Source: Candidatus Caccovivens sp. (lineage in GTDB: Bacteria; Bacillota; Clostridia; Christensenellales; UBA1242). From it: a stretch of 64,000 nt of DNA. The stretch spans positions 5,896 to 69,895 of the forward strand of contig JAZRRN010000048.1 of the NCBI GenBank assembly GCA_045650745.1, given 5' to 3'. This document shows positions 1-64,000 of the stretch, piece by piece. Both the position numbers and the translations under genes were made by a program. A model generated the notes under the pieces. It made no database searches. It saw only the letters and a list, made by a program, of their open reading frames with translations, and was not told where the DNA came from. The stretch's first letter is position 1. Each line of letters starts with the position of its first letter.

Positions 1-671
1 AAAGTAAATGGTTTTGCTGGAGAATATTCCTTGTCCATTTTTTCAAGCAAAGCATTTTCTGTTTCTTCTTTTACGACGACATTTTGCGAAAATTTGTTTT
101 CTATCTCCAACTCTTCCAACAATGTTATGATTCTGACAAAGGATTCTCCCAATTTGACAGATTCCCCTTCCACATCACCATTTAAGAAATGTCCTCTACT
201 TTTGATAATATTATGCAAAGCAAGGTATAAAAATCTGATATCCTCTGCAGGTTTTTCAAGCAAATCTTTTCTCAAATGGAAAATGGTAGGGTATTTCTTA
301 TAATACTCTTTATCTGTAAATTTTTCGCCATTTACCCCAGTTTGGAACAAACTATCTTTTCCGTTGTTCAAGCAAATGTTTTTGTCTTCCTGATGCAAGG
401 AACTTTCTTTCAATCTTATAAAAAAGTTTTCATCAACTTTTGCAATTTCTTTGGCAAAAATTTCTTGAAGCCATTGGACCATAAGTTTCTTTCTTTGCCA
501 TCTTCTTCTTGCACCTCTCTTAACCCTTCTATCCTGGGCTACGCTTGCTTCGGGAAACAATGAAACTCCCCACAAATCCTGTCCTTTTGCCCTTTGCAAT
601 TCATAACTTTCATTGGTCACCGCCCAACCAACACTAGAAGTTCCAATATCCAATCCTAAAAAATACTTCAT
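1..671 (-). CDS. cas9: Cas9 (type II CRISPR endonuclease), N-terminal 223 codons; the gene continues beyond the left edge of the window
   Basis: Not in the supplied ORF track because there is no stop in the window. The reverse complement of 671..1 is one open frame starting at ATG (669-671): MKYFLGLDIGTSSVGWAVTNESYELQRAKGQDLWGVSLFPEASVAQDRRVKRGARRRWQRKKLMVQWLQEIFAKEIAKVDENFFIRLKES...KKYPTIFHLRKDLLEKPAEDIRFLYLALHNIIKSRGHFLNGDVEG... This contains the RuvC-I motif (DIGTxSVGWA), the Arg-rich bridge helix, and YPTI(F/Y)HLRK / LYLAL..IIK.RGHF motifs colinear with SpCas9-type (II-A-like) proteins. An SD GGAGGA is at 689-684. Confidence 0.9.
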   Translation of the reverse strand, partial: MKYFLGLDIGTSSVGWAVTNESYELQRAKGQDLWGVSLFPEASVAQDRRVKRGARRRWQRKKLMVQWLQEIFAKEIAKVDENFFIRLKESSLHQEDKNICLNNGKDSLFQTGVNGEKFTDKEYYKKYPTIFHLRKDLLEKPAEDIRFLYLALHNIIKSRGHFLNGDVEGESVKLGESFVRIITLLEELEIENKFSQNVVVKEETENALLEKMDKEYSPAKPFT

Positions 672-676
672 TTTAT

Positions 677-705
677 TTGACATCCTCCATTTATTGTGAT
701 ATACT
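677..705 (+). promoter_or_regulatory. Near-consensus sigma-A promoter driving the putative tracrRNA
   Basis: TTGACA (677-682), 17-nt spacer, TATACT (700-705), with TG at 697-698 (extended -10). It overlaps the cas9 SD and 5' UTR on the opposite strand. Predicted TSS is about 712. Confidence 0.55.
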
Positions 706-740
706 TCAAGTAGAATAACATAACGAGTTCAAATAAATTT

Positions 741-769
741 ATTCTAACAATGTCCACATCGTGTGGTAA
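741..769 (-). promoter_or_regulatory. Candidate cas9 promoter A, inside the tracrRNA gene on the antisense strand
   Basis: Minus strand: TTACCA (769-764), 17 nt, TAGAAT (746-741) preceded by TGt (extended -10). The region is AT-rich, so this could be a chance match. Confidence 0.3.
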
Positions 770-772
770 ATG

Positions 773-797
773 ATGAGTCTTCGGACTCATTTTTTTA
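773..797 (+). terminator. Rho-independent terminator (UUCG tetraloop hairpin plus T7)
   Basis: ATGAGTC (773-779), TTCG loop, GACTCAT (784-790), then a T run to 796. On the minus strand no T-run follows the hairpin, so it is unidirectional. Confidence 0.75.
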
Positions 798-838
798 TTT
801 AATACACCCGCAACATTTTTACTACTTCGATCAATTTC

Positions 839-867
839 AGTATAACACATATGATACAAAGTTCCAA
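839..867 (-). promoter_or_regulatory. Candidate cas9 promoter B, distal, giving a leader of about 160 nt antisense to the tracrRNA
   Basis: Minus strand: TTGGAA (867-862), 17 nt, TATACT (844-839) preceded by TGt (extended -10). Confidence 0.4.
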
Positions 868-940
868 AAAATTTACACGATTTTTATCAATTTTACAAAA
901 TGTTACAAAATTATTTTTTGCTGTTTTTATAATTTTTTGT

Positions 941-969
941 TTGCAAATTTTGGCAAAATTTCTTAAAAT
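941..969 (+). promoter_or_regulatory. Candidate fba promoter
   Basis: TTGCAA (941-946), 17 nt, TAAAAT (964-969). It lies about 33 nt upstream of the fba ATG. Confidence 0.45.
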
Positions 970-1001
970 AACAACAGAAAACAAAATATGGTGGTGTAAA
1001 A

Positions 1002-1922
1002 ATGTTGGCAAACACAAAACAAGTTTTTGAAAAAGCAATCAACGGCAGCTATGCTGTTGGAGCGTTCAATTTTGTAAATATGGAAATCTTGCAAGCAATC
1101 TTGGAAGCAGCCCAAGAAGAAAAAAGCCCTGTCATTATCCAATGCAGCACTGGCGCAATCAAGTATGCTGGCGAAGATTATCTCAAAGGCATGGTGCTTT
1201 CTGCAACAAAAAATATTTCCGTGCCTGTCGTTTGGAATTTGGATCACGGAAAAACCTTTGAAGATTGTGCAAAAGCGATTGAATTGGGATTTACAAATGT
1301 TATGATTGATGCATCTTCGCTCCCATACGAAGAAAATGTTGCCCTCACAAAAAAAGTGGTTGATTTTGCTCACAGCAAAGGTGTGACAGTCGAAGCAGAA
1401 CTTGGCGTGCTTGCCGGTGTTGAAGATGATACACACAACGACAGTCAATGTTACACAAATCCAGACCAAGCAATTGATTTTATAAACAAAACAAACTGCG
1501 ACAGTCTTGCAATTGCAATCGGCACAAGCCACGGTTTGCACAAATTTGCTGGCGAAGCAAAACTTAGATTAGACATTTTGCAAGATTTATCAAAAAGATT
1601 GCCAAACTATCCATTTGTGCTTCATGGCGCAAGTTCGATTCCAGAGCAATATGTAACCCTTGCAAACGAAAACGGTGCAGCCATAAAAAATGCAAAAGGT
1701 GTGCCAGAAGAAATGTTGAAAGAGGCCTGCCGCCTCAACATTTGCAAAGTCAATGTCGACAGCGATTTGCGAATTGGTTTTGCTGCCGGCATAAGAGAAT
1801 GCTTAAATCAAAACCCAAGTGATGTTGACATGAGACATTATCTCACCAACGGCAAAAAATATGTCAAACAACTTGTCAAAGCCAAAATGCAATCAGTGTT
1901 TGGCAGCAGCAACAAAGCATAA
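1002..1922 (+). CDS. fba: Class II fructose-1,6-bisphosphate aldolase
   Basis: 306-aa ORF: MLANTKQVFEKAINGSYAVGAFNFVNMEILQAILEAAQEEKSPVIIQCSTG...NLDHGKTFE...AIAIGTSHG..LHGASS. These are the typical FbaA/class II aldolase motifs. A hairpin terminator follows. Confidence 0.95.
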   Translation: MLANTKQVFEKAINGSYAVGAFNFVNMEILQAILEAAQEEKSPVIIQCSTGAIKYAGEDYLKGMVLSATKNISVPVVWNLDHGKTFEDCAKAIELGFTNVMIDASSLPYEENVALTKKVVDFAHSKGVTVEAELGVLAGVEDDTHNDSQCYTNPDQAIDFINKTNCDSLAIAIGTSHGLHKFAGEAKLRLDILQDLSKRLPNYPFVLHGASSIPEQYVTLANENGAAIKNAKGVPEEMLKEACRLNICKVNVDSDLRIGFAAGIRECLNQNPSDVDMRHYLTNGKKYVKQLVKAKMQSVFGSSNKA

Positions 1923-1951
1923 AAAAAGAGTGTTTTTACACTCTTTTTTTT
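1921..1951. terminator. Bidirectional hairpin terminator between convergent fba and the collagen-like gene
   Basis: A7-GAGTG (1928-1932)-TTTTTA-CACTC (1939-1943)-T8. Confidence 0.75.
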
Positions 1952-1964
1952 AATTGTTTTGTTT

Positions 1965-4900
1965 TTAGCCAACAATTGTCAAACATTGTCCAAGCAATGC
2001 CGCTTGCTCTTCAGTGAAATCAGGGTTTCCTGATTGGGTGTTTTTGAAGGCAATCATCACATATCTAGTGTTTGCTTGAAGTGTGTGAGGAGTTGACAAC
2101 CAAGCTCCTGCACATGCCGCCTTTTGTTCTGCTGTCGCAGTCTCTTGTCTAGCATTAGGGAAACTCAAGGTTTGCTTAGACAGCACAGCACTTGAAAATT
2201 CCATCACTGCAAATTCCAAATTTGTAGAACCAAAAACTTCTTCCAAATTTTCAACAAATGCAAGTGTTTCGCCACCATTTACTGCAAGCACAGCAGTGAT
2301 GCAAGTTGCACGACCTGTCACTGTTGCCGCTGCAGGAGTAAATGCTGCACCCGCATAGCCTGGAGGTGCATATTCAGTGTTGAAAGTCATGTCTGAAATG
2401 TTTTCGACAATTTCCAATTCCTCTCCATAATAAGTTGCAACAGTTGGTGCTTCAGGTTCGACTGGCACTTCTGGTTCTTCAGGGATTTCTGGTTCTGCAA
2501 ATGTTACACAACTATTCAACAAAGCCAAATCTTCTGCAGAAAAATTTGCACTGCTGTCTGTTTCGTTTCTAAACAAAATCATAATGTATTGTGTTGCAGA
2601 ATTCAAAACATAATCCCCATCAACCCAACTTCCAGCAGTTGCACTGTTTGTGAAAGTTGAGGAGTCCATAGGAATACCTGCAAATTCATAAATAGTATAT
2701 TTCAATTGCACAGATGTTTTTCCTTGAACAAGTGTCAATTTTCTATTTGTTGCGTCAACCTTCAAAACTTGTGATTGTGAAGCAGCTCTGCCTGCTGTGT
2801 CTGTATAGGTCAACTGATTTCCACCAATTGACTTGCCAGCTGTGTATTCAACTTCTGCAAAATCTTCAACAATTGTCAATGTTTTGCCATTGAATGTTGT
2901 TGTTGGGATTGATGGATCAACTGGTGTTTCACCTTGTTCAGGATCTCCACCCTCACCTGGCTCTTCAGGTGTTGTGGTTGTTTCTGTCAATGCCAAGCAT
3001 TGTGCGAGCACTGCAACTTGATCTTCTGTAAAGTCAACAGAGCTATCACCATTTTTGAATGCAATAATCACATATTTTGTGTTTGCTTGCAATCTGTGTG
3101 CTGTTGTCAACCAAGCCTTGCCAACTGCAGCAGCCGAAACACTCTCTGTTGTGCTCAATGTCGCCATTGAAAGCGGAGCAGCAGAAAATTCGAGCACCGC
3201 AAATGACAAATTGGTTGAGCCAAACACTTCAGCCAAATTGTCAACAAATGCAAGTGTTTCGCCACCATTTACTGCAAGCACTTTTGTCATGCCTACAGCA
3301 CGACCTTTTGTTGCAGGAAAATCGCCACTTGCTGTGCCGGCAACACTATATCCGGCAGTGAAGTCAATGTCAGCAATCTCATCAACAACAGTCATATCTT
3401 TTTCTACTCTGCTAGATTGACCAGTGCCAGGCTCAACCACAAATTTTACTGTTGTTTCATCTTCGCCAGGTGTTGGATCTGTTGGTGTTTCGCCGCCTTC
3501 ACCTGGTTGTTCGCCAGAAGCATCACCAAAGTTTCCAACTTTGTTCCAGTTTCCAGATGTTTTCAAATAAATATCAAAATTTGCTGTGTTGAGATAAAAA
3601 TCTCCATCTTCGCCCAATGTTGACAAAGGTGCCCCTTCGCCAGAATGCCATTCTGCCCCTGAAACTGTTGTTTCTGGATAAATATCACTCTTTGTTGGAG
3701 CAAGTTTTCTGTTTTGAGCAAAGTCAAAATCTATGTCATATTCTGATGCAAATCTGCAAGCATCTTCAAACCAAGTTTTTCCTGCACCGAGTTCCGAACC
3801 TGTATAGAATTGCCATTCGTGTCCAAACAAAATGTAAGAAGAAATCGAATTTGCATAACTTGCACTTGTGTATCTTGCAACAAGTTCGTCATAAACATTG
3901 TCTTCTGTTGGCTTGTTGTATGTGTTTGCTGAAGAAAAATCTGACTTAAACCAATCTGTGCGAAGGTCAGTTGTCAAAAACACTAAGCCATTTTCGTAAT
4001 CAGTCACATGGTCGTTTGAATACATATATTGCATCAATTCTGTGTCAAAATAATATGAAAGTCTGCTGTCGTCTGCTGACAAGAAGCCGAGAGCCCCACA
4101 ATTTGCATCTCTCATACCTCTCAAAGCTTCCAAACTTCCTGCAAATGTGTGAAGTCTTGGGATTCTGTCAATGTTGAGATATGATCCTGTGATTCTTACC
4201 ACATTGTCAACAAAACTGTTCCAAGCATTTTTTCCTTGGTCATATGTAGAACTTCCAAATTGTGCACTGCTGCTTGTCGCATGCAAACCAATCTTAAGCC
4301 AATCTTTTGCGGCAAGAAACTCTGCTGCAAATTTGTTTGATACTCCTGAAATTGCATCGTTGTAAACATACAAACTAAATTTTGCACCATATTGTTCGTT
4401 CAATCCTTTGAGCCAAGCAAAGAATGGTTCGTCATACAAGCTTGTGTATGTTGCGGCTTTGTTTTTCAAGTTTTGAAAACAGTAAGTCACATCATCAAAA
4501 GAAATATGCATAAATTCTGCTTGGCTTGCTATGGGAGAGTCAGTGCCGTCAGCACCATCGTTTCCGTCTTTGCCATCAGCACCTTTGATGTTTCCAATCT
4601 TTGTCCAACTGCCAGATGTCTTTTGATAAATATCATAATTTACGGTGTTGAGATAGAAGTCTCCATCTGCTCCCAAGGTGTCACTTGGCACAACTGCACC
4701 ACTGTGCCATACTGAGCCATCTTTTCCAGCAGGGCCTTCTGGACCTTGTGGACCAGTTTCTCCAGTTTCACCCTTTTCGCCTTCTGGACCTTGTTCACCC
4801 TCTGGGCCTTGTGGACCTTCAGGACCTTGTGGGCCAGTTTCGCCTTCACCATCTTCGCCATGAAGGTTTGAAATCACAGCCCAGCCACTTTCTCCTCTAA

Positions 4901-5162
4901 ACCAAACATTGCCTGTGTCGGTTTCAAAATAATAGTCGCCCAAAACACCAATTGCACTTGTTGGATCAGCCTCTCCATTATACCAAGTTGAACCATTTGT
5001 TCCAGGAGCACCTGGAGCACCAGGATCGCCCTTTTCGCCAGCTCCACAACCTGCGAGCATGCCTACAGAACCTGCAAACATCGCCACACCAAGTGCTGCA
5101 CCGACAAGACCTTTTCTAAACACATTGAAAGGCACTTTCTTTTTGTTTTTGTCTTTTGCCAT
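1965..5162 (-). CDS. Collagen-like repeat surface lipoprotein with a central globular domain of unknown function and three C-terminal repeats of about 130 aa
   Basis: The ORF track starts at 5219, but that ATG lies at or within the predicted TSS region just downstream of the -10 box. The paralog-supported start is ATG 5162 ([18 protein letters not shown]...), preceded by AGGAG. The signal peptide ends in the lipobox LAGC. G-X-Y runs include [16 protein letters not shown] and [48 protein letters not shown]. The module W(Y/H)xG...GD(Y/F)Y(F/L)xT...W occurs three times. The central domain has the motif HISFDDV...LHATSS; it may be deacetylase/glycosidase-like, but this is unverified. The C-terminal repeats (..[12 protein letters not shown](D/E)N..) are separated by Pro/Glu-rich linkers. 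Confidence 0.85.
4716..4859 (-). repeat. Collagen-like G-X-Y triplet tract, 48 residues, coding
   Basis: In-frame [48 protein letters not shown]. The DNA shows a 9-nt periodic ggaccttgtgg-type repetition. Confidence 0.9.
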
Positions 5163-5223
5163 TTTTGTCTCCTTTTTCCTTCTTGATTTAGTATGCCAAA
5201 CAAAATCAATAATACTCATTTTG

Positions 5224-5253
5224 AGTATACCCCCCCCCGAAGCAAAAAGTCAA
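5224..5253 (-). promoter_or_regulatory. Promoter of the 1965..5162 gene, with a G9 tract in the spacer
   Basis: Minus strand: TTGACT (5253-5248), 18-nt spacer TTTTGCTTC+GGGGGGGGG, TATACT (5229-5224). It is nearly identical to the promoter at 7685-7714. Confidence 0.65.
5230..5238. repeat. Homopolymer C9 (plus strand) = G9 (minus strand) within the -35/-10 spacer
   Basis: Read directly: gagtata-ccccccccc-gaagc. Confidence 0.9.
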
Positions 5254-5256
5254 ACA

Positions 5257-5287
5257 ATTTGCAAACAAAAAAAAGAGTGAAAAGTTC
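5257..5287 (-). terminator. Terminator of the 5312..7621 gene
   Basis: GAGTGAA (5265-5271), 3-nt loop, TTCACTC (5275-5281), flanked by A and T runs. On the minus strand it is followed by T8. Confidence 0.75.
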
Positions 5288-5311
5288 ACTCTTTTTTGTT
5301 TTGATTGATTT

Positions 5312-7621
5312 TTACGCTTTGTAAATTGTCACATAACTTGCCAAATCAGCAGAATCTGTTGACTCAAAATCAAATGCTGCTTCGCTAACCTTTTTAAGTG
5401 CAAAACCATACCAACCAGATTCAGCAATCACAAAAGTTGTTGCATCCCAACCACCAGAAATAGAACTTCCTGTTGTGATTTCTGTTTCGCCAGTTTGTTT
5501 GTAAACAGCATAAGCATAATCAGCATTTGCTTTCACAATTGTTGTGCCTGCAGTCAAATATACATTTTTGACTGTTGAAGCTCTCTTGACATCCTCTTCA
5601 TAACCAGCTCCATATTTAGAGCCAGCTTCAAATGTCACTTCAAAAGTTTGGATTTCATTTACTTCGATAGAAATGTAATCAAGCAAATCATTGCTCATTG
5701 TCGAGAAGTTGAAATTGCTGTCATCTTTTGTAGCCAACACAAAACCATACCAACCTGGTGCTGTGATTAAATATTCCCCTTCATTATAACCACCTGTGAG
5801 GCTTGTAAGACCTTCAGTTACAGTGATTGTTTCTCCTGTTTGTGCATAAACTGCAAATTTAACAGCAGAATTCTTCACTGAAACAGTTGCAATACCATTG
5901 ATATAAATGTTTTTTGTTACAGTTGCTCTTCTTGTGTCTAAAAGCACATTGTCGGTTGTGCCAAATTTATTTCCGGTCACCAAGGCACTTTCTGCGACTT
6001 CGCCATCATCTTCACCTTCACCTGGTGTAGGATCTGTTGGTTCTTCCCCTTCTTCACCTTCGCCACCATCACCTGGTTCTTCTGGTGTTGAAGTTGGTGG
6101 AGTAATTGTCACATAATCATAAAACTCTTTGCTCATTGTCAAGAAGTTGAAATCACTGCCATCGTCCATAGACAACACAAAACCATACCAACCATCTTCT
6201 TGAATTTCAAATGTGTCTACAAAACCACCAGAAATGCTTGAAGATGCAGCAATCGCTTCGCCTGTTTGTGCATAAACTGCCAAGCCGTGCATAGCTGCAT
6301 TTTTTACAGAAACCACATCACCCTTTTTAAGTTGAGTGTTTTTGACTGTCGTTGCTCTTTTAAGGGTTGTCGCTGTCGTAGGGTCTGTTGAAAAAGCATT
6401 TCCTGCTTTGATTTCATATTCATATTGTGGAGCAACAACTTCTTCGTTGCCACTTCTAGCAAACAAATTGAGATGATATTTCATAATGTTTGCCATAAGT
6501 TTGTGTCCTTCTGCATTTGGATGCAAACCATCTGGCATATACATATTTTTGATTGATTCAACAATTGGGTTCAAACCACTGATTGAAAACATATCAATCA
6601 CAGGGATTGAATATCTTTCGCAAACTTCTTTCATTGCATCAACATAATCTTTCAATGTTTTGCCTGTTACTGGGTGTGCTTCATAGTCGTAATTCAAATC
6701 ATTTTTGTTTGTGTCTGCATTATATCTGTGAAGTGGAGTAACCACAACAATTCTGCTTGAAGGATATTTTTGTTGCAATGCTGGCAAAATCACATTCAAA
6801 GCACCATAGAAAGAAACATCTGTTGTGTCATCAATTGATCCAAGTGGAGTGCCATGTCCATAGTCGTTTGTGCCCATAAAAATTTGGATCAAATCTGCTT
6901 CTGGGATTGTTTGATATCTGTTGATAAGAGGACTGTTTCCGGTGCCATAATCACTTTTTACACTCCAGCAAGAGCCACCAACTCCCATGCCAACAACATT
7001 TGCAAAGCCAAGTTCTTCTGCCAAAATTTCCCAGTATTTTTGACCATCACAGCCACTTCCCTTTGTGATGCTGTCACCAACAAACACTGCAGTTTTTCCT
7101 ACCCAAGGGCTTTGATCAACAATTGTTACATCTCTGTCACCAGAAATTTCGCCCATTTTTGTCCAAACGCCATTTGTTTTTGTGTAAACAAAGTTTGTTG
7201 AGATGTCCAAATATGTGTCACCATTTTTTCCAACTGCTGCTGTAGGTTCTGTTGTGCCAGTAAGCCAAGACGCGCCATCTTTGCCATCTTCACCTGGGTC
7301 TCCTTCTGGACCTGTAATATTTGAAATGGCAGTCCAGCCTGATGCAAGTTTTACATAAATGCTTCCATCGTCAGTGTCAAAAAAGAAATCTCCTGCAACA
7401 CCTTGTGCTGGGTCGTATTGAGAGCCAGAATACCAAGTTGAGCCATTTGTTCCTGCTGGTCCTTGTTCTCCTTGTGGACCTTGTTGACCTTGTGGACCTG
7501 CTTGTCCACAACCTGCGAGACCAACGCCACCTGCAAGGATTGTTGCACCAAGCAATGCTCCTACAAAACCTTTCTTAAACACATTGAAAGGCACTTTCTT
7601 TTTGTTTTTGTCTTTTGCCAT
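5312..7621 (-). CDS. Collagen-like repeat surface lipoprotein fused to an SGNH/GDSL hydrolase (esterase) domain, with three C-terminal repeats of about 115 aa
   Basis: [22 protein letters not shown] lipobox. GXY tracts include GPQGQQGPQGEQGPAGTNG and GPEGDPGEDGKDG. SGNH blocks: VFVGDSITKGSG (I), GVGGS (II), FMGTNDYG (III), DGLHPNAEGH (V). Three repeats (..VKN..L..G..V.VKN...AVYAQTGE...GWYGFVL..) are separated by PE/G-rich linkers. Confidence 0.9.
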   Translation of the reverse strand: MAKDKNKKKVPFNVFKKGFVGALLGATILAGGVGLAGCGQAGPQGQQGPQGEQGPAGTNGSTWYSGSQYDPAQGVAGDFFFDTDDGSIYVKLASGWTAISNITGPEGDPGEDGKDGASWLTGTTEPTAAVGKNGDTYLDISTNFVYTKTNGVWTKMGEISGDRDVTIVDQSPWVGKTAVFVGDSITKGSGCDGQKYWEILAEELGFANVVGMGVGGSCWSVKSDYGTGNSPLINRYQTIPEADLIQIFMGTNDYGHGTPLGSIDDTTDVSFYGALNVILPALQQKYPSSRIVVVTPLHRYNADTNKNDLNYDYEAHPVTGKTLKDYVDAMKEVCERYSIPVIDMFSISGLNPIVESIKNMYMPDGLHPNAEGHKLMANIMKYHLNLFARSGNEEVVAPQYEYEIKAGNAFSTDPTTATTLKRATTVKNTQLKKGDVVSVKNAAMHGLAVYAQTGEAIAASSSISGGFVDTFEIQEDGWYGFVLSMDDGSDFNFLTMSKEFYDYVTITPPTSTPEEPGDGGEGEEGEEPTDPTPGEGEDDGEVAESALVTGNKFGTTDNVLLDTRRATVTKNIYINGIATVSVKNSAVKFAVYAQTGETITVTEGLTSLTGGYNEGEYLITAPGWYGFVLATKDDSNFNFSTMSNDLLDYISIEVNEIQTFEVTFEAGSKYGAGYEEDVKRASTVKNVYLTAGTTIVKANADYAYAVYKQTGETEITTGSSISGGWDATTFVIAESGWYGFALKKVSEAAFDFESTDSADLASYVTIYKA
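6467..7096 (-). other. SGNH/GDSL hydrolase domain within 5312..7621
   Basis: Residues about 176-385 carry the four conserved SGNH blocks (GDS-, G, GxND, DxxH). Confidence 0.8.
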
Positions 7622-7684
7622 TTTGTTCTCCTTTTTTTTTGTTTAATCTAGTATAACCTCGAAATTCAATTAATACTCACTTTG

Positions 7685-7714
7685 AGTATACCCCCCCCCG
7701 AAAGAAAAAGTCAA
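7685..7714 (-). promoter_or_regulatory. Promoter of the 5312..7621 gene, with a G9 tract in the spacer
   Basis: Minus strand: TTGACT (7714-7709), 18-nt spacer TTTTCTTTC+GGGGGGGGG, TATACT (7690-7685). Confidence 0.65.
7691..7699. repeat. Homopolymer C9 (plus strand) = G9 (minus strand) within the -35/-10 spacer
   Basis: Read directly: gagtata-ccccccccc-gaaag. Confidence 0.9.
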
Positions 7715-7742
7715 ACAAATTTGATGTGTTTGTTGACTTAAA

Positions 7743-7773
7743 CAAAAAAAACGAGAGCTAATATTTCTCCCGT
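7743..7773 (-). terminator. Terminator of the 7796..8764 gene
   Basis: Minus strand: ACGGGAG-AAATATTAG-CTCTCGT followed by T8. Confidence 0.65.
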
Positions 7774-7795
7774 TTTTGTTTAATTTTTTATACTT

Positions 7796-8764
7796 TTATG
7801 CATTTCCAATTCTGTCTCTGCTTGAAGTTGTGCCTGTTGTTGAAAGTGGTCTAATCGAATAAATTTGATTTCCTGTTGCGTGAATTTGTTTTTCGATGTC
7901 ACGATCATATTTAACACTTGCAACAAGACCTTGTGGACCATAAATGTCAAGTGTTTTCGCTCTGATAAAATTTTCGATCAAATCACAAGTTTTTCTTGCT
8001 TTGCCATATTCTCTTACCAACTTGTCTTCAAGTTTCCATGAGCAATATTCTGTGCCAGTTCTTGCTTCGGCAAGTTTATATTCCATATAAAACTTTGCTG
8101 GGCTGTGTGTAAGTTCGGCAAATGTCCAAATGTCAACTGGATTTTTTGTTTTTTCGTATCTTTCATAATATCCAACCATCGCTTGCTTGATTGCATTTGC
8201 ATAAGCACCACTGTTTACAAAGTTCATATACCAACAATATTGTCTTCTTGCATTTACGACATATTCTTTGAAATCTTCTTTTGAAAATCTTTCTGCCGTA
8301 AATGGATCCCAATATCTGCCATGATCTCTTTGATCAAGAAGTTCGTTGTATCTAACCCACAACCAGTCGAGTTGTTTGTTGAGTTTTTTCACCGAGTTGA
8401 TGTCATCATTGATAGCAACATTCATATAATCGTTGATGTGCAAAGAAGCAATCACAAGCCATTCTTCTGGAGTTTTTTTGCCTGATTTTGCTTCGATTTC
8501 TTTTGCTTTTGCAACAAGTTCTGGAAGCAATCTTTCCTTTTCTTCCATTTCCAAATACATTGCCAAACTTCTCAAATCGCCTCTTTGTGCAAGATAAATC
8601 AAATCTTCTCTAATCAAGTGCATTTTATATTCTTCACCCACATATCTCTTCTTTGCAAGACTTGCTAAATATGCCTTAACCTTTACAAAATTGTCAAAAT
8701 TTTCATCTCTTGCAAACTCTTGCAAATCCATATCGGCACAAACAAACTTTCCATCTACAAACAT
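7796..8764 (-). CDS. Hypothetical cytoplasmic protein, 322 aa, predominantly helical, no recognisable motif
   Basis: Long ORF with SD AAGGGGA 6 nt upstream of the ATG, its own promoter and its own terminator. No signal peptide. Confidence 0.7.
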   Translation of the reverse strand: MFVDGKFVCADMDLQEFARDENFDNFVKVKAYLASLAKKRYVGEEYKMHLIREDLIYLAQRGDLRSLAMYLEMEEKERLLPELVAKAKEIEAKSGKKTPEEWLVIASLHINDYMNVAINDDINSVKKLNKQLDWLWVRYNELLDQRDHGRYWDPFTAERFSKEDFKEYVVNARRQYCWYMNFVNSGAYANAIKQAMVGYYERYEKTKNPVDIWTFAELTHSPAKFYMEYKLAEARTGTEYCSWKLEDKLVREYGKARKTCDLIENFIRAKTLDIYGPQGLVASVKYDRDIEKQIHATGNQIYSIRPLSTTGTTSSRDRIGNA

Positions 8765-8793
8765 AACATTTCCCCTTTTGCTTTTGTGTTTGA

Positions 8794-8822
8794 ATTATAG
8801 CACCAAAATCACCACTTTTCAA
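8794..8822 (-). promoter_or_regulatory. Promoter of the 7796..8764 gene
   Basis: Minus strand: TTGAAA (8822-8817), 17 nt, TGc-TATAAT (8799-8794). Confidence 0.6.
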
Positions 8823-9026
8823 TAGCAAAACCAAAAAAGAGCCGATTTTTTGCTCTTTTTTCTTTTTTTTGATTTGTTTGTTTTGTATAAGCACTCAAAA
8901 ACCAGCCAACTTTTTCAAAAATATTGATTTTTTGCGAAATTTTGCCCATTTTTGCCACTTTTGTTGCTTAAACAGCACCCAATTCGCCGACTGCCGTTTG
9001 CTTGAAAATAAGCCGATTTTACACAA

Positions 9027-9056
9027 CAAAAAAGACTAGGCAAAAACCCAGTCTTT
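9027..9056 (-). terminator. rpoC terminator
   Basis: Minus strand: AAGACTGGG-TTTTTG-CCTAGTCTT followed by T6, immediately after the rpoC TAA. Confidence 0.7.
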
Positions 9057-9062
9057 GATTTG

Positions 9063-12000
9063 TTATTCAGCAATTTCTTCTGCTTCAACTTTAACAGGAA
9101 CAACTGATCTATATTTCTTAAGACCGCTACCAGCAGGAATAAGTTTTCCGATGATAACATTTTCTTTGATACCGATCAAATTATCAACCTTGCCCTTAAG
9201 CGCAGCGTCTGTCAAAACTCTTGAAGTTTCTTGGAACGAACATGCAGACAAGAATGATTCAGTTGAAAGAGAAGCTTTTGTGATACCGAGAAGGATTCTT
9301 CTTGCGATTGCAGGTCTGCCACCAGCACGAAGTGTCTTTTCGTTTTCTTCTTCACAACGAGAAATGTCAACAACATCTCCAGTAAGAAGATTTGTGTCAC
9401 CAGAATCTTCGATCTTAACTTTCTTAAGCATTTGTCTGATGATGATTTCGATATGTTTGTCATTAACCTTAACATCTTGGCTTCTATAAACAGAGATAAC
9501 TTCTGAAAGCAAGTATTGTTGAAGACCTTTAAGACCTTTTGTTGTCAACAAGTCAGCAGGGTTGATAGCACCAGCAGTAAGTTGTGTGCCAGGTTCTACT
9601 GTTTCGCCGTTTTTAACCTTCAAAACTGCAGGTTTCTTAACTTCGTAATCAATGTCACCTTCACCTGTAACAATTGTGATTTGATATGTCTTAGCATCTT
9701 CTTTAATCTTAACCTTACCAGAAACTTCTGAAAGCAAACATTCACCCTTTGGTCTTCTTGCTTCAAAAATTTCTTCAACCCTAGGAAGACCTTGTGTAAT
9801 ATCGGCAGCGACAGCAGCACCACCTGTGTGGAATGTTCTCATAGTAAGCTGTGTACCAGGTTCACCAATTGATTGAGCAGCGATAATACCAACTGCTTCA
9901 CCAAGAGTAACCATTTCTTTTCCAGCCAAACTTCTTCCGTAACATTTTGCACAAACACCATGTTTGCAACGGCAAGTGATAAGCGAACGAACAGCAACTT
10001 CTTTGATTCCAGCCTTAACGACTTGAGATGCTTGTTCTTTTGAAATCATTGTGTTTGCTTCAACAATAATTTCTTTTGTCTTAGGATCAACAATGTTTTC
10101 AACAGCAACTCTACCGTAAATTCTTTCGTCCAAAGATTCTTGAACAAATCCGTCTTTAACAATATCAGAAACAACAACACCCTTAACTTTTTCGCCTGCA
10201 TCTTCAAAGCAGTCTTCAGTTGTGATTACAACATCTTGAGCGATGTCAACAAGTCTTCTTGTCAAGTAACCAGAGTCAGCTGTTTTCAAGGCTGTATCGG
10301 ACAAACCTTTACGAGAACCACGAGAGTTGATGAAGTATTCGATTGGTGTCAAACCTTGCTTAAATGAAGATTTGATTGGTGTGTCGTTTTTAGTACCAGA
10401 AGCTGTCGCTTTAATACCAATCATACCACAGTCTTGGTTGAGCTGTGTGTTGTTACCACGGGCACCAGAAACGACCATCAAACTAAATGGGTTGAATGCG
10501 TCCATGTTCTTTACAACTGCTGTTGTAACTTGGCTTACGGCATCATTCCAAACTGCAACGTTTTCGTTGATCTTTTCTTCAAGAGTGATAAGACCTCTCT
10601 TGAGCAACTTTTCATTTTCAAGAGCTTTAGCTTCTGCTTCTTTCAAGATTTCAGCTTTTTCAGCTGGTTCTTGAATGTCATAGATGTTTACAGAAACTGA
10701 AGCCAATGTTGAATATTTGTAACCTGTTTCTTTAAGTCTGTCAACAAGTTTAGAACATTCTGTTGTGCCAAATTTGTCATAGCAATCAGCAACAAGTTTC
10801 TTAAGTTCTTTCTTCATAACAGGCTTGTTGATTTCGAGGTCGCACATATTTTCTGGAGTTGATCTGTCTACATAACCAAGGTTTTGTGGAATAATGTTGT
10901 TAAACAAAATTCTACCAACAGATGTTGTAACTCTCTTAGAATATGTTTTTCCATCGATTTCTTTAGAAAGTCTTACTGTAATTTCAGCTTGCAAATCCAA
11001 ATTTTTTGTTTGGTATGCATAGATAACTTCGTTTTTAGAAGCAAAGATTGAGCCTTCGCCTTTAGCGCCTGGCTTAATCAATGTCAAATAATAGCAACCA
11101 AGCACCACGTCTTGTGCTGGTGTAACGATTGGTTCACCATCAGACAATTTCAAGATGTTGTTTGAAGCAAGCATCAATGTTCTAGCTTCGGTTCTTGCAT
11201 CAATTGAAAGTGGAATGTGAACAGGCATTTGGTCTCCGTCGAAGTCGGCGTTGAACGCTGCACACACTGATGGGTGAAGTTTGATCGCTCTACCTTCAAC
11301 CAAAACAGGTTCGAAAGCTTGCACTGACAATCTGTGAAGTGTTGGAGCTCTGTTCAAAAGCACTGGGTGATCTTTGATAACATCAGCCAAAACATCCCAA
11401 ACGATTGGCTTTTCTCTTTCGATCATTCTCTTTGCACTCTTGATGTTGTTTGATTCGTTCAAATCAATAAGTCTGTTGATAATAAATGGTTTGAAGAGTT
11501 CCAATGCCATTTCTTTTGGAAGACCACATTGATACATCTTAAGTTCTGGTCCAACAACGATAACTGAACGGCCTGAATAGTCAACACGCTTACCAAGAAG
11601 GTTTTGTCTAAATCTACCTTGCTTACCACCAAGCATAGCAGTAAGTGATTTCAAATCTCTTTGTTTAGAACCTTGAACAGGTTTGCCTCTCTTACCGTTG
11701 TCAATCAAGTTGTCAACAGCTTCTTGAAGCATTCTCTTTTCGTTTCTAACAATAACATCTGGAGCACCAAGTTCCATCAACTTTTTCAAACGATTGTTTC
11801 TGTTGATAACACGACGATACAAATCGTTCAAGTCACTTGTTGCATATCTGCCACCGTCAAGAGCAACCATAGGTCTCAATTCTGGTGGAAGCACAGGGAT
11901 AACATCAAGCACCATCCAAGTTGGGTTGTTTCCACTCTTTCTGAATGATTCAACAACATCCAATTTCTTTGCTGCTTTGATTTTTCTTTGTCCCTTTGCA

Positions 12001-12593
12001 GTTTTAAGTTCTTCTTTAAGGCTTTCACTATCTCTGTCCAAATCAACATGAGAAAGCAAAACTTTAACTGCTTCAGCACCCATTCCTGCATCAAAGCTGC
12101 CGTAGCCATATTTTTCAATAGCATCACGGTATTCTTTGTCGTTCAAAATTTGTTTATACAACAAATCTGTGTTTTTTGGATCTGTAACAACATAGTTGAT
12201 GTAATAAACAATTTGTTCCAAAGTCTTTGGAGTCAAATCAAGCAATGTGCCGATTCTTGATGGAACAGATCTGAAATACCAAAGGTGTGTAACAGGACAA
12301 GCAAGTTCGATGTGACCCATTCTTTCACGACGAACTTTGCTTCTTGTAACTTCAACCCCACACTTGTCGCAGACTACACCACGATAACGGATTCTTTTAT
12401 ACTTTCCACAATGACATTCCCAGTCCTTTTTAGGTCCAAAAATCTTTTCGCAGAAAAGTCCGTCTTTTTCTGGTTTTTGAGTTCTGTAGTTGATTGTTTC
12501 AGGTTTAGTTACTTCTCCGTGAGACCACTCTCTGATTTTTTCAGGTGAAGCAATACCAATTTTAATTTTTTCAAAATTATTAAGTTCAAACAT
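9063..12593 (-). CDS. rpoC: DNA-directed RNA polymerase subunit beta'
   Basis: 1176 aa. Motifs: N-terminal Zn-binding [23 protein letters not shown], the NADFDGDQM catalytic motif, and bridge-helix/trigger-loop regions. SD AAGGGGA. Confidence 0.98.
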
Positions 12594-12664
12594 ATTATAT
12601 TCCCCTTAATTGCAAACTCTTTGGCTTGCACTTTTACTCAAAATTGTATTTTTTTATACTAGTT

Positions 12665-15600
12665 TTATTCGTCAAAGTCTCCAAAATCGTCAAACAAGTC
12701 GATTTCGTCAAATCCAGCAGGTGTAGAAGTTTGTTCTTCGATTTCTTTTTCAACTTCGCTCTTTTCTTCACCAGCAATCATATCATCAATGTCAATTGTG
12801 ACATTTTTCAAATCTTTCTCAACGTCATTGTCAAGTGTAACCTTGTCTTGTTCGTCTTGTGAAAGTTCTGGAAGTTCGATTTCTTCATCGTTTTCAGTCA
12901 AGATCTTAACATCAAGCGCAAGAGCTTGCAATTCTTTAACCAAAACTTTAAATGATTCAGGAATTCCAGGTTCAGCGATTGGTTGTCCTTTAATAATCGC
13001 TTCAAATGTTTTTGTTCTTCCCACAACGTCGTCTGACTTAACTGTAAGGATTTCTTGAAGCACATGAGATGCACCATAAGCTTCCAAAGCCCAAACTTCC
13101 ATTTCACCAAATCTTTGTCCACCAAACAATGCCTTACCACCAAGTGGTTGTTGTGTGATGAGTGAGTATGGTCCAATAGAACGAGCGTGAATCTTGCTGT
13201 CAACCATGTGGTTAAGTTTAAGCATATACTTCATACCAACAGTTGTCTTGTTTTCAAATGGTTCACCAGTTCTTCCATCATAAAGTTGAATCTTGCCGTC
13301 TTCTGGGAAGTTGTTTTCTTTCAAAAGTGTTTGGATCTTGTCTGCATCAGCACCGTCAAATGATGGTGTAGCCACTTTCCAACCAAGTGAGCCAGCAACA
13401 AGTCCCAAGTGAACTTCGAGCACTTGGCCCAAGTTCATACGTGAAGGAACGCCGAGTGGGTTCAACACGATGTCAAGTGGACGGCCGTTTGCCATAAATG
13501 GCATGTCAGCTTCAGGCATAACGATTGAGATACAACCCTTATTTCCGTAACGACCACTCATTTTGTCTCCGACTGAAAGCTTTCTCTTTTGAGCGATAGT
13601 AACTTTTACAAGTTCGTTTACGCCAGGTTCGAGTTCGTCTTTGTTCTTTCTGCTAAACACTTGAACATCAACAACCACACCACCTTTTCCGTGTTGAACT
13701 CTCAAAGATGTGTCTCTAACTTCTCTAGCTTTTTCACCAAAGATAGCTCTCAAAAGTCTTTCTTCTGGAGAAAGTTCTGTTTCTCCCTTTGGAGTAACTT
13801 TTCCTACCAAGATGTCCCCTGCTCTAACTTCTGCACCAACTCTAACAATACCGTTTTCGTCGAGGTTTTTAAGAGCATCTTCACCAAGGTTTGGAATATC
13901 TCTTGTGATAACTTCATCACCGAGTTTTGTTGTTCTACATTTAAGTTCTTCGACTTTCAAGCAGATAGATGTGTAAACATCTTCTCTTACAAGTCTTTCA
14001 TTGATAAGAATAGCGTCTTCGTAGTTGTATCCTTCCCAGTTCATATAACCAACAAGAACATTCTTTCCAAGAGCCAATTCTCCGTTGTCTGTTGAGTAAC
14101 CATCAATGATTACATCACCTTTCTTAACTTCTTCACCTTTCTTAACACATGGTTTTTGGTTGAAGCAAGTTTCGTCGTTTGTTTTGTCAAATTTGATCAA
14201 GTTGTAAATGTCAACATTTCCGTTTACATTTTTGATTCTAACTTCATCAGCACTTACATATTCAACAACACCATCTTCTTTTGCAAGTTGTGTGTATCCA
14301 CAGTCTTTTGCAACTTTTGATTCCATTCCAGTTCCCACGATTGGAGATTCTGCTCTAAGAAGAGGCACAGCTTGTCTCTGCATGTTTGCACCCATGAGCG
14401 CACGGTTAGCTTCGTTGCTGTTTACAAATGGAATAAGTGATGTTGCCACTGAAATAAATTGTCTTGGAGAAGCATCAACAAAGTCAACTTGTCTTGCAGG
14501 AACTTCGATAGCATAATCTTTGTGTCTGCAGACAATTCTCTTGTTGAGAAGTCTTCCTTCTTCATCAAGTGGTTCTGTTGCTTGAGCAATATATGCTGTA
14601 TCTTCAATGTCAGCCATGAAGTATTCGCACTTACCAGAAACCTTTCCTGTTTCTTTGTCAACTCTTCTGTATGGAGTTTCAAGGAAACCATATTCGTTTA
14701 CTTTTGCATAGCTTGTCAAAGTGTTAACCAAACCAATCGCTTGACCTTCTGGAGTTTCGATAGGGCAGATACGGCCGTAGTTTGTGTAGTGAATATCACG
14801 CACTTCAGCATCAGCTCTTTCTTTCTTAATACCACCAGGGCCCACAGCAGATACACGGCGCTTTTGTGTAATGCCTGAAAGTGGGTTTACTTGGTCCATA
14901 AGTTGTGACAACTGAGAAGATGCCACAAAATCTCTCAAAGCTCTGTTGACAGCTTTTGGATTTACGATTTGTCTTGGTGTAACTTCTGAAAGTTCTTTAC
15001 CTTGCAATGTTTCTCTAACATTTGCAACAAGTTTTGTAACACCAGAACGGAAGTGATCATGGAACAATTCGCCAACAGTTGCAATTCTCTTGTTTGACAA
15101 GTGTTCGATCTTGTCTGTTTTAGCAATTCCTTCCAAAACATCAAGATACATACTCATAGAAGCCAAGATATCGTCCATTGTGAGTGTTGTGATCATCAAA
15201 TCTTTTGCGTGTTCTTTGATCGCAGCCATTCTCTTTTCTTTTGTCTTGTTTTCTTTCAAGAGTTCTGCAAGCACTGGATAATAAACTTCTTCCAAAATTC
15301 CCAAACTCTTTTCGTCGCAAGGGAAAACATCTGAAAGTTTAACTCTGTTGTTACCACGGATCAAATGCTTCTTGTCGTCAAGTTGCACCCAAACTTCGTT
15401 TACACCACTTGCTTGGATTTTGTTTGCAAGTTCGACATCAGCAACAGTTCCTGCTTTAGCGATGATTTCGCCATCTGGAGAAACAACATCTTCAGCCAAG
15501 ATGTGATCTCTGATTCTTCTAGCGATAGAAAGTTTTTTGTTAAGGTTGTATCTTCCTACTCTAGAAAGGTTGTACCATTGTTCTGAGAAGAACCAAAGGT

Positions 15601-16366
15601 TGAGATAACTTCTTGTTGTTTCTGCTGAAGGGACATCTGCTGGTCTAGTTTTTCTAGCAAATTCCAACAAAGCTTCTTCTTGAGTGTTTTGAGTTTCTTT
15701 TTCCAAAACATTCTTTACAAGTCTGTGTCCACCAAACAATTTTGAAATTTCGTCTGCAGTGTAACCAAAGCACTTAAGGAAAAGTCCCAAAGTAACTTTG
15801 TGTTTTCTGTCAAGAACAACTTTCAAAACTTCGTTTGCACCTTGTTCAAATTCGATGTACATACCACGCTTTGGAATGATTTGTCCTCTAAGTGTGCTGT
15901 TGTCTCCCGCTTTATCTCTCAAAAGATAATAGTTTGGCGACTTGATAATTTGGTTTACAACAACTCTTTCAACACCGTTGAAAATAAAAGAACAATCTTC
16001 TGTCATGTAAGGAATGTCACCCAAGAAAACAACATCTTCAACAGCTTGTCCTGTTTCTTCAACAACGAAACGAGCTTTCACATTGAGTGGAACTGAATAT
16101 GTTACGCTTCTTCTCTTGCATTCCTTTTTGTCATATTTAGGTTGAGCATCCAAAATTGGTTCAAGGAAATAGAGTTTTGCCTTTCCTGAATAATCTACGA
16201 TTGGAGAAAATTCATCGAGCACTTCCTTGATTCCGTTTGAGATGAAATCCTTAAAGCTATTTTTTTGGATTTCAAGAAGTGGTGGAATATCGATATAATC
16301 TTTAAGCTGAGCGAAAGTATATCTTTCCGCCTTTCCAAATTTTTGTTTCTTCAAAAAATCTGACAT
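12665..16366 (-). CDS. rpoB: DNA-directed RNA polymerase subunit beta
   Basis: 1233 aa. Conserved blocks include ..GRYNLNKKL.., the ..SQLSQLMDQVNPLS.. Rif region, ..GDKMSGRYGNKG.., and ..GGQRFGEMEVWALEAYGA.. It has an acidic C-terminal tail. SD GAGGGG. Confidence 0.98.
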   Translation of the reverse strand: MSDFLKKQKFGKAERYTFAQLKDYIDIPPLLEIQKNSFKDFISNGIKEVLDEFSPIVDYSGKAKLYFLEPILDAQPKYDKKECKRRSVTYSVPLNVKARFVVEETGQAVEDVVFLGDIPYMTEDCSFIFNGVERVVVNQIIKSPNYYLLRDKAGDNSTLRGQIIPKRGMYIEFEQGANEVLKVVLDRKHKVTLGLFLKCFGYTADEISKLFGGHRLVKNVLEKETQNTQEEALLEFARKTRPADVPSAETTRSYLNLWFFSEQWYNLSRVGRYNLNKKLSIARRIRDHILAEDVVSPDGEIIAKAGTVADVELANKIQASGVNEVWVQLDDKKHLIRGNNRVKLSDVFPCDEKSLGILEEVYYPVLAELLKENKTKEKRMAAIKEHAKDLMITTLTMDDILASMSMYLDVLEGIAKTDKIEHLSNKRIATVGELFHDHFRSGVTKLVANVRETLQGKELSEVTPRQIVNPKAVNRALRDFVASSQLSQLMDQVNPLSGITQKRRVSAVGPGGIKKERADAEVRDIHYTNYGRICPIETPEGQAIGLVNTLTSYAKVNEYGFLETPYRRVDKETGKVSGKCEYFMADIEDTAYIAQATEPLDEEGRLLNKRIVCRHKDYAIEVPARQVDFVDASPRQFISVATSLIPFVNSNEANRALMGANMQRQAVPLLRAESPIVGTGMESKVAKDCGYTQLAKEDGVVEYVSADEVRIKNVNGNVDIYNLIKFDKTNDETCFNQKPCVKKGEEVKKGDVIIDGYSTDNGELALGKNVLVGYMNWEGYNYEDAILINERLVREDVYTSICLKVEELKCRTTKLGDEVITRDIPNLGEDALKNLDENGIVRVGAEVRAGDILVGKVTPKGETELSPEERLLRAIFGEKAREVRDTSLRVQHGKGGVVVDVQVFSRKNKDELEPGVNELVKVTIAQKRKLSVGDKMSGRYGNKGCISIVMPEADMPFMANGRPLDIVLNPLGVPSRMNLGQVLEVHLGLVAGSLGWKVATPSFDGADADKIQTLLKENNFPEDGKIQLYDGRTGEPFENKTTVGMKYMLKLNHMVDSKIHARSIGPYSLITQQPLGGKALFGGQRFGEMEVWALEAYGASHVLQEILTVKSDDVVGRTKTFEAIIKGQPIAEPGIPESFKVLVKELQALALDVKILTENDEEIELPELSQDEQDKVTLDNDVEKDLKNVTIDIDDMIAGEEKSEVEKEIEEQTSTPAGFDEIDLFDDFGDFDE

Positions 16367-16391
16367 AATAAACCCCTCTTGTTAAATTTTC

Positions 16392-16433
16392 AAAAAAAAG
16401 GAATATGGGGGTCAAGAAACCTCCTTATTCCTT
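16392..16433 (-). promoter_or_regulatory. Strong hairpin plus T-run in the rpoB leader (attenuator or upstream-transcript terminator)
   Basis: Minus strand: AAGGAATA-aGGaGG-tttcttga-CCcCC-a-TATTCCTT followed by T6-8. It ends about 25 nt upstream of the rpoB ATG. Confidence 0.55.
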
Positions 16434-16633
16434 TCTTTTAAGTTAAATATGGTAAATATTCTTCAACATTGCGCCAACTAACTAGTAAATTTTAACAAAT
16501 TCTAGATAGAAAGTAAATAGATTTTCAAAAAAAGTTTCCAAAATAGGAAAATTCTGGCTTATATCACCATGTTAGCACAAATCAATATTTTTCTGCAAAT
16601 ATTTTTGGCACATTTTTCAAAAATTTCACCAAA

Positions 16634-16665
16634 CAAAAAACGAGCACACCTTTCAGTGAGCCCGT
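16634..16665 (-). terminator. Terminator of the 3440-aa gene
   Basis: Minus strand: ACGGGCTCAC-TGAAAG-GTGTGCTCGT (imperfect 10-bp stem) followed by T6. Confidence 0.6.
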
Positions 16666-16675
16666 TTTGTTTTGA

Positions 16676-19600
16676 TTATTCTGCCTCAAAAACCTTTGCA
16701 AGTCCATACATTGATGCATACAAATTGTATGAGTTTGAAGATTCATCAGCGTTTGGTCTGATGTAAACAATGTTGCAATAATAGTTTGAATCTGTGGCAA
16801 GAGTAATTCTTCTTGTGATGATTGTCTTGATTTCGCCACCTTCCAATTCTACTTCACCACCTGTAAGATTTCCAGTTGATGAAACTTTCAATGTGCTTGA
16901 CGATTCTTCCTTGCCTTCGTTTGAAACCAAGTCATAAACATGCACTGTAGCTGAAATTGTAGAATCAGTCGATTCAACCGATTGTTCCATAACACCAACA
17001 TTCAAACCAACAACTGCACCTACGCCAGAGTCAATATCTGATGCATAGACATAAATAGATTGATTTGCAACAACATTGAAGTAGTTTCTGTTTCCGGTTG
17101 TTGCAGAAAGTGCAAACGAACCATTGTCAACAATGCAACCAACCAAACCACCAATGCCGGTTTCGTCCATTCTGTGTCCATAAAGGTTGAGTTTGCCCAT
17201 TTCAAGCACAATGTCCTTAAACACAACACGACCAGTTTTGTTGTTGATTGTGCCAACAATTCCACCTACATATTGGAATCCGGTAAATTCGCCAGAAACT
17301 TTGATGTTTGAAATTTCAGCAACTTCGTTGATTACGCCTGCAAAACCACCAAGGTTTTGAATTCCGTTTTGAGTACTTTGTGTGCTGACACTGATTGATT
17401 TTGAAATTGTCACATCGCTGACACTTCCACCACTGATCAATCCAGCAAAACCACCAATACCTTCAGCAGTAAACACTTGCTTGATGTTTGTAAATGCTTG
17501 ATCACTTCCGTGAACATTAACATTCTTCACAGTTCCTCTAGATTCGCCGGTAACAAAACCACCATATCCATAGGCACTGATGATCATGCTGTCATCAACC
17601 AAAACATCAATCTTTTCTGCTGTTGCACCACTGTCGATATATCCAAAGACAAGCCCAGCAGTATCTGCATAAACAGAAACCACTTCGTCAACTTTGATGT
17701 TGTAGATATAACCTCTTCCACTCAAAACGCCAACCAAAGATCCTGCGTAAGAGTATCTGCCCATATCTTCGCCATCAACAAATGCCGATCCACCAATGTT
17801 CCAGTTTCTTACAATAGCTCCCACTTGAGAGTAAAGATTTTGAATTTTATAATTTCCAACAGCAACACCGATGGCACCACCAACAATGTTGTTTCCTTCA
17901 ACATAAACTGCATCTGCACTGTCTCTGACAATGTCAACATTGACGATTGTTCCACCATCAAGTCTTCCTGTAAGAGCACCAACTGAATTTGCGTTTGCAA
18001 ATGAAACGCCCAATGGTTCGTAAGTAAAGTTCATCAAAGTTCCAACAGCGTCTGTCAAACCTGATCTTCCCACTTCTGCAAAAAGACCAGCATAGTTTAC
18101 AGATTCGCTGTCAACGAGTGTTACACCTGAAATCTTCATAAAGTTTCCTTCAAGGTAACCAACAAACTTTGTCTTAAACAATTGACTGTTTTCTGTGTAA
18201 CCTTCGTAAGTCACATCTGAAATCAAACGATAATAAGAATAGTTGAATCCAGCATTTGTGTTTTCTCTTGAGATATAAGTTTCCATTGTCTTGTAGTCAT
18301 TGATAAGGATTGGGTTGTAAACCGAACCCAAAGGTTGACTTGAAAGAGCATAAATGTAAACATATCTTGCAGAAGTTGCACCCTTGTCATCAACAATTGT
18401 TTCGATGCGATCCAATTGTCTTCTTGAATATGCAATGATGTTTGCAGAAACAAGTTCCAATCTGCCAGCATTGAATGTCGCAGAATTGAAGTTTGAATAA
18501 TCGGTGGTGTTGTTATTAAAGAACCAAACCGAATTGATATCTCTTCCTTCAACATAAACATAGTTTTTAAAGTTTTCCATGTTGCCAAATTCTGTACAAG
18601 ACAAAGGTTTGAGTCCTTCTGAATCTTCAAGGGCAATCTCCCCAATATTTTCGTTGAGCCCACTGTCTTGCAAATAATAACAGTCTTCAAGACTTCCTTG
18701 AATAGATCCCTTATAGTTTGTCCTTGCAAAACCATAGTTTGAAGTTTGGTCATTTTCCATAATGCAAGTTGAGAAGCATCTTGCAATATTTCCACCGTTT
18801 TCAAATACAAAGCCTGATGCATAAGTTCCGCTTTGCTTCAATTGAATGTTTGAATAACAATCTGCAACAGTGCCTTCGTTTGAATAAATAAATCCAGCAA
18901 GGCTGTTGCTTGATCTGATTTCGTTTTCAGATCGTTTGTTATAATACATACTGTCTGCACTTGGAGTTCCACTTACATAAGAAGTGAAAATTCTTCCTGA
19001 ATTTGTGTTTGTCACAACAAATCCTGCGGTGTATTCGGCAGTAGTTGTTGTTTCATTTCGCAAGCTTGCGCCCATATAATAAGAACTTGCAATTGTTCCG
19101 CTGTTTTCACCAACAAAACCAGCCAAGTTTACATTACTAAAGATGCTTACCTTGCTTCTTGAGTTTGTGATATAGCCATTGTTTTTGCCGACTAAACCAG
19201 CAACATAAGCAGAAGAGGCTTTTTCCGAACATACAACAGAAAGTGTTGAGTTGTTTGAAGCCTCAACCGAGCAGTTTGTGATGATGCCTTCGTTGCTTGC
19301 AGTCAACAACCCTACATCAAATGATCCTGCACCAGTTTTGAAAATTGTGTCACTTGTCATTCTGACTGTAACATTTTGCAAAATTGCATCACTTTCATTT
19401 GTTGCAAACACACCAATTTGTGTTGCTGAGCCAAAATCATAAGTGCCTGCAAATTGCAAAGAATAGCCATTTCCGTCAAGTCCAGCAATTCTTGCTGTAA
19501 GTGGAACAAATTGTTCTACATCATTGATTGCCGCATATTCCATGCTTGGCAAAACAATGTCGTTGAGCAAGATATACCACTCGCCATCTGCCATCTTTTC

Positions 19601-22600
19601 GATCAAATCGTTGTAGTCCTCAATTGGGATAGGACTGTCTTGTGTGCTTTGATCATGCACATCAAATTCGAAAACAGTATAAACTCTTTCAGCACCATCT
19701 CTTGTTGCGCTGTAAGTATAAACACCGTTTCTCATTGTGTAATAAGAATCCATTGAGAATGAATAAACATCACTTGTTTTTGAATTGTAAACTCTAAGTG
19801 GAGTTACAGTGTAACCAGCAATTTGATAATAGTCAGTTCTAATTTGAGAATCGCCTGACAAAACTGTGTCCTCGCCATTCATATAAACTGTCCATGTGAC
19901 ATTGCTTGACATTTCACCAACAAATGTGTCAACTTCGTTGCTTACGATTGGGTTTGATTTGTCATATTCAAGGAAGCTTCTGATTGAAAGTTGAAGTTCG
20001 TAAGGATTTCCGATTGCTGTTGAGATAACGCCATCAACCATGCCTCTTACAAGGTCGAGATAAACGCCTTCTTCATACACATAGTTAAACACATATTCCA
20101 TTACATACAAACGGATAGAATCTTCGCTTCTTACGGCTTCGCCATTGACAATCTTTTCGCCGATTGTCTTGATCATAATTTCTTTTCCAATTCCACCATC
20201 ATAAACAATGTTTTCTGATGTAACCGTCAAAACATATTTTGCACCAACTTTGTTGATTGAAACAATTTGACTTGCATCAGAAGGTTGTCCATTTGCGTCC
20301 AAGATTTGGATTTCAATTTGATCTGCTGTGTAACCATAATAGTTTAATGTCAAATCATAAGAAAGACCACGGGCAACATAATAATATCCACCAGCATCTT
20401 GCTTGTCGTCAAAAACAAGTTCGGCATAACTGCCAAGTTTTGTTGTCAAGTAAACTGGATAAGATTCAGCAAATTCGCCTCTATTTCCATAAGTTACAGA
20501 AACATTAAATCCAACAGCCACACCATCAGAAACATTCTTTGATGGCATGTTGTACATAATATAAACTTTTCCAACATAAGAAACTGAAACTGTGTTCAAG
20601 AACGAAATCATTTCGTCGTATGTGAAGCTAAATTTGCCATCTTTTTGACTTCCAAATGTGTCAACTCTGACAAATTCCAATTCGCTGCCAGCTTCTTGCT
20701 TTTCATAAACAAATGTAAACAATGCTTTTGCTGCATCTTTGCTTGAATTTTGTGACATATTTTCGATTGTAAATGTGTTGAACACTGCTTCAACAGGGTC
20801 AACAAACACTTCAATCAAACCGTTTTGTCCAGGAACAATGATGTCATCAACCACTGAAACATCATTGATGTTTGAATAGTTGTCTGCTGTGATATAGTTT
20901 ACGCCTGCTTCATCAAGGTTGAGTTCGACTGTTGCAAACACACCATCATAAAGCTCAGTCGCATAGAAGAAGATCACATATTTTCCAAAAATTCCTGTTT
21001 CAAATCTGTTTACAAACGCATCACTTGCAGAATTTACTCTAAGAGAATAGTCAAAAACATTAACCATTCCTGCTTTTCTTGCAAGAGTAACATTAAACAA
21101 ATCATCTGTAAGTGAAAGTGTGTTTACAAATGCTTGCCACTCTGCCTCAGAGTCACAATCATTGATGTTGTCAGGCATTCTTGATTGAACAAGCCTGTCT
21201 TCATCACCTTCTCTATAGAAGATTTCGTAGAACAAATATTCTTCATCATTTGTTGAGTCAACTGTCACTGTGTCAGTGTAAGGTTCGTTTGTTTTGATTG
21301 AAATTTCAACACTGTCTGGTCTGATCGCAGATGCTGTATCTTTGTAAACAACAGACAAATCAATTTCAGAAGCAGACAATTCGTAAACAAACAAATATGA
21401 TTGCTCGCCAATTGTCACAGAAACTTGCAACATAGGCACAAGTGTGTAAGAGTCAACAGCACCTTCAATCGCTTCTGCACTCTTATAGAAGATGATTGTT
21501 TGCTTGTTTACTTGCACTGATGAGAATGTTTTTACATTTTCGTCACAATCTGCAAACAATTGAGAGTTTCTTGTCAAATTGTATGCAACATTTTTGTATG
21601 ACAAAACCCCTTCTTTTGTGATCGAATATTTGTCATTTTCGCCAAGATATGTCGCAGTGTCATCAAGTGTGTATGTTGGCACCAAATAAATGTTTGTGTT
21701 TGAATTTCCATAAACTGAAACTTGACTTCCGTTTACAACATTCATTCCACTTGCGTTTCTGCTTGTGTAGAATACTGATCCTGCAACATCTTTGTCGAAG
21801 TAATTTGTAATATAAATATAAACTGTTTTAGATTCTACTCTATTCAAAATGCTTGTCAATGTCAAAGTTGCCAAACCAACGCCATGCGCGGTAATGTTTC
21901 CATGAATGTCAACTGACAACAATCCTGCTTTTTCTGCAGTCGAAATGTTTACATCTTGACTTGTGATTTTGATTGGATAGAAATCAGAGTTTGGAGAAAG
22001 TGTGTTGAGTGCCAAAACTTCATCTTGCACCACTCCGGTTGTCGAACCACTTACACGGTTGTCAACACCAAAATAATACATAAAGTAAACACTTACACCT
22101 TCAACCGAGCCGTTTGTCATAAGGTAAGGATTTCCAGCATCTTCACCAAGACCAACTTCTTTTGTTTCGAAGCACACTGTTTTGAAGATTTCATAAACAT
22201 TGCCCACTTTCTTGAGAGAAACAAGATCTCCATAATAGTGAGTTGTTGAAGTGTCTGAAGTAGAACCCAACGCTGTTGATGGGTTTACAATTCTCTTCAA
22301 ATACGAAACTGCTCTAAATGCCGAACCATAGCTTCTTCTTGTTTCGCTAGCATTTCCAACCATTCCATAAACGCCTGCAGCATCAAATGCAACTTGCTTA
22401 AATTTGATGAGCATTGCAGAATAAAGAGTGTTTCTGCCATCGTCAACTGCTTCAATATAGTTTCCAGAACCAAAGTTTACACGATATCTGTCATCAACTG
22501 ATGCGTCAACAAAGTCATAACCACAAATTGTTCCAACATAGTCATATCCTCTGACAAAGATACGAGAGTTGTTTGTCCAAATGTCAATTCTGTCAACATT

Positions 22601-25600
22601 TGCAGTGTGAGCATAACCTACCACACCACCAACATAATCTGTGTATCCTTTTTCAGCTGCTGTTTTTGAAACAATGTCTTGTGTTGAAATTTCGCCACCA
22701 ACAAGCATGCTCTTGATTGCGATGCCACTTTCAACTGTTTCTTCTGCCATAATTGGCATTGTTGTTTCAGCCAAATCTTGGTTGTAAATATAAGCAACCA
22801 TAGATTTTTGGTGAGTTCTTCTGCTGTAGTTGTTGTATGCCACAGCACCAGCAACACCACCCAAATAGATGTTTGAATAATCATTTTGCACTGTTTCGCC
22901 AGACACTTTGATAAGAGTGTATGCCGAATAAGCAGAATAACCATAAAGTTTGAGTTCTGTTGATGTTGTGCGTTCTACAAGGCCTGCAGTTGCACCAACA
23001 ACACCACCAGCAAACAAGTTTGTCGAATCTGCTTCAATTGTCAAATAATCGTTGAAATATGCAAGATTTTTTGCATTTTGTCCAGCAAATTTTGCACCAC
23101 TTTCATACAAAGTGAAATCTTGCAAAATTTGTCCGTAGTTTGCTGCAGCAACCGAACCAAAATAAACATTTGTGCTTGCTACTGTTTCAATGCTTGATGC
23201 AGCAACAATTCTTGTGCCAAGGTTTCTCACAATACCTTTGTTGATTGCAACAGCAAGGCCAACATAGGCACTTCTTTGAAGATCGAGATCAACCTTTCCT
23301 GTGATCAAAATGTTTTCAATCATTGGAGTTTCAATTTCGATAATGTTTCCTGTCACACCATCATAAACAATTTCGTTGAGTTGTGCAAACAAGCCAGCAT
23401 ATTGAACGCCATCGACTGTTTCCACAAAGTTTGCATTGTTTACAAAAAGGTTTGTGATTGAAGCTTGAGCAGTTGTGCCTGTAAGCGAACCACTAAAACC
23501 AACCAACACTTTGTTGCCTTCTCTTTCAAGGATACCAATTGGTGTTGCACCTGAAATTGCAGACATATCAATCACTGTGTTGAGCTCGTAATGACTCTTC
23601 AATGTTGTTTCATTTGCATTGATTGCCAAAATATCTTCTGGTTTTTCAAGCAAATAAGGATTGTTTCTAGATCCGTTTCTATAATGAACATCAATGCAAA
23701 GAGGTTTCTTTGTCAAAGAAGTATAGTTGCTGCCCCATTCTGCTGGATAAACATAAATTCTTCCTGTCAAAGACTCTTCAATGTTTACAATGTTTGCAAT
23801 GTTGTTTCTATAGAAGTTTTCACAAGAAATAAAAATTGTATAAGTGCCCTTTGATTGTTCTGAATAATCCACAACAATCTCAACCATATCGGTATAAGGG
23901 TTTCCGTTTGTCAATTCAAAGTCAACTCTCAATCTCTTGTTTGTCGCATCTGTTGGATATGTGTAAACACCCAAAGTATAAGACAATTTGTCGTTTGTAA
24001 AGTTGAGTTCGTCTATTGCTGTTGAAAGTGATATGCTTTCAATTGATTTGTATGGAGATGAAACAATCTTTGCATCATATCTCTTTGTCGAATTTCTTTG
24101 TCTGAGATTTGTGCTCAACACAAATGAATACGAACGCATATCTGTTGCAAAATATGTCAAAGTGTCAAGGTCAAAATAACCAAAACCACCAATGCTTCCA
24201 CCGAGATAATAGATGTTTGAGAATTCTACGGTATACAACGCCATAAGCGAGCCACCCTCATCTCTTTCTTCATAGATAAAATCTTCAGAACTAAACATCA
24301 TTCCGGTTTCAAATGTCACATAAACCATACGAGTTTCTTCGTGTGTTGTGCCATCTTGAATCCATTGTTTTGTGATTTCAACAGCTGTTGCTGTTTTGTC
24401 AAATGGTTGACCTTTGCTGTTTTGCACATAATAGTATACAAATTTTTGATCATATTCTTCTTCAACCAATTCAGAATAATAATCTGTGCTTACAGTTGTA
24501 TAGTTGTAGACAATGCTGCCATCTGGCAATTCAGAGTCAAAAGAGTTGTACATGTTTGGAATAGCTTTCTTGTCAAATTCGTATTTATAGAAGTTTGTTG
24601 ATTGTCGGTTGTTTGCCACAACATCAAACTTGACCGAACTGTCTTCTGTGCTTACTCCCGAACCATAATAAACAGTGTTGTTCAAGGCATAATCTTCGCC
24701 ATTCTTCAAATAATATTCGTCAACAAGTGAATAAGAACTAATCCTTGCATAATATGTAAGTTCTGTGTTCACCACCTTAAAATCATCTACTGTATTTCCC
24801 ATCAAGGTAAATGTGACATCTGTCACACCATTTTTAACAGTTGCAATTCTGTAAAAATCGTTTACTTTTGCCACTGTTGCAATGTTTACATCACCAGGGA
24901 TATATTTTACGCCTTCACCTGCCAAGTTTGCTGCAATCTTGATAAAGGCATAATTGTTGAAAGTGATTTCATCTTTTGTAGATGGGTTCAACACTTCAAT
25001 GTTTAACACATTTTCATATTCTGCTTCATATTTTGAATAAGAATAGTTTGAAACTGCCTCATTTCCTTCACTTGCCAAAGCAAAGGTTGTTGTTTCTGCT
25101 TTCAAAGTTTTTACAACTTCAAAATTTACATATCTTGACAAACCGTTGTCAAGGAAGATTTTGTAAACACCTTTACCAACTTTCTTTGGCACAACCTTCA
25201 TGTTAAGGAAAAATCCGTCAACACCTTCAACATAAGGATTTTCGTTGTCTGCAATGATTGTCACGACATCTTCGCCACCATCATGCTCGTATGAAATCCC
25301 TTGAAATCTGTGTTCTGCATAAAGTTGTTGATCAAACGCAACTTCTTCTGCGTCATAATCCACTTTCAAATATCTGTTTTCATCACCTGTGTAAGCATGA
25401 GCAATATTCAAATAGCTTGCACCTTCAACAACCGAGAAGTCAATTGCCAATGTCAATTCTTCTGCGTCTTGAATGATGTCGCTCACAAGGTGAATAACAA
25501 GTGTTGTTTTGTCTGTTTTTGGCGCTTTGTCAACACCTCTAACAAAAAATGGTCTATTCAAATCAGTGTAGAGCTTTGCGTTGCCGTTTACAACATTCAC

Positions 25601-26998
25601 TCTGTCACTTGTGATAATTTCCAAATAAGTTTCATCAAATTCAAACCAAATTCCATCGTAGTTTGCTGGAGAGTTGAGTCCTGACAAAACATTTACCCAA
25701 AGTTCGTTCCAGCCATATTCATCAAGTTTGTAACTGTTGTAAACCACCATTGGTTCTGGTTCGGAAGTTCCGTTTACTGTCACTTCAATTGGTGCAATTT
25801 TTACATCAAGTCTAAACCTTCTCAATGCGTTGACACTGTCATCTTGCACACCCTTTGCAACATTATAATAGATTTCAACATCAAAATAGTCTGTTGTTTG
25901 TGTTTGTGAGTTTTGTGAAACCAACCAATAGAAAGTTTCAAATTCGCCTTCATCAGCAACTTCCAAAGGTTCGATATTCACAAAGCCATTTTCAAGCAAA
26001 GGTTTGTAAGTGATGATTGATTCTTCTTCCAATTTGATGTTTGTTTCGATTTTCAAAACAAATTGTGTCATGTTTATATTGTTTGGCACGATTGAAATTG
26101 TGTTGTCTGTAAGTGGTTGATAGTCCACATCGCCAGTCACCGTGTCAACATATCCACCAGACACATCAATTTTGAGACTTGGCAACACATAAACATCTGA
26201 CAAACAATAAACAATTTTGTCATATGCAATGTTCCCTACCGAACATTCATAAACAGTAAGCATATTAAACTTGCTCACAAGGTCAACTTCTGCAAATGCA
26301 GATCCGTTTACACTTGCAAAAAGTTTGTTTTCGCCCGTATCTTCATCAGCAACAAGTTTCATTTTGTCAAAAGCAACAATGCTTCCATCAATGATAGATC
26401 CTGTTCCGTTTTTGAAGATCGCTTTGTCTGATTCAAGGTCAATTGAATCAAGATAGAATGTTGCATCCAAATCTGCGTTTGGTGTGAAATAATAATAGTT
26501 CAATTTGTCATAAGTCACAAAGTCACTATCAAATTCGACCAAAGCAGAAGTTGGTTGAAACATTGTGTCATTTGAAACATAGTTGATGTCATCTTTTGCG
26601 TCCATAGATTTTGCATATTGTTCTACAAAAATTGACACCGTGCAAGTCTTCATTCCATCAAAAGTTGAAACTGTAAGAGTTCCTTCGCCACCATTTGTTG
26701 CTGTGACAGTCACCCTTATTCTCGACTTGTCCATTTGTTGTTGTGTGTAAGTAAAGATTGAAGAATCTCTGTTTGAATCTTCTTCAATATGCACATAGTT
26801 GTCAAAACCATTTTGATATCCTTCGATTGTGAAGATAATATCCTCAGTTTGTCCAACTTCCAAGTTTACTGATTGACGATTGGCTGTGATGTGAATCTTG
26901 CTGTAGTCTACTCCACAACCAACAAAAAAGAAACCTGCAAACAAAAATGCAAATACACTACACAATGATATAATTATATTTCTTAAAGTTTTTGTCAT
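16676..26998 (-). CDS. Giant surface lipoprotein (3440 aa) built from beta-sandwich/Ig-like arrays alternating with GLUG-type beta-helix repeat modules
   Basis: Uninterrupted 10.3-kb ORF. N-terminus MTKTLRNIIISLCSVFAFLFAGFFFVGCG gives a signal peptide plus lipobox. There are many repeats of about 20-25 aa of the form (A/G)G(F/L/I)(V/A)G.N.G.I..(S/C)(Y/F), for example YVAGLVGKNNGYITNS, LAGFVGENSGTIASSY, AGFVVTNTNSGRIFTSY, AGFIYSNEGTVADCY, SGFVFENGGNIARCF. Modules open with NP(I/Y)xI...DGNGYSL-type entries. Confidence 0.9.
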   Translation of the reverse strand: MTKTLRNIIISLCSVFAFLFAGFFFVGCGVDYSKIHITANRQSVNLEVGQTEDIIFTIEGYQNGFDNYVHIEEDSNRDSSIFTYTQQQMDKSRIRVTVTATNGGEGTLTVSTFDGMKTCTVSIFVEQYAKSMDAKDDINYVSNDTMFQPTSALVEFDSDFVTYDKLNYYYFTPNADLDATFYLDSIDLESDKAIFKNGTGSIIDGSIVAFDKMKLVADEDTGENKLFASVNGSAFAEVDLVSKFNMLTVYECSVGNIAYDKIVYCLSDVYVLPSLKIDVSGGYVDTVTGDVDYQPLTDNTISIVPNNINMTQFVLKIETNIKLEEESIITYKPLLENGFVNIEPLEVADEGEFETFYWLVSQNSQTQTTDYFDVEIYYNVAKGVQDDSVNALRRFRLDVKIAPIEVTVNGTSEPEPMVVYNSYKLDEYGWNELWVNVLSGLNSPANYDGIWFEFDETYLEIITSDRVNVVNGNAKLYTDLNRPFFVRGVDKAPKTDKTTLVIHLVSDIIQDAEELTLAIDFSVVEGASYLNIAHAYTGDENRYLKVDYDAEEVAFDQQLYAEHRFQGISYEHDGGEDVVTIIADNENPYVEGVDGFFLNMKVVPKKVGKGVYKIFLDNGLSRYVNFEVVKTLKAETTTFALASEGNEAVSNYSYSKYEAEYENVLNIEVLNPSTKDEITFNNYAFIKIAANLAGEGVKYIPGDVNIATVAKVNDFYRIATVKNGVTDVTFTLMGNTVDDFKVVNTELTYYARISSYSLVDEYYLKNGEDYALNNTVYYGSGVSTEDSSVKFDVVANNRQSTNFYKYEFDKKAIPNMYNSFDSELPDGSIVYNYTTVSTDYYSELVEEEYDQKFVYYYVQNSKGQPFDKTATAVEITKQWIQDGTTHEETRMVYVTFETGMMFSSEDFIYEERDEGGSLMALYTVEFSNIYYLGGSIGGFGYFDLDTLTYFATDMRSYSFVLSTNLRQRNSTKRYDAKIVSSPYKSIESISLSTAIDELNFTNDKLSYTLGVYTYPTDATNKRLRVDFELTNGNPYTDMVEIVVDYSEQSKGTYTIFISCENFYRNNIANIVNIEESLTGRIYVYPAEWGSNYTSLTKKPLCIDVHYRNGSRNNPYLLEKPEDILAINANETTLKSHYELNTVIDMSAISGATPIGILEREGNKVLVGFSGSLTGTTAQASITNLFVNNANFVETVDGVQYAGLFAQLNEIVYDGVTGNIIEIETPMIENILITGKVDLDLQRSAYVGLAVAINKGIVRNLGTRIVAASSIETVASTNVYFGSVAAANYGQILQDFTLYESGAKFAGQNAKNLAYFNDYLTIEADSTNLFAGGVVGATAGLVERTTSTELKLYGYSAYSAYTLIKVSGETVQNDYSNIYLGGVAGAVAYNNYSRRTHQKSMVAYIYNQDLAETTMPIMAEETVESGIAIKSMLVGGEISTQDIVSKTAAEKGYTDYVGGVVGYAHTANVDRIDIWTNNSRIFVRGYDYVGTICGYDFVDASVDDRYRVNFGSGNYIEAVDDGRNTLYSAMLIKFKQVAFDAAGVYGMVGNASETRRSYGSAFRAVSYLKRIVNPSTALGSTSDTSTTHYYGDLVSLKKVGNVYEIFKTVCFETKEVGLGEDAGNPYLMTNGSVEGVSVYFMYYFGVDNRVSGSTTGVVQDEVLALNTLSPNSDFYPIKITSQDVNISTAEKAGLLSVDIHGNITAHGVGLATLTLTSILNRVESKTVYIYITNYFDKDVAGSVFYTSRNASGMNVVNGSQVSVYGNSNTNIYLVPTYTLDDTATYLGENDKYSITKEGVLSYKNVAYNLTRNSQLFADCDENVKTFSSVQVNKQTIIFYKSAEAIEGAVDSYTLVPMLQVSVTIGEQSYLFVYELSASEIDLSVVYKDTASAIRPDSVEISIKTNEPYTDTVTVDSTNDEEYLFYEIFYREGDEDRLVQSRMPDNINDCDSEAEWQAFVNTLSLTDDLFNVTLARKAGMVNVFDYSLRVNSASDAFVNRFETGIFGKYVIFFYATELYDGVFATVELNLDEAGVNYITADNYSNINDVSVVDDIIVPGQNGLIEVFVDPVEAVFNTFTIENMSQNSSKDAAKALFTFVYEKQEAGSELEFVRVDTFGSQKDGKFSFTYDEMISFLNTVSVSYVGKVYIMYNMPSKNVSDGVAVGFNVSVTYGNRGEFAESYPVYLTTKLGSYAELVFDDKQDAGGYYYVARGLSYDLTLNYYGYTADQIEIQILDANGQPSDASQIVSINKVGAKYVLTVTSENIVYDGGIGKEIMIKTIGEKIVNGEAVRSEDSIRLYVMEYVFNYVYEEGVYLDLVRGMVDGVISTAIGNPYELQLSIRSFLEYDKSNPIVSNEVDTFVGEMSSNVTWTVYMNGEDTVLSGDSQIRTDYYQIAGYTVTPLRVYNSKTSDVYSFSMDSYYTMRNGVYTYSATRDGAERVYTVFEFDVHDQSTQDSPIPIEDYNDLIEKMADGEWYILLNDIVLPSMEYAAINDVEQFVPLTARIAGLDGNGYSLQFAGTYDFGSATQIGVFATNESDAILQNVTVRMTSDTIFKTGAGSFDVGLLTASNEGIITNCSVEASNNSTLSVVCSEKASSAYVAGLVGKNNGYITNSRSKVSIFSNVNLAGFVGENSGTIASSYYMGASLRNETTTTAEYTAGFVVTNTNSGRIFTSYVSGTPSADSMYYNKRSENEIRSSNSLAGFIYSNEGTVADCYSNIQLKQSGTYASGFVFENGGNIARCFSTCIMENDQTSNYGFARTNYKGSIQGSLEDCYYLQDSGLNENIGEIALEDSEGLKPLSCTEFGNMENFKNYVYVEGRDINSVWFFNNNTTDYSNFNSATFNAGRLELVSANIIAYSRRQLDRIETIVDDKGATSARYVYIYALSSQPLGSVYNPILINDYKTMETYISRENTNAGFNYSYYRLISDVTYEGYTENSQLFKTKFVGYLEGNFMKISGVTLVDSESVNYAGLFAEVGRSGLTDAVGTLMNFTYEPLGVSFANANSVGALTGRLDGGTIVNVDIVRDSADAVYVEGNNIVGGAIGVAVGNYKIQNLYSQVGAIVRNWNIGGSAFVDGEDMGRYSYAGSLVGVLSGRGYIYNIKVDEVVSVYADTAGLVFGYIDSGATAEKIDVLVDDSMIISAYGYGGFVTGESRGTVKNVNVHGSDQAFTNIKQVFTAEGIGGFAGLISGGSVSDVTISKSISVSTQSTQNGIQNLGGFAGVINEVAEISNIKVSGEFTGFQYVGGIVGTINNKTGRVVFKDIVLEMGKLNLYGHRMDETGIGGLVGCIVDNGSFALSATTGNRNYFNVVANQSIYVYASDIDSGVGAVVGLNVGVMEQSVESTDSTISATVHVYDLVSNEGKEESSSTLKVSSTGNLTGGEVELEGGEIKTIITRRITLATDSNYYCNIVYIRPNADESSNSYNLYASMYGLAKVFEAE
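18771..19200 (-). repeat. Example block of GLUG-like repeats (coding) inside the 3440-aa gene
   Basis: Translates to AYVAGLVGKNNGYITNSRSKVSIFSNVNLAGFVGENSGTIASSYY...AGFVVTNTNSGRIFTSYVSG...LAGFIYSNEGTVADCYSNI...ASGFVFENGGNIARCFSTC. Confidence 0.7.
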
Positions 26999-27039
26999 AG
27001 ATTTCCTTTTATCAGTTTGTATTTAGTTTATAAATCAAA

Positions 27040-29739
27040 TTATCTACCTTCAAAGAGTTTTCTTACATAAGGTTGAGCAATAACTTGAACTGTCGTTCTG
27101 GCTGTTGCGCTTGTGATCAAGAAGCATTGTCCAACGCCGGCAGTAACGATTGTGTTTTGTTCTTCTTCGTTGATACCACCAGATTTTTCATACAACGACA
27201 CAAGGTCGGATATATCTGCCGGAGCAAGTGAGAAGATCATAGAATATTGACAAGCGTTGATAACGGCTGTTGATTGTCTTCTGATTTCTTCAGTACCAAC
27301 GAAGTCGGCAATGTTTTGTGTAATGATAAGCAACATACCACCGTATTTTCTAATACGCTTAGCCATCTGTGCCATAAAGTCCAAAGCTACTGGGTATTTA
27401 GGGTTAATAAAGATGTGAGCTTCGTCAACGGCAACGATAATTTTTCTGTTTTTGCGATATTTTTTGTTGAAGTCTTTGTTGTTGATAACTTCGTTGTTGA
27501 GGTATCTAAATACCAAAAGCATCTGAGCGTTTGTGATTTGTCCGTTGTTTCCAGCAACCAATGATTGGAAGTTGAAAGTAACGAAGTTTTCGTTTGTTTC
27601 AATAGAAGTTGGGCCATTCCACAACGCACTGTTTCTTCCACCTGTCGCAAACTTCTTGATGTAAGTTTCAACAGTCATCAAACTTCTCAAAGAGAATTCG
27701 TCTTTCGCTTCTTTAATTCTCTTTACAATCAAAGCATACAAGTCGTCAAAGGTTGGATAATCAGTTGGCTTCAATCTAGCCAAGTTTGAAGTTTCACCAA
27801 TGTCTTTTTCTTTGTACATATCAATAATCAAAGAGTTGAGTGTTTCGAAAGCGTCTGTGTTGATACCTTCCAAAATAACTCTAAAGAATTGTTCCAAAAA
27901 CTGCAAGTGTTGTGCAAACGAGTCGTCGACTTTCTTGTCAAGTTGTTTCTTCTTTTGGATAGGTCTTCCAAAATCGTCAAATTCTTCTTCCTCTTCTTTT
28001 TCTTCGTCTTCAGACGCTTCCAAAGATGAAATAACGTGGAATGGATTCAAAATTCCGTGAAGTGATGATCCAACGTCGATAAACTTTCCACCAAGACTCA
28101 TTGTCAAATCTTTATATTCGTTTTCAGGGTCGAGAATAAAGATCTTACAGTTGTCGGCTGACAAGTTTGTCAACAAAGTTTTTGTAGCATAAGATTTTCC
28201 GGAACCAGATTTTCCAATAACCATCATGTTTGAGTTAACTCTGCTTCTATCTCTCTTGAAGAAGTCAACAAACACTGGATATTCGTTGTCTCCCAAATAA
28301 ATTCCGTTTGGATCTTGCAACGCATTTGAAATAAATGGGAATGTCGCAGCAAGAGTTGTTGTTGGGATACCTCTGGCATTTTTTACCATTGCATCTCTTC
28401 TTGAAACGCCGGCAGAAACAAATCCATCAATTTGTCTTGCAAACAATTCAGAATATTTGAAGCCAGATTGTTTGAGCATCGCTCTAACATCTTTCTTTGC
28501 AGCATCTTCTGCAATGACATAAGTGTTTACGTTGTAAAGTTGTTCGTTGCTGTTTTTCAAACTTTGAAGCAAATCTTTCAATGTTGCCAAGTGAGTTTGA
28601 AGTTCGATTTGAGTAGAACTCTTTCCTGCTTTTTGCAACTTTGTTTCCATTTCCATGATACCACGGTCGATTTGCTTTTCAGATTCAAGTCTTCCAATCG
28701 GAGTAAACTTCATTACAACTCTAGTTCTGTCCAAAAGAAAAACTGGTGATCCCCAAGCATTTCCTACTTGCAAAGGATAGTCTGTCAAACTGAAACAACG
28801 ATAAGGTTGGTCATCAATAAAATATCTTGCGATGTTGAATTTGATTTTTTCTGGAGTCGCCCACTTCATATATTCTGACATTGGCATAACTTCCAAATCT
28901 CTTTCGTCAAATTCTTTTGTAAGGTTTGCCTTCAAGAAGACATACAAGTCATTTCCTTCAAGTTTGTGTGATGTGATTGGGTTGAGTGCTGCGCCCATTG
29001 CTTGGATCATACCTGAAGTGGTTGTATCCAAAATTTCCATGTCCTTGTCATAAACGACCATATAGAAGTGATCTTTGTAGACTTTTGATTGTCTGTTCAT
29101 AAATTCGTAAAGCGTAACTCTTTCTTCAAAGATCGGAGCACGGGCATCAATTTCGTCTTGTGAAATTTGTCCATCATATTGCATGTCATAAAGCACATCA
29201 TACTTTTGGTTTTCGCCATGAATGTATCTATCCAAAATCATTGGCTTGCTGATCTTGACAAGCGAACAAGTTTGATCTGGTGTCAATCTTCTGAATGCGT
29301 TGGCAAAAGCATTGATAACATTGTCTTGATAATATTCTGTCAACAAAGTGAAAAACATTGGTTCGATTTCAATAACTTGTGCATAGTATGGACCAAAGTT
29401 GATAAACTTGTCTTGATACACACCTTCGTATGCAATCATTTCGCCAACTGTTGATTTCTTCTTGGCACCATCTCCCTTGCTAAACTTTTTCTTTTGCACC
29501 GAATATTTCAGCAAGTGCACCAATGTGATATAGAAACGATCTTCATCGGCTGGCTTCAAATACATTGAGATTGCAACAATCAACCATGCAACACCAAGCC
29601 ATACGTGAAATGAGAAGTTTGCCAAAAACAAAACTACTGCCACGGCAATAAAAATAAGAGCCAAGATCAAGTCAAGCCCTGTGAAACCTCTCATAAATTC
29701 TGATTTAACTTTTGCTTTTTTTGGAATAACTCTAACCAT
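27040..29739 (-). CDS. VirB4/TraE/TrsE-family conjugation-type ATPase with an N-terminal VirB3-like two-TM segment
   Basis: 899 aa. Two TM helices (LILALIFIAVAVVLFLANF and VWLGVAWLIVAISMYL). Walker A MMVIGKSGSGKSY (about 28194-28217), DPENEY, Walker B KIIVAVDEAHIF (about 27412-27442), and ..ELFARQIDGFVSAG.. typical of Gram-positive VirB4 homologs. The stop is 41 nt upstream of the 3440-aa gene start, with no terminator between them. Confidence 0.8.
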   Translation of the reverse strand: MVRVIPKKAKVKSEFMRGFTGLDLILALIFIAVAVVLFLANFSFHVWLGVAWLIVAISMYLKPADEDRFYITLVHLLKYSVQKKKFSKGDGAKKKSTVGEMIAYEGVYQDKFINFGPYYAQVIEIEPMFFTLLTEYYQDNVINAFANAFRRLTPDQTCSLVKISKPMILDRYIHGENQKYDVLYDMQYDGQISQDEIDARAPIFEERVTLYEFMNRQSKVYKDHFYMVVYDKDMEILDTTTSGMIQAMGAALNPITSHKLEGNDLYVFLKANLTKEFDERDLEVMPMSEYMKWATPEKIKFNIARYFIDDQPYRCFSLTDYPLQVGNAWGSPVFLLDRTRVVMKFTPIGRLESEKQIDRGIMEMETKLQKAGKSSTQIELQTHLATLKDLLQSLKNSNEQLYNVNTYVIAEDAAKKDVRAMLKQSGFKYSELFARQIDGFVSAGVSRRDAMVKNARGIPTTTLAATFPFISNALQDPNGIYLGDNEYPVFVDFFKRDRSRVNSNMMVIGKSGSGKSYATKTLLTNLSADNCKIFILDPENEYKDLTMSLGGKFIDVGSSLHGILNPFHVISSLEASEDEEKEEEEEFDDFGRPIQKKKQLDKKVDDSFAQHLQFLEQFFRVILEGINTDAFETLNSLIIDMYKEKDIGETSNLARLKPTDYPTFDDLYALIVKRIKEAKDEFSLRSLMTVETYIKKFATGGRNSALWNGPTSIETNENFVTFNFQSLVAGNNGQITNAQMLLVFRYLNNEVINNKDFNKKYRKNRKIIVAVDEAHIFINPKYPVALDFMAQMAKRIRKYGGMLLIITQNIADFVGTEEIRRQSTAVINACQYSMIFSLAPADISDLVSLYEKSGGINEEEQNTIVTAGVGQCFLITSATARTTVQVIAQPYVRKLFEGR

Positions 29740-29801
29740 ACTTTCCCTCTTGCATTTATGATACTACAAATCGTTCTAAAAATACAAATAAATTTGCGAG
29801 A

Positions 29802-29821
29802 AATATTATATTTATAATATT
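29802..29821. promoter_or_regulatory. Perfect 20-bp palindrome upstream of the ATPase gene (possible operator)
   Basis: AATATTATA-TT-TATAATATT, 63-82 nt upstream of ATG 29739. The context is AT-rich. Confidence 0.3.
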
Positions 29822-29920
29822 GAAAAATCCAATAAAAGAAATCACAAAAAAAATCAAAAAATAAATAATAAAAAAATAAATTGACATTTCTATATGCACG
29901 AAAACACGCAACAAATAAAT

Positions 29921-29948
29921 AAAAAAGGCAAAAAATAATATTTTTGCC
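29921..29948 (-). terminator. Terminator of the 29979..30650 gene; it isolates the ATPase/giant-gene operon
   Basis: Minus strand: GGCAAAAA-TATTA-TTTTTGCC followed by T6. Confidence 0.65.
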
Positions 29949-29978
29949 GATTTTTTGCAATTTTTATTTAATTTATTT

Positions 29979-30650
29979 TTATTTTATTGAAAAAAACAAT
30001 TGATTTAATTTGTTGTGTTTTTTGACATTTTCAAAGATTTCTTTTGTTATTTTTTGACCACAACAAACAACCCTTTCGTTGTTGTATCCAATCACATCTT
30101 TGATGCAAAGTTTGCCAAGATAGTTCTTTTCGCTCAAATTGACAACCCCTGGCACCGACACAGTTTGCTTTTGTTGCGCCACAACCAAAATCTCTTTTTC
30201 ATCTTTTTTGACAACCATTGAAATTGGTTTAATCTTTTTTCTTTTTCTCAAATCAACAAAAACAAAATCTTCTCCTACAAACTTTAAATGTTTGCACAAC
30301 ACTTCAGCACAATCCGTAACAAATTTTGTGCACTTGTTGTTTTCAAATTCAATTGTTTCGATTTTTCCCAAATTTTGCAAATTTTCATCAAAAACAATCT
30401 TTCCAATCACATTGTCAAATCCATCAAACTCAAATTGCAAAACTTCAACTCTTTCCACAAAAACAAAGCTTTTTGTTTCAACTTTCACATCTTCGCACAA
30501 AACAAAATATTCATTTTCGCTTTCTTCATCAACAACAATCCACCCCACCCTTTTGCACAAAGACCAATCAATGCAAACATCAAGCACATATCCAATCTTT
30601 TTGCCGGTGGCGAGTTCTACAACAATTTTTGAAATATTTTTCACAACCAT
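29979..30650 (-). CDS. PRC-barrel-like domain protein (tentative)
   Basis: 223 aa. Two segments (..GKKIGYVLDVCIDWSLCKRVGWIVV.. and ..GKIVFDENLQNLGKIETIEF..) resemble PRC-barrel/YlmC-type repeats. The start may be GTG 30644, which has better spacing from the GGGGGA SD. Confidence 0.45.
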   Translation of the reverse strand: MVVKNISKIVVELATGKKIGYVLDVCIDWSLCKRVGWIVVDEESENEYFVLCEDVKVETKSFVFVERVEVLQFEFDGFDNVIGKIVFDENLQNLGKIETIEFENNKCTKFVTDCAEVLCKHLKFVGEDFVFVDLRKRKKIKPISMVVKKDEKEILVVAQQKQTVSVPGVVNLSEKNYLGKLCIKDVIGYNNERVVCCGQKITKEIFENVKKHNKLNQLFFSIK

Positions 30651-30781
30651 TCCCCCATATCACAACTTATGCAGTTTTGCATAAGAATAGAAATGATTTA
30701 TGTTTTTGCCACTTTTTCAACAAAATTGTGCAAATTTTCCACATTTTTGCACTTTTTTAATTTTCAATTCAACAAATAGAT

Positions 30782-30810
30782 TTGACAACACCACCTTGCT
30801 GTGCTAGAAT
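30782..30810 (+). promoter_or_regulatory. Promoter of the DUF1858-like gene
   Basis: TTGACA (30782-30787), 17 nt, TGc-TAGAAT (30805-30810). Confidence 0.6.
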
Positions 30811-30838
30811 AAAACCGAAAAATTTTTAGGAGATGTTT

Positions 30839-31042
30839 ATGAAAAAGAAAGAAATCACAAAAGATATGACAATTGGCGAAGTTATGAAATCAAACGAAAA
30901 ACTTGCAGATGTTTTTATGGGATTTGGCATGCATTGCTTTTCATGTCCAGTAAGCCAAATGGAAACAATCGAACAAGCTGCTGCAGTGCACGGCATCGAA
31001 CTTGACTTTTTGCTCAAAAAACTCAACGAAAACAACAAATAA
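30839..31042 (+). CDS. DUF1858 / hybrid-cluster-protein-associated redox-disulfide-type small protein
   Basis: MKKKEITKDMTIGEVMKSNEKLADVFMGFGMHCFSCPVSQMETIEQAAAVHGIELDFLLKKLNE. The start is set at the second ATG, 6 nt after AGGAG. Confidence 0.7.
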   Translation: MKKKEITKDMTIGEVMKSNEKLADVFMGFGMHCFSCPVSQMETIEQAAAVHGIELDFLLKKLNENNK

Positions 31043-31071
31043 AAAAGAAACCTCAACCGGTTTCTTTTTTT
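31043..31071. terminator. Bidirectional terminator between convergent genes
   Basis: A6-GAAACC-tcaa(cc)-GGTTTC-T7. Confidence 0.65.
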
Positions 31072-32152
31072 ATTCATCAAGTGCTTGCTTGATAAAGTTT
31101 TTAAGTTTGTCAGCATTGTCTTTGTTTTTTGTTGAAAACAAAATTTGTCTTTCTTCAATTTCGATAGGTTTTGTCAACAAATCGCTTTTGTTGAGAATGA
31201 CAATTCTGTTTTTTGTTGCACCGATATCGTCCAAAATCTTGTTTGTGATTTCGATGTTCTTTTTATAAAATTCGTCTGCAATGTCAACCACATGCAAAAC
31301 GAGATCAGCCCCTGCAACTTCTTCAAGTGTTGCAGAAAAACTCTCAACCAATTCGTGTGGCAACTTGCTGATAAAACCAACCGTGTCAATCAACAAACAA
31401 AATCGTCCATCTTCAAGATACATTCTTCTGCTTGTTGTATCCAGCGTTGCAAACAACTTGTCATCAGCATAAATTTTTTCTTTTGTCAGCAAATTGAAAA
31501 TCGAACTCTTTCCAGCATTTGTATAACCACCCAAAACAACATTTTTTATGCCATTTTTTTCTCTCAACACTTTGTTTTGTCTTCTGCTGTTTTTGATTTT
31601 TTCAATTTCTTTTTCAAGCAACAAAATTTCTTTTTCAAGTTTACGGCGATCAAGCTCCAACTTGGTTTCTCCCGGACCTCTCATGCCAGCACCACTGCCA
31701 CCAAAACGACCTTGACTGCCTTGCATTGATGACAATCTTGTCAAAAGATATCTGTCTTGTGCAAGTTTGACTTCAATTTTGCCTTCGCTTGATTTTGCAT
31801 TAAGTGCAAAAATGTCGATAATAAGCAAAATTCTGTCCAAAACTTTGATTTCCAATTCGTCTGACAAATTGCGAAGTTGCGATCCTGTAAGTTGATAGTC
31901 AACCACCAAACAATCACAAGGATTTTCTTTCAAAAATTCTTTGATTTCTGCAAGTTTGCCAACGCCCATAATAGTGCGACGATTGAAAGCATCAATACTT
32001 TGCGAAAAAATCTTGACAACTTCCATATCTGCAGAAAAACACAGTCTGCTGATTTCAGCAAACTGATATGCTTTTTCTTTATCATTTTCGATAGGGCAGA
32101 AAATCACTACCCTTTCTTTTTGTTCTTCTTTTACTTGAATCATCTTTCCCAT
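31070..32152 (-). CDS. hflX: GTPase HflX
   Basis: ..GPGETKLELDRRKL.., G1 GYTNAGKSSIFN, ..ATLDTT.., DTVGFI..LPHELVESFSATLEE. The start is uncertain (32152 or 32143). The track start 32158 abuts the -10 box directly and is therefore unlikely. Confidence 0.9.
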   Translation of the reverse strand: MGKMIQVKEEQKERVVIFCPIENDKEKAYQFAEISRLCFSADMEVVKIFSQSIDAFNRRTIMGVGKLAEIKEFLKENPCDCLVVDYQLTGSQLRNLSDELEIKVLDRILLIIDIFALNAKSSEGKIEVKLAQDRYLLTRLSSMQGSQGRFGGSGAGMRGPGETKLELDRRKLEKEILLLEKEIEKIKNSRRQNKVLREKNGIKNVVLGGYTNAGKSSIFNLLTKEKIYADDKLFATLDTTSRRMYLEDGRFCLLIDTVGFISKLPHELVESFSATLEEVAGADLVLHVVDIADEFYKKNIEITNKILDDIGATKNRIVILNKSDLLTKPIEIEERQILFSTKNKDNADKLKNFIKQALDE

Positions 32153-32158
32153 AAACAT

Positions 32159-32187
32159 ATTATAGCAAAAATGTTTTCAAAAAACAA
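32159..32187 (-). promoter_or_regulatory. hflX promoter
   Basis: Minus strand: TTGTTT (32187-32182), 17 nt, TGc-TATAAT (32164-32159). Confidence 0.5.
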
Positions 32188-32197
32188 CATTTTGTCG

Positions 32198-32863
32198 TTA
32201 GATTGATTTTGCCAAAATCGAACCATCTTCTGTGGATATAATCACCGACCAACTATTTCCACTGCGATCAAGCAAAGTAAAACACCAAAACACACCATCA
32301 AAGTTGTTTGCCTTTTTGTCCAAAACTCGCAAATATCCTTCGCCCAACAATTTGTTTGATTTTGTCAATGGTTGCAACAATTGATCAAACTCTTGGCAGG
32401 CGATTTCGATCGCTTTGTCACTGTCAATCAAAAAACTGTTTGAAATTGCATCAAGCACAATGCGTTTTTCGTCAAACTCAATCTCAACCTTTTCTCTCCC
32501 AGAAAACTTCTTTTCCATGTCACACATAAATTTTCCGTTGTTTTCATTAAGTTCCAATTCAACATCAACCAAAGCATCATCAATCAACACATTTGCCTTG
32601 ATCACATTTTGTTGCACAGGATTGTGAAATGCCAACACAAGCAATGCAAAATCTGTCAGCTGTCCACATCTCCCATCAAGCAAATATTCCTCTTCCCTCT
32701 CGCCAACTGACAAAGTCACATAACAATCATCATCTTCGCCATAATAATACACATTTGTCACCTCTGCCATGTTGTTTTCAACAAGTTTGTCTGCATCTAT
32801 CCCACAAGCCGACAAACCAACAAAAGCAAAAACCAGAAAAACAGCAATCACACCCTTTCGCAT
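32198..32863 (-). CDS. Hypothetical lipoprotein
   Basis: Start chosen at MRKGVIAVFLVFAFVGLSACG (lipobox LSAC) with GGAGG upstream. No recognisable catalytic motif. Confidence 0.7.
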   Translation of the reverse strand: MRKGVIAVFLVFAFVGLSACGIDADKLVENNMAEVTNVYYYGEDDDCYVTLSVGEREEEYLLDGRCGQLTDFALLVLAFHNPVQQNVIKANVLIDDALVDVELELNENNGKFMCDMEKKFSGREKVEIEFDEKRIVLDAISNSFLIDSDKAIEIACQEFDQLLQPLTKSNKLLGEGYLRVLDKKANNFDGVFWCFTLLDRSGNSWSVIISTEDGSILAKSI

Positions 32864-32958
32864 AACCCCTCCATATTTAGATTTGCTGTTATATATGTTT
32901 GATTTCATGCAAAAATGTTCTAAAATATTGTCAAAATACACAGAAAAATGGACAATTT

Positions 32959-33690
32959 ATGAAAACAGAAAACAAAAACATTCATTCTGGGCACAGACAA
33001 CGACTCACAGACCTTGTGACAAATGCCGGCATAGACAATGTCAGCGACATTCAGTCAGTCGAGTTTTTTCTTACCTACATCTTCCCTCGTGGCGATGTAA
33101 ATCCTCTTGCCCACCGACTTCTCGACAAATACGAAAACTTTGCAAACATTGTCAACTCTTCCGTTGCAGAACTTTGCACCATCAAAGGGATAAGCAAACA
33201 AAGTGCTCAAAAAATCAAAATGTTTGCCGAAATGTTTTATTTGTATTCTTCTTCAATGTTGTCATCAAAAACCAACCTTAAAAACAGTGGCCAATTTTTG
33301 GATATATTGGAAGGCATACTTCGTTTTCAAACAAGCGAAAATTTGTTTATTTTTGCATTCAATCACAACCTTGCTTTGATTGGAAAACGCCGCTTTGATC
33401 TCAACCTTGTCAGAGAAGTTGGCATAAGCCCTTATCAGCTTTACGACTTTCTTTCTTCAACAAAAGCAAGTCACATCATCATCGCACACAATCACCCTGG
33501 CGGCAAAGCACTCCCTTCTGCAGATGATCACGAGGCAGTTTTGTATATCGAACAACTTCTCAAAAATCTTGACTGCAAACTTATTGACAGCTTTATCGTT
33601 GGCAAAGATGGCATTTACAGCGAAAAGCAATCTTCTTATGCTCGCATTTTTTCAACAACTGATCAAATCACAAACATTGCAAATCAATAA
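32959..33690 (+). CDS. radC: RadC-like JAB-domain protein (UPF0758), paralog 1
   Basis: MKTENKNIHSGHRQRLTDLVTNAGIDNVSDIQSVEFFLTYIFPRGDVNPLAHRLLDKYENFANI..IKGI gives the HhH region. The JAB motif is ..IIIAHNHPGGKALPSADD. Confidence 0.85.
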   Translation: MKTENKNIHSGHRQRLTDLVTNAGIDNVSDIQSVEFFLTYIFPRGDVNPLAHRLLDKYENFANIVNSSVAELCTIKGISKQSAQKIKMFAEMFYLYSSSMLSSKTNLKNSGQFLDILEGILRFQTSENLFIFAFNHNLALIGKRRFDLNLVREVGISPYQLYDFLSSTKASHIIIAHNHPGGKALPSADDHEAVLYIEQLLKNLDCKLIDSFIVGKDGIYSEKQSSYARIFSTTDQITNIANQ

Positions 33691-33719
33691 AAAAGACCGA
33701 CAATTTGTCGATCTTTTTT
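33689..33719. terminator. Bidirectional terminator
   Basis: AAAAAGA(C)CGACAA-TT-TGTCG(A)TCTTTTTT. Confidence 0.65.
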
Positions 33720-34500
33720 ATTTCAACTTAAACAAAGTTGTTGGCCTTGTAAGTGCAACATCAATTTTGAAATTTTCCCCTTCAATCAACCCATGTTGTG
33801 CAAGCTGATTTGTTATATATTCGTATGCAAACGATGGCGAATTGTTTTCTTTGCTCAAGTGCGAAAGCACAATTTGTTTTGTGCCAGTTTGCACCAATTT
33901 TTCAATAAACTGTGCAGATGCCTCATTTGATAAGTGTCCGTTTGGTCCTGCAATACGCATCTTCAAAGTGAGGGGATATTTTTCGCAAGATCTAAGCATG
34001 CTCAAATCGTGATTCGCTTCAAGATAAATGAGCGAACTTCCTTTCACAACATTAAAAATCTTGTCGTTTGTGTGTCCCAAATCGGTCAAAATGCTGATTT
34101 TTTTGTCATTTTCAACAAAACTATATCCAAAACATTTCACATCGTGTGGCACTTCAACAGGATTGATAAGCAAATCTTTTATGCCAAACGAATCAACAAA
34201 AATCTTTTTGTTTTCTTCTTTCACTTTGTCGAGTTTGTCATTAAGCCCTGCCCAAACCTCGTTGTGCGCATACACCGGCACCGAATATTTTTTGCTGAAA
34301 ACATTGATGCCTTTGATGTGGTCAACATGCTCGTGGCTTACGATGATTGCATCAATGCTTCTTCCATCAACGCCAAGCAACGACAATCTGCTTTCTGCAT
34401 CTTTGCATGAAATACCCATATCCACCAAAATTCGTGAATTTTCCGTTTCAATGTATGTAAGATTTCCGTCGCTTCCTGACGACAAATTTATTACTTTCAT
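33718..34500 (-). CDS. MBL-fold metallo-hydrolase (YycJ/WalJ-like)
   Basis: MKVINLSSGSDGNLTYIETENSRILVDMG...IIVSHEHVDHIKG (HxHxDH). The start at 34500 is chosen because the track start 34527 lies inside the promoter. Confidence 0.8.
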   Translation of the reverse strand: MKVINLSSGSDGNLTYIETENSRILVDMGISCKDAESRLSLLGVDGRSIDAIIVSHEHVDHIKGINVFSKKYSVPVYAHNEVWAGLNDKLDKVKEENKKIFVDSFGIKDLLINPVEVPHDVKCFGYSFVENDKKISILTDLGHTNDKIFNVVKGSSLIYLEANHDLSMLRSCEKYPLTLKMRIAGPNGHLSNEASAQFIEKLVQTGTKQIVLSHLSKENNSPSFAYEYITNQLAQHGLIEGENFKIDVALTRPTTLFKLK

Positions 34501-34508
34501 GCCATACA

Positions 34509-34537
34509 ATTTTACACAATCTGACACAATTTGTCAA
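34509..34537 (-). promoter_or_regulatory. Promoter of the MBL hydrolase gene; it implies a leaderless or near-leaderless mRNA
   Basis: Minus strand: TTGACA (34537-34532), 17 nt, TAAAAT (34514-34509). Only 8 nt separate the -10 box from ATG 34500, and there is no SD. Confidence 0.6.
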
Positions 34538-34552
34538 TTTTTGCAGACAAAC

Positions 34553-34577
34553 AAAAAAGAGCATATAAAAATGCTCT
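34553..34577 (-). terminator. uvrA terminator
   Basis: Minus strand: AGAGCAT-TTTTAT-ATGCTCT followed by T6. Confidence 0.7.
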
Positions 34578-34578
34578 T

Positions 34579-37404
34579 TTAGTTTCCATTTGCCCAGAAA
34601 ATATTTTTCAAGAATTTGCCTGTATAACTTTCTGCAACTTCTACAATTTGTTCTGGTGTGCCGGTTGCAACAATCGTGCCACCTTCGTCGCCACCTTCAG
34701 GTCCAATGTCGATAATGTGATCTGCACATTTGACAACATCAAGGTTGTGTTCGATAACAAGCACGGAGTTTCCATTTTCAACAAGTCGATTTAAAATTGA
34801 AATCAACTTTTTGACATCATACATATGAAGTCCTGTTGTAGGTTCGTCCAAAATATACATTGTCTTGCCTGTTTCTTTTCGAGAAAGTTCGGTCGCAAGT
34901 TTAACTCTTTGCGCCTCGCCACCTGAAAGAGTTGTTGCAGGTTGACCAAGTTTGATATAACCCAAACCAACATCATAAAGCGCTTGAATTTTTGGTTTGA
35001 TGTTTGGAATGTTTTCAAAAAATGCCAATGCATCTTCGACAGTCATATCTAAAACATCACTGATTGTTTTGCCTTTGTATTTAACTTCCAATGTTTCTCT
35101 GTTATATCTCTTTCCTTTGCACACTTCACAAGGCACTGTGATGTCAGGCAAGAAATACATTTCAATTTCTTTCACACCTGCACCTTCGCAAGTCTCACAT
35201 CTTCCACCTTTGACATTAAAACTAAATCTTCCAGCAGTGTAACCTCTTGCCTTTGCATCTGGTGTTGCTGCAAACAATTCTCTTATTGCAGTGAAAACCC
35301 CTGTGTATGTTGCAGGGTTGCTTCGTGGAGTTCTTCCAATTGGTGCTTGATCAATTGCAATAACTTTGTCCAAAACTTCTATGTTTTTGATTTCTTTAAA
35401 TTTTCCAAGCTCCAATTTGCTGTTGTTGAGATTGTTTGACAAATAAGGATAAAGCACCCCATTGACCAAGCTTGACTTACCGCTTCCAGAAACACCTGTC
35501 ACAACAGTCAACACCCCTGTAGGGATTTGCACATCAATGTTTTTCAAGTTGTTTTGTTTTGCACCAATCACAGAAATAAAATCTTTTGGTTTTCTTCTTT
35601 CTGCTGGCACTTCAATCTTTTCGTCCCCTCTCAAAAATTGAGCAGTGATTGATTTTTTGTTTTTCAAAAGCTGGTCGACAGTTCCACAAGCGACAATCTC
35701 GCCACCGTGCACACCTGCATAAGGTCCAACATCGACAATATAATCTGCTGCACGGATTGTGTCTTCATCATGCTCAACAACAATCAAGGTGTTTCCCAAA
35801 TCTTTAAGGTGCTTCAAACTTGCAAGCAACTTTTCGTTGTCTCTTTGGTGAAGGCCAATTGATGGTTCGTCCAAAATGTAAAGGACGCCAACCAAACCAC
35901 TGCCGATTTGAGTTGCAAGCCTGATTCTTTGCGCTTCGCCACCTGAAAGCGATTCGGCAGAACGATTTAGTGTCAAATATGCAAGACCAACATCTTGCAA
36001 GAAATGCAATCTTGCCAAAATCTCTTTCAGGATAGGTTCTGCAATTTGCATTTGTGTTTTGTTTAACGCAAGGTTTTCAACCACAGGAATAAGGTTTTTT
36101 ACACTCAAACTGCAATAGTCATCAATGTCTTTTCTGCAAATCTTGACACTCAAAGCAGATTGATTGAGTCTTTTTCCTCCACACACTTTGCAAGGCAACT
36201 CTCTCATAAATTTTTCGATTTCAAACTTGATATATTCGCTGTTTGTCTCTCTAAATCTTCTTTTAAGGTTGTTTACAATGCCTTCAAAAGCAACTGACAT
36301 TTCCCTTCTTCCACTTTCGTTGACAACCTCAATATCAATCTTTTCATCGCCTGTGCCATACAACAAAATTTTGATTTTGTCTTTTGCAAGCTTGCACACA
36401 GGTTTGTCCAAATCAATGTCATATCTTTTTGAAAGGGCCACAAAAAACGCTTTTGCCATGCCGCCATCAGCAACCTTCCAACCGGTAAGATTGAAAGCCC
36501 CCTCGTTGATTGACAAATCACTGTTTTTCAAAACAAGATCATCATCAATGTCCATAGTATAGCCAAGCCCTGTGCAATGAGGACAAGCACCGTATGGAGC
36601 ATTAAACGAAAACAATCTTGGCGAAATTTCTTCCAACGCCCAACCACATTCTGGACAAGCATAGTTGGTCGAATACATTTCTCTTTCGTCTTCGGTCGCA
36701 ACAATCACCAAACCTTCGGCAAGTTTGAGTGCCGTTTCCAAACTCCCTGTAAGTCTCGAATCTTTTCCATCTTTGATGACAATACGATCAACCACAACAT
36801 TGATGTCGTGTTTAAGATTTTTGTCAAGAATGATTTCTTCATCAAGCATAAAGATGTTTCCATCAATCTCAACTCTCACAAAACCACTTTTTCTGAGTGA
36901 TTCCAAAAGTTTTTCATGTCTGCCCTTTTGACCTCTAACTGCTGGAGCAAGGATTGTCAACTTTGCACCCTCGCCTTTTTCTTTGATTGCGTCAACAATT
37001 TGATCAATGCTCTGTTGCTTGACTTCTTTGTTGCAGTGTGGACAATAAGGCACACCAACACGAGCAAAAAGCAAACGGAAATAATCATAAATTTCTGTCA
37101 CAGTGCCCACAGTTGATCTAGGGTTTCGGTTTGTTGTTTTTTGATCAATCGAGATTGCTGGCGAAAGCCCGTCAATCACCTCAACATCAGGTTTTTGTGT
37201 TTGTCCCAAAAACTGTCTTGCATAAGAAGACAAACTTTCGATATATCTTCTTTGACCTTCTGCAAAAATCGTGCCAAACGCAAGAGAAGATTTCCCCGAT
37301 CCACTCACACCTGTAAACACAACAAATTGATCTCTAGGGATTTGCAAACTAACATTTTTTAAGTTGTTTTCTTTTGCACCCTTGATAATAATAGAATTTT
37401 TCAT
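34579..37404 (-). CDS. uvrA: Excinuclease ABC subunit A
   Basis: [43 protein letters not shown].., a second Walker [15 protein letters not shown], Zn modules CPHC/CPEC.., and two LSGGEAQR signatures. Confidence 0.97.
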
Positions 37405-37503
37405 AAACTTACCTTTCCTAAATTTTATTATAACACAATTGTCCAACATCTAACAATACATAAACAAAAAAAACAACACCCGAAAGTGCTGTTTTCTCAA
37501 TTT

Positions 37504-38007
37504 TTACTTGCCTCTGCCACCGTTATCATTTTTGTAAACAACTCCGTTGAGAATAACATCTTGTGTTTCAATTGCCTTTGGCAATTTCTTTCCAACTGCA
37601 ACACCATACAAAGTTGTTTTGCCAATTTCAACAGGTCTGTTTGGATCAATTTCGTGTGCTACACCTGTAAGTGGTGTTGTCGAATAAGCAACAACTTGAC
37701 TAAGCAATGTTTGTGGCGCTTTGTAATAGATTTCTTCCAAAGTTTCTTCAACACTTGGTGCAAATTTGCCTTTATATCCTACCAAAGCGTGTTCGGTTGT
37801 GATTTCACACAACTTTACAAGCTCGCCTCTCACCTTGATTGTTGGTGTCATATCTCTTTTTGACATATGTTCGGTGAGTTCAACTGGTGCAACATAAAAC
37901 AATCCACCACCTGCAAAAAACGATCTGTTTGGATCTTTTGTTTTGATAACTGGTTTAATATCTCTTGCAAGTCTCAAAATAACTTCTTTTCCCAATTTTC
38001 TAGTCAT
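37504..38007 (-). CDS. Hypothetical protein (167 aa) inserted between uvrB and uvrA
   Basis: ORF with a strong AAGGAGA SD and its own consensus promoter. No motif recognised. Confidence 0.65.
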   Translation of the reverse strand: MTRKLGKEVILRLARDIKPVIKTKDPNRSFFAGGGLFYVAPVELTEHMSKRDMTPTIKVRGELVKLCEITTEHALVGYKGKFAPSVEETLEEIYYKAPQTLLSQVVAYSTTPLTGVAHEIDPNRPVEIGKTTLYGVAVGKKLPKAIETQDVILNGVVYKNDNGGRGK

Positions 38008-38041
38008 GATTTTTCTTTCTCCTTGTCACAAATGTAACCAC

Positions 38042-38070
38042 ATTTTACCATCAGTTGGTCATTTTGTCAA
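38042..38070 (-). promoter_or_regulatory. Consensus promoter of the 167-aa gene
   Basis: Minus strand: TTGACA (38070-38065), 17 nt, TGg-TAAAAT (38047-38042). It is flanked by TTGTCAC repeats at 38023-38029 and 38079-38085. Confidence 0.65.
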
Positions 38071-38103
38071 GGGGCACTTTGTCACGCCTTCATTGCTAGG
38101 CAA

Positions 38104-38127
38104 CAAAAAAAGAGGTTGATCACCCCT
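38104..38127 (-). terminator. uvrB terminator
   Basis: Minus strand: AGGGGT-GATCA-ACCTCT followed by T7. Confidence 0.6.
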
Positions 38128-38128
38128 T

Positions 38129-40093
38129 TTATTTGCCTCTTTTGTCAAGTCGTTTTTTCAACTCGTTTATCTTGTTTCTAAGTTCGATCGCCCTTTCAAA
38201 ATCAAGTTGTGCCGATGCAATTTTCATCATCGAAGTCAAACGGTCAATCTCTTTTGGAATATCCTTCTTTGCAATTTCGTTGTGATCAACTTTCTTCGCA
38301 ATGTCCAAAGTGTTTTTAATTTCTTTGACAATTGTTTTTGGCACAATATTGTGCTTTTTGTTAAATTCTTCTTGCAACGATCTTCTTCTGCTTGTTTCAT
38401 CAATCGCCTTTTGCATAGATTTTGTGATTGTGTCTGCAAACATAATCACTCTGCCGTTTGCATTTCTTGCAGCACGCCCAATTGTTTGAATCAAAGCTCC
38501 TTCACTTCGCAAAAATCCTTCTTTGTCTGCGTCCAAAATGCACACAAGTTCCACTTCTGGCATATCCAAACCTTCTCTCAAGAGGTTGATGCCAACAAGA
38601 ATGTCAAACTCGCCTTGTCTGAGTCCATTGATGATCTCCACCCTTTCCATTGTGTCGATTTCGGAGTGCAGATATTTCACCTTAAACTCTCTGTCGGCAA
38701 GATAAGTCGTCAAGCTTTCGGCCATCTTCTTTGTAAGCGTTGTGACAAGCACCCTTGCACCACGAGCAATGATCTCTTTACACTCTTGCATAAGCACTTC
38801 AATTTGATTTTCGATTGGCTTGATTTCTACTTTTGGGTCAAGAAGTCCGGTCGGTCTGATAACTTGTTCAACAATCTGACCAGCTTTGTCAGTTTCGTAA
38901 GCTGATGGTGTGGCTGAAACATAAATTGTTTGTTTCAATTTTTTTTCAAACTCTTCAAACTTCAAAGGCCTGTTGTCTCTTGCCGCTTCCAAACGGAAAC
39001 CAAAATCAACAAGCGAAGTTTTTCTTGCTTTGTCTCCGTTATACATTGCTCTGATTTGAGGGATTGTCATGTGACTTTCGTCAATGATTGTCAAAAAGTC
39101 ATTTGGAAAATAATCAATAAGTGTGTATGGTGGCTCGCCAGGTTTTCTGCCATCAAAATATCTCGAATAGTTTTCAATTCCGCTGCAATAACCAACTTCT
39201 TGCATCATTTCCATGTCATAAGCAACTCTTTGGCCAATGCGTTCGGCTTCCAAAGGTTTGTTTGCATCTTCAAATTGCTTGATTGCAATTTCTCTGTCAA
39301 TGCCAATTTGCACAAGAGCATCTTTCAGTGTTGTGCTTCCGACTGCATAATGTGTCGCAGGATAAATCGCAACAAAGCTCAACTTGTTGAGCATTGTTCC
39401 ACTGACAGGATCAAACTCATAAATCCTTTCAATTTCATCTCCAAAAAATTCGACTCTCACAGCAAGTTCGGAAGTGTTGGCAGGAAATATATCCACAACA
39501 TCACCCTTAACCCTGAAAGTTGTGCGCTTGAAATCAATGTCGTTTCGTGTGTATTGAATTGCAATCAAATGATTGATCAAATCATCTCTGTCACACACAT
39601 CACCTTCTCGCAAAGCAATGTGCAAATTGTGATATTCTTCTGGGCTTCCCAAACCATAAATACATGAAACCGAAGCCACAACAATCGTGTCATTTCGCTC
39701 CAACAACGAAGAAGTCGCAGACGAACGCAACTTGTCTATATCTTCGTTGACACTCATATCCTTTTCGATGTAAGTGTCTGTCGAAACAATGTATGCCTCT
39801 GGCTGATAATAATCATAATACGAAACAAAATATTCAACACGATTGTTTGGAAAAAACTCCCTAAACTCGTTGCAAAGCTGCGCTGCCAAAGTTTTGTTGT
39901 GCGCAATCACAAGCGTTGGTTTGTTTACCTTTTCAATTATGTTTGCCATCGTAAATGTTTTGCCCGAACCAGTAACACCCAAAAGCACTTGATCTTTCAA
40001 TCCATCTTCAAGACCTTCAACAAGTTTTTCAATCGCTTGTGGCTGATCGCCTGCCGGCTTATATTTCGACTTCAATTCAAATTTTCTTTCCAT
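38129..40093 (-). CDS. uvrB: Excinuclease ABC subunit B
   Basis: [40 protein letters not shown].., DESH box, and C-terminal UVR domain ..[17 protein letters not shown]. Confidence 0.97.
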
Positions 40094-40166
40094 AAGTTTA
40101 TTATAACACAAAACCCAATCTTTTTGTCATCTATTTTTGTTTGTTTTGTTTCAAATTAAAACCAAC

Positions 40167-40188
40167 AAAAAAAACAGCCCTTAGGCCG
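40167..40188 (-). terminator. Weak GC hairpin plus T8 after the coiA-like gene
   Basis: Minus strand: CGGCC-TAAG-GGCTG followed by T8. Confidence 0.45.
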
Positions 40189-40191
40189 TTT

Positions 40192-41052
40192 TTATTTTCT
40201 TTTTCTATAATTATATTGTCGATGTTTCGATGTATTCATTGGCAATGACCACTCTCGAGGACCTCTCCCACTATATCTCTTAGAAGACATGTTTGTTGTA
40301 AATTGAACGGTCTTCTGTTTGTTGGTCGAATAAATATCACGATTTATCAATTCGCTTATTGACGGAATTTTGATTTTGAATAATTCTTCTATGTACGACA
40401 TGTCAACATCATATTCCTTCAAAAAACACCAAGGAATTATGTCGACATTAGGATCTTCAAACCTAAAATACCTTCTTGTCTCAAAATTAATAATAGAAAT
40501 TAAAACACTGTTTATGTTATTATTAATTTCCTTGTCAATTTCAAAAAACACAAAAACATCATTATTGTATCTTATAAAATCAGTAAATGTGCTTTCAAAA
40601 ATATTTCCCTTCTTCCAATTGAAAGTTCCATCTTCATTGACAGATATCTGTCCCCTCATATCAAATACCCATACAACAGATTTTCCACAACTAGTATAGA
40701 ATCTATTTCTTTTGTTAAACTCCGTATTTGAAATATGGCTATGCTGAAATTCTATAACAACATTTTTTACAAATACATCAGCCCTATGGCACTCAGTCAC
40801 ACCTTTGATCCAAACTTCTCTGTTTTCTTTTGCAAAATTCTCTTGCCACTTTAAATGCCAATCTGACATAGGTTCATATTTCCAATTATCTTTGCATGTG
40901 GTTTTTGGAAAATGCGAAAAACAATGTTTTTTTCTTGTTCCAAAAATTTTTAATATTAAAGGCTCTCCACAAGCAGGGCAAAAATACTTTTTACTTTTGT
41001 CCACATCATCAATATATACACTGTTTCCGTTTACATCATTTGCTCTAAACAT
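40192..41052 (-). CDS. CoiA-like competence/nuclease family protein
   Basis: YFCPACGEPLILKIFGTRKKHCFSHF (Zn-ribbon region), ..EPMSDWHLKWQENF.., and ..CHRADVFVKNVVIEFQHSHIS..F.KRNRFY (PD-(D/E)xK-like core typical of CoiA). AGGAGA SD. Confidence 0.7.
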   Translation of the reverse strand: MFRANDVNGNSVYIDDVDKSKKYFCPACGEPLILKIFGTRKKHCFSHFPKTTCKDNWKYEPMSDWHLKWQENFAKENREVWIKGVTECHRADVFVKNVVIEFQHSHISNTEFNKRNRFYTSCGKSVVWVFDMRGQISVNEDGTFNWKKGNIFESTFTDFIRYNNDVFVFFEIDKEINNNINSVLISIINFETRRYFRFEDPNVDIIPWCFLKEYDVDMSYIEELFKIKIPSISELINRDIYSTNKQKTVQFTTNMSSKRYSGRGPREWSLPMNTSKHRQYNYRKRK

Positions 41053-41081
41053 AATTCTCCTAACATTTCAGCCTGTATAAC

Positions 41082-41996
41082 CTAGGCCGTTTTTTTAGTT
41101 TTTCTCTTTTTGAGTGAAATTGTGTTTATCAAAATGTAAATGCCAAGCAGCAACACCACACAACCTGCAATAATGCCATACATTGCGCCAGTGCTTATGT
41201 TTGTGCCAAAAAAGGAAAGGTTTATGTCATTGAAATCTTTGATCCCCTCAACCACATCACTTGGCATACCCGATTTTGACAATGCAGCCAAAGCACCTCT
41301 CATGGTGTGGTTTTTGATAAGTGAAGTGCCATAAGTGCTAGGGAAAAACATCAACACCTTTTGCAAAGTTGGCCCAAACGAAGCGATTGGCATGTAAGCC
41401 CCACTGATAAAACCATAAACCGAACTTACGATTGTGCCAACTGCAGAAATTTGTCCTTGTGATTTCAAGAAGAAGTTGACAACCGATGCAAGCAATGTGC
41501 CAAACAAGGTCAACAAAACAACATCTGCCAAAACAAGCAAAACATCAACAAACGAAAAATACCAGCCGACAATTGCAGTGTAACCAAAACAAAGCGCTGT
41601 TGCAAAAAGACACACAATCAATGTGTTGATAAAAGTTGCTGTAAAATAAGAAAGTGCCAACTTATATTTTTTGACAGGTGCAATGCGAAAATCATTGGTT
41701 ACACCTGTTATTTTGTCTTGCACCATCAACATATTCGAGCAAAAAGCGACCGTCACAGCCGAAACTGAAACAATCGAAGCAAAAAGTTGTCCACTTATCA
41801 TGCCAGAAATGATTTTTTCTGACACCTCAACCCCTTCCGGAATGTTTGAAATGTAACTATCCTTAAAAACATTCCCCAAAAATGTTGCATAAAGCACAAG
41901 CAAAATCAAAGGAGTCGCCAAAGAAGTAAAAAACAACCCTTTGTCCTTGAAAAATATTTTTACATTTCGTTTGACTATCATCAAAAATTGTTTCAT
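41082..41996 (-). CDS. ABC-2 type transporter permease
   Basis: 304 aa, six predicted TM segments. Its start overlaps the stop of the upstream ATPase gene (ATGA overlap). Confidence 0.85.
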   Translation of the reverse strand: MKQFLMIVKRNVKIFFKDKGLFFTSLATPLILLVLYATFLGNVFKDSYISNIPEGVEVSEKIISGMISGQLFASIVSVSAVTVAFCSNMLMVQDKITGVTNDFRIAPVKKYKLALSYFTATFINTLIVCLFATALCFGYTAIVGWYFSFVDVLLVLADVVLLTLFGTLLASVVNFFLKSQGQISAVGTIVSSVYGFISGAYMPIASFGPTLQKVLMFFPSTYGTSLIKNHTMRGALAALSKSGMPSDVVEGIKDFNDINLSFFGTNISTGAMYGIIAGCVVLLLGIYILINTISLKKRKTKKTA

Positions 41997-42901
41997 TTGT
42001 TACCTCCCTCAATTTTTTTGCCGGTAACACTCAAAAACACATCATCAATCTTTCCCTTTTCGATTTCATAATCCTTAAACACATCAGGATATTTCAAAAT
42101 CAAATCGGTTGCTTCAGCCGTGTTTTTAACTTCAATCTTAAAACATTCTGGCAAAATTTCATAAGGGATTTTAAGTTTCTTGACTTTCTTTTCAGTGCTA
42201 TTATACAACTTGATAAAGTCACCAGTATATTTGTTTTTAAGGGCCAACGGACTTCCTTGTGCAACAATTTTGCCATTGTCGATGATCACAATGTTGTTTG
42301 AATCTGCGGCTTCTTCCATATAGTGTGTTGTCAAAAAAATTGTAGTCCCAAACTCTTTGCGCATAAAATTTAATGCTTGCCAAACAGTTTTTCTTGTTTG
42401 TGCATCAAGCCCTGTTGTAGGTTCGTCCAAAATCAAAAGTTTGGGATTGTGAATGATTGCTCTTGCAATGTCAATCCTTCTTCTCTGTCCGCCAGACAAT
42501 TTGCCAACTGGTCTTTTAAGCAAATCTTTGATGTCAAAAAGTTTGTCAATTTCACCAATTCGCTTCTCAAAATCTTTGCCAAAAATTCCATAAAGTGCAG
42601 CACGACTTTCCAAATTGTCTTTCACAGACAACTTTTTGTCCAAAACAGAATCTTGATACACAACACCTATTTTTGATTTGTGTTGATCGGATTTTTCAAC
42701 ATTTTCGCCATCAATCAAAACTTCGCCAAAATCTTTGTTGCAAACCCCACAAATGATGTTGATTGTTGTTGATTTTCCTGCACCATTGAGACCAAGAAAA
42801 GAAAACAATTCTCCTTCAGTGACAGAAAAAGAAATGTCATCAACAGCTTTGACATCGCCAAAATGTTTCTTCAAATTTTTTATCTCTAAAATCTTGCCCA
42901 T
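41993..42901 (-). CDS. ABC transporter ATP-binding protein (ABC-2/DrrA-like exporter ATPase)
   Basis: MGKILEIKNLKKHFG.., Walker A GLNGAGKST, signature LSGGQRRR, Walker [13 protein letters not shown]. Confidence 0.92.
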   Translation of the reverse strand: MGKILEIKNLKKHFGDVKAVDDISFSVTEGELFSFLGLNGAGKSTTINIICGVCNKDFGEVLIDGENVEKSDQHKSKIGVVYQDSVLDKKLSVKDNLESRAALYGIFGKDFEKRIGEIDKLFDIKDLLKRPVGKLSGGQRRRIDIARAIIHNPKLLILDEPTTGLDAQTRKTVWQALNFMRKEFGTTIFLTTHYMEEAADSNNIVIIDNGKIVAQGSPLALKNKYTGDFIKLYNSTEKKVKKLKIPYEILPECFKIEVKNTAEATDLILKYPDVFKDYEIEKGKIDDVFLSVTGKKIEGGNK

Positions 42902-42954
42902 AACTTGCCCTCTGCACAATAAAAAATAAACAAACTTTTACAGAGGTATTGTAG

Positions 42955-42973
42955 CACAAAAATATTTTTTGTG
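42955..42973. promoter_or_regulatory. Perfect inverted repeat overlapping the ABC-operon promoter spacer (possible operator)
   Basis: CACAAAAA-TAT-TTTTTGTG. On the minus strand, TGc-TACAAT (-10) is at 42953-42948 and TTTCAC (-35) at 42976-42971. Confidence 0.4.
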
Positions 42974-42984
42974 AAAACAAATTG

Positions 42985-43344
42985 TCAACTTTTGAAAATT
43001 GCACGCAAAATAATGCCAAAAACAAAACTTACCGTTGCCAAAAACATACTTCGCAGCACCAGCAATCCCATTGTCCTTCTGCTTTTTTTTGCATCAACCA
43101 AATATGTCTGCCCTGCTTTTTTCAAGTTTACACAATAAAAATATCCGTTCTTCCCATCAGAGACAACAAAGTCAATGTAATTTTGGTTTGCCAACGAAAC
43201 CATAATTTCGTCAATCTCCGAAACAGACAACACAAACTTTTTTGACAATGCTTGTGTTATGTCTTGTGGAGCAATCAAATATGTTTTGTTTTTTTGACAC
43301 TTTTTGCATAAATATGTCATAGTCAGTTTTTCTTTTTTTGTCAT
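42985..43344 (-). CDS. Small protein with a winged-helix-like N-terminal domain and a C-terminal TM helix, paralog A
   Basis: The start at MTKKEKLTMTYLCKKCQKNKTYLIAPQDITQAL.. is chosen by alignment with the divergent paralog. C-terminal TM segment: MGLLVLRSMFLATVSFVFGIIL. Confidence 0.6.
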   Translation of the reverse strand: MTKKEKLTMTYLCKKCQKNKTYLIAPQDITQALSKKFVLSVSEIDEIMVSLANQNYIDFVVSDGKNGYFYCVNLKKAGQTYLVDAKKSRRTMGLLVLRSMFLATVSFVFGIILRAIFKS

Positions 43345-43434
43345 AGTTATTCTCGAAATTTTGCGCAAAAATCTTCATTTTTGCTCCTTTTTGCTTTATG
43401 TATATTCTTGCCAAATATTTGAAAAACTAACACT

Positions 43435-43821
43435 ATGATTGACACAAAATCCAAATTAATCCTTTCAATCTTGTCAAAAGAATGCGAAAACGGAAACTAC
43501 AAAATCGTGGAAATATGCGACATAATCTCTGCTCTTCCACGGCAATTTCGCATGGACAGCGAGGCCGTAAAACACATTTTAACCTATCTCGAACGACAAG
43601 ATGCAATCTCAATAAAGTATGATGATGACGATGTTTATTGTTTAGCAATTTTGCCTTATGGGTATCAAATTTTGGAAAATGCAAAACCCAAACTAATTTA
43701 TTCAAACTCACCAAAAACAAACAAATTTACGGCAATTTTGTGCTTTTTTTCTGCATTTCTAGGCACAATTGTCGGCATCGGTATAACTTTTTTGCTGATC
43801 AAACTTTTTCATATTTCATAA
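43435..43821 (+). CDS. Small protein with a winged-helix-like N-terminal domain and a C-terminal TM helix, paralog B
   Basis: MIDTKSKLILSILSKECENGNYKIVEICDIISAL...YLERQDAISIKYDDDDVYC..; C-terminal TM FTAILCFFSAFLGTIVGIGITFLLI. No obvious SD. Confidence 0.6.
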   Translation: MIDTKSKLILSILSKECENGNYKIVEICDIISALPRQFRMDSEAVKHILTYLERQDAISIKYDDDDVYCLAILPYGYQILENAKPKLIYSNSPKTNKFTAILCFFSAFLGTIVGIGITFLLIKLFHIS

Positions 43822-43839
43822 CACAAATTGACTGCAACA

Positions 43840-43870
43840 AAAAAAGACCTCAAAATTTGAGGTCTTTTTC
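43840..43870. terminator. Bidirectional terminator
   Basis: AAAAAAGACCTCAAA-AT-TTGAGGTCTTTTT. Confidence 0.75.
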
Positions 43871-44605
43871 TTATTTTGAAAAAAGTGTTTTAAGTTGTTC
43901 GACATCACAGTATGATCTTACCAATCTTTCATCTTGTTGACTGTACACTCCATCTTCGCCAACAATATAAGAGTCAATAAAATTCACACCACAAGTTTCG
44001 CACAAATTTTTTACCATTTCAAATGCTTCAACATCATTTCCTGATGGCATTGCTCTCCCATAAGGATGACAGTGTGCCACAACAAACGATGCCGGTTTTG
44101 ATGTTGAAAGAAAATTTGTAAGTTCCAAAACACTGATGCTCACTTGACCAGAAGAGTCTGATTTGATCCTTCTTTTGTGAGTAACAATGTTGCCTGCACT
44201 GATTGCAATCAAAATCATATTTTCAGTGTTTCTAAATCTCAAATTGTCTTCAACAATGTCGATAATATCGGCCTTGCAAAAGACTTTTGTCTTTTTGCCC
44301 ATTTTGCTTGATGTGTAGTGAAAAAACAAATCACCAAACAAAACAATCTTTTTGGCAGACCTTTCGTTTATGCCTTTGATGCGAGCAAGATCGCTCACCG
44401 AAGCATCAACAATGTTTGCCAAAGATTCGTATTCTTCAAGAAGTCGATGGGCGAGAGGATTTACATCTCCTCTAGGGAAAATGTAAGTCAAAAACAATTC
44501 AACGACTTGCACATCACTCATATTGTCCACCCCTGCATTTACTGCAAGGTCAGTCAACCTTTGTCTGTGCCCTTCATGCATTGTTTTTTCAATGTCACCT
44601 CTCAC
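43871..44605 (-). CDS. radC: RadC-like JAB-domain protein, paralog 2, located 24 nt downstream of the giant ORF
   Basis: GTG start at 44605, 8 nt after AAGGAG. (M)RGDIEKTMHEGHRQRLTDLAVNAGVDNMSDVQVVELFLTYIFPRGDVNPLAHRLLEEYESLANI.. The JAB region is ..FVVAHCHPYGRAMPSGND. Confidence 0.85.
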   Translation of the reverse strand: MRGDIEKTMHEGHRQRLTDLAVNAGVDNMSDVQVVELFLTYIFPRGDVNPLAHRLLEEYESLANIVDASVSDLARIKGINERSAKKIVLFGDLFFHYTSSKMGKKTKVFCKADIIDIVEDNLRFRNTENMILIAISAGNIVTHKRRIKSDSSGQVSISVLELTNFLSTSKPASFVVAHCHPYGRAMPSGNDVEAFEMVKNLCETCGVNFIDSYIVGEDGVYSQQDERLVRSYCDVEQLKTLFSK

Positions 44606-44629
44606 CTGTCAATCTCCTTTTTGGTTGTT

Positions 44630-47600
44630 TTATGAATGGTATTCACTTGGGACTTCAAAGCTTCGTGTCATATTGATATAGTTACCGGTTGACCAAACAG
44701 TTTTTGCTCCACCACCTTCCCAGTAGAACCAAGCAGGTTGAAGAACAAATCCGGCAGTTGCCTTACCATCAATATACAAATAAACTTTTGTTTCGTCGCC
44801 AACTGAGCCAGAAGCATCTACTTCAGCTTCAGCATTGTCCCACCACCAGTCAACACCGTTTTGAACGAAGGTAAATTGTTCCCATACCCACCAAACAAAT
44901 TTTGTCTTGTTGTGTGGGAACAAGTGTCCAGTTGCATCTCCGACTTTTGAAGCTGTGTTTGCATGGTGAAGTCCATGCTTAACGGCTGCACCAAATGTTG
45001 TGCCGTATCCATTGCCTTCTGCCCATGTGCCACTTGATGGAATCTTAGAGCTGTCATTGTTTGAAGCAGCATAATAATAGTTTGATGCGCCTGGATCGAT
45101 ATATCCAAATCCACCAGAACCTGACAAACCTGCATATACCTTTGTGCGTGGAGTTGGCGCTTCAAGTGCTGTGGCAGAACCTGTGCTTCCGTTTGAGCCA
45201 TTTGTTCCACCTGCACCAGCAGAACCACCATCTCTGATAGCAATGCTTGATGTGTTGTCAATATAACCATTGACGCCACTTCCGCCATAACCAGCAAATC
45301 CACCTTTTCCAGCTCTTGCAATTGATGTTGATTGAGATGCACCAACATCAACCGAACCTCCATTGCCTCCATTTTTTCCTGTTTGACCATTTCTTTCAGA
45401 ACTGTCTACAGAAATCTTTCCTTCAATACCATTTTTTGCACTGCCAGCATCACCTGCGATGAGCAAGTTTTTTGCAGTGTATGTTTCTTCTGCAGCGAGC
45501 GCAACATTGTCAATAAGTTTTGTTGTTACGCTGTCGCCAGCATCAATTGTTGATTTAAATTCGGCAGACAAACCAGAAACTGCAACATTTGATTTAAGTC
45601 CTTTGTATGTCAACTTATCGCTTCCACTTACTGCACCAACAGTGATGCCAATGTCGTGTTTAGCGTTTCTGATATTTCCATACAACGAAACATTATCCAA
45701 AGTTGTCACTGCCGAACCTTGTCCACTAAGAAGCAAATAGAATTCTGGTCTACTGTTGTTGATTCTGCTTCTAAGTGAAGAAGATCCAACAACGATAAGA
45801 TTTTCGATGTTTCTATTGTTTGTGTCAAACAAACTGCTTTGTTCGCTGTTCGAACTAAACGCAATAATCTTGTTTTGTCCGATAATTTCAAAGATGTTTG
45901 TTGTCGAAATGTTTCCATCAATGTAAACATTGTTTGCCAACATCATCTTGTTGAAGACTTCTCTCTCTTCTCCAGAAGATGCACATGAAATTGTTGTATT
46001 TTTTGTGTATGTTGCATCGTAAGAATACAAATAAATTGTTTCGTTGATTCCAGAGTGATCAATTCTTCCTGTGCTTGACGATTTGATATCATTAGAAGTT
46101 GTGTTCTTGTGATATTTGAATGAATTTGGCACAAGGAGATGTCCTGAAGCCAAGTTGAGTTGGAATGTCTTTGAATGTCCAGCAACAAGGTTTTGAGTTG
46201 TTGATCTGCCTGCACTCTCTTCTCTAAGTTGATCAAACTTCATTTGCAAGAAACCATAATCTATCTTGTATCTAACCAAATTTAAAGAATCGGCAGACCA
46301 GCCACCTACGACAAGTTCGACAGGAATTTCTGCTTCTGTGCCTTGACTTTCCATGCTTTCAAACTTGCTTGCATTGAAACTTCCACTTGTTGCATTCTTA
46401 TAGTTTTCTTTCCAGTTGCAAGCTGCATATGCATTCACCCCATCAGTTGATACACTGTTTGCATGGACTGTATACATTGTCTTTCCATCTGTAATAAACA
46501 TTACGGATTTTTTGAGTTTTTTCTCATCATGCTCAACTTCTTCACCTTCGGATGAATTAACAGCGTTATACATGTAAGCAATTGAGATAACACCATTTTC
46601 GTAAATACGATATTCATATTCGTATTGAGTCATTGCGTAAGCAACATCTCTTGTGTATCTTGAAGTTGTTGCAACAAACTTTTTGCCATTGATCCAATCG
46701 TCGATGCTGTTTGATGGGGTTGAAATGTCAGACTCCTCAGTTCCATAAGCAACTGTAAATCCCTTAATGAGATCTTCTTCACCATCATCGTTCAATTCTA
46801 CCCAATTCATTCGAATTACTGTGTCAGTAGGACCCAATTTGTCAACGCCAGCCTTCCAAGATCCTCCCATGGTTGTCTTGATGTAAGTGATTTCAAACTT
46901 GTCGCCATCAGCAACATCATTGAATGTGTATTTGTGTGGCGTTGCATCTCTGTCATAGTATGTTTGAACATAATCTTTTGTTGCATTTGCAGAAGATTTT
47001 TGGGTAATTGTAAATCCAAGAGCTTCTTCGTTTGATGCTGTGATTTCTGTTCTTCTTGTCAAATCAAGAGTGATTTGAACAAGTTTTGTTGATGACAAAC
47101 CAAACTTAGCGCCACTGCTAATAACATTGACTTTTGCGCCATTTGACATTGCATCCAAACTTACGCTTGTGCTTGTGTATTGAACATTTGAGATCTTTCC
47201 AGCAGCTGCTGTAACAGTAACATATCCACCAGAAATGTTTGTTGTTGTTGCAACTGTTGCAAAGTCATCAATCTTAAATCCATCTTTTACTTGAGAATCT
47301 TTTACTTCCATATTAGATCCAAGAAGGTTTGTAGATTTGTTTTGATTCCAGTCAGCAACAGCATAAACAATGAATGCACCATTTATATCATTGATAAATT
47401 GTGTTTTCGCTGCCGAAGGTGCGCTGTTAATTTGAACACCAGTTGAATTGAAAGTAATAATTCCTGGAGTCACATATGTGCTAGTAATTGATGGGGAGCA
47501 AGTAACCAAACCACCTTGAATTGTAAAGTAGTGATTATCGTCCCAACCAAATGCAAAGTTTTCACTTGTGACACCAAATTCTGTTTTCAAATTTGCCCAA

Positions 47601-50600
47601 GAATTGATGATTGTTTCAATTTGCTTACCTGCACTTGAAACTCTTTCTTCTTTGTAGTTTGCAAAGTTTGCTACATACCCTGTAACACTGAAATCATCAT
47701 AAACTGTTTTTTCTGCATTTGCTCTGATTTCTGCACTTACATTGACTTGGGTTTTCCAATTTTCTTTGTAAGCAAGTTTAAGTTTCTTTCCATTGAATCT
47801 GTTTGCAATTTGCATATCATCGCCCAATTGAGAACTAAATTCAAGATAAGCAACATTAGAGTGTCCATTAAGAGTTCCGGTTGTATATTTCAAAGCATAA
47901 TTTGAAAGAGTTTGAACTGGAGTTTCAATTGTTGCAACAAGATCTGTAAACCACTTTGTGCCTGTGCCAATCGAGTCAGTTGACTCTCCATTTGTCACAT
48001 ATTTGTTGTAAGTATCAACAAAACTCTTTGTGATCATAACATTGTTGTCAAAGTTTTCTTTGAGCAAGATGTATGTCTTTCCACCTTGGTTGAACACGTT
48101 GTTTTCGCCAAGAGTAACAGTTCCACCTGTCTTTGAATAACTCAACGATGCTTCAATGTTGAATGATGTAACTTCTGACATAAAGCATACTGTATATTTT
48201 GCAGTAACATTTTTGCCAGATTTTGTAAATCCATTGAAGATGTTTCTTGAATACAATGCTGTGTTTGGATTTACACTTGTCACTCTGTTGAATGTGACTG
48301 CAAAGTTTGAATATTTGTCAACAGTCTCGTCCAAAGTGAATGTAACTTCTGCATCATATTTATATCCGTTGTACATTGCATCAACTTGATTTGCATTTGA
48401 AACGATGTTGATCTTTTCTCCTGCAACAGTGATTGTCTTTTCAGCCTCAAGAGACTTGATTGTTTTTTCAATTTCAGCAACTTTTTCAGTAATATAAGCA
48501 TCATTTTCTTGCTTATTTCCTGCATCATCAGTTCTGTTTGTAGGCTTTAAGAATGAAGTTGATGTGTAAGCTTGCACTTTATCGCTTCTCTTTGCGCACA
48601 AAGCAGCAAGTCCCATATATGGGTTTTCTGCATAAGTATAAGATCCATTTGCAGTTTCGTTGATTGTGTAAAGCACATCATCATAAGACATAAACTCAGC
48701 TTCTGCAAAGTATTTCACACTTCCCGAACCAGGCATTGTGTAATCTTCATTTGTGAAGTCAAAATCTGTTCCCTTTGTATATTCAACCCAAATTCTTTGT
48801 CCAAATGAGAATGTTTCTTTTCCAGTAAGAAATCCACCAGAATAAGAATATCTTCCTTTAAGATGCCATTCGTTTTCAGAATATGTTGGAGTTGCAGCAA
48901 CTTTGATGTCGTTTGAGTTTTGGTCGCCTTCGCTTGCATATTTTCTTTGAACAGCATCAATACCATAGATTCTTGTTGGGAATCCAAATGAGTCAGTTCC
49001 GTTGATACGATATGTTGTATCGCCAGTGCCCTTGTCTGTGCTTGCAAAGTTGTATTTATCAAATTTGCCCCAGAATCTCTTTGACGATGTTGCATCCAAC
49101 ATTTGTTGTCTGTCAAATGTCATTGTCGCAGAAACTTTGTATTCACCAATATTTCCATCATTCTTAACATTGTCTGTTGAACTTGATGTGTTTGTAATTA
49201 AATTAGCAGACTCTGATGTCCAACCAATACCATAAGCATAAACTTGTCTTTGTTTGCCAGGGTTGTAAGTCAATTCGTATGCGACCGAGTAATCTCCTGG
49301 TGTGTTTGTGTAAGCTTGATTTGGTGTGCCAGAAGTTGTGGCAGAGATTGAATAGTTGTCTGTGTTAGATCCATCAGGTCTCTTGCCCAATGCTTGAACA
49401 GCACCATCATTTGCACAACCAGTAACCTTGATGCCATCAGCATAACCAAAGATACCACCAGCAACATTCAAACCTTCTGACTTATAGTTTCCTGCGCCAA
49501 CAAATCCTGTGTTGTAACATTCTGTCAAACCATAAGTATTTGCACCAGAAGCAGATTTTCCAACAATACCACCAGCATAAGCAGCAGAAGTTGTATTTCT
49601 GTCTTCTGTATAGTTTGCAACAACCATACCTGTGTTGTATGTTTTGTTGATGTTTGAAACAGCAGCACGACTTCCTGCAATACCACCGGCATCAACTTCG
49701 ATGTTGTTGTGTGTCACAGCAACAACTGCGCCTGCGCTGCTTGAATTTGTAATTTCACCATTTTGCAATGCACCAACAAGACCGCCGACTGCACCACCTC
49801 TTGCAGTTACATTTACGGCAGATCTAACCTTGCTGATTTTTGCAGAGGCAGAGTCGATAACACCAACCACACCACCATAAGCAGCTGCAACATCGTCCTT
49901 TGTTGAAGTAAGACTTCCAACAACAGAAACATTTTCAAGCAAACCATTCAATTTGTTTGCAACAGTTCCTGCCATTGTGCCACTTGCAGTTACATTGATA
50001 TTTGCAATGTGAATATTTGACAATGTTCCATAGAACTCAGCAAAAATACCATTACTCATACCAGATGTCACATTTGTGTAATCCAATGTCTTGTTGTTTC
50101 CATCAAGAGCAAACGCAAATGAGCTTGAGCTCTTGTTGAGAACTGTAATGTTTGACTTTGAAGAAGCCAATTGACTTGCATCAATGTCATATCTAAGAAT
50201 AAATTTGTAGTTGTAAGTGTATGATGAGCCTGTTGTCACAGTTGCAATCATTTCGTCATATTTTGCCGCATTTGGAATTTGCATATACCATGTGCCAATA
50301 CCTGATCCTGTAGGCAAAGTGCAACTATTGTTGAAGAACCCTGTAACAATTTCATCAACACTCAAAACTTGATAACCAACACCTTCAACAGTAATGTCGT
50401 TTCCGTCATCATCTATTGTAGGTATTTCGATTGTTGTTTGTTTGTAAGTTGTGACATTTTTCAAGAAGTCAAATCCATGCACGCCATATCCATAGTTTAC
50501 AAATGGAGAGAAGTACCATGCATATTGAGTTTCTGGAGCAGTGTCACTTGGGTTGAGTGAGAACACTCTCTTTCCGTTTTCCAAATCTGCAAATGTCAAC

Positions 50601-53600
50601 GAAGCTGTTTCAGTTGAAACTGTTCCATCAGCGTTTGCACCTGTGTTTGTAGATTGTGTGCCTGAAGAGTAGTTCAAAACATTTTTGATTCTGCTTGCAA
50701 TAGTGTTTGCTCCGTCTGAAGTTCTCAAGAAGAAATCTCCAACAGTCGAACTCTTTGCAGCGTTTCCATTTCTCAAAATTTGAGAGATTGAATAAGAATC
50801 CAAAATGTAGTTCTTTTGAGTTGCAGCATATCCATTTACATTTGCAAATGTATAGATGTCAACTGCAGTGTAAGTTTCAATTCTACCTGAAGAGTAAACA
50901 TTTCTTGTAAATGTGTATCCCGTCATGTAAGTTGTAATTCCGGCAGCATGTCCATTTGCTGCAGCACGATATGTCATGTCAACATCTTGATAACATTCAA
51001 TAATCGCACCAGATTCTGTAAGCCCTGAAATACCACCAAGGATCAATTGAGTTGTTCCACCAACTGACAATTCGCCCTTCACACCAACAGCGTAGAGGAT
51101 TGCGTTGCCTTCCATCTTTCCAACAACACCACCATAAACACCTCTTTGTGCAGTTGTTGCACCTGCGTGTTTGTTGATGTCTGCCTCTCTTATCTTAAGG
51201 TTTGCAACAAAACCAGAAATTACGCTGAATGACAATTCTTCGCCATTTCCCATTTTGTGAGCAAGACCACCTTTGATAGCCATTGTGTTTGCGCCGTTGT
51301 CTGCAACACTAACTCTTTCGTCGTCAGTTCTTGTAAATGTTGTTCCGTTTCCAACAACAACCATGTTGTCAAGATTGTCTGCGATAACATCACCAACATT
51401 AAGATCTTCCTTAACAACCACCCACGCAACATTGTTGAAGTGGTTGTCCATCTTTCCGTTTCCATCAAAATCCTTGCCATCAGCAGAAATCTTTCCGTTG
51501 AAGGTTTTTGGATTCAATTTGTGCCCCATAACAAGTTTGTCTCTGTCAATGTTAAACACAGCCAATGAATCAAAGATGTCATATGCACCGGCTGCAATTG
51601 CTGCAGCATCTTTCTTCATTTCGCCGATGGAATATCCTTTATACAATCCGTCAACACCATATCCCCTATCTTCAACACCAGCAATCTTATCAGCTTCGTC
51701 TTCATAACAAAGTGTAACTTGTGATGAATATTTGTTTTCTGCATAAGCCACTGTGCCTTCTTGCAAAGCCACAAATGGGCCAATGTTGATAAGGTGATTT
51801 GCTTCTGTTGTATTTGATGGTCTTGCATTGAAGTTTGTCATCAATGAAACACAACTTGAAATTGTCATATCAACTGTTCTTGCAACAATACCACCAAAGT
51901 AATATGACTTCAATGCCTTGTCTGTGTTTGCTGGATAGTTTACAAACACATCTCCGTAAGAGAGGCAGTTTTCAACGATAACTGTCTTTCCAGCTGTTGT
52001 AGCTGCACTTGAGCCAATTTTTGTAAACGCACCAATAATACCACCAACATTGACATCTGCTTTGTCAAATGTATTGTAAACTTTCAATGCGTTTCCGGTG
52101 ATTGCATTTGCAATTTTTATATCTCTGGTAGCTGAAACTTCACTGTATGCAATGTTTCCAACAAGGCCACCATAGTTGAGGGTTCCGTCAACATTTGAAA
52201 CCAAAGTTCCTTCATATTTGTAGTATTGTCCGTTGATTGCTGATGTTTGCATTGTAATATTGCCGGCAGTTTCAGTAATCAAACCAATCATACCACCAAT
52301 GTTGGCAACTGCTTGTCCATCACCTGCTTTAATAGAAATGTCGATATCATTTGTACAATTCAAGTTGTCCAATGTTTCGAGTTCTGAGTCAAATCTTCCG
52401 ATAACACCACCAACATTGAGCACGCCTTTGTTTTTACTTGATTGAACATCAATCAAACCATCAACAGAAATCATGCCTGCGATTGTAACTTTTGCTTGTG
52501 TGATATTTCCAAACAAACCACCAACTGCAGGTTGTTCGTTTGAGAACACAACGGGTTTTGTCAAATATGTTTCTTTGTGAGAAGCATATTCTTCTTTTGT
52601 CGCTTGCAAAGAAGTTGCATTTACTTCTGTGTTTGCCAATCTAAAGTTGATGTCAATGTTTGACACAACGATTTGATTTTGACTTGGTGCCAAAACTTGT
52701 CCAGCAAATCCACCAAGTGCAACATTTTCGCCAGCAAACAACAATTGATTATCTGTACCAAACACAGATCCTTCTACAGCAACTCTTGTTGCGCCTGTGC
52801 TTGAAATGTTTGCATCACAGTTGTCAAGTTCACCAAATCCAAGGCCAAGTGCGGCATTTTCAACTTCTTTTGGAAGTTTGATATTGATGCCGATATTTTC
52901 GCCTTGATATGCATCTTCTTCACTTACTGCGATCATTGAGATTGCATCTGCAAATTTTGTTTTTGCAGCATAACCACCAACATACAAGTTGTCTGGCAAG
53001 AAACTTGCGTCACCTTTTACGATTGACAACTGAACATTGTTGAGAGGTTCAAGTTCCAAAGTCAATTTAGCATTGTCTGAAGAAACTTTTGTAATAAGAC
53101 CAGCATAAACTCCCACATAAGCAGAAGCTTGAATTTCATCTCCAAAGCCTTCTTTTCTGCTGTAACTCATATTAAACTTGATTTCATATCTCTCTTCGTC
53201 ACTTGTGTGGCTTTCACGAGTAAACTTGATTGATGAAACAAGCATAGGGATATAAGTTTGATTTTGTTCAATAATTCCAGCGAGCAAACCAATGTAAGCT
53301 GCTTCGTTGTTTTCAAGTACTGTGTTTTCGTATTTGAAGTTTACACCATTTTCGATGTCTTCTCTAGCTCTAGCTACAAATTCAATGCCAGAGAATGATG
53401 TTGATTCGGCAATCTTTCCAACTACCAAACCAGCCATCTTGCTCACATTTTCAGAAGTGTAGTTTAAAGCAGCACTCTTTGATGCTTCGAGATAAACTTC
53501 ATAGTTGAGCACAAATCTAACATCTTCAAATGATGATGTAATTGCATCTTCTTCAATTATGCTGTATTTGATTTCGTTTGTTTTTGTAAGGTCATCACCT

Positions 53601-56600
53601 TCAAAGTTGATAGTGCCTGCCATATAGAAATTCAAATCTCTGATTGTGGCAGAAGAGAGTTTCTTAAACATACTTGAGTGCAAAATGACACCAACTTTGT
53701 CGCCAACTCGTCCACCATCTGAAACCTCACCAGTAACATATCCCAAGTCAGTTGCGTTTGCATATTTTGCATAAGAAACCAATGTTCCAGCAAATTCAAC
53801 ATTAAGGAATCTGTTGAGAAGTTCTCTGCTTACGCCAGTTTCACCACCCCATGTCACTTCAACATCTTGACATGACATGTTGTTTTCGTCGTTGTTAAGT
53901 TTTCCTCTGACAACAACTGTGATTGATGGATTTTCAATAACTGAAGCCATAACTTCTGCTGTGTTGAAATAATCCCAGAAAATGATTGATGTTTTAGGGA
54001 ACAATTCGATTGTTGGGAACAATCTATCCATTTCGTGATCCCAGAATTCGTCAGCCCAACCGTTTGGAACAAAGTATCTTGACAAAACAGCATATGCTTG
54101 TGACATTGTTGCCATTGAAGACTTATCACTGATTGAAGTTGCATTCAAGCAAGATCTTTCTTTGACTTGAGCTTCAAATCCAAATGGATTGATTGTGTAA
54201 TTTGTTGCACCAACCCAAACATTTGAATATCCACCTACTGACAAAGCACCAGAAATTTCTGATGTTTGTGTTCCGTCTCCAACATTGTATGCACAATCTT
54301 CGGCATCAATAAGATACAAGTTGTATCTGCCTTTAAGATTTGTTGTTTGAGCAACAATCTTTCTGTCAGATCCATCTGTCTTATATCCATAAACGCCACC
54401 AACAAGCATAAAGTGTTTGTCACTGGTTGAAGTCACCTCGCCATCGCCAAGCAACTTGCCGTTTTGATGTGCATAATAGTTTGTTGCCATAACATTTTTC
54501 AACGCTACTGTGCTGACATAAGTAAATGCATCTGCCGCACTGACAAATTCAGTTGCTTCCAAAGCACCAACCAAACCAGCTGCAACGCCAGATCCGTTTA
54601 CAACAGCAACATCGCCTGATGCGTAAACATCGTTGAGCAAAATGTTTGTTTTTGGAGTGTTGTTGATAAACATCAAGTCAAATTGATTTGCAACAACACC
54701 TGCATAACCAACGATACCACCAACTGCCAATGTTTCTGTTGAGTAAGAAACAACATTGAGTCTGTTGTATCCAACATAGATGTATCCACCACCCATATAA
54801 CCAACCAAACCACCAACAAACAATGGGTTTGATTGTCTTGATTCGTAATGTTTGTCTGCTTCTGTGTAAGAGAAAATTGACATTTGTCCTCTTTCAACAT
54901 CTGCAGATCCGTTGTAGTAAGCATTTTCATTTGCTTCAATGTCAGCTTGCAATTGTGATGTATAGCTTGCATAAACAGCAAACAAACCACCATAACTTTC
55001 ACCGATCAAACCACCGGCATACAAGTTTTTAGCCGCAATGTAAGAAGCAGATTTTGATTCTACTGCAGTTTCTGGTGCTTCCAATTCGATGTTTGCATCA
55101 TAAACAGCAGTTGATTCGCCAACATAACCAAAGAGACCTCCGGCCACGCTCGCATAAATGTCGACTGAGTTTTTAACTCTGATAGTAACAACATTAAATT
55201 GTGTAACATCGATATCTGTTGAGAATTTTGCAGGTTCGCTGTTGAGCGTACGATAAATGTCAACATAACCAGCAACACCACCAGCATAAGAAATGTTTGA
55301 AACTTTGTCTGTCAAAATGTTTTTACTTTCAACAGCATTTCTCAAATCTTTGCCTACAAATGCTCTGTTTGTTTCAATTGTTCCGTTTACTTTGTTTGTA
55401 GCTTCAACAACAATGTTTGTAAGTGTAATATCACTCAATCTGCTGTCGCCGAAAAGCATACCAACAACACCACCAACAACATTTCTGCCTTGGATTGCTG
55501 TTGCACCTGTCGAATCTTTTGTTTCAACAGGTTGAACATTGATTGACAAAATTCTTGAGTCAATTGCAGTTCCTGCCAAAGCACCAACAATGCTTGCTTT
55601 TGCGTTGTGGATTGAGTTTACTGTCAAATCCATATTCACAACAATAGCACCATCAAACTTGGCAAACAAACCATAGTTTTCGCACGCTTCGTTGCTACCC
55701 AAATTGATGTTTGAAATCTTAAATCCGTTTCCGTCCAACAAACCAGTAAATGTCTTCTTTGTTGTTGTCAACTTGATTGAAGATTCGCCTTCTGCGTTTT
55801 GATCAATGTTGTCCATATCGAGGTCGAACACAATTCTATAATGTCCGTCAACACTGTCATCATCATAATATTCTTTATAAGAAGAAATTTCTTTTGCTGT
55901 AGCTTTTCCTGTTGCTTGAGCAAATTCTTGTTCGCTTCTAATAATAATTGGGTTGTTTTCACTTCCATAAGCAAGGTTTTTCATTGTGTAATCTGAAAGA
56001 TCCATAATGCTCTTGTTGTAGAAGATAGAGATGTCATCTCCATTTGTCACAGCATATCTGCTTGACATTGCAATTTGATTTGCACTAACCAAAGAAACAC
56101 CACCATCTGTCATTTCCCAAATGCCGTCATAAGCACCTTCTTGAGAAGAGAAACTGAATCCGTAGAATGTTTCTTGTTCGTCATATTCGTTGATACCCAA
56201 AGCACCCTTAACAAGTTTTGATTGAATTGTAGTGTCTGAGCTTGAGTTGTTGTAATAGTAAGAAAGTGAAATTTCACCTTGATTCAAAGATTCTGATCTT
56301 TCTGCACCAGAGAATGGCATTTCGTTGATGTCTGTTGTCGAAATTTCGCAAGCAGAATAACACAATGTCACAGTTGCTTCTGGGCCGTTTTTGTAAACAA
56401 AACCAGCAACTGATGCAGCCTTTACTTCGTCGTGTTCGATTGCAATGTTTGCATATGAGTTTTTAACAAGTTTTGCGTTGTCATAAACAAATCCGGCAAT
56501 TGTTCCGATCGCAGTGATCTTTGATCCATTGTTGTAAACATCTTTACCGTTTGGTGTAAGTTCTCCAGCAACCCCTTCAACATAACTGCCTTGAATGCTG

Positions 56601-59600
56601 TTTGTGTTATACAAAGCAAATCCAGCTGTCAATGATTGAACTGATTGCATATAGTTCAAAATTTCAATCTTCTTTGCAAATGATGCACTGATATATCCTG
56701 TGTTTGTGTGGACAAAACCAGCAACTTCACCTTGCGCTCTGATCGTAAATTTGTCAAGAGGAGTTGTTGTAATGTAGTTTGTTCCGTTTGTCACAATAAC
56801 ATGACTATATTCGTTTCCACCAACACGAGAGTTTGTGATTGATGAAGCGTTTTCGATAACAAAACCAGCAACTCTGCTTGTCACACCACTAGAGCTTGTA
56901 AGGTAAGAGTCATCTGCATTTGTGCCAAGTGCATATTTGACTGCCAAACCAAAACTGTTTGACAATGCAGACGATTGATAAGAGTTGTCGTATGATGCCA
57001 CAACTTCGCAGTTGTAGATGATACCATTGTTTATGATTGCAAAACCTGCAATATCAATGGTTTCGTATTGTGTTATATCAACAGAAATTTGTCCACCATT
57101 GTAGATGTTGACTCTAACATTCTTCAAGGTTGTGTTTGCAGTCACTTCTGTAAACAATGCAAGTTGCACCGTGCTGCCCTTTGGCATTGCAAAACTGTTG
57201 ATGTGGATTGTGTAACCATTTCCGTCCAAACTATTTACTTTTGTTGTGTCAAATGGAGTATAGTTTGTCAAAACAATATCTTTCATCAAGATATAGTCAT
57301 CTGCTTCTGCAGAATTTTTCAACAATCTTTCAAATTGTTCTGCAGAAGAAATTTGTGTAGGAAGATCTTCATCTGAATAAACTTCAACCACAATCAAGAA
57401 GTAATATGGGACAACCATTTCAATACCTTGATAGTTTACGGTTGTTTCCAATCTCATAAGTTGAGTTCCACTTTGCTTTCCTGTAACTTGAAGCATTTCC
57501 ATTCCGTTTACATAAGTTGTGGAAATTGTGAAGTATCTGTTGTCAGCAATTCCGTTGTTTGGATTGTAAATTGCTGACCAGCTGTTTTCGTTTGCAGCGT
57601 AAGCGAGTTGTTGCTTGAGAGAAAGTGCATTAAATGCGCCTGTGTGTTCGTCAAAACGGTGATTGATGTAATAACCACAGTTGTCATCTCTAAAGTTGTT
57701 TTGAAGTTTAAATTGATTTCTCTTTGCTGTCAAATCTGCAACAGCTTTATATTCGCTGGCATTTGTCTTGTCGTAGTTGTATTCTTCTGGAGTAAATGGA
57801 TAGTCAAATGTCAAATATTGTGTGTCGTTGAGATATGTGCGATAAACATCATAAACTCTTCCGTTGTATGCCATTGTAGAACCACTGGCAACAACTTTGA
57901 TTTTGTTTGCATCAACAGCAAAGTCAACCAAACAAAGAGTTGCTTTGCTTACTTTTGTTTCAGCAACGCCATTTTCAATTTTTTGCACTGATGCACAAAC
58001 ATAGAAAATACCTGTTGTAGCGCCATCACCAAGCACTGCGTTTACGCCGGCACGGATTTTTGCTCTATAAACTTTGTATTTTGCAGTTGGATCACTCACA
58101 AGTTCTGGAGTAGAAAGTGTGATGTTTGCACCATTGTTTTGCAAATAAACTCCATAAAGGTTTTGATCTGCACCAAGTGTCACTTCAACATAAACAGACT
58201 CGCCTTTTGCAAGCATATATGTTGTTTGACCTTCATCTTCAAGATCACCCTTTACAACAATGTCAGCATCTGGCATATAAGCCACAGACATTGTTGAAGT
58301 TCCTGTCTTGAGCACTTGATCTTCATAATAATATGTAAGAGTAAGTGTCAAATCGCTGTCATCAGCAAAAGCACTTGACAAATAAAGTCTAAAGAAAAAT
58401 TCTCCTGTGCCTTGCTTGTCTTCTTCTGTAAGATTTACCAAAATTCCGTTTGTAAGCAAAACTGTGTTTTCAGTATCTGTATAATATCCATACATTTCAT
58501 AACTAAGTTTTGACAAACTTACAGTTCCGACACTCTTTCCTGAAACAGAATATGTCAAAGTAAAGTGTGTCATCTTTGCATAAGCAGGTGTAACATTTAC
58601 TGCCACAATTGCATCAGAAGATGGTTTCAAAACGCTTGTAATAACATCTTCAGGATTGAAATACAAAACAGAGTTTCTAATTCTTCTGCTTGCAATTTTG
58701 TAAGTTGCAATAGAAATTGTGTCAACAGATTGAGTCAACACTCTAACATTGATGCTCTTTCTGTATGTATCATTTTCTTGTTGACTGATTGCATTTACAG
58801 ACAAAACGATGTCTTCATAAGTTTGTTCTACCAAATGCTTGCAGTCATTTTTGATTTTTACCACTACTGCATAAGTCATTGTTTTTGAAGTTGCGCCTTC
58901 TTCAGCAATCTTTGTCCAATAAACTTCCAAAGTCACTTTGCTGTCAAGTTTATATTCAAAAACATTGTCATCAACTTCTTCGCCTTCAACCGAGATTTGA
59001 CCATAAGTCATATCAAACACAAGTCCATCATCAGCATTGTCAGTAACAATTGTCACTTCAAAACTTCCGTGATCTGATGGTTTGATTTCAAGGTCAGAGG
59101 CATCTTCGATGATGAGTGCTGTTGCACCATCATAAACCTTAATCTTATAAGATTTTGCAAGTTCTTCAGCAATTTCTGTTGCATATTCTTCTGCAAGAGC
59201 ATTCATCTTGACATTAGAATTGATATCAATAGAAACATCTTCACTTGCTTTAATACCTTTAAAGATAAGAGAGTTGCTTGTTTTTTGAATTGACAAAAAT
59301 TCTTTTTCAGAATCTTCCAATTCTTCATAAGCGATTGAATAATCAGCTTTGTCAGTTTGCAATTCGTAAGGAACATCTGTTCCGTTGAGATAAACTGCAC
59401 TTGAATAGTTGTAAATCACATTTCTTGTTTTGCCGTTTTGCAACAAGATTGTTTGATTGTTTTTGATTGGATTTCCTTCCAATGTTGTTGAAAGTGTTGG
59501 AAGAACATTTGCAATCACAACATTGAAGTCAAGAGATTGTGTAAAGTCCATTTTTGAGTGAACTGTAAGCACAAATTCGTCCAAGTTTTCTCTAAGCAAT

Positions 59601-62600
59601 CTGATTGAATTTGCAGAGATAACAACATCTTGACAAGTTGTCGAAACGAGCAATGTGCTTGCTTGTTTTTCTGTCACACCAAACAAATCTGCTTTTGAGA
59701 TTGTGTTGTATTGATTCAAGATCATTTTTTCTCTGTCATCAACAACATTCAAAACTGGTTGATAAACAAACAAAATTGCTTTTGTGCCATCTTCAACTTC
59801 AAGCACTTGCAATGGATCTTTAACATCTGCAAATTTGACAGTGTCAATTTCAACTGCGATTGTTTGTTTTACATCTTTAAGGTGAACAATACCAAAGTTT
59901 ACTTCAGGTTCAACTTCTTCTTTTTGCCAGATGTTTCCATCAAGCCCTGCAACATATGTGTCAAAGCCAGTCACCCAACTTCCCATACCGTTGCTTCCAC
60001 CAAGATAGTCGTATGTGTAAGCAAATTTTGTATCCTTAAACACTCTCGAAACAAATGCATCTGTCCTATAGTATGTCAAATATGAGTTTACCACAGCAAC
60101 ATAATTGTCTGTTTCTGAAGAATGTGTTGGAGCTTCCAAATCGCCTGCAAAAGCAAAGCTTTGTTCGATCTTTGTGTCAGTAACATGTCCGGCAGCAAAT
60201 GCACCAACCTTGCCTTCTTGTGCAATAAAGATTGTCTTGTATGCATCAACCGGTGCCAAATCATCAGGATCTGTCAAAGAGTATGCATACATATATGATT
60301 TCAAAATCCAGCTTCCAGCGCCGGCATAACCAACAATACCACCAACATTTCCTTTGGCAAAGATTGTTGTGTTTTCAGTTTCAAATTTGTAAAGTTCGTA
60401 ACCAGAACCTTCAATTCTTCCAAAGTTTTGTCCAGCAATACCACCAGCATAACCTGAATTTGCACCACTGATGCTTGCACCATAAACAAAACTGTCCTTA
60501 ATTGTGCCTTGGTTTGATCCAACGATTCCACCGACTGCAGTGTTTGCATTTGGTGCAGAAATCATACTTGGCACATATTTTCCACCAACATAAGCAACAT
60601 CAACCTTAACATTGTTGATTGTGCCCGTGTTGACATTTGCAACAAAACCACCAACTCTGTCATCTGTTGAAACAACATTTCCAGCAAATGTCAAATCTTT
60701 GATCACACCTGAAAGTGACTTAACAAATTCTTCGCTTGTGCCAGTCATTGTCAAAGTGACTGTTGGTTCGTTTCCATAAATCATACCACTGAGAGTTTCA
60801 TAAGCAGTCCAATCTGTCAATTCGATGTCATTCATCACTCTGTAGTATTTTGCAGTGTCAATTTTTTCCAAGTCGCCTTGGTTGTAAACTCTGATTGCAG
60901 TGCCTTCGCTTTCACCATCTGCGATTGTGATTGCAATGCGCACAATCAATTCTGAATAATAAATCTTTTCGCCTGAGTTGTTGTAGAAATAGTTTGAATA
61001 GTCATCACTGCCATTGATGATTGCATCATAGTTTGAAACCAATTCTGAAACTCTGATGTATTTTGCAGTTTCAACAACATTTCCACCAACTTCATCATAC
61101 TTGTAAACCAAAACATGTTCGATGCCTTGCACCTCTTTGATCATGTCTGTTGGCAACAAATAGATATAACCACTTCCACCTGTTGTTGTGTTGATTGTGA
61201 GGTTGAATGATTGTCCAGATGAAGAAGCCAAAACATTCAAATCGGCAGACGAACCACCACCAGTTGCAAAGTAATATGCTTGCAAACTCAAATCATTTGC
61301 AGTGCTTGGAGCAACTGAGGTTGCAATTGTAAAGTTCTTTTCTGTGATATCTCCAGTCAAGTTGAGATAAATTTCATCATCAATTGTTCTGTTGAGCCAT
61401 CTTACACTTTCAACACGGTTTTCATTTCTGATTTCAATTTGTATTTCTGCAGATCTTCTCAAACCATTGCCATCTTCGTAATAAACAACCAATGTTTCTC
61501 TTACAGAAGTTTGCAAGTTTGTTGAGTTTGCAGTAATTCTAAATGTCAACACTTTGCCATCTTGTTCTACTGCAATTCTGCCAACTGAATAATAGTCGTT
61601 TTCATAATATGTTCCGTCAGCAGAAACATATCCAAAGTTTTGAATTGTTGGTTCAAAAGTAAAGTAAGAAATCGCATCTGTGTATGTAGGGATTTTTTCG
61701 TCAGAACGGAATGTAACTCTTACATCTCTGTAAGATCTTGCCATATCGCTGATGCTCAAAGTTTCTGTTGTATACAAAGTTGCTGTTGAAATGTTTGATT
61801 TCATAAACTTTACAGGATAGAAACTTTCCAAAGCGAAAAATCTTGCAAGTGTAAACGATTCGTGATCTTCATCAAAACCATTCACCAAAACGGCGACATA
61901 ACCTCTAAATTCGTTGTCTGTGAGAGTAAGTTTTTCTGGAGTAAGTTGGAAATACATTCCATCAAGATTTTGGAAGTAAATATAATATTGACTAGCAATC
62001 AAAGAAAGTTGATTTTCTGTAAAGATTTCATTTGCTCTCACTTGAGCATCTTTGTCTTCAACAATGCTTTCAGCAATCTTTACTGCATTTACAAATTGAT
62101 CATAACTCAAATATCTAAATTCAATGCCTGCTTCTGTCAATGTCGCTCTGCGATAGTTTGTAGAAAGCACAGCACTAGAACCAGCTTCAAGCATAATCTT
62201 TGAAAGCGAAGTATCAATTATTGCATCACTTTCTTCAATCACACCACCAGCCAAAACATAATTTTGGTCAGCCATTTGGTCAACATAGATGTCCATTGAT
62301 GCCTTGTCAGCATTTGTCATGCTTGCATATGACAATGGCACAAAAGAATGAATGTTAAACGCACCTGATTTTTTGCCGGTAATATGTTCAAACCAGAACT
62401 TTGTCGAACCTTCAAAATTCAATTCTTTCAAAGTTACGGTAAATTCAACGATAATATAATCTTCATCGCCATCAGAAACCACTGATTTTAAATACAATGG
62501 CGAAAATTCAAACTTGTCAGCATTGCTTCCAGCAACATTGTTTCCATACTTAAGTTCCAATCCAGCTTTTGTTGTCAAGTTTTTAAGTTTGATTCTATAT

Positions 62601-64000
62601 ACAACTTCTCTTGGAGAAATCACGCTTGAAGAAACAAATGTATCTTCGGCAATCTCTTCGTCTGCTTCTGTCACAGCAACCAATTCGGCATCTGTCGAAA
62701 TCTTATAAAAGTTCATCGAAACCTTTGCATAAGCATTTTGATTGCTTGATGCAACAAACTTCAATTCCACATTTTCAAACACATCAAAAATTTCAGCTGC
62801 TGTGATGAAAACATTGTTCATAGCACTGATGCTTTCTGTCACATAGATGTGAGATCCAGCAGAGATTGGTGCAAAGTTCAACAAGTTGTCACCAACCCTA
62901 ACATTAAACACAGCACCCAATGGATTTTCTGCAGGAAGCAAACCTTGCTTTTCTGCAAGTGCTTGTTGTGTCAAATCTACTGCGATGTAGAATCTAGAAT
63001 CTTCAAGCACAACATCACTTGGCCCAACAATTGCTTTTACTGAAAATCCTTCTTCGCCAGTATAGTCAGAGAAGACATCAACCAAACTGTTTGCCAAACT
63101 GTCACCTTTCTTGTTTTGAATGTCAACAGTTTTTGCAACATAAGCTGTATCCAAAAGCACGCTTACATCATCAACAACAAAATCATAGTTGTAATCTGCA
63201 TATCCAACCTTGAGATAGAAATAGAAATCTCCGTCCAAAGTTGTTTTCTCTGTGTATGCGTTTACAACAAAGTTATATTCAACGCCATCGGCAGTTGGAT
63301 TTGTATATTTTTCCCAACTGAAATAATCTTCAAATTCAACTTCAACAAGCCCAGATCTTTCAACTTTGTAAATCACTGGATCAAGTTGGAGATTGTAGCT
63401 TGTGTTTACAACAAACGAACCTTCAATCTTTGATCTATAATCATCATTTCTCTTCAATTGGAAGGTTGCGCTCTTTTTGTCTGTTGCTGTGCCATCTGCA
63501 TAGAAAACTTCATGTTCGATTGAATATGCATCAATTGTCGCATTGTCCAAAATAGTCAACTCAACAACATTTGAAACTTCAGAATTTCTTGCAAAGGTTG
63601 CTCTAAGCAAAACTTTCTTTGCTTGGCAATCTGGAGAAATTTTCAACTTGCCATCTTCAATCACACCATAAACTTGTCCATCAACAACCCACTCTTCAGT
63701 TTGACTGTCAACAAATGTCCAAACAATGTCACAAATGTTTGCTGTGATTGGCTCAAAGCTGAAATATTGTCCAACCACCAACTCTTTGTCTACACCCTTA
63801 ACCACAAAGTTGTTTGTTCTTGAATCAGGTCTGTCATCTTTCACCTCATTCAATCCTGTCAACAATGTGTTTACAGTCACATAAACAAATTGATATTTGG
63901 TTGGATCTTCTTTTGAAGAAACTTTGATGGTTGCAGGTTGAACTTGAGTTGCAAGATCTGCCTTCACAACAAAAGCATACTTTCCACTTCTCTTTGGAGA
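44630..64000 (-). CDS. Giant surface protein, more than 6456 codons, 5' end beyond the right edge of the window; paralogous in architecture to the 3440-aa lipoprotein
   Basis: A single open frame from the window edge to TAA at 44630. The M at 63967 in the track is an internal GTG, and the frame stays open to 64000. It shows the same grammar: beta-sandwich arrays alternating with at least six GLUG-type beta-helix modules, for example VGGFVANVNTGTINNVKV..AVGGIVGSNQGTIKDSFVYG..YAGGIAGQNFGRIEGS (about 60300-60720). The C-terminus is a Gly-rich tract followed by a Trp-rich tract. Confidence 0.9.
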   Translation of the reverse strand, partial: SPKRSGKYAFVVKADLATQVQPATIKVSSKEDPTKYQFVYVTVNTLLTGLNEVKDDRPDSRTNNFVVKGVDKELVVGQYFSFEPITANICDIVWTFVDSQTEEWVVDGQVYGVIEDGKLKISPDCQAKKVLLRATFARNSEVSNVVELTILDNATIDAYSIEHEVFYADGTATDKKSATFQLKRNDDYRSKIEGSFVVNTSYNLQLDPVIYKVERSGLVEVEFEDYFSWEKYTNPTADGVEYNFVVNAYTEKTTLDGDFYFYLKVGYADYNYDFVVDDVSVLLDTAYVAKTVDIQNKKGDSLANSLVDVFSDYTGEEGFSVKAIVGPSDVVLEDSRFYIAVDLTQQALAEKQGLLPAENPLGAVFNVRVGDNLLNFAPISAGSHIYVTESISAMNNVFITAAEIFDVFENVELKFVASSNQNAYAKVSMNFYKISTDAELVAVTEADEEIAEDTFVSSSVISPREVVYRIKLKNLTTKAGLELKYGNNVAGSNADKFEFSPLYLKSVVSDGDEDYIIVEFTVTLKELNFEGSTKFWFEHITGKKSGAFNIHSFVPLSYASMTNADKASMDIYVDQMADQNYVLAGGVIEESDAIIDTSLSKIMLEAGSSAVLSTNYRRATLTEAGIEFRYLSYDQFVNAVKIAESIVEDKDAQVRANEIFTENQLSLIASQYYIYFQNLDGMYFQLTPEKLTLTDNEFRGYVAVLVNGFDEDHESFTLARFFALESFYPVKFMKSNISTATLYTTETLSISDMARSYRDVRVTFRSDEKIPTYTDAISYFTFEPTIQNFGYVSADGTYYENDYYSVGRIAVEQDGKVLTFRITANSTNLQTSVRETLVVYYEDGNGLRRSAEIQIEIRNENRVESVRWLNRTIDDEIYLNLTGDITEKNFTIATSVAPSTANDLSLQAYYFATGGGSSADLNVLASSSGQSFNLTINTTTGGSGYIYLLPTDMIKEVQGIEHVLVYKYDEVGGNVVETAKYIRVSELVSNYDAIINGSDDYSNYFYNNSGEKIYYSELIVRIAITIADGESEGTAIRVYNQGDLEKIDTAKYYRVMNDIELTDWTAYETLSGMIYGNEPTVTLTMTGTSEEFVKSLSGVIKDLTFAGNVVSTDDRVGGFVANVNTGTINNVKVDVAYVGGKYVPSMISAPNANTAVGGIVGSNQGTIKDSFVYGASISGANSGYAGGIAGQNFGRIEGSGYELYKFETENTTIFAKGNVGGIVGYAGAGSWILKSYMYAYSLTDPDDLAPVDAYKTIFIAQEGKVGAFAAGHVTDTKIEQSFAFAGDLEAPTHSSETDNYVAVVNSYLTYYRTDAFVSRVFKDTKFAYTYDYLGGSNGMGSWVTGFDTYVAGLDGNIWQKEEVEPEVNFGIVHLKDVKQTIAVEIDTVKFADVKDPLQVLEVEDGTKAILFVYQPVLNVVDDREKMILNQYNTISKADLFGVTEKQASTLLVSTTCQDVVISANSIRLLRENLDEFVLTVHSKMDFTQSLDFNVVIANVLPTLSTTLEGNPIKNNQTILLQNGKTRNVIYNYSSAVYLNGTDVPYELQTDKADYSIAYEELEDSEKEFLSIQKTSNSLIFKGIKASEDVSIDINSNVKMNALAEEYATEIAEELAKSYKIKVYDGATALIIEDASDLEIKPSDHGSFEVTIVTDNADDGLVFDMTYGQISVEGEEVDDNVFEYKLDSKVTLEVYWTKIAEEGATSKTMTYAVVVKIKNDCKHLVEQTYEDIVLSVNAISQQENDTYRKSINVRVLTQSVDTISIATYKIASRRIRNSVLYFNPEDVITSVLKPSSDAIVAVNVTPAYAKMTHFTLTYSVSGKSVGTVSLSKLSYEMYGYYTDTENTVLLTNGILVNLTEEDKQGTGEFFFRLYLSSAFADDSDLTLTLTYYYEDQVLKTGTSTMSVAYMPDADIVVKGDLEDEGQTTYMLAKGESVYVEVTLGADQNLYGVYLQNNGANITLSTPELVSDPTAKYKVYRAKIRAGVNAVLGDGATTGIFYVCASVQKIENGVAETKVSKATLCLVDFAVDANKIKVVASGSTMAYNGRVYDVYRTYLNDTQYLTFDYPFTPEEYNYDKTNASEYKAVADLTAKRNQFKLQNNFRDDNCGYYINHRFDEHTGAFNALSLKQQLAYAANENSWSAIYNPNNGIADNRYFTISTTYVNGMEMLQVTGKQSGTQLMRLETTVNYQGIEMVVPYYFLIVVEVYSDEDLPTQISSAEQFERLLKNSAEADDYILMKDIVLTNYTPFDTTKVNSLDGNGYTIHINSFAMPKGSTVQLALFTEVTANTTLKNVRVNIYNGGQISVDITQYETIDIAGFAIINNGIIYNCEVVASYDNSYQSSALSNSFGLAVKYALGTNADDSYLTSSSGVTSRVAGFVIENASSITNSRVGGNEYSHVIVTNGTNYITTTPLDKFTIRAQGEVAGFVHTNTGYISASFAKKIEILNYMQSVQSLTAGFALYNTNSIQGSYVEGVAGELTPNGKDVYNNGSKITAIGTIAGFVYDNAKLVKNSYANIAIEHDEVKAASVAGFVYKNGPEATVTLCYSACEISTTDINEMPFSGAERSESLNQGEISLSYYYNNSSSDTTIQSKLVKGALGINEYDEQETFYGFSFSSQEGAYDGIWEMTDGGVSLVSANQIAMSSRYAVTNGDDISIFYNKSIMDLSDYTMKNLAYGSENNPIIIRSEQEFAQATGKATAKEISSYKEYYDDDSVDGHYRIVFDLDMDNIDQNAEGESSIKLTTTKKTFTGLLDGNGFKISNINLGSNEACENYGLFAKFDGAIVVNMDLTVNSIHNAKASIVGALAGTAIDSRILSINVQPVETKDSTGATAIQGRNVVGGVVGMLFGDSRLSDITLTNIVVEATNKVNGTIETNRAFVGKDLRNAVESKNILTDKVSNISYAGGVAGYVDIYRTLNSEPAKFSTDIDVTQFNVVTIRVKNSVDIYASVAGGLFGYVGESTAVYDANIELEAPETAVESKSASYIAAKNLYAGGLIGESYGGLFAVYASYTSQLQADIEANENAYYNGSADVERGQMSIFSYTEADKHYESRQSNPLFVGGLVGYMGGGYIYVGYNRLNVVSYSTETLAVGGIVGYAGVVANQFDLMFINNTPKTNILLNDVYASGDVAVVNGSGVAAGLVGALEATEFVSAADAFTYVSTVALKNVMATNYYAHQNGKLLGDGEVTSTSDKHFMLVGGVYGYKTDGSDRKIVAQTTNLKGRYNLYLIDAEDCAYNVGDGTQTSEISGALSVGGYSNVWVGATNYTINPFGFEAQVKERSCLNATSISDKSSMATMSQAYAVLSRYFVPNGWADEFWDHEMDRLFPTIELFPKTSIIFWDYFNTAEVMASVIENPSITVVVRGKLNNDENNMSCQDVEVTWGGETGVSRELLNRFLNVEFAGTLVSYAKYANATDLGYVTGEVSDGGRVGDKVGVILHSSMFKKLSSATIRDLNFYMAGTINFEGDDLTKTNEIKYSIIEEDAITSSFEDVRFVLNYEVYLEASKSAALNYTSENVSKMAGLVVGKIAESTSFSGIEFVARAREDIENGVNFKYENTVLENNEAAYIGLLAGIIEQNQTYIPMLVSSIKFTRESHTSDEERYEIKFNMSYSRKEGFGDEIQASAYVGVYAGLITKVSSDNAKLTLELEPLNNVQLSIVKGDASFLPDNLYVGGYAAKTKFADAISMIAVSEEDAYQGENIGINIKLPKEVENAALGLGFGELDNCDANISSTGATRVAVEGSVFGTDNQLLFAGENVALGGFAGQVLAPSQNQIVVSNIDINFRLANTEVNATSLQATKEEYASHKETYLTKPVVFSNEQPAVGGLFGNITQAKVTIAGMISVDGLIDVQSSKNKGVLNVGGVIGRFDSELETLDNLNCTNDIDISIKAGDGQAVANIGGMIGLITETAGNITMQTSAINGQYYKYEGTLVSNVDGTLNYGGLVGNIAYSEVSATRDIKIANAITGNALKVYNTFDKADVNVGGIIGAFTKIGSSAATTAGKTVIVENCLSYGDVFVNYPANTDKALKSYYFGGIVARTVDMTISSCVSLMTNFNARPSNTTEANHLINIGPFVALQEGTVAYAENKYSSQVTLCYEDEADKIAGVEDRGYGVDGLYKGYSIGEMKKDAAAIAAGAYDIFDSLAVFNIDRDKLVMGHKLNPKTFNGKISADGKDFDGNGKMDNHFNNVAWVVVKEDLNVGDVIADNLDNMVVVGNGTTFTRTDDERVSVADNGANTMAIKGGLAHKMGNGEELSFSVISGFVANLKIREADINKHAGATTAQRGVYGGVVGKMEGNAILYAVGVKGELSVGGTTQLILGGISGLTESGAIIECYQDVDMTYRAAANGHAAGITTYMTGYTFTRNVYSSGRIETYTAVDIYTFANVNGYAATQKNYILDSYSISQILRNGNAAKSSTVGDFFLRTSDGANTIASRIKNVLNYSSGTQSTNTGANADGTVSTETASLTFADLENGKRVFSLNPSDTAPETQYAWYFSPFVNYGYGVHGFDFLKNVTTYKQTTIEIPTIDDDGNDITVEGVGYQVLSVDEIVTGFFNNSCTLPTGSGIGTWYMQIPNAAKYDEMIATVTTGSSYTYNYKFILRYDIDASQLASSKSNITVLNKSSSSFAFALDGNNKTLDYTNVTSGMSNGIFAEFYGTLSNIHIANINVTASGTMAGTVANKLNGLLENVSVVGSLTSTKDDVAAAYGGVVGVIDSASAKISKVRSAVNVTARGGAVGGLVGALQNGEITNSSSAGAVVAVTHNNIEVDAGGIAGSRAAVSNINKTYNTGMVVANYTEDRNTTSAAYAGGIVGKSASGANTYGLTECYNTGFVGAGNYKSEGLNVAGGIFGYADGIKVTGCANDGAVQALGKRPDGSNTDNYSISATTSGTPNQAYTNTPGDYSVAYELTYNPGKQRQVYAYGIGWTSESANLITNTSSSTDNVKNDGNIGEYKVSATMTFDRQQMLDATSSKRFWGKFDKYNFASTDKGTGDTTYRINGTDSFGFPTRIYGIDAVQRKYASEGDQNSNDIKVAATPTYSENEWHLKGRYSYSGGFLTGKETFSFGQRIWVEYTKGTDFDFTNEDYTMPGSGSVKYFAEAEFMSYDDVLYTINETANGSYTYAENPYMGLAALCAKRSDKVQAYTSTSFLKPTNRTDDAGNKQENDAYITEKVAEIEKTIKSLEAEKTITVAGEKINIVSNANQVDAMYNGYKYDAEVTFTLDETVDKYSNFAVTFNRVTSVNPNTALYSRNIFNGFTKSGKNVTAKYTVCFMSEVTSFNIEASLSYSKTGGTVTLGENNVFNQGGKTYILLKENFDNNVMITKSFVDTYNKYVTNGESTDSIGTGTKWFTDLVATIETPVQTLSNYALKYTTGTLNGHSNVAYLEFSSQLGDDMQIANRFNGKKLKLAYKENWKTQVNVSAEIRANAEKTVYDDFSVTGYVANFANYKEERVSSAGKQIETIINSWANLKTEFGVTSENFAFGWDDNHYFTIQGGLVTCSPSITSTYVTPGIITFNSTGVQINSAPSAAKTQFINDINGAFIVYAVADWNQNKSTNLLGSNMEVKDSQVKDGFKIDDFATVATTTNISGGYVTVTAAAGKISNVQYTSTSVSLDAMSNGAKVNVISSGAKFGLSSTKLVQITLDLTRRTEITASNEEALGFTITQKSSANATKDYVQTYYDRDATPHKYTFNDVADGDKFEITYIKTTMGGSWKAGVDKLGPTDTVIRMNWVELNDDGEEDLIKGFTVAYGTEESDISTPSNSIDDWINGKKFVATTSRYTRDVAYAMTQYEYEYRIYENGVISIAYMYNAVNSSEGEEVEHDEKKLKKSVMFITDGKTMYTVHANSVSTDGVNAYAACNWKENYKNATSGSFNASKFESMESQGTEAEIPVELVVGGWSADSLNLVRYKIDYGFLQMKFDQLREESAGRSTTQNLVAGHSKTFQLNLASGHLLVPNSFKYHKNTTSNDIKSSSTGRIDHSGINETIYLYSYDATYTKNTTISCASSGEEREVFNKMMLANNVYIDGNISTTNIFEIIGQNKIIAFSSNSEQSSLFDTNNRNIENLIVVGSSSLRSRINNSRPEFYLLLSGQGSAVTTLDNVSLYGNIRNAKHDIGITVGAVSGSDKLTYKGLKSNVAVSGLSAEFKSTIDAGDSVTTKLIDNVALAAEETYTAKNLLIAGDAGSAKNGIEGKISVDSSERNGQTGKNGGNGGSVDVGASQSTSIARAGKGGFAGYGGSGVNGYIDNTSSIAIRDGGSAGAGGTNGSNGSTGSATALEAPTPRTKVYAGLSGSGGFGYIDPGASNYYYAASNNDSSKIPSSGTWAEGNGYGTTFGAAVKHGLHHANTASKVGDATGHLFPHNKTKFVWWVWEQFTFVQNGVDWWWDNAEAEVDASGSVGDETKVYLYIDGKATAGFVLQPAWFYWEGGGAKTVWSTGNYINMTRSFEVPSEYHS

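Follow-up and report, generated by a model that had tools for sequence, protein, structure and literature searches.

Our results demonstrate that the 64,000-nucleotide stretch of DNA analyzed here (the window) carries nearly the whole of one real, single gene for a giant protein, which is intact in two strains. The function that we infer, with somewhat more confidence than doubt, is that of a membrane-anchored adhesion fiber with a variable tip.

The giant frame (g2) runs on the minus strand from window position 64000 to 44630 and consists of 6,456 sense codons followed by a TAA; translation of the window gave no in-frame TGA or TAG among these codons, in agreement with the preliminary description, which had reported a frame of more than 6,456 codons still open at the window edge. 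The GTG at position 63967, listed as the start, is internal, as proposed there, because the frame is still open at base 64000. Given the base composition of this strand, a frame as open as this would arise by chance with a probability of ~1e-210, and the remaining five frames contain 201 to 476 stops each, with a longest open stretch of 195 codons. The database protein P0013 (6,537 aa) is the full-length version and, from residue 82 on, does not differ from the window protein; the window therefore misses just 81 residues.

44630 to 64000, minus strand: giant lipoprotein gene, codons 82 to 6537 plus the TAA (44630 to 44632); open frame, identical to P0013 residues 82 to 6537.

Three database records contain the full giant (6,537, 6,535, and 6,544 aa). 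The latter two are the same protein from a second strain, differing solely in the called start, and share 95% identity with P0013 with two gaps only. Comparison of the giant gene with that of a 94%-identical strain gave a dN/dS of 0.10 over 4,833 codons; the gene is under purifying selection. Tandem Repeats Finder and a repeat finder detected no long DNA repeats in the gene beyond short GLUG-motif matches, and self-BLASTP gave no off-diagonal matches, that is, no internal protein repeats at the BLAST level. An assembly artifact or a decaying pseudogene could be suspected from a close relative (L020), in which one missing T cuts away the last 211 codons, and from some distant or lower-quality assemblies, in which the region homologous to the giant is spread across two or three ORFs. 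We regard the probability of this as negligible in view of the full-length gene in two strains and three records, a frame open for >3,700 to 4,900 aa in 11 other loci, the low dN/dS, the lack of repeats that would mislead an assembler, and the improbability of the open frame itself. The orthologues, the dN/dS, and the lack of DNA repeats thus contradict the frameshifts or misassembly against which the preliminary description had cautioned. The giant and its 3,440-aa neighbor (g1) together account for 46.4% of the window, matching the estimate of about 46% made earlier. Exact-sequence look-ups with the RadC and the VirB4-like protein of the window retrieved no identical record.

A lipobox had been guessed to lie outside the window, and we found it 81 codons past the edge. 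The N terminus, as taken from P0013, is a lipoprotein signal (MKKFAFAILSVFMVLGGMVLSAC) with a positive n-region, a hydrophobic h-region, and the lipobox LSAC, which conforms to [LVI][ASTVI][GAS]C. The same lipobox motif is present in 12 of 12 related loci, and the giant is predicted to be lipid-modified at the lipobox Cys. Neither lgt nor lspA was seen in the window. In the 94%-identical strain, a ribosome-binding site (GGAGGG) and a promoter-like site (TTGACT-17-TATAAT) lie upstream of the giant start. Cleavage of the signal from the 6,537-residue precursor would leave a mature protein of ~6,514 aa (~708 kDa, pI 4.6). The highest KD19 hydropathy in the 6,456-aa window protein is 1.48 (threshold, 1.5), and there is therefore no membrane segment past the signal.

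Six regions of the giant are linked to one another as GLUG-type modules at 65 to 93% probability when alignments of orthologues are compared with hhalign. The earlier count of at least six modules thus holds at the profile level, and the four peptides then quoted are present at about aa 1058, 2237, 2751, and 4629. The Pfam Glug profile (PF07581; gathering cutoff, 20.5 bits) exceeds its cutoff in two modules only, with 28.0 bits (aa 1030 to 1330) and 21.2 bits (aa 4610 to 4920); the remaining four are under the cutoff and are tied in through hhalign alone. A Pfam scan of the whole protein reported nothing, not even Glug. The modules are as follows.

60293 to 60844, minus strand: module A, GLUG-type, aa 1053 to 1236; Glug 28.0 bits, hhalign to B, E, and F.
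56456 to 57295, minus strand: module B, GLUG-type beta-helix, aa 2236 to 2515; AlphaFold2 pLDDT ~90 with solenoid strands, Foldseek 3n6z and 6xja.
54452 to 55843, minus strand: module C, GLUG-type beta-helix, aa 2720 to 3183; hhalign to F (93.5%) and D (92.5%), modeled as a beta-solenoid.
51941 to 52594, minus strand: module D, GLUG-type, aa 3803 to 4020; hhalign to C (92.5%), cluster of GGxxG motifs.
50894 to 51298, minus strand: module E, GLUG-type, aa 4235 to 4369; hhalign 65 to 69% to A and F, the weakest of the six.
49772 to 50212, minus strand: module F, GLUG-type, aa 4597 to 4743; Glug 21.2 bits, hhalign 90 to 93% to A and C.

The motifs of module F run on to about aa 4860. Module B is the best-conserved module and is also present in g1 (BLASTP and profile match); what is invariant in it consists for the most part of Asn, Gly, and hydrophobic ladder positions, not of charged clusters. 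AlphaFold2 modeled aa 2200 to 3200, a segment that takes in two of the six modules and in which the beta-rich stretches between modules were checked, as a beta-solenoid (pLDDT 72.7, pTM 0.76). Foldseek searches with this model retrieved the right-handed beta-helices 3n6z (probability 1.00) and 6xja (0.98), together with viral "putative IgA1 protease" or right-handed beta-helix proteins at probabilities of 0.98 to 1.0. The model thus shows both modules as predicted right-handed beta-helices, nearest to the helix of IgA1 proteases. The Glug matches, the hhalign links, the structure model, and the Foldseek matches are all consistent with the original view of a surface protein made in part of GLUG beta-helix modules.

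About 85% of the giant has no match to any Pfam family or solved-structure sequence. Searches of the giant with Pfam (whole halves and 660-aa pieces) and NCBIfam gave nothing apart from Glug, and no peptidase family was found with either. Pfam identified no family in 10 orthologues (aa 1 to 1050 and 1240 to 2230), and no adhesin, lectin, or carbohydrate-binding domain was recognized by Pfam or NCBIfam in the giant and the 10 orthologues. Solved structures gave no credible match, either in sequence searches with both halves or with profiles from four orthologue alignments; a match to PUB1 (E 3.5e-4) was dismissed as low-complexity sequence at and after the glycine-rich stretch. The motifs HExxH and HxxEH are absent throughout g2 and g1. 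Identity as an IgA1 protease (M26, ZmpA/B/C type) was rejected because the HExxH motif is missing; an M26 catalytic domain is likewise absent.

Orthologues of the giant occur in 11 loci from 10 other species-representative MAGs, each collinear with the giant in a single BLASTP alignment of ~3,700 to 4,800 aa with 41 to 45% identity; in all, roughly 20 orthologues have been identified. For the four orthologous loci that include the 3' end, the total length would come to ~6.4 to 6.5 thousand residues. Synteny is kept on both sides (spoIIID-giant-radC-uvrB). The upstream order, read in nine loci that extend ~9.7 kb in this direction (one from the 94%-identical strain and eight from other species), is mfd, an unknown gene, an LPG-synthase-like gene, three small unknown genes, an M23 peptidase gene, ACP, and spoIIID. 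The genes flanking the giant are much more conserved than the giant itself (identities of 75 to 80% for Mfd, 87% for UvrB, and 61 to 69% for RadC). The core of the giant (aa 2200 to 3200) had no tblastn match in phage and plasmid collections. A mobile-element origin was rejected on the grounds of the conserved synteny and the lack of a phage or plasmid match to the core; judged by its conserved gene order, the giant gene belongs to the chromosomal core. The downstream side of the giant carries two further features.

43871 to 44605, minus strand: radC-like gene, 24 nt past the giant stop; Pfam RadC and HHH_5, same place in L016 to L021.
43841 to 43869, no strand assigned: palindromic terminator-like hairpin with a 13-bp stem, directly after radC; consensus scan, pattern match only.

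The consensus scan detected no terminator-like site between the giant and the radC-like gene, and the two are probably cotranscribed.

The giant had been described as paralogous in architecture to the 3,440-aa lipoprotein g1. This stands for one block but not for the architecture as a whole. Residues 2209 to 3004 of g2 align with residues 2451 to 3155 of g1 (25% identity, BLASTP E 5.5e-36), a profile search confirms the homology for g2 aa 2216 to 2857, and the common block spans two modules. Thus g1 and g2 are paralogous in this block of ~650 to 800 aa only, not over their full length.

17534 to 19648, minus strand: g1 block homologous to the giant (g1 aa 2451 to 3155); BLASTP 25%, E 5.5e-36, and profile matches.

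An 899-aa ATPase is also encoded in the window; it gives an end-to-end match of 579 bits to NCBIfam NF045975 (VirB4_plasma, Mbov_0397 family), just under the cutoff of 590. Its gene, the only one of this kind in the window, is directly upstream of g1 and ~15 kb from the giant. This match, and the adjacency of the ATPase to a protein that has a two-module block in common with the giant, raise the idea that the giant is the surface contact or recognition part of a VirB4-like conjugation-like or uptake channel. Mycoplasma ICE lipoproteins beside VirB4 (the context of NF045975) are likewise large lipoproteins in small-genome Bacillota, but VirB4 adjacency as in these ICEs is a feature of g1, not of the giant, and the likeness is one of gene context. 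The giant does not have a type IV secretion or ICE neighborhood, as its flanks are mfd to spoIIID upstream and radC-uvrB downstream. A second VirB4-like or other ATPase partner upstream of the giant, as had been anticipated, was absent from all nine loci whose upstream genes were read. A promoter-like site precedes the giant in L002, a terminator-like hairpin follows radC in the window, no other type IV secretion gene was recognized in the window, and the core has no plasmid or phage homologue. We therefore consider a role in such a channel very improbable.

Conservation varies along the giant, with the following regions.

54701 to 61603, minus strand: conserved core, aa ~800 to 3100; 44 to 67% identity per 100-aa bin, nine orthologues.
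44633 to 49009, minus strand: variable C-terminal third, aa ~4998 to 6456; nucleotide identity and dS versus L020, orthologue identity.
45041 to 45943, minus strand: C-terminal solenoid-like cap and glycine-rich stretch, aa ~6020 to 6320; alignment of five C-termini.

Identity to the orthologues drops from 50 to 67% in the core to 14 to 26% per 100-aa bin in most of the last 1,450 aa, with the exception of a glycine-rich bin (aa 6201 to 6300, 34%), and between species this end is scarcely recognizable. In a sliding-window comparison with L020, DNA identity is 89 to 99% over aa 3000 to 4990 and 94 to 98% in radC but just 59 to 75% in three blocks of the tip (aa ~4998 to 5095, 5296 to 5980, and 6281 to 6456). 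In these blocks, dS versus L020 climbs from about 0.1 to values between 0.6 and 1.3 (5- to 10-fold), and dN/dS remains near 0.29. The comparison shows a mosaic tip: for exactly this end, L020 carries recombined, old, and highly divergent alleles. A diversity-generating retroelement is an unlikely origin of this variation because the divergence covers kilobases and dS is also raised. The cap and the glycine-rich stretch (GKNGGNGG...GKGGFAGYGGSG...GSGGFGY) form the sole partly conserved island in the tip, and the last ~60 aa contain motifs common to the orthologues. The AlphaFold2 model of the tip, built from a three-row alignment, reached a pLDDT of 30 only. No match to the C-terminal 1,300 aa was obtained in a word-indexed database, and an exhaustive search returned, apart from P0013, only a 129-aa fragment and a 1,682-aa protein whose alignment is confined to the C-terminal part of the giant. 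For the glycine-rich aa ~6200 to 6320, an ALK/LTK-type domain (Pfam Gly_rich) was considered but found no support: there was no Gly_rich match at E <= 1 in six C-termini, and a profile search of solved structures gave no ALK or LTK entry. A polymorphic toxin (CdiA/Rhs-like) found no support either, as no immunity gene was seen and the conserved radC is next in every locus.

We infer surface display, fiber geometry, an adhesive role, and the identity of the partner as follows. The giant would be exported and lipidated on the Cys of the LSAC lipobox, and the N-terminal lipid would tether it to the outer face of the cell membrane; because no membrane segment follows the lipid anchor, the chain would project outwards. 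The projecting chain would be a very long, nonrepetitive, largely beta-structured fiber, in which the six GLUG-type modules would probably be joined, close to the end, by a solenoid-like cap as the seventh. The membrane-proximal half (aa ~800 to 3100) would be a conserved scaffold and the distal third (aa ~5000 to 6537) a variable contact-making end, and the fiber would most likely serve to attach the cell to microbial partners or to the surface of a host or of particles. A more speculative version, to which we give little weight, is a partner-attachment organelle of the UBA1242 lineage, which would have converged on Patescibacteria-like cell dependence. In this organelle the conserved N-terminal 3,000 residues would be the stalk, and the C-terminal 1,450, which recombine, would act as recognition cassettes that differ from strain to strain and pick the partner cell or host surface, perhaps with g1 and the mycoplasma-type VirB4 ATPase.

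The giant might instead be a surface-tethered multi-enzyme, one or more of whose beta-helix modules would be polysaccharide lyases, hydrolases, or depolymerases acting on host mucin, dietary glycans, or the capsule or cell wall of neighboring bacteria, either to feed a cell without standard transporters and biosynthesis or for access to partner cells. Many polysaccharide lyases, hydrolases, and phage depolymerases likewise adopt the right-handed beta-helix; Foldseek lists PL6 alginate lyases (E 5.5e-4), capsule lyases, phage tailspike depolymerases, and pectate lyases; the M23 peptidase encoded upstream of the giant in conserved synteny is a secreted one; and giant proteins of predatory Omnitrophota have been tied to cell-wall degradation (bioRxiv 10.1101/2023.11.21.568195). 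However, these enzyme matches are low (probability 0.04 to 0.57, TM-score 0.1 to 0.25), whereas the high-probability matches are the noncatalytic GLUG helices of IgA1 proteases. No lyase, hydrolase, or peptidase Pfam family was found at E 0.05 in the window protein or the orthologues, the nearest being a marginal match to Pectate_lyase_5 (E 0.47) at the C terminus of one orthologue. Together with the mostly Asn, Gly, and hydrophobic ladder character of the invariant residues and the missing HExxH, this leaves an enzymatic role as a less probable alternative.

Slightly less probable still is a structural coat or shield: an abundant envelope protein, S-layer-like or a decoy, that would protect the small cell against phages, host immunity, or bile, with the tip providing antigenic or phage-receptor escape and not the choice of a partner. 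The lipid anchor, the acidic pI of 4.6, and the lack of enzymatic domains would suit such a coat, as would strain-level allelic replacement restricted to the exposed end, as under immune or phage pressure. Yet no SLH, cell-wall-binding, or S-layer family was detected in the giant, a 708-kDa nonrepetitive monomer would be an unusual lattice unit, and the strictness with which length and order are kept along 6.5 thousand residues points to a long structure of defined form.

The adhesion fiber that we favor has partial counterparts among known systems. The best Foldseek kin of its modules are the GLUG helix of IgA1 metalloproteases (Streptococcus pneumoniae 6xja/6xjb; Gemella haemolysans 7uvk) and the "putative IgA1 protease" fragment BACOVA_03286 of Bacteroides ovatus (3n6z, probability 1.00). 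The giant and these helices have in common the right-handed beta-helix, the GGxxG (GLUG) turns, and a DGNG-type entry strand. What sets the giant apart from IgA1 proteases is the lack of HExxH, of the M26 peptidase and G5 domains, and of an LPXTG anchor; its chain contains six or seven helices instead of one, is lipid-anchored, and is 4 to 5 times longer. Ebh of Staphylococcus aureus and the RTX/Bap-type SiiE and LapA are very large acidic surface adhesins without enzymatic domains, presumed to span long distances to a surface, and consist of near-identical tandem domain arrays. In contrast to these, the giant has no tandem repeats at the DNA or protein level, only six distantly related modules, and its anchor is an N-terminal lipid, whereas theirs are LPXTG motifs, membrane segments at the C terminus, or retention through type I secretion.

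In phage tailspikes and tail fibers and in filamentous hemagglutinin/CdiA, a conserved shaft carries a recombining variable end that sets the target. The giant resembles tailspikes and CdiA in its conserved proximal shaft, its variable distal end, and its beta-helix structural matches. It differs from phage fibers in that tblastn with its core matched nothing in the phage collection and from CdiA types in that neither a TPS domain nor a VENN-type boundary was seen, nor an immunity gene downstream. The Omnitrophota giants are, like the present one, products of very large genes in ultrasmall or partner-dependent bacteria, with beta-helix filaments and a proposed role in cell contact; their numerous transmembrane regions and divergent SecA DEAD helicase domain are missing here, with no match to a SecA or DEAD helicase domain in the giant (bioRxiv 10.1101/2023.11.21.568195). 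The Clostridia giants reported in the same study have RCC1, Listeria-Bacteroides-repeat, or dockerin arrays and 10 to 30+ thousand residues, and the giant described here is of another family. An adhesin role has been suggested for GLUG-motif membrane proteins of a gut archaeon (PMC9723798).

One orthologue-bearing MAG is labeled Caccovivens, and Ca. Caccovivens is a member of the GTDB family UBA1242 (PMC8035907). From this syntenic orthologue, the organism appears to be in or near UBA1242, a genome-reduced family of the Christensenellales, and the small-genome setting assumed in the preliminary description is plausible. UBA1242 genomes are mostly <1 Mb and are without biosynthetic pathways and standard transporters, and the family has been proposed to be partner-dependent, relying on other cells for metabolites (PMC12306168). 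The family is widespread in animal and human guts, and the mechanism of contact has not been described (PMC12306168, PMC13155120). If the genome is in the <1-Mb range, the 19.6-kb giant gene would take up ~2% of it, or ~3% with the 10-kb neighbor. Our results describe a giant, predicted surface protein made without tandem repeats, with ~85% of its length outside known protein families. Its layout, in which a lipid anchor is followed by a conserved shaft and a tip that recombines, makes it a testable candidate for the means by which these bacteria may hold on to partners or surfaces and for the strain specificity of that contact.

The minus-strand frame at window 44630-64000 is a single uninterrupted ORF, as had been claimed: neither TGA nor TAG interrupts its 6,456 sense codons, which run from 64000 down to a TAA at 44630. 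From the base composition of this strand, the chance of an open frame this long is about 1e-210; the remaining five frames of the region contain 201 to 476 stops, and GC content at codon positions 1, 2, and 3 is 46, 39, and 29%. The preliminary description had also called the GTG at 63967 internal, and it is merely the first possible start codon within the window reported by the ORF lister. The four peptides it quoted are found in the translation, and the share of the window assigned to the two giant ORFs, about 46%, was measured at 46.4%.

With the C-terminal 1,200 residues as the query, exhaustive searching by HMMER retrieved, at 100% identity, a full-length database protein of 6,537 aa (P0013). 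Its residues 82 to 6537 match the window protein exactly, and the window therefore misses only 81 codons. These read MKKFAFAILSVFMVLGGMVLSAC/EKN, which is a lipoprotein signal of the classical type whose lipobox is LSAC. The 6,456 window residues contain no hydrophobic segment, and the mature protein, of approximately 6,514 aa, weighs 708 kDa and has a pI of 4.6. L002 is a 94%-identical strain represented by a 305-kb contig (Clostridia bacterium RGIG3948, from roe deer caecum). There GGAGGG stands ahead of the ATG, and a promoter-like site, TTGACT-17-TATAAT, lies about 50 nt upstream. The sole terminator-like hairpin found sits after the downstream neighbor radC.

The P0013 cluster includes the protein of a second strain, recorded as 6,535 aa (MBQ7327834.1, named 'hypothetical protein') and 6,544 aa (Logan/ENA assemblies, five contigs), records that differ in the called start only; it aligns to the window protein at 95% identity, with two gaps. 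When each GTDB species was scanned through a single genome, a collinear orthologue was present at 11 further loci in 10 species representatives, each giving one BLASTP alignment of about 3,700 to 4,800 residues at 41 to 45% identity, with the frame open to every locus end. Four loci from metagenomes include the 3' end and extend 2,131 to 2,240 residues past the match point, from which the orthologues would be some 6.4 to 6.5 thousand residues long. Between the window strain and L002, dN/dS is 0.10 over 4,833 codons and at most 0.28 in every 500-codon bin. The DNA of the gene has no tandem or long dispersed repeats, so that repeat-driven misassembly is no concern, and its core has no tblastn match in phage or plasmid collections. 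The giant is thus an intact, vertically inherited core gene.

Interrupted versions occur elsewhere. In L020, a close relative (ENA ERZ27302292 k141_1548380), one T is missing from a glycine-rich stretch at about 9734 to 9800, corresponding to window position ~45260 (AATGGTTATATTGAC becomes AATGGTATATCGAC). As a result, gene calling yields a giant of 6,348 aa and, apart from it, an ORF of 129 aa. The lost base may reflect either a sequencing error or a genuine frameshift. In three more distant Clostridia MAGs (L013, L014, and L015), the collinear homologue falls into two or three ORFs that follow one another in different frames (2,550 aa with a continuation in one case; 979, 1,377, and >3,800 aa in another), and in L014 a stretch of about 4 kb with opposite-strand genes breaks it up. 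These splits are either natural or assembly errors.

The window is cellular chromosome, with rpoB, rpoC, uvrA, uvrB, hflX, coiA, an ABC transporter, radC, and class-II fructose-bisphosphate aldolase. Gene order is conserved upstream of the giant (mfd, an unknown gene, an LPG-synthase-like gene, three small unknowns, an M23 peptidase gene, ACP, spoIIID) and downstream (radC, two small conserved ORFs, uvrB). Other features are as follows.

Window 1965-5219, minus strand: 1,084-aa protein with a collagen triple-helix repeat
Window 5312-7621, minus strand: 769-aa protein with a GDSL lipase/acylhydrolase domain
Window 27040-29739, minus strand: 899-aa VirB4-like ATPase, NCBIfam NF045975 (VirB4_plasma, Mbov_0397 family ICE conjugal-transfer ATPase)
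Window 40192-42919, minus strand: ABC transporter pair (ATPase and ABC-2 permease) and coiA-like gene, between the small ORFs and uvrB
Window 42985-43368, minus strand: 127-aa ORF downstream of radC, no Pfam match
Window 43435-43821, plus strand: 128-aa ORF downstream of radC, no Pfam match
Beginning 24 nt past the stop codon of the giant: radC-like gene

The gene next upstream of the giant is spoIIID, which encodes a regulator of sporulation in the mother cell, in L002 (9156-9446) and nine other loci, that is, in all those examined; this is consistent with reports that UBA1242 has retained sporulation genes (PMC12306168). The 127- and 128-aa ORFs are divergently oriented, each with a hydrophobic segment at its end, are 60 to 79% identical across species, and keep their position between radC and uvrB. 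L020 shares the transporter pair; together with the coiA-like gene it is missing from that position in L016 to L019 and L021, which makes this a lineage-specific insertion or loss.

The whole protein has no Pfam or NCBIfam match. Shorter pieces score above the Pfam cutoff for Glug (PF07581), at aa 1030-1330 (28.0 bits) and aa 4610-4920 (21.2 bits). The six modules previously proposed hold up as distant relatives of one another: when 200-aa segments of the aligned orthologues were compared profile against profile, these six regions were linked at 65 to 93% probability, and no other region of the protein was linked.

aa 1053-1236: module A
aa 2236-2515: module B
aa 2720-3183: module C
aa 3803-4020: module D
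aa 4235-4369: module E
aa 4597-4743: module F

An AlphaFold2 model of aa 2200-3200 (11 sequences; pLDDT 72.7, about 90 over module B; pTM 0.76) has short strands at regular spacing. Its high-probability Foldseek matches are the beta-helices of BACOVA_03286 (3n6z, 1.00) and the Streptococcus pneumoniae IgA1 protease (6xja, 0.98); PL6 lyases, tailspikes, and pectate lyases match at low probability, and a viral structure library gave the same picture. The modules modeled are beta-helices. Some 5,500 residues (about 85%) lie outside the modules and are not repetitive. They match no Pfam family, even where 10 orthologues were scanned over aa 1-1050 and 1240-2230, and, in the parts tested, no solved structure by sequence or orthologue profile.

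The 3,440-aa neighbor (g1; window 16676-26998, minus strand) had been described as a paralogue. It is likewise a predicted lipoprotein (N terminus MTKTLRNIIISLCSVFAFLFAGFFFVGC, lipobox FVGC at residue 28) and has no Pfam family. The sole collinear block common to both is residues 2209-3004 of the giant and 2451-3155 of g1 (BLASTP, 25% identity, E = 5.5e-36), confirmed by orthologue profiles for giant residues 2216-2857; the two share one two-module cassette and a general design and are not full paralogues. The gene for g1 stands between the VirB4-like gene, its immediate upstream neighbor, and rpoB, which comes next downstream. The ATPase, situated among core genes (hflX, a PRC-barrel gene, rpoB), matches the mycoplasma ICE-type model NF045975 end to end at 579 bits (cutoff, 590). 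No further type IV secretion genes were recognized in the 64-kb window, and the VirB4-like gene suggested upstream of the giant is absent in L002 and eight other species, that position being occupied by the genes from mfd to spoIIID.

Conservation declines from the N to the C terminus. Identity to orthologues of other species is 44 to 67% per 100-aa bin over aa 800-3100, 18 to 41% over aa 3200-4800, and 14 to 26% in the last 1,450 residues, save one glycine-rich island at 34%; the flanking proteins are far more conserved (Mfd, 75 to 80%; UvrB, 87%; RadC, 61 to 69%). The C terminus comprises a solenoid-like cap, a glycine-rich stretch (GKNGGNGG...GKGGFAGYGGSG...GSGGFGY), and a Trp-rich end, a layout recognizable in orthologues; its fold is not predictable from our model (pLDDT 30). 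Sequence tests did not support a likeness to the ALK-type glycine-rich domain. L020 and the window are 89 to 99% identical in DNA over aa 3000-4990 and 94 to 98% in radC, and just 59 to 75% in three blocks (aa ~4998-5095, 5296-5980, and 6281-6456), with an abrupt shift at the stop codon. In these blocks dS rises from about 0.1 to 0.6 to 1.3 with dN/dS near 0.29, which indicates old, divergent alleles acquired by recombination rather than simple decay. The window and roe deer strains share one tip allele; L020 has a different one.

Our literature search found no paper on this protein family. The GLUG-type helices resemble those of IgA1 proteases, but the HExxH motif is absent, which rules out that identity. 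Giant adhesins are alike in size and location, but the protein lacks their tandem repeats and anchors. The Omnitrophota giants have many membrane segments and SecA-like domains (bioRxiv 10.1101/2023.11.21.568195), from which it differs. Phage fibers and CdiA-type proteins have the same logic of shaft and variable tip, but the giant has neither an immunity gene nor phage homology. We class it with giant surface fibers and adhesins.

Among other roles, a tethered depolymerase array acting on glycan or cell wall, with lyases among the low-probability structural matches, is possible though improbable, and a protective or decoy coat, a role that a variable tip might also serve, is slightly less probable again. 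Membership in a VirB4-linked system is quite unlikely: the ATPase adjoins g1, and no such gene accompanies the giant. An artifact or pseudogene, which the split homologues might suggest, is hardly credible given the purifying selection and the collinear orthologues.

One orthologue-bearing MAG is labeled Candidatus Caccovivens, a genus that GTDB lists as UBA11517 (family UBA1242, order Christensenellales) and whose type genome is 1.1 Mb (PMC8035907). Judging by the common gene order and the Mfd identity of 75 to 80%, the organism of the window probably falls within UBA1242 or near it. Genomes of UBA1242 measure 0.67 to 1.6 Mb, mostly <1 Mb. Missing from them are the synthesis of amino acids, nucleotides, and lipids, some of glycolysis, and the standard transporters for sugars, amino acids, and peptides; it has been suggested that these bacteria live as obligate symbionts or parasites and contact cells through uncharacterized membrane proteins (PMC12306168). 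The giant would be exported and acylated, its N terminus holding it on the outer face of the membrane, and would extend as a long fiber in which the conserved proximal half may act as a scaffold and the distal third as a variable contact surface. Its most likely role, which we favor by a modest degree, is to attach the cell to a partner, to a host surface, or to a particle.
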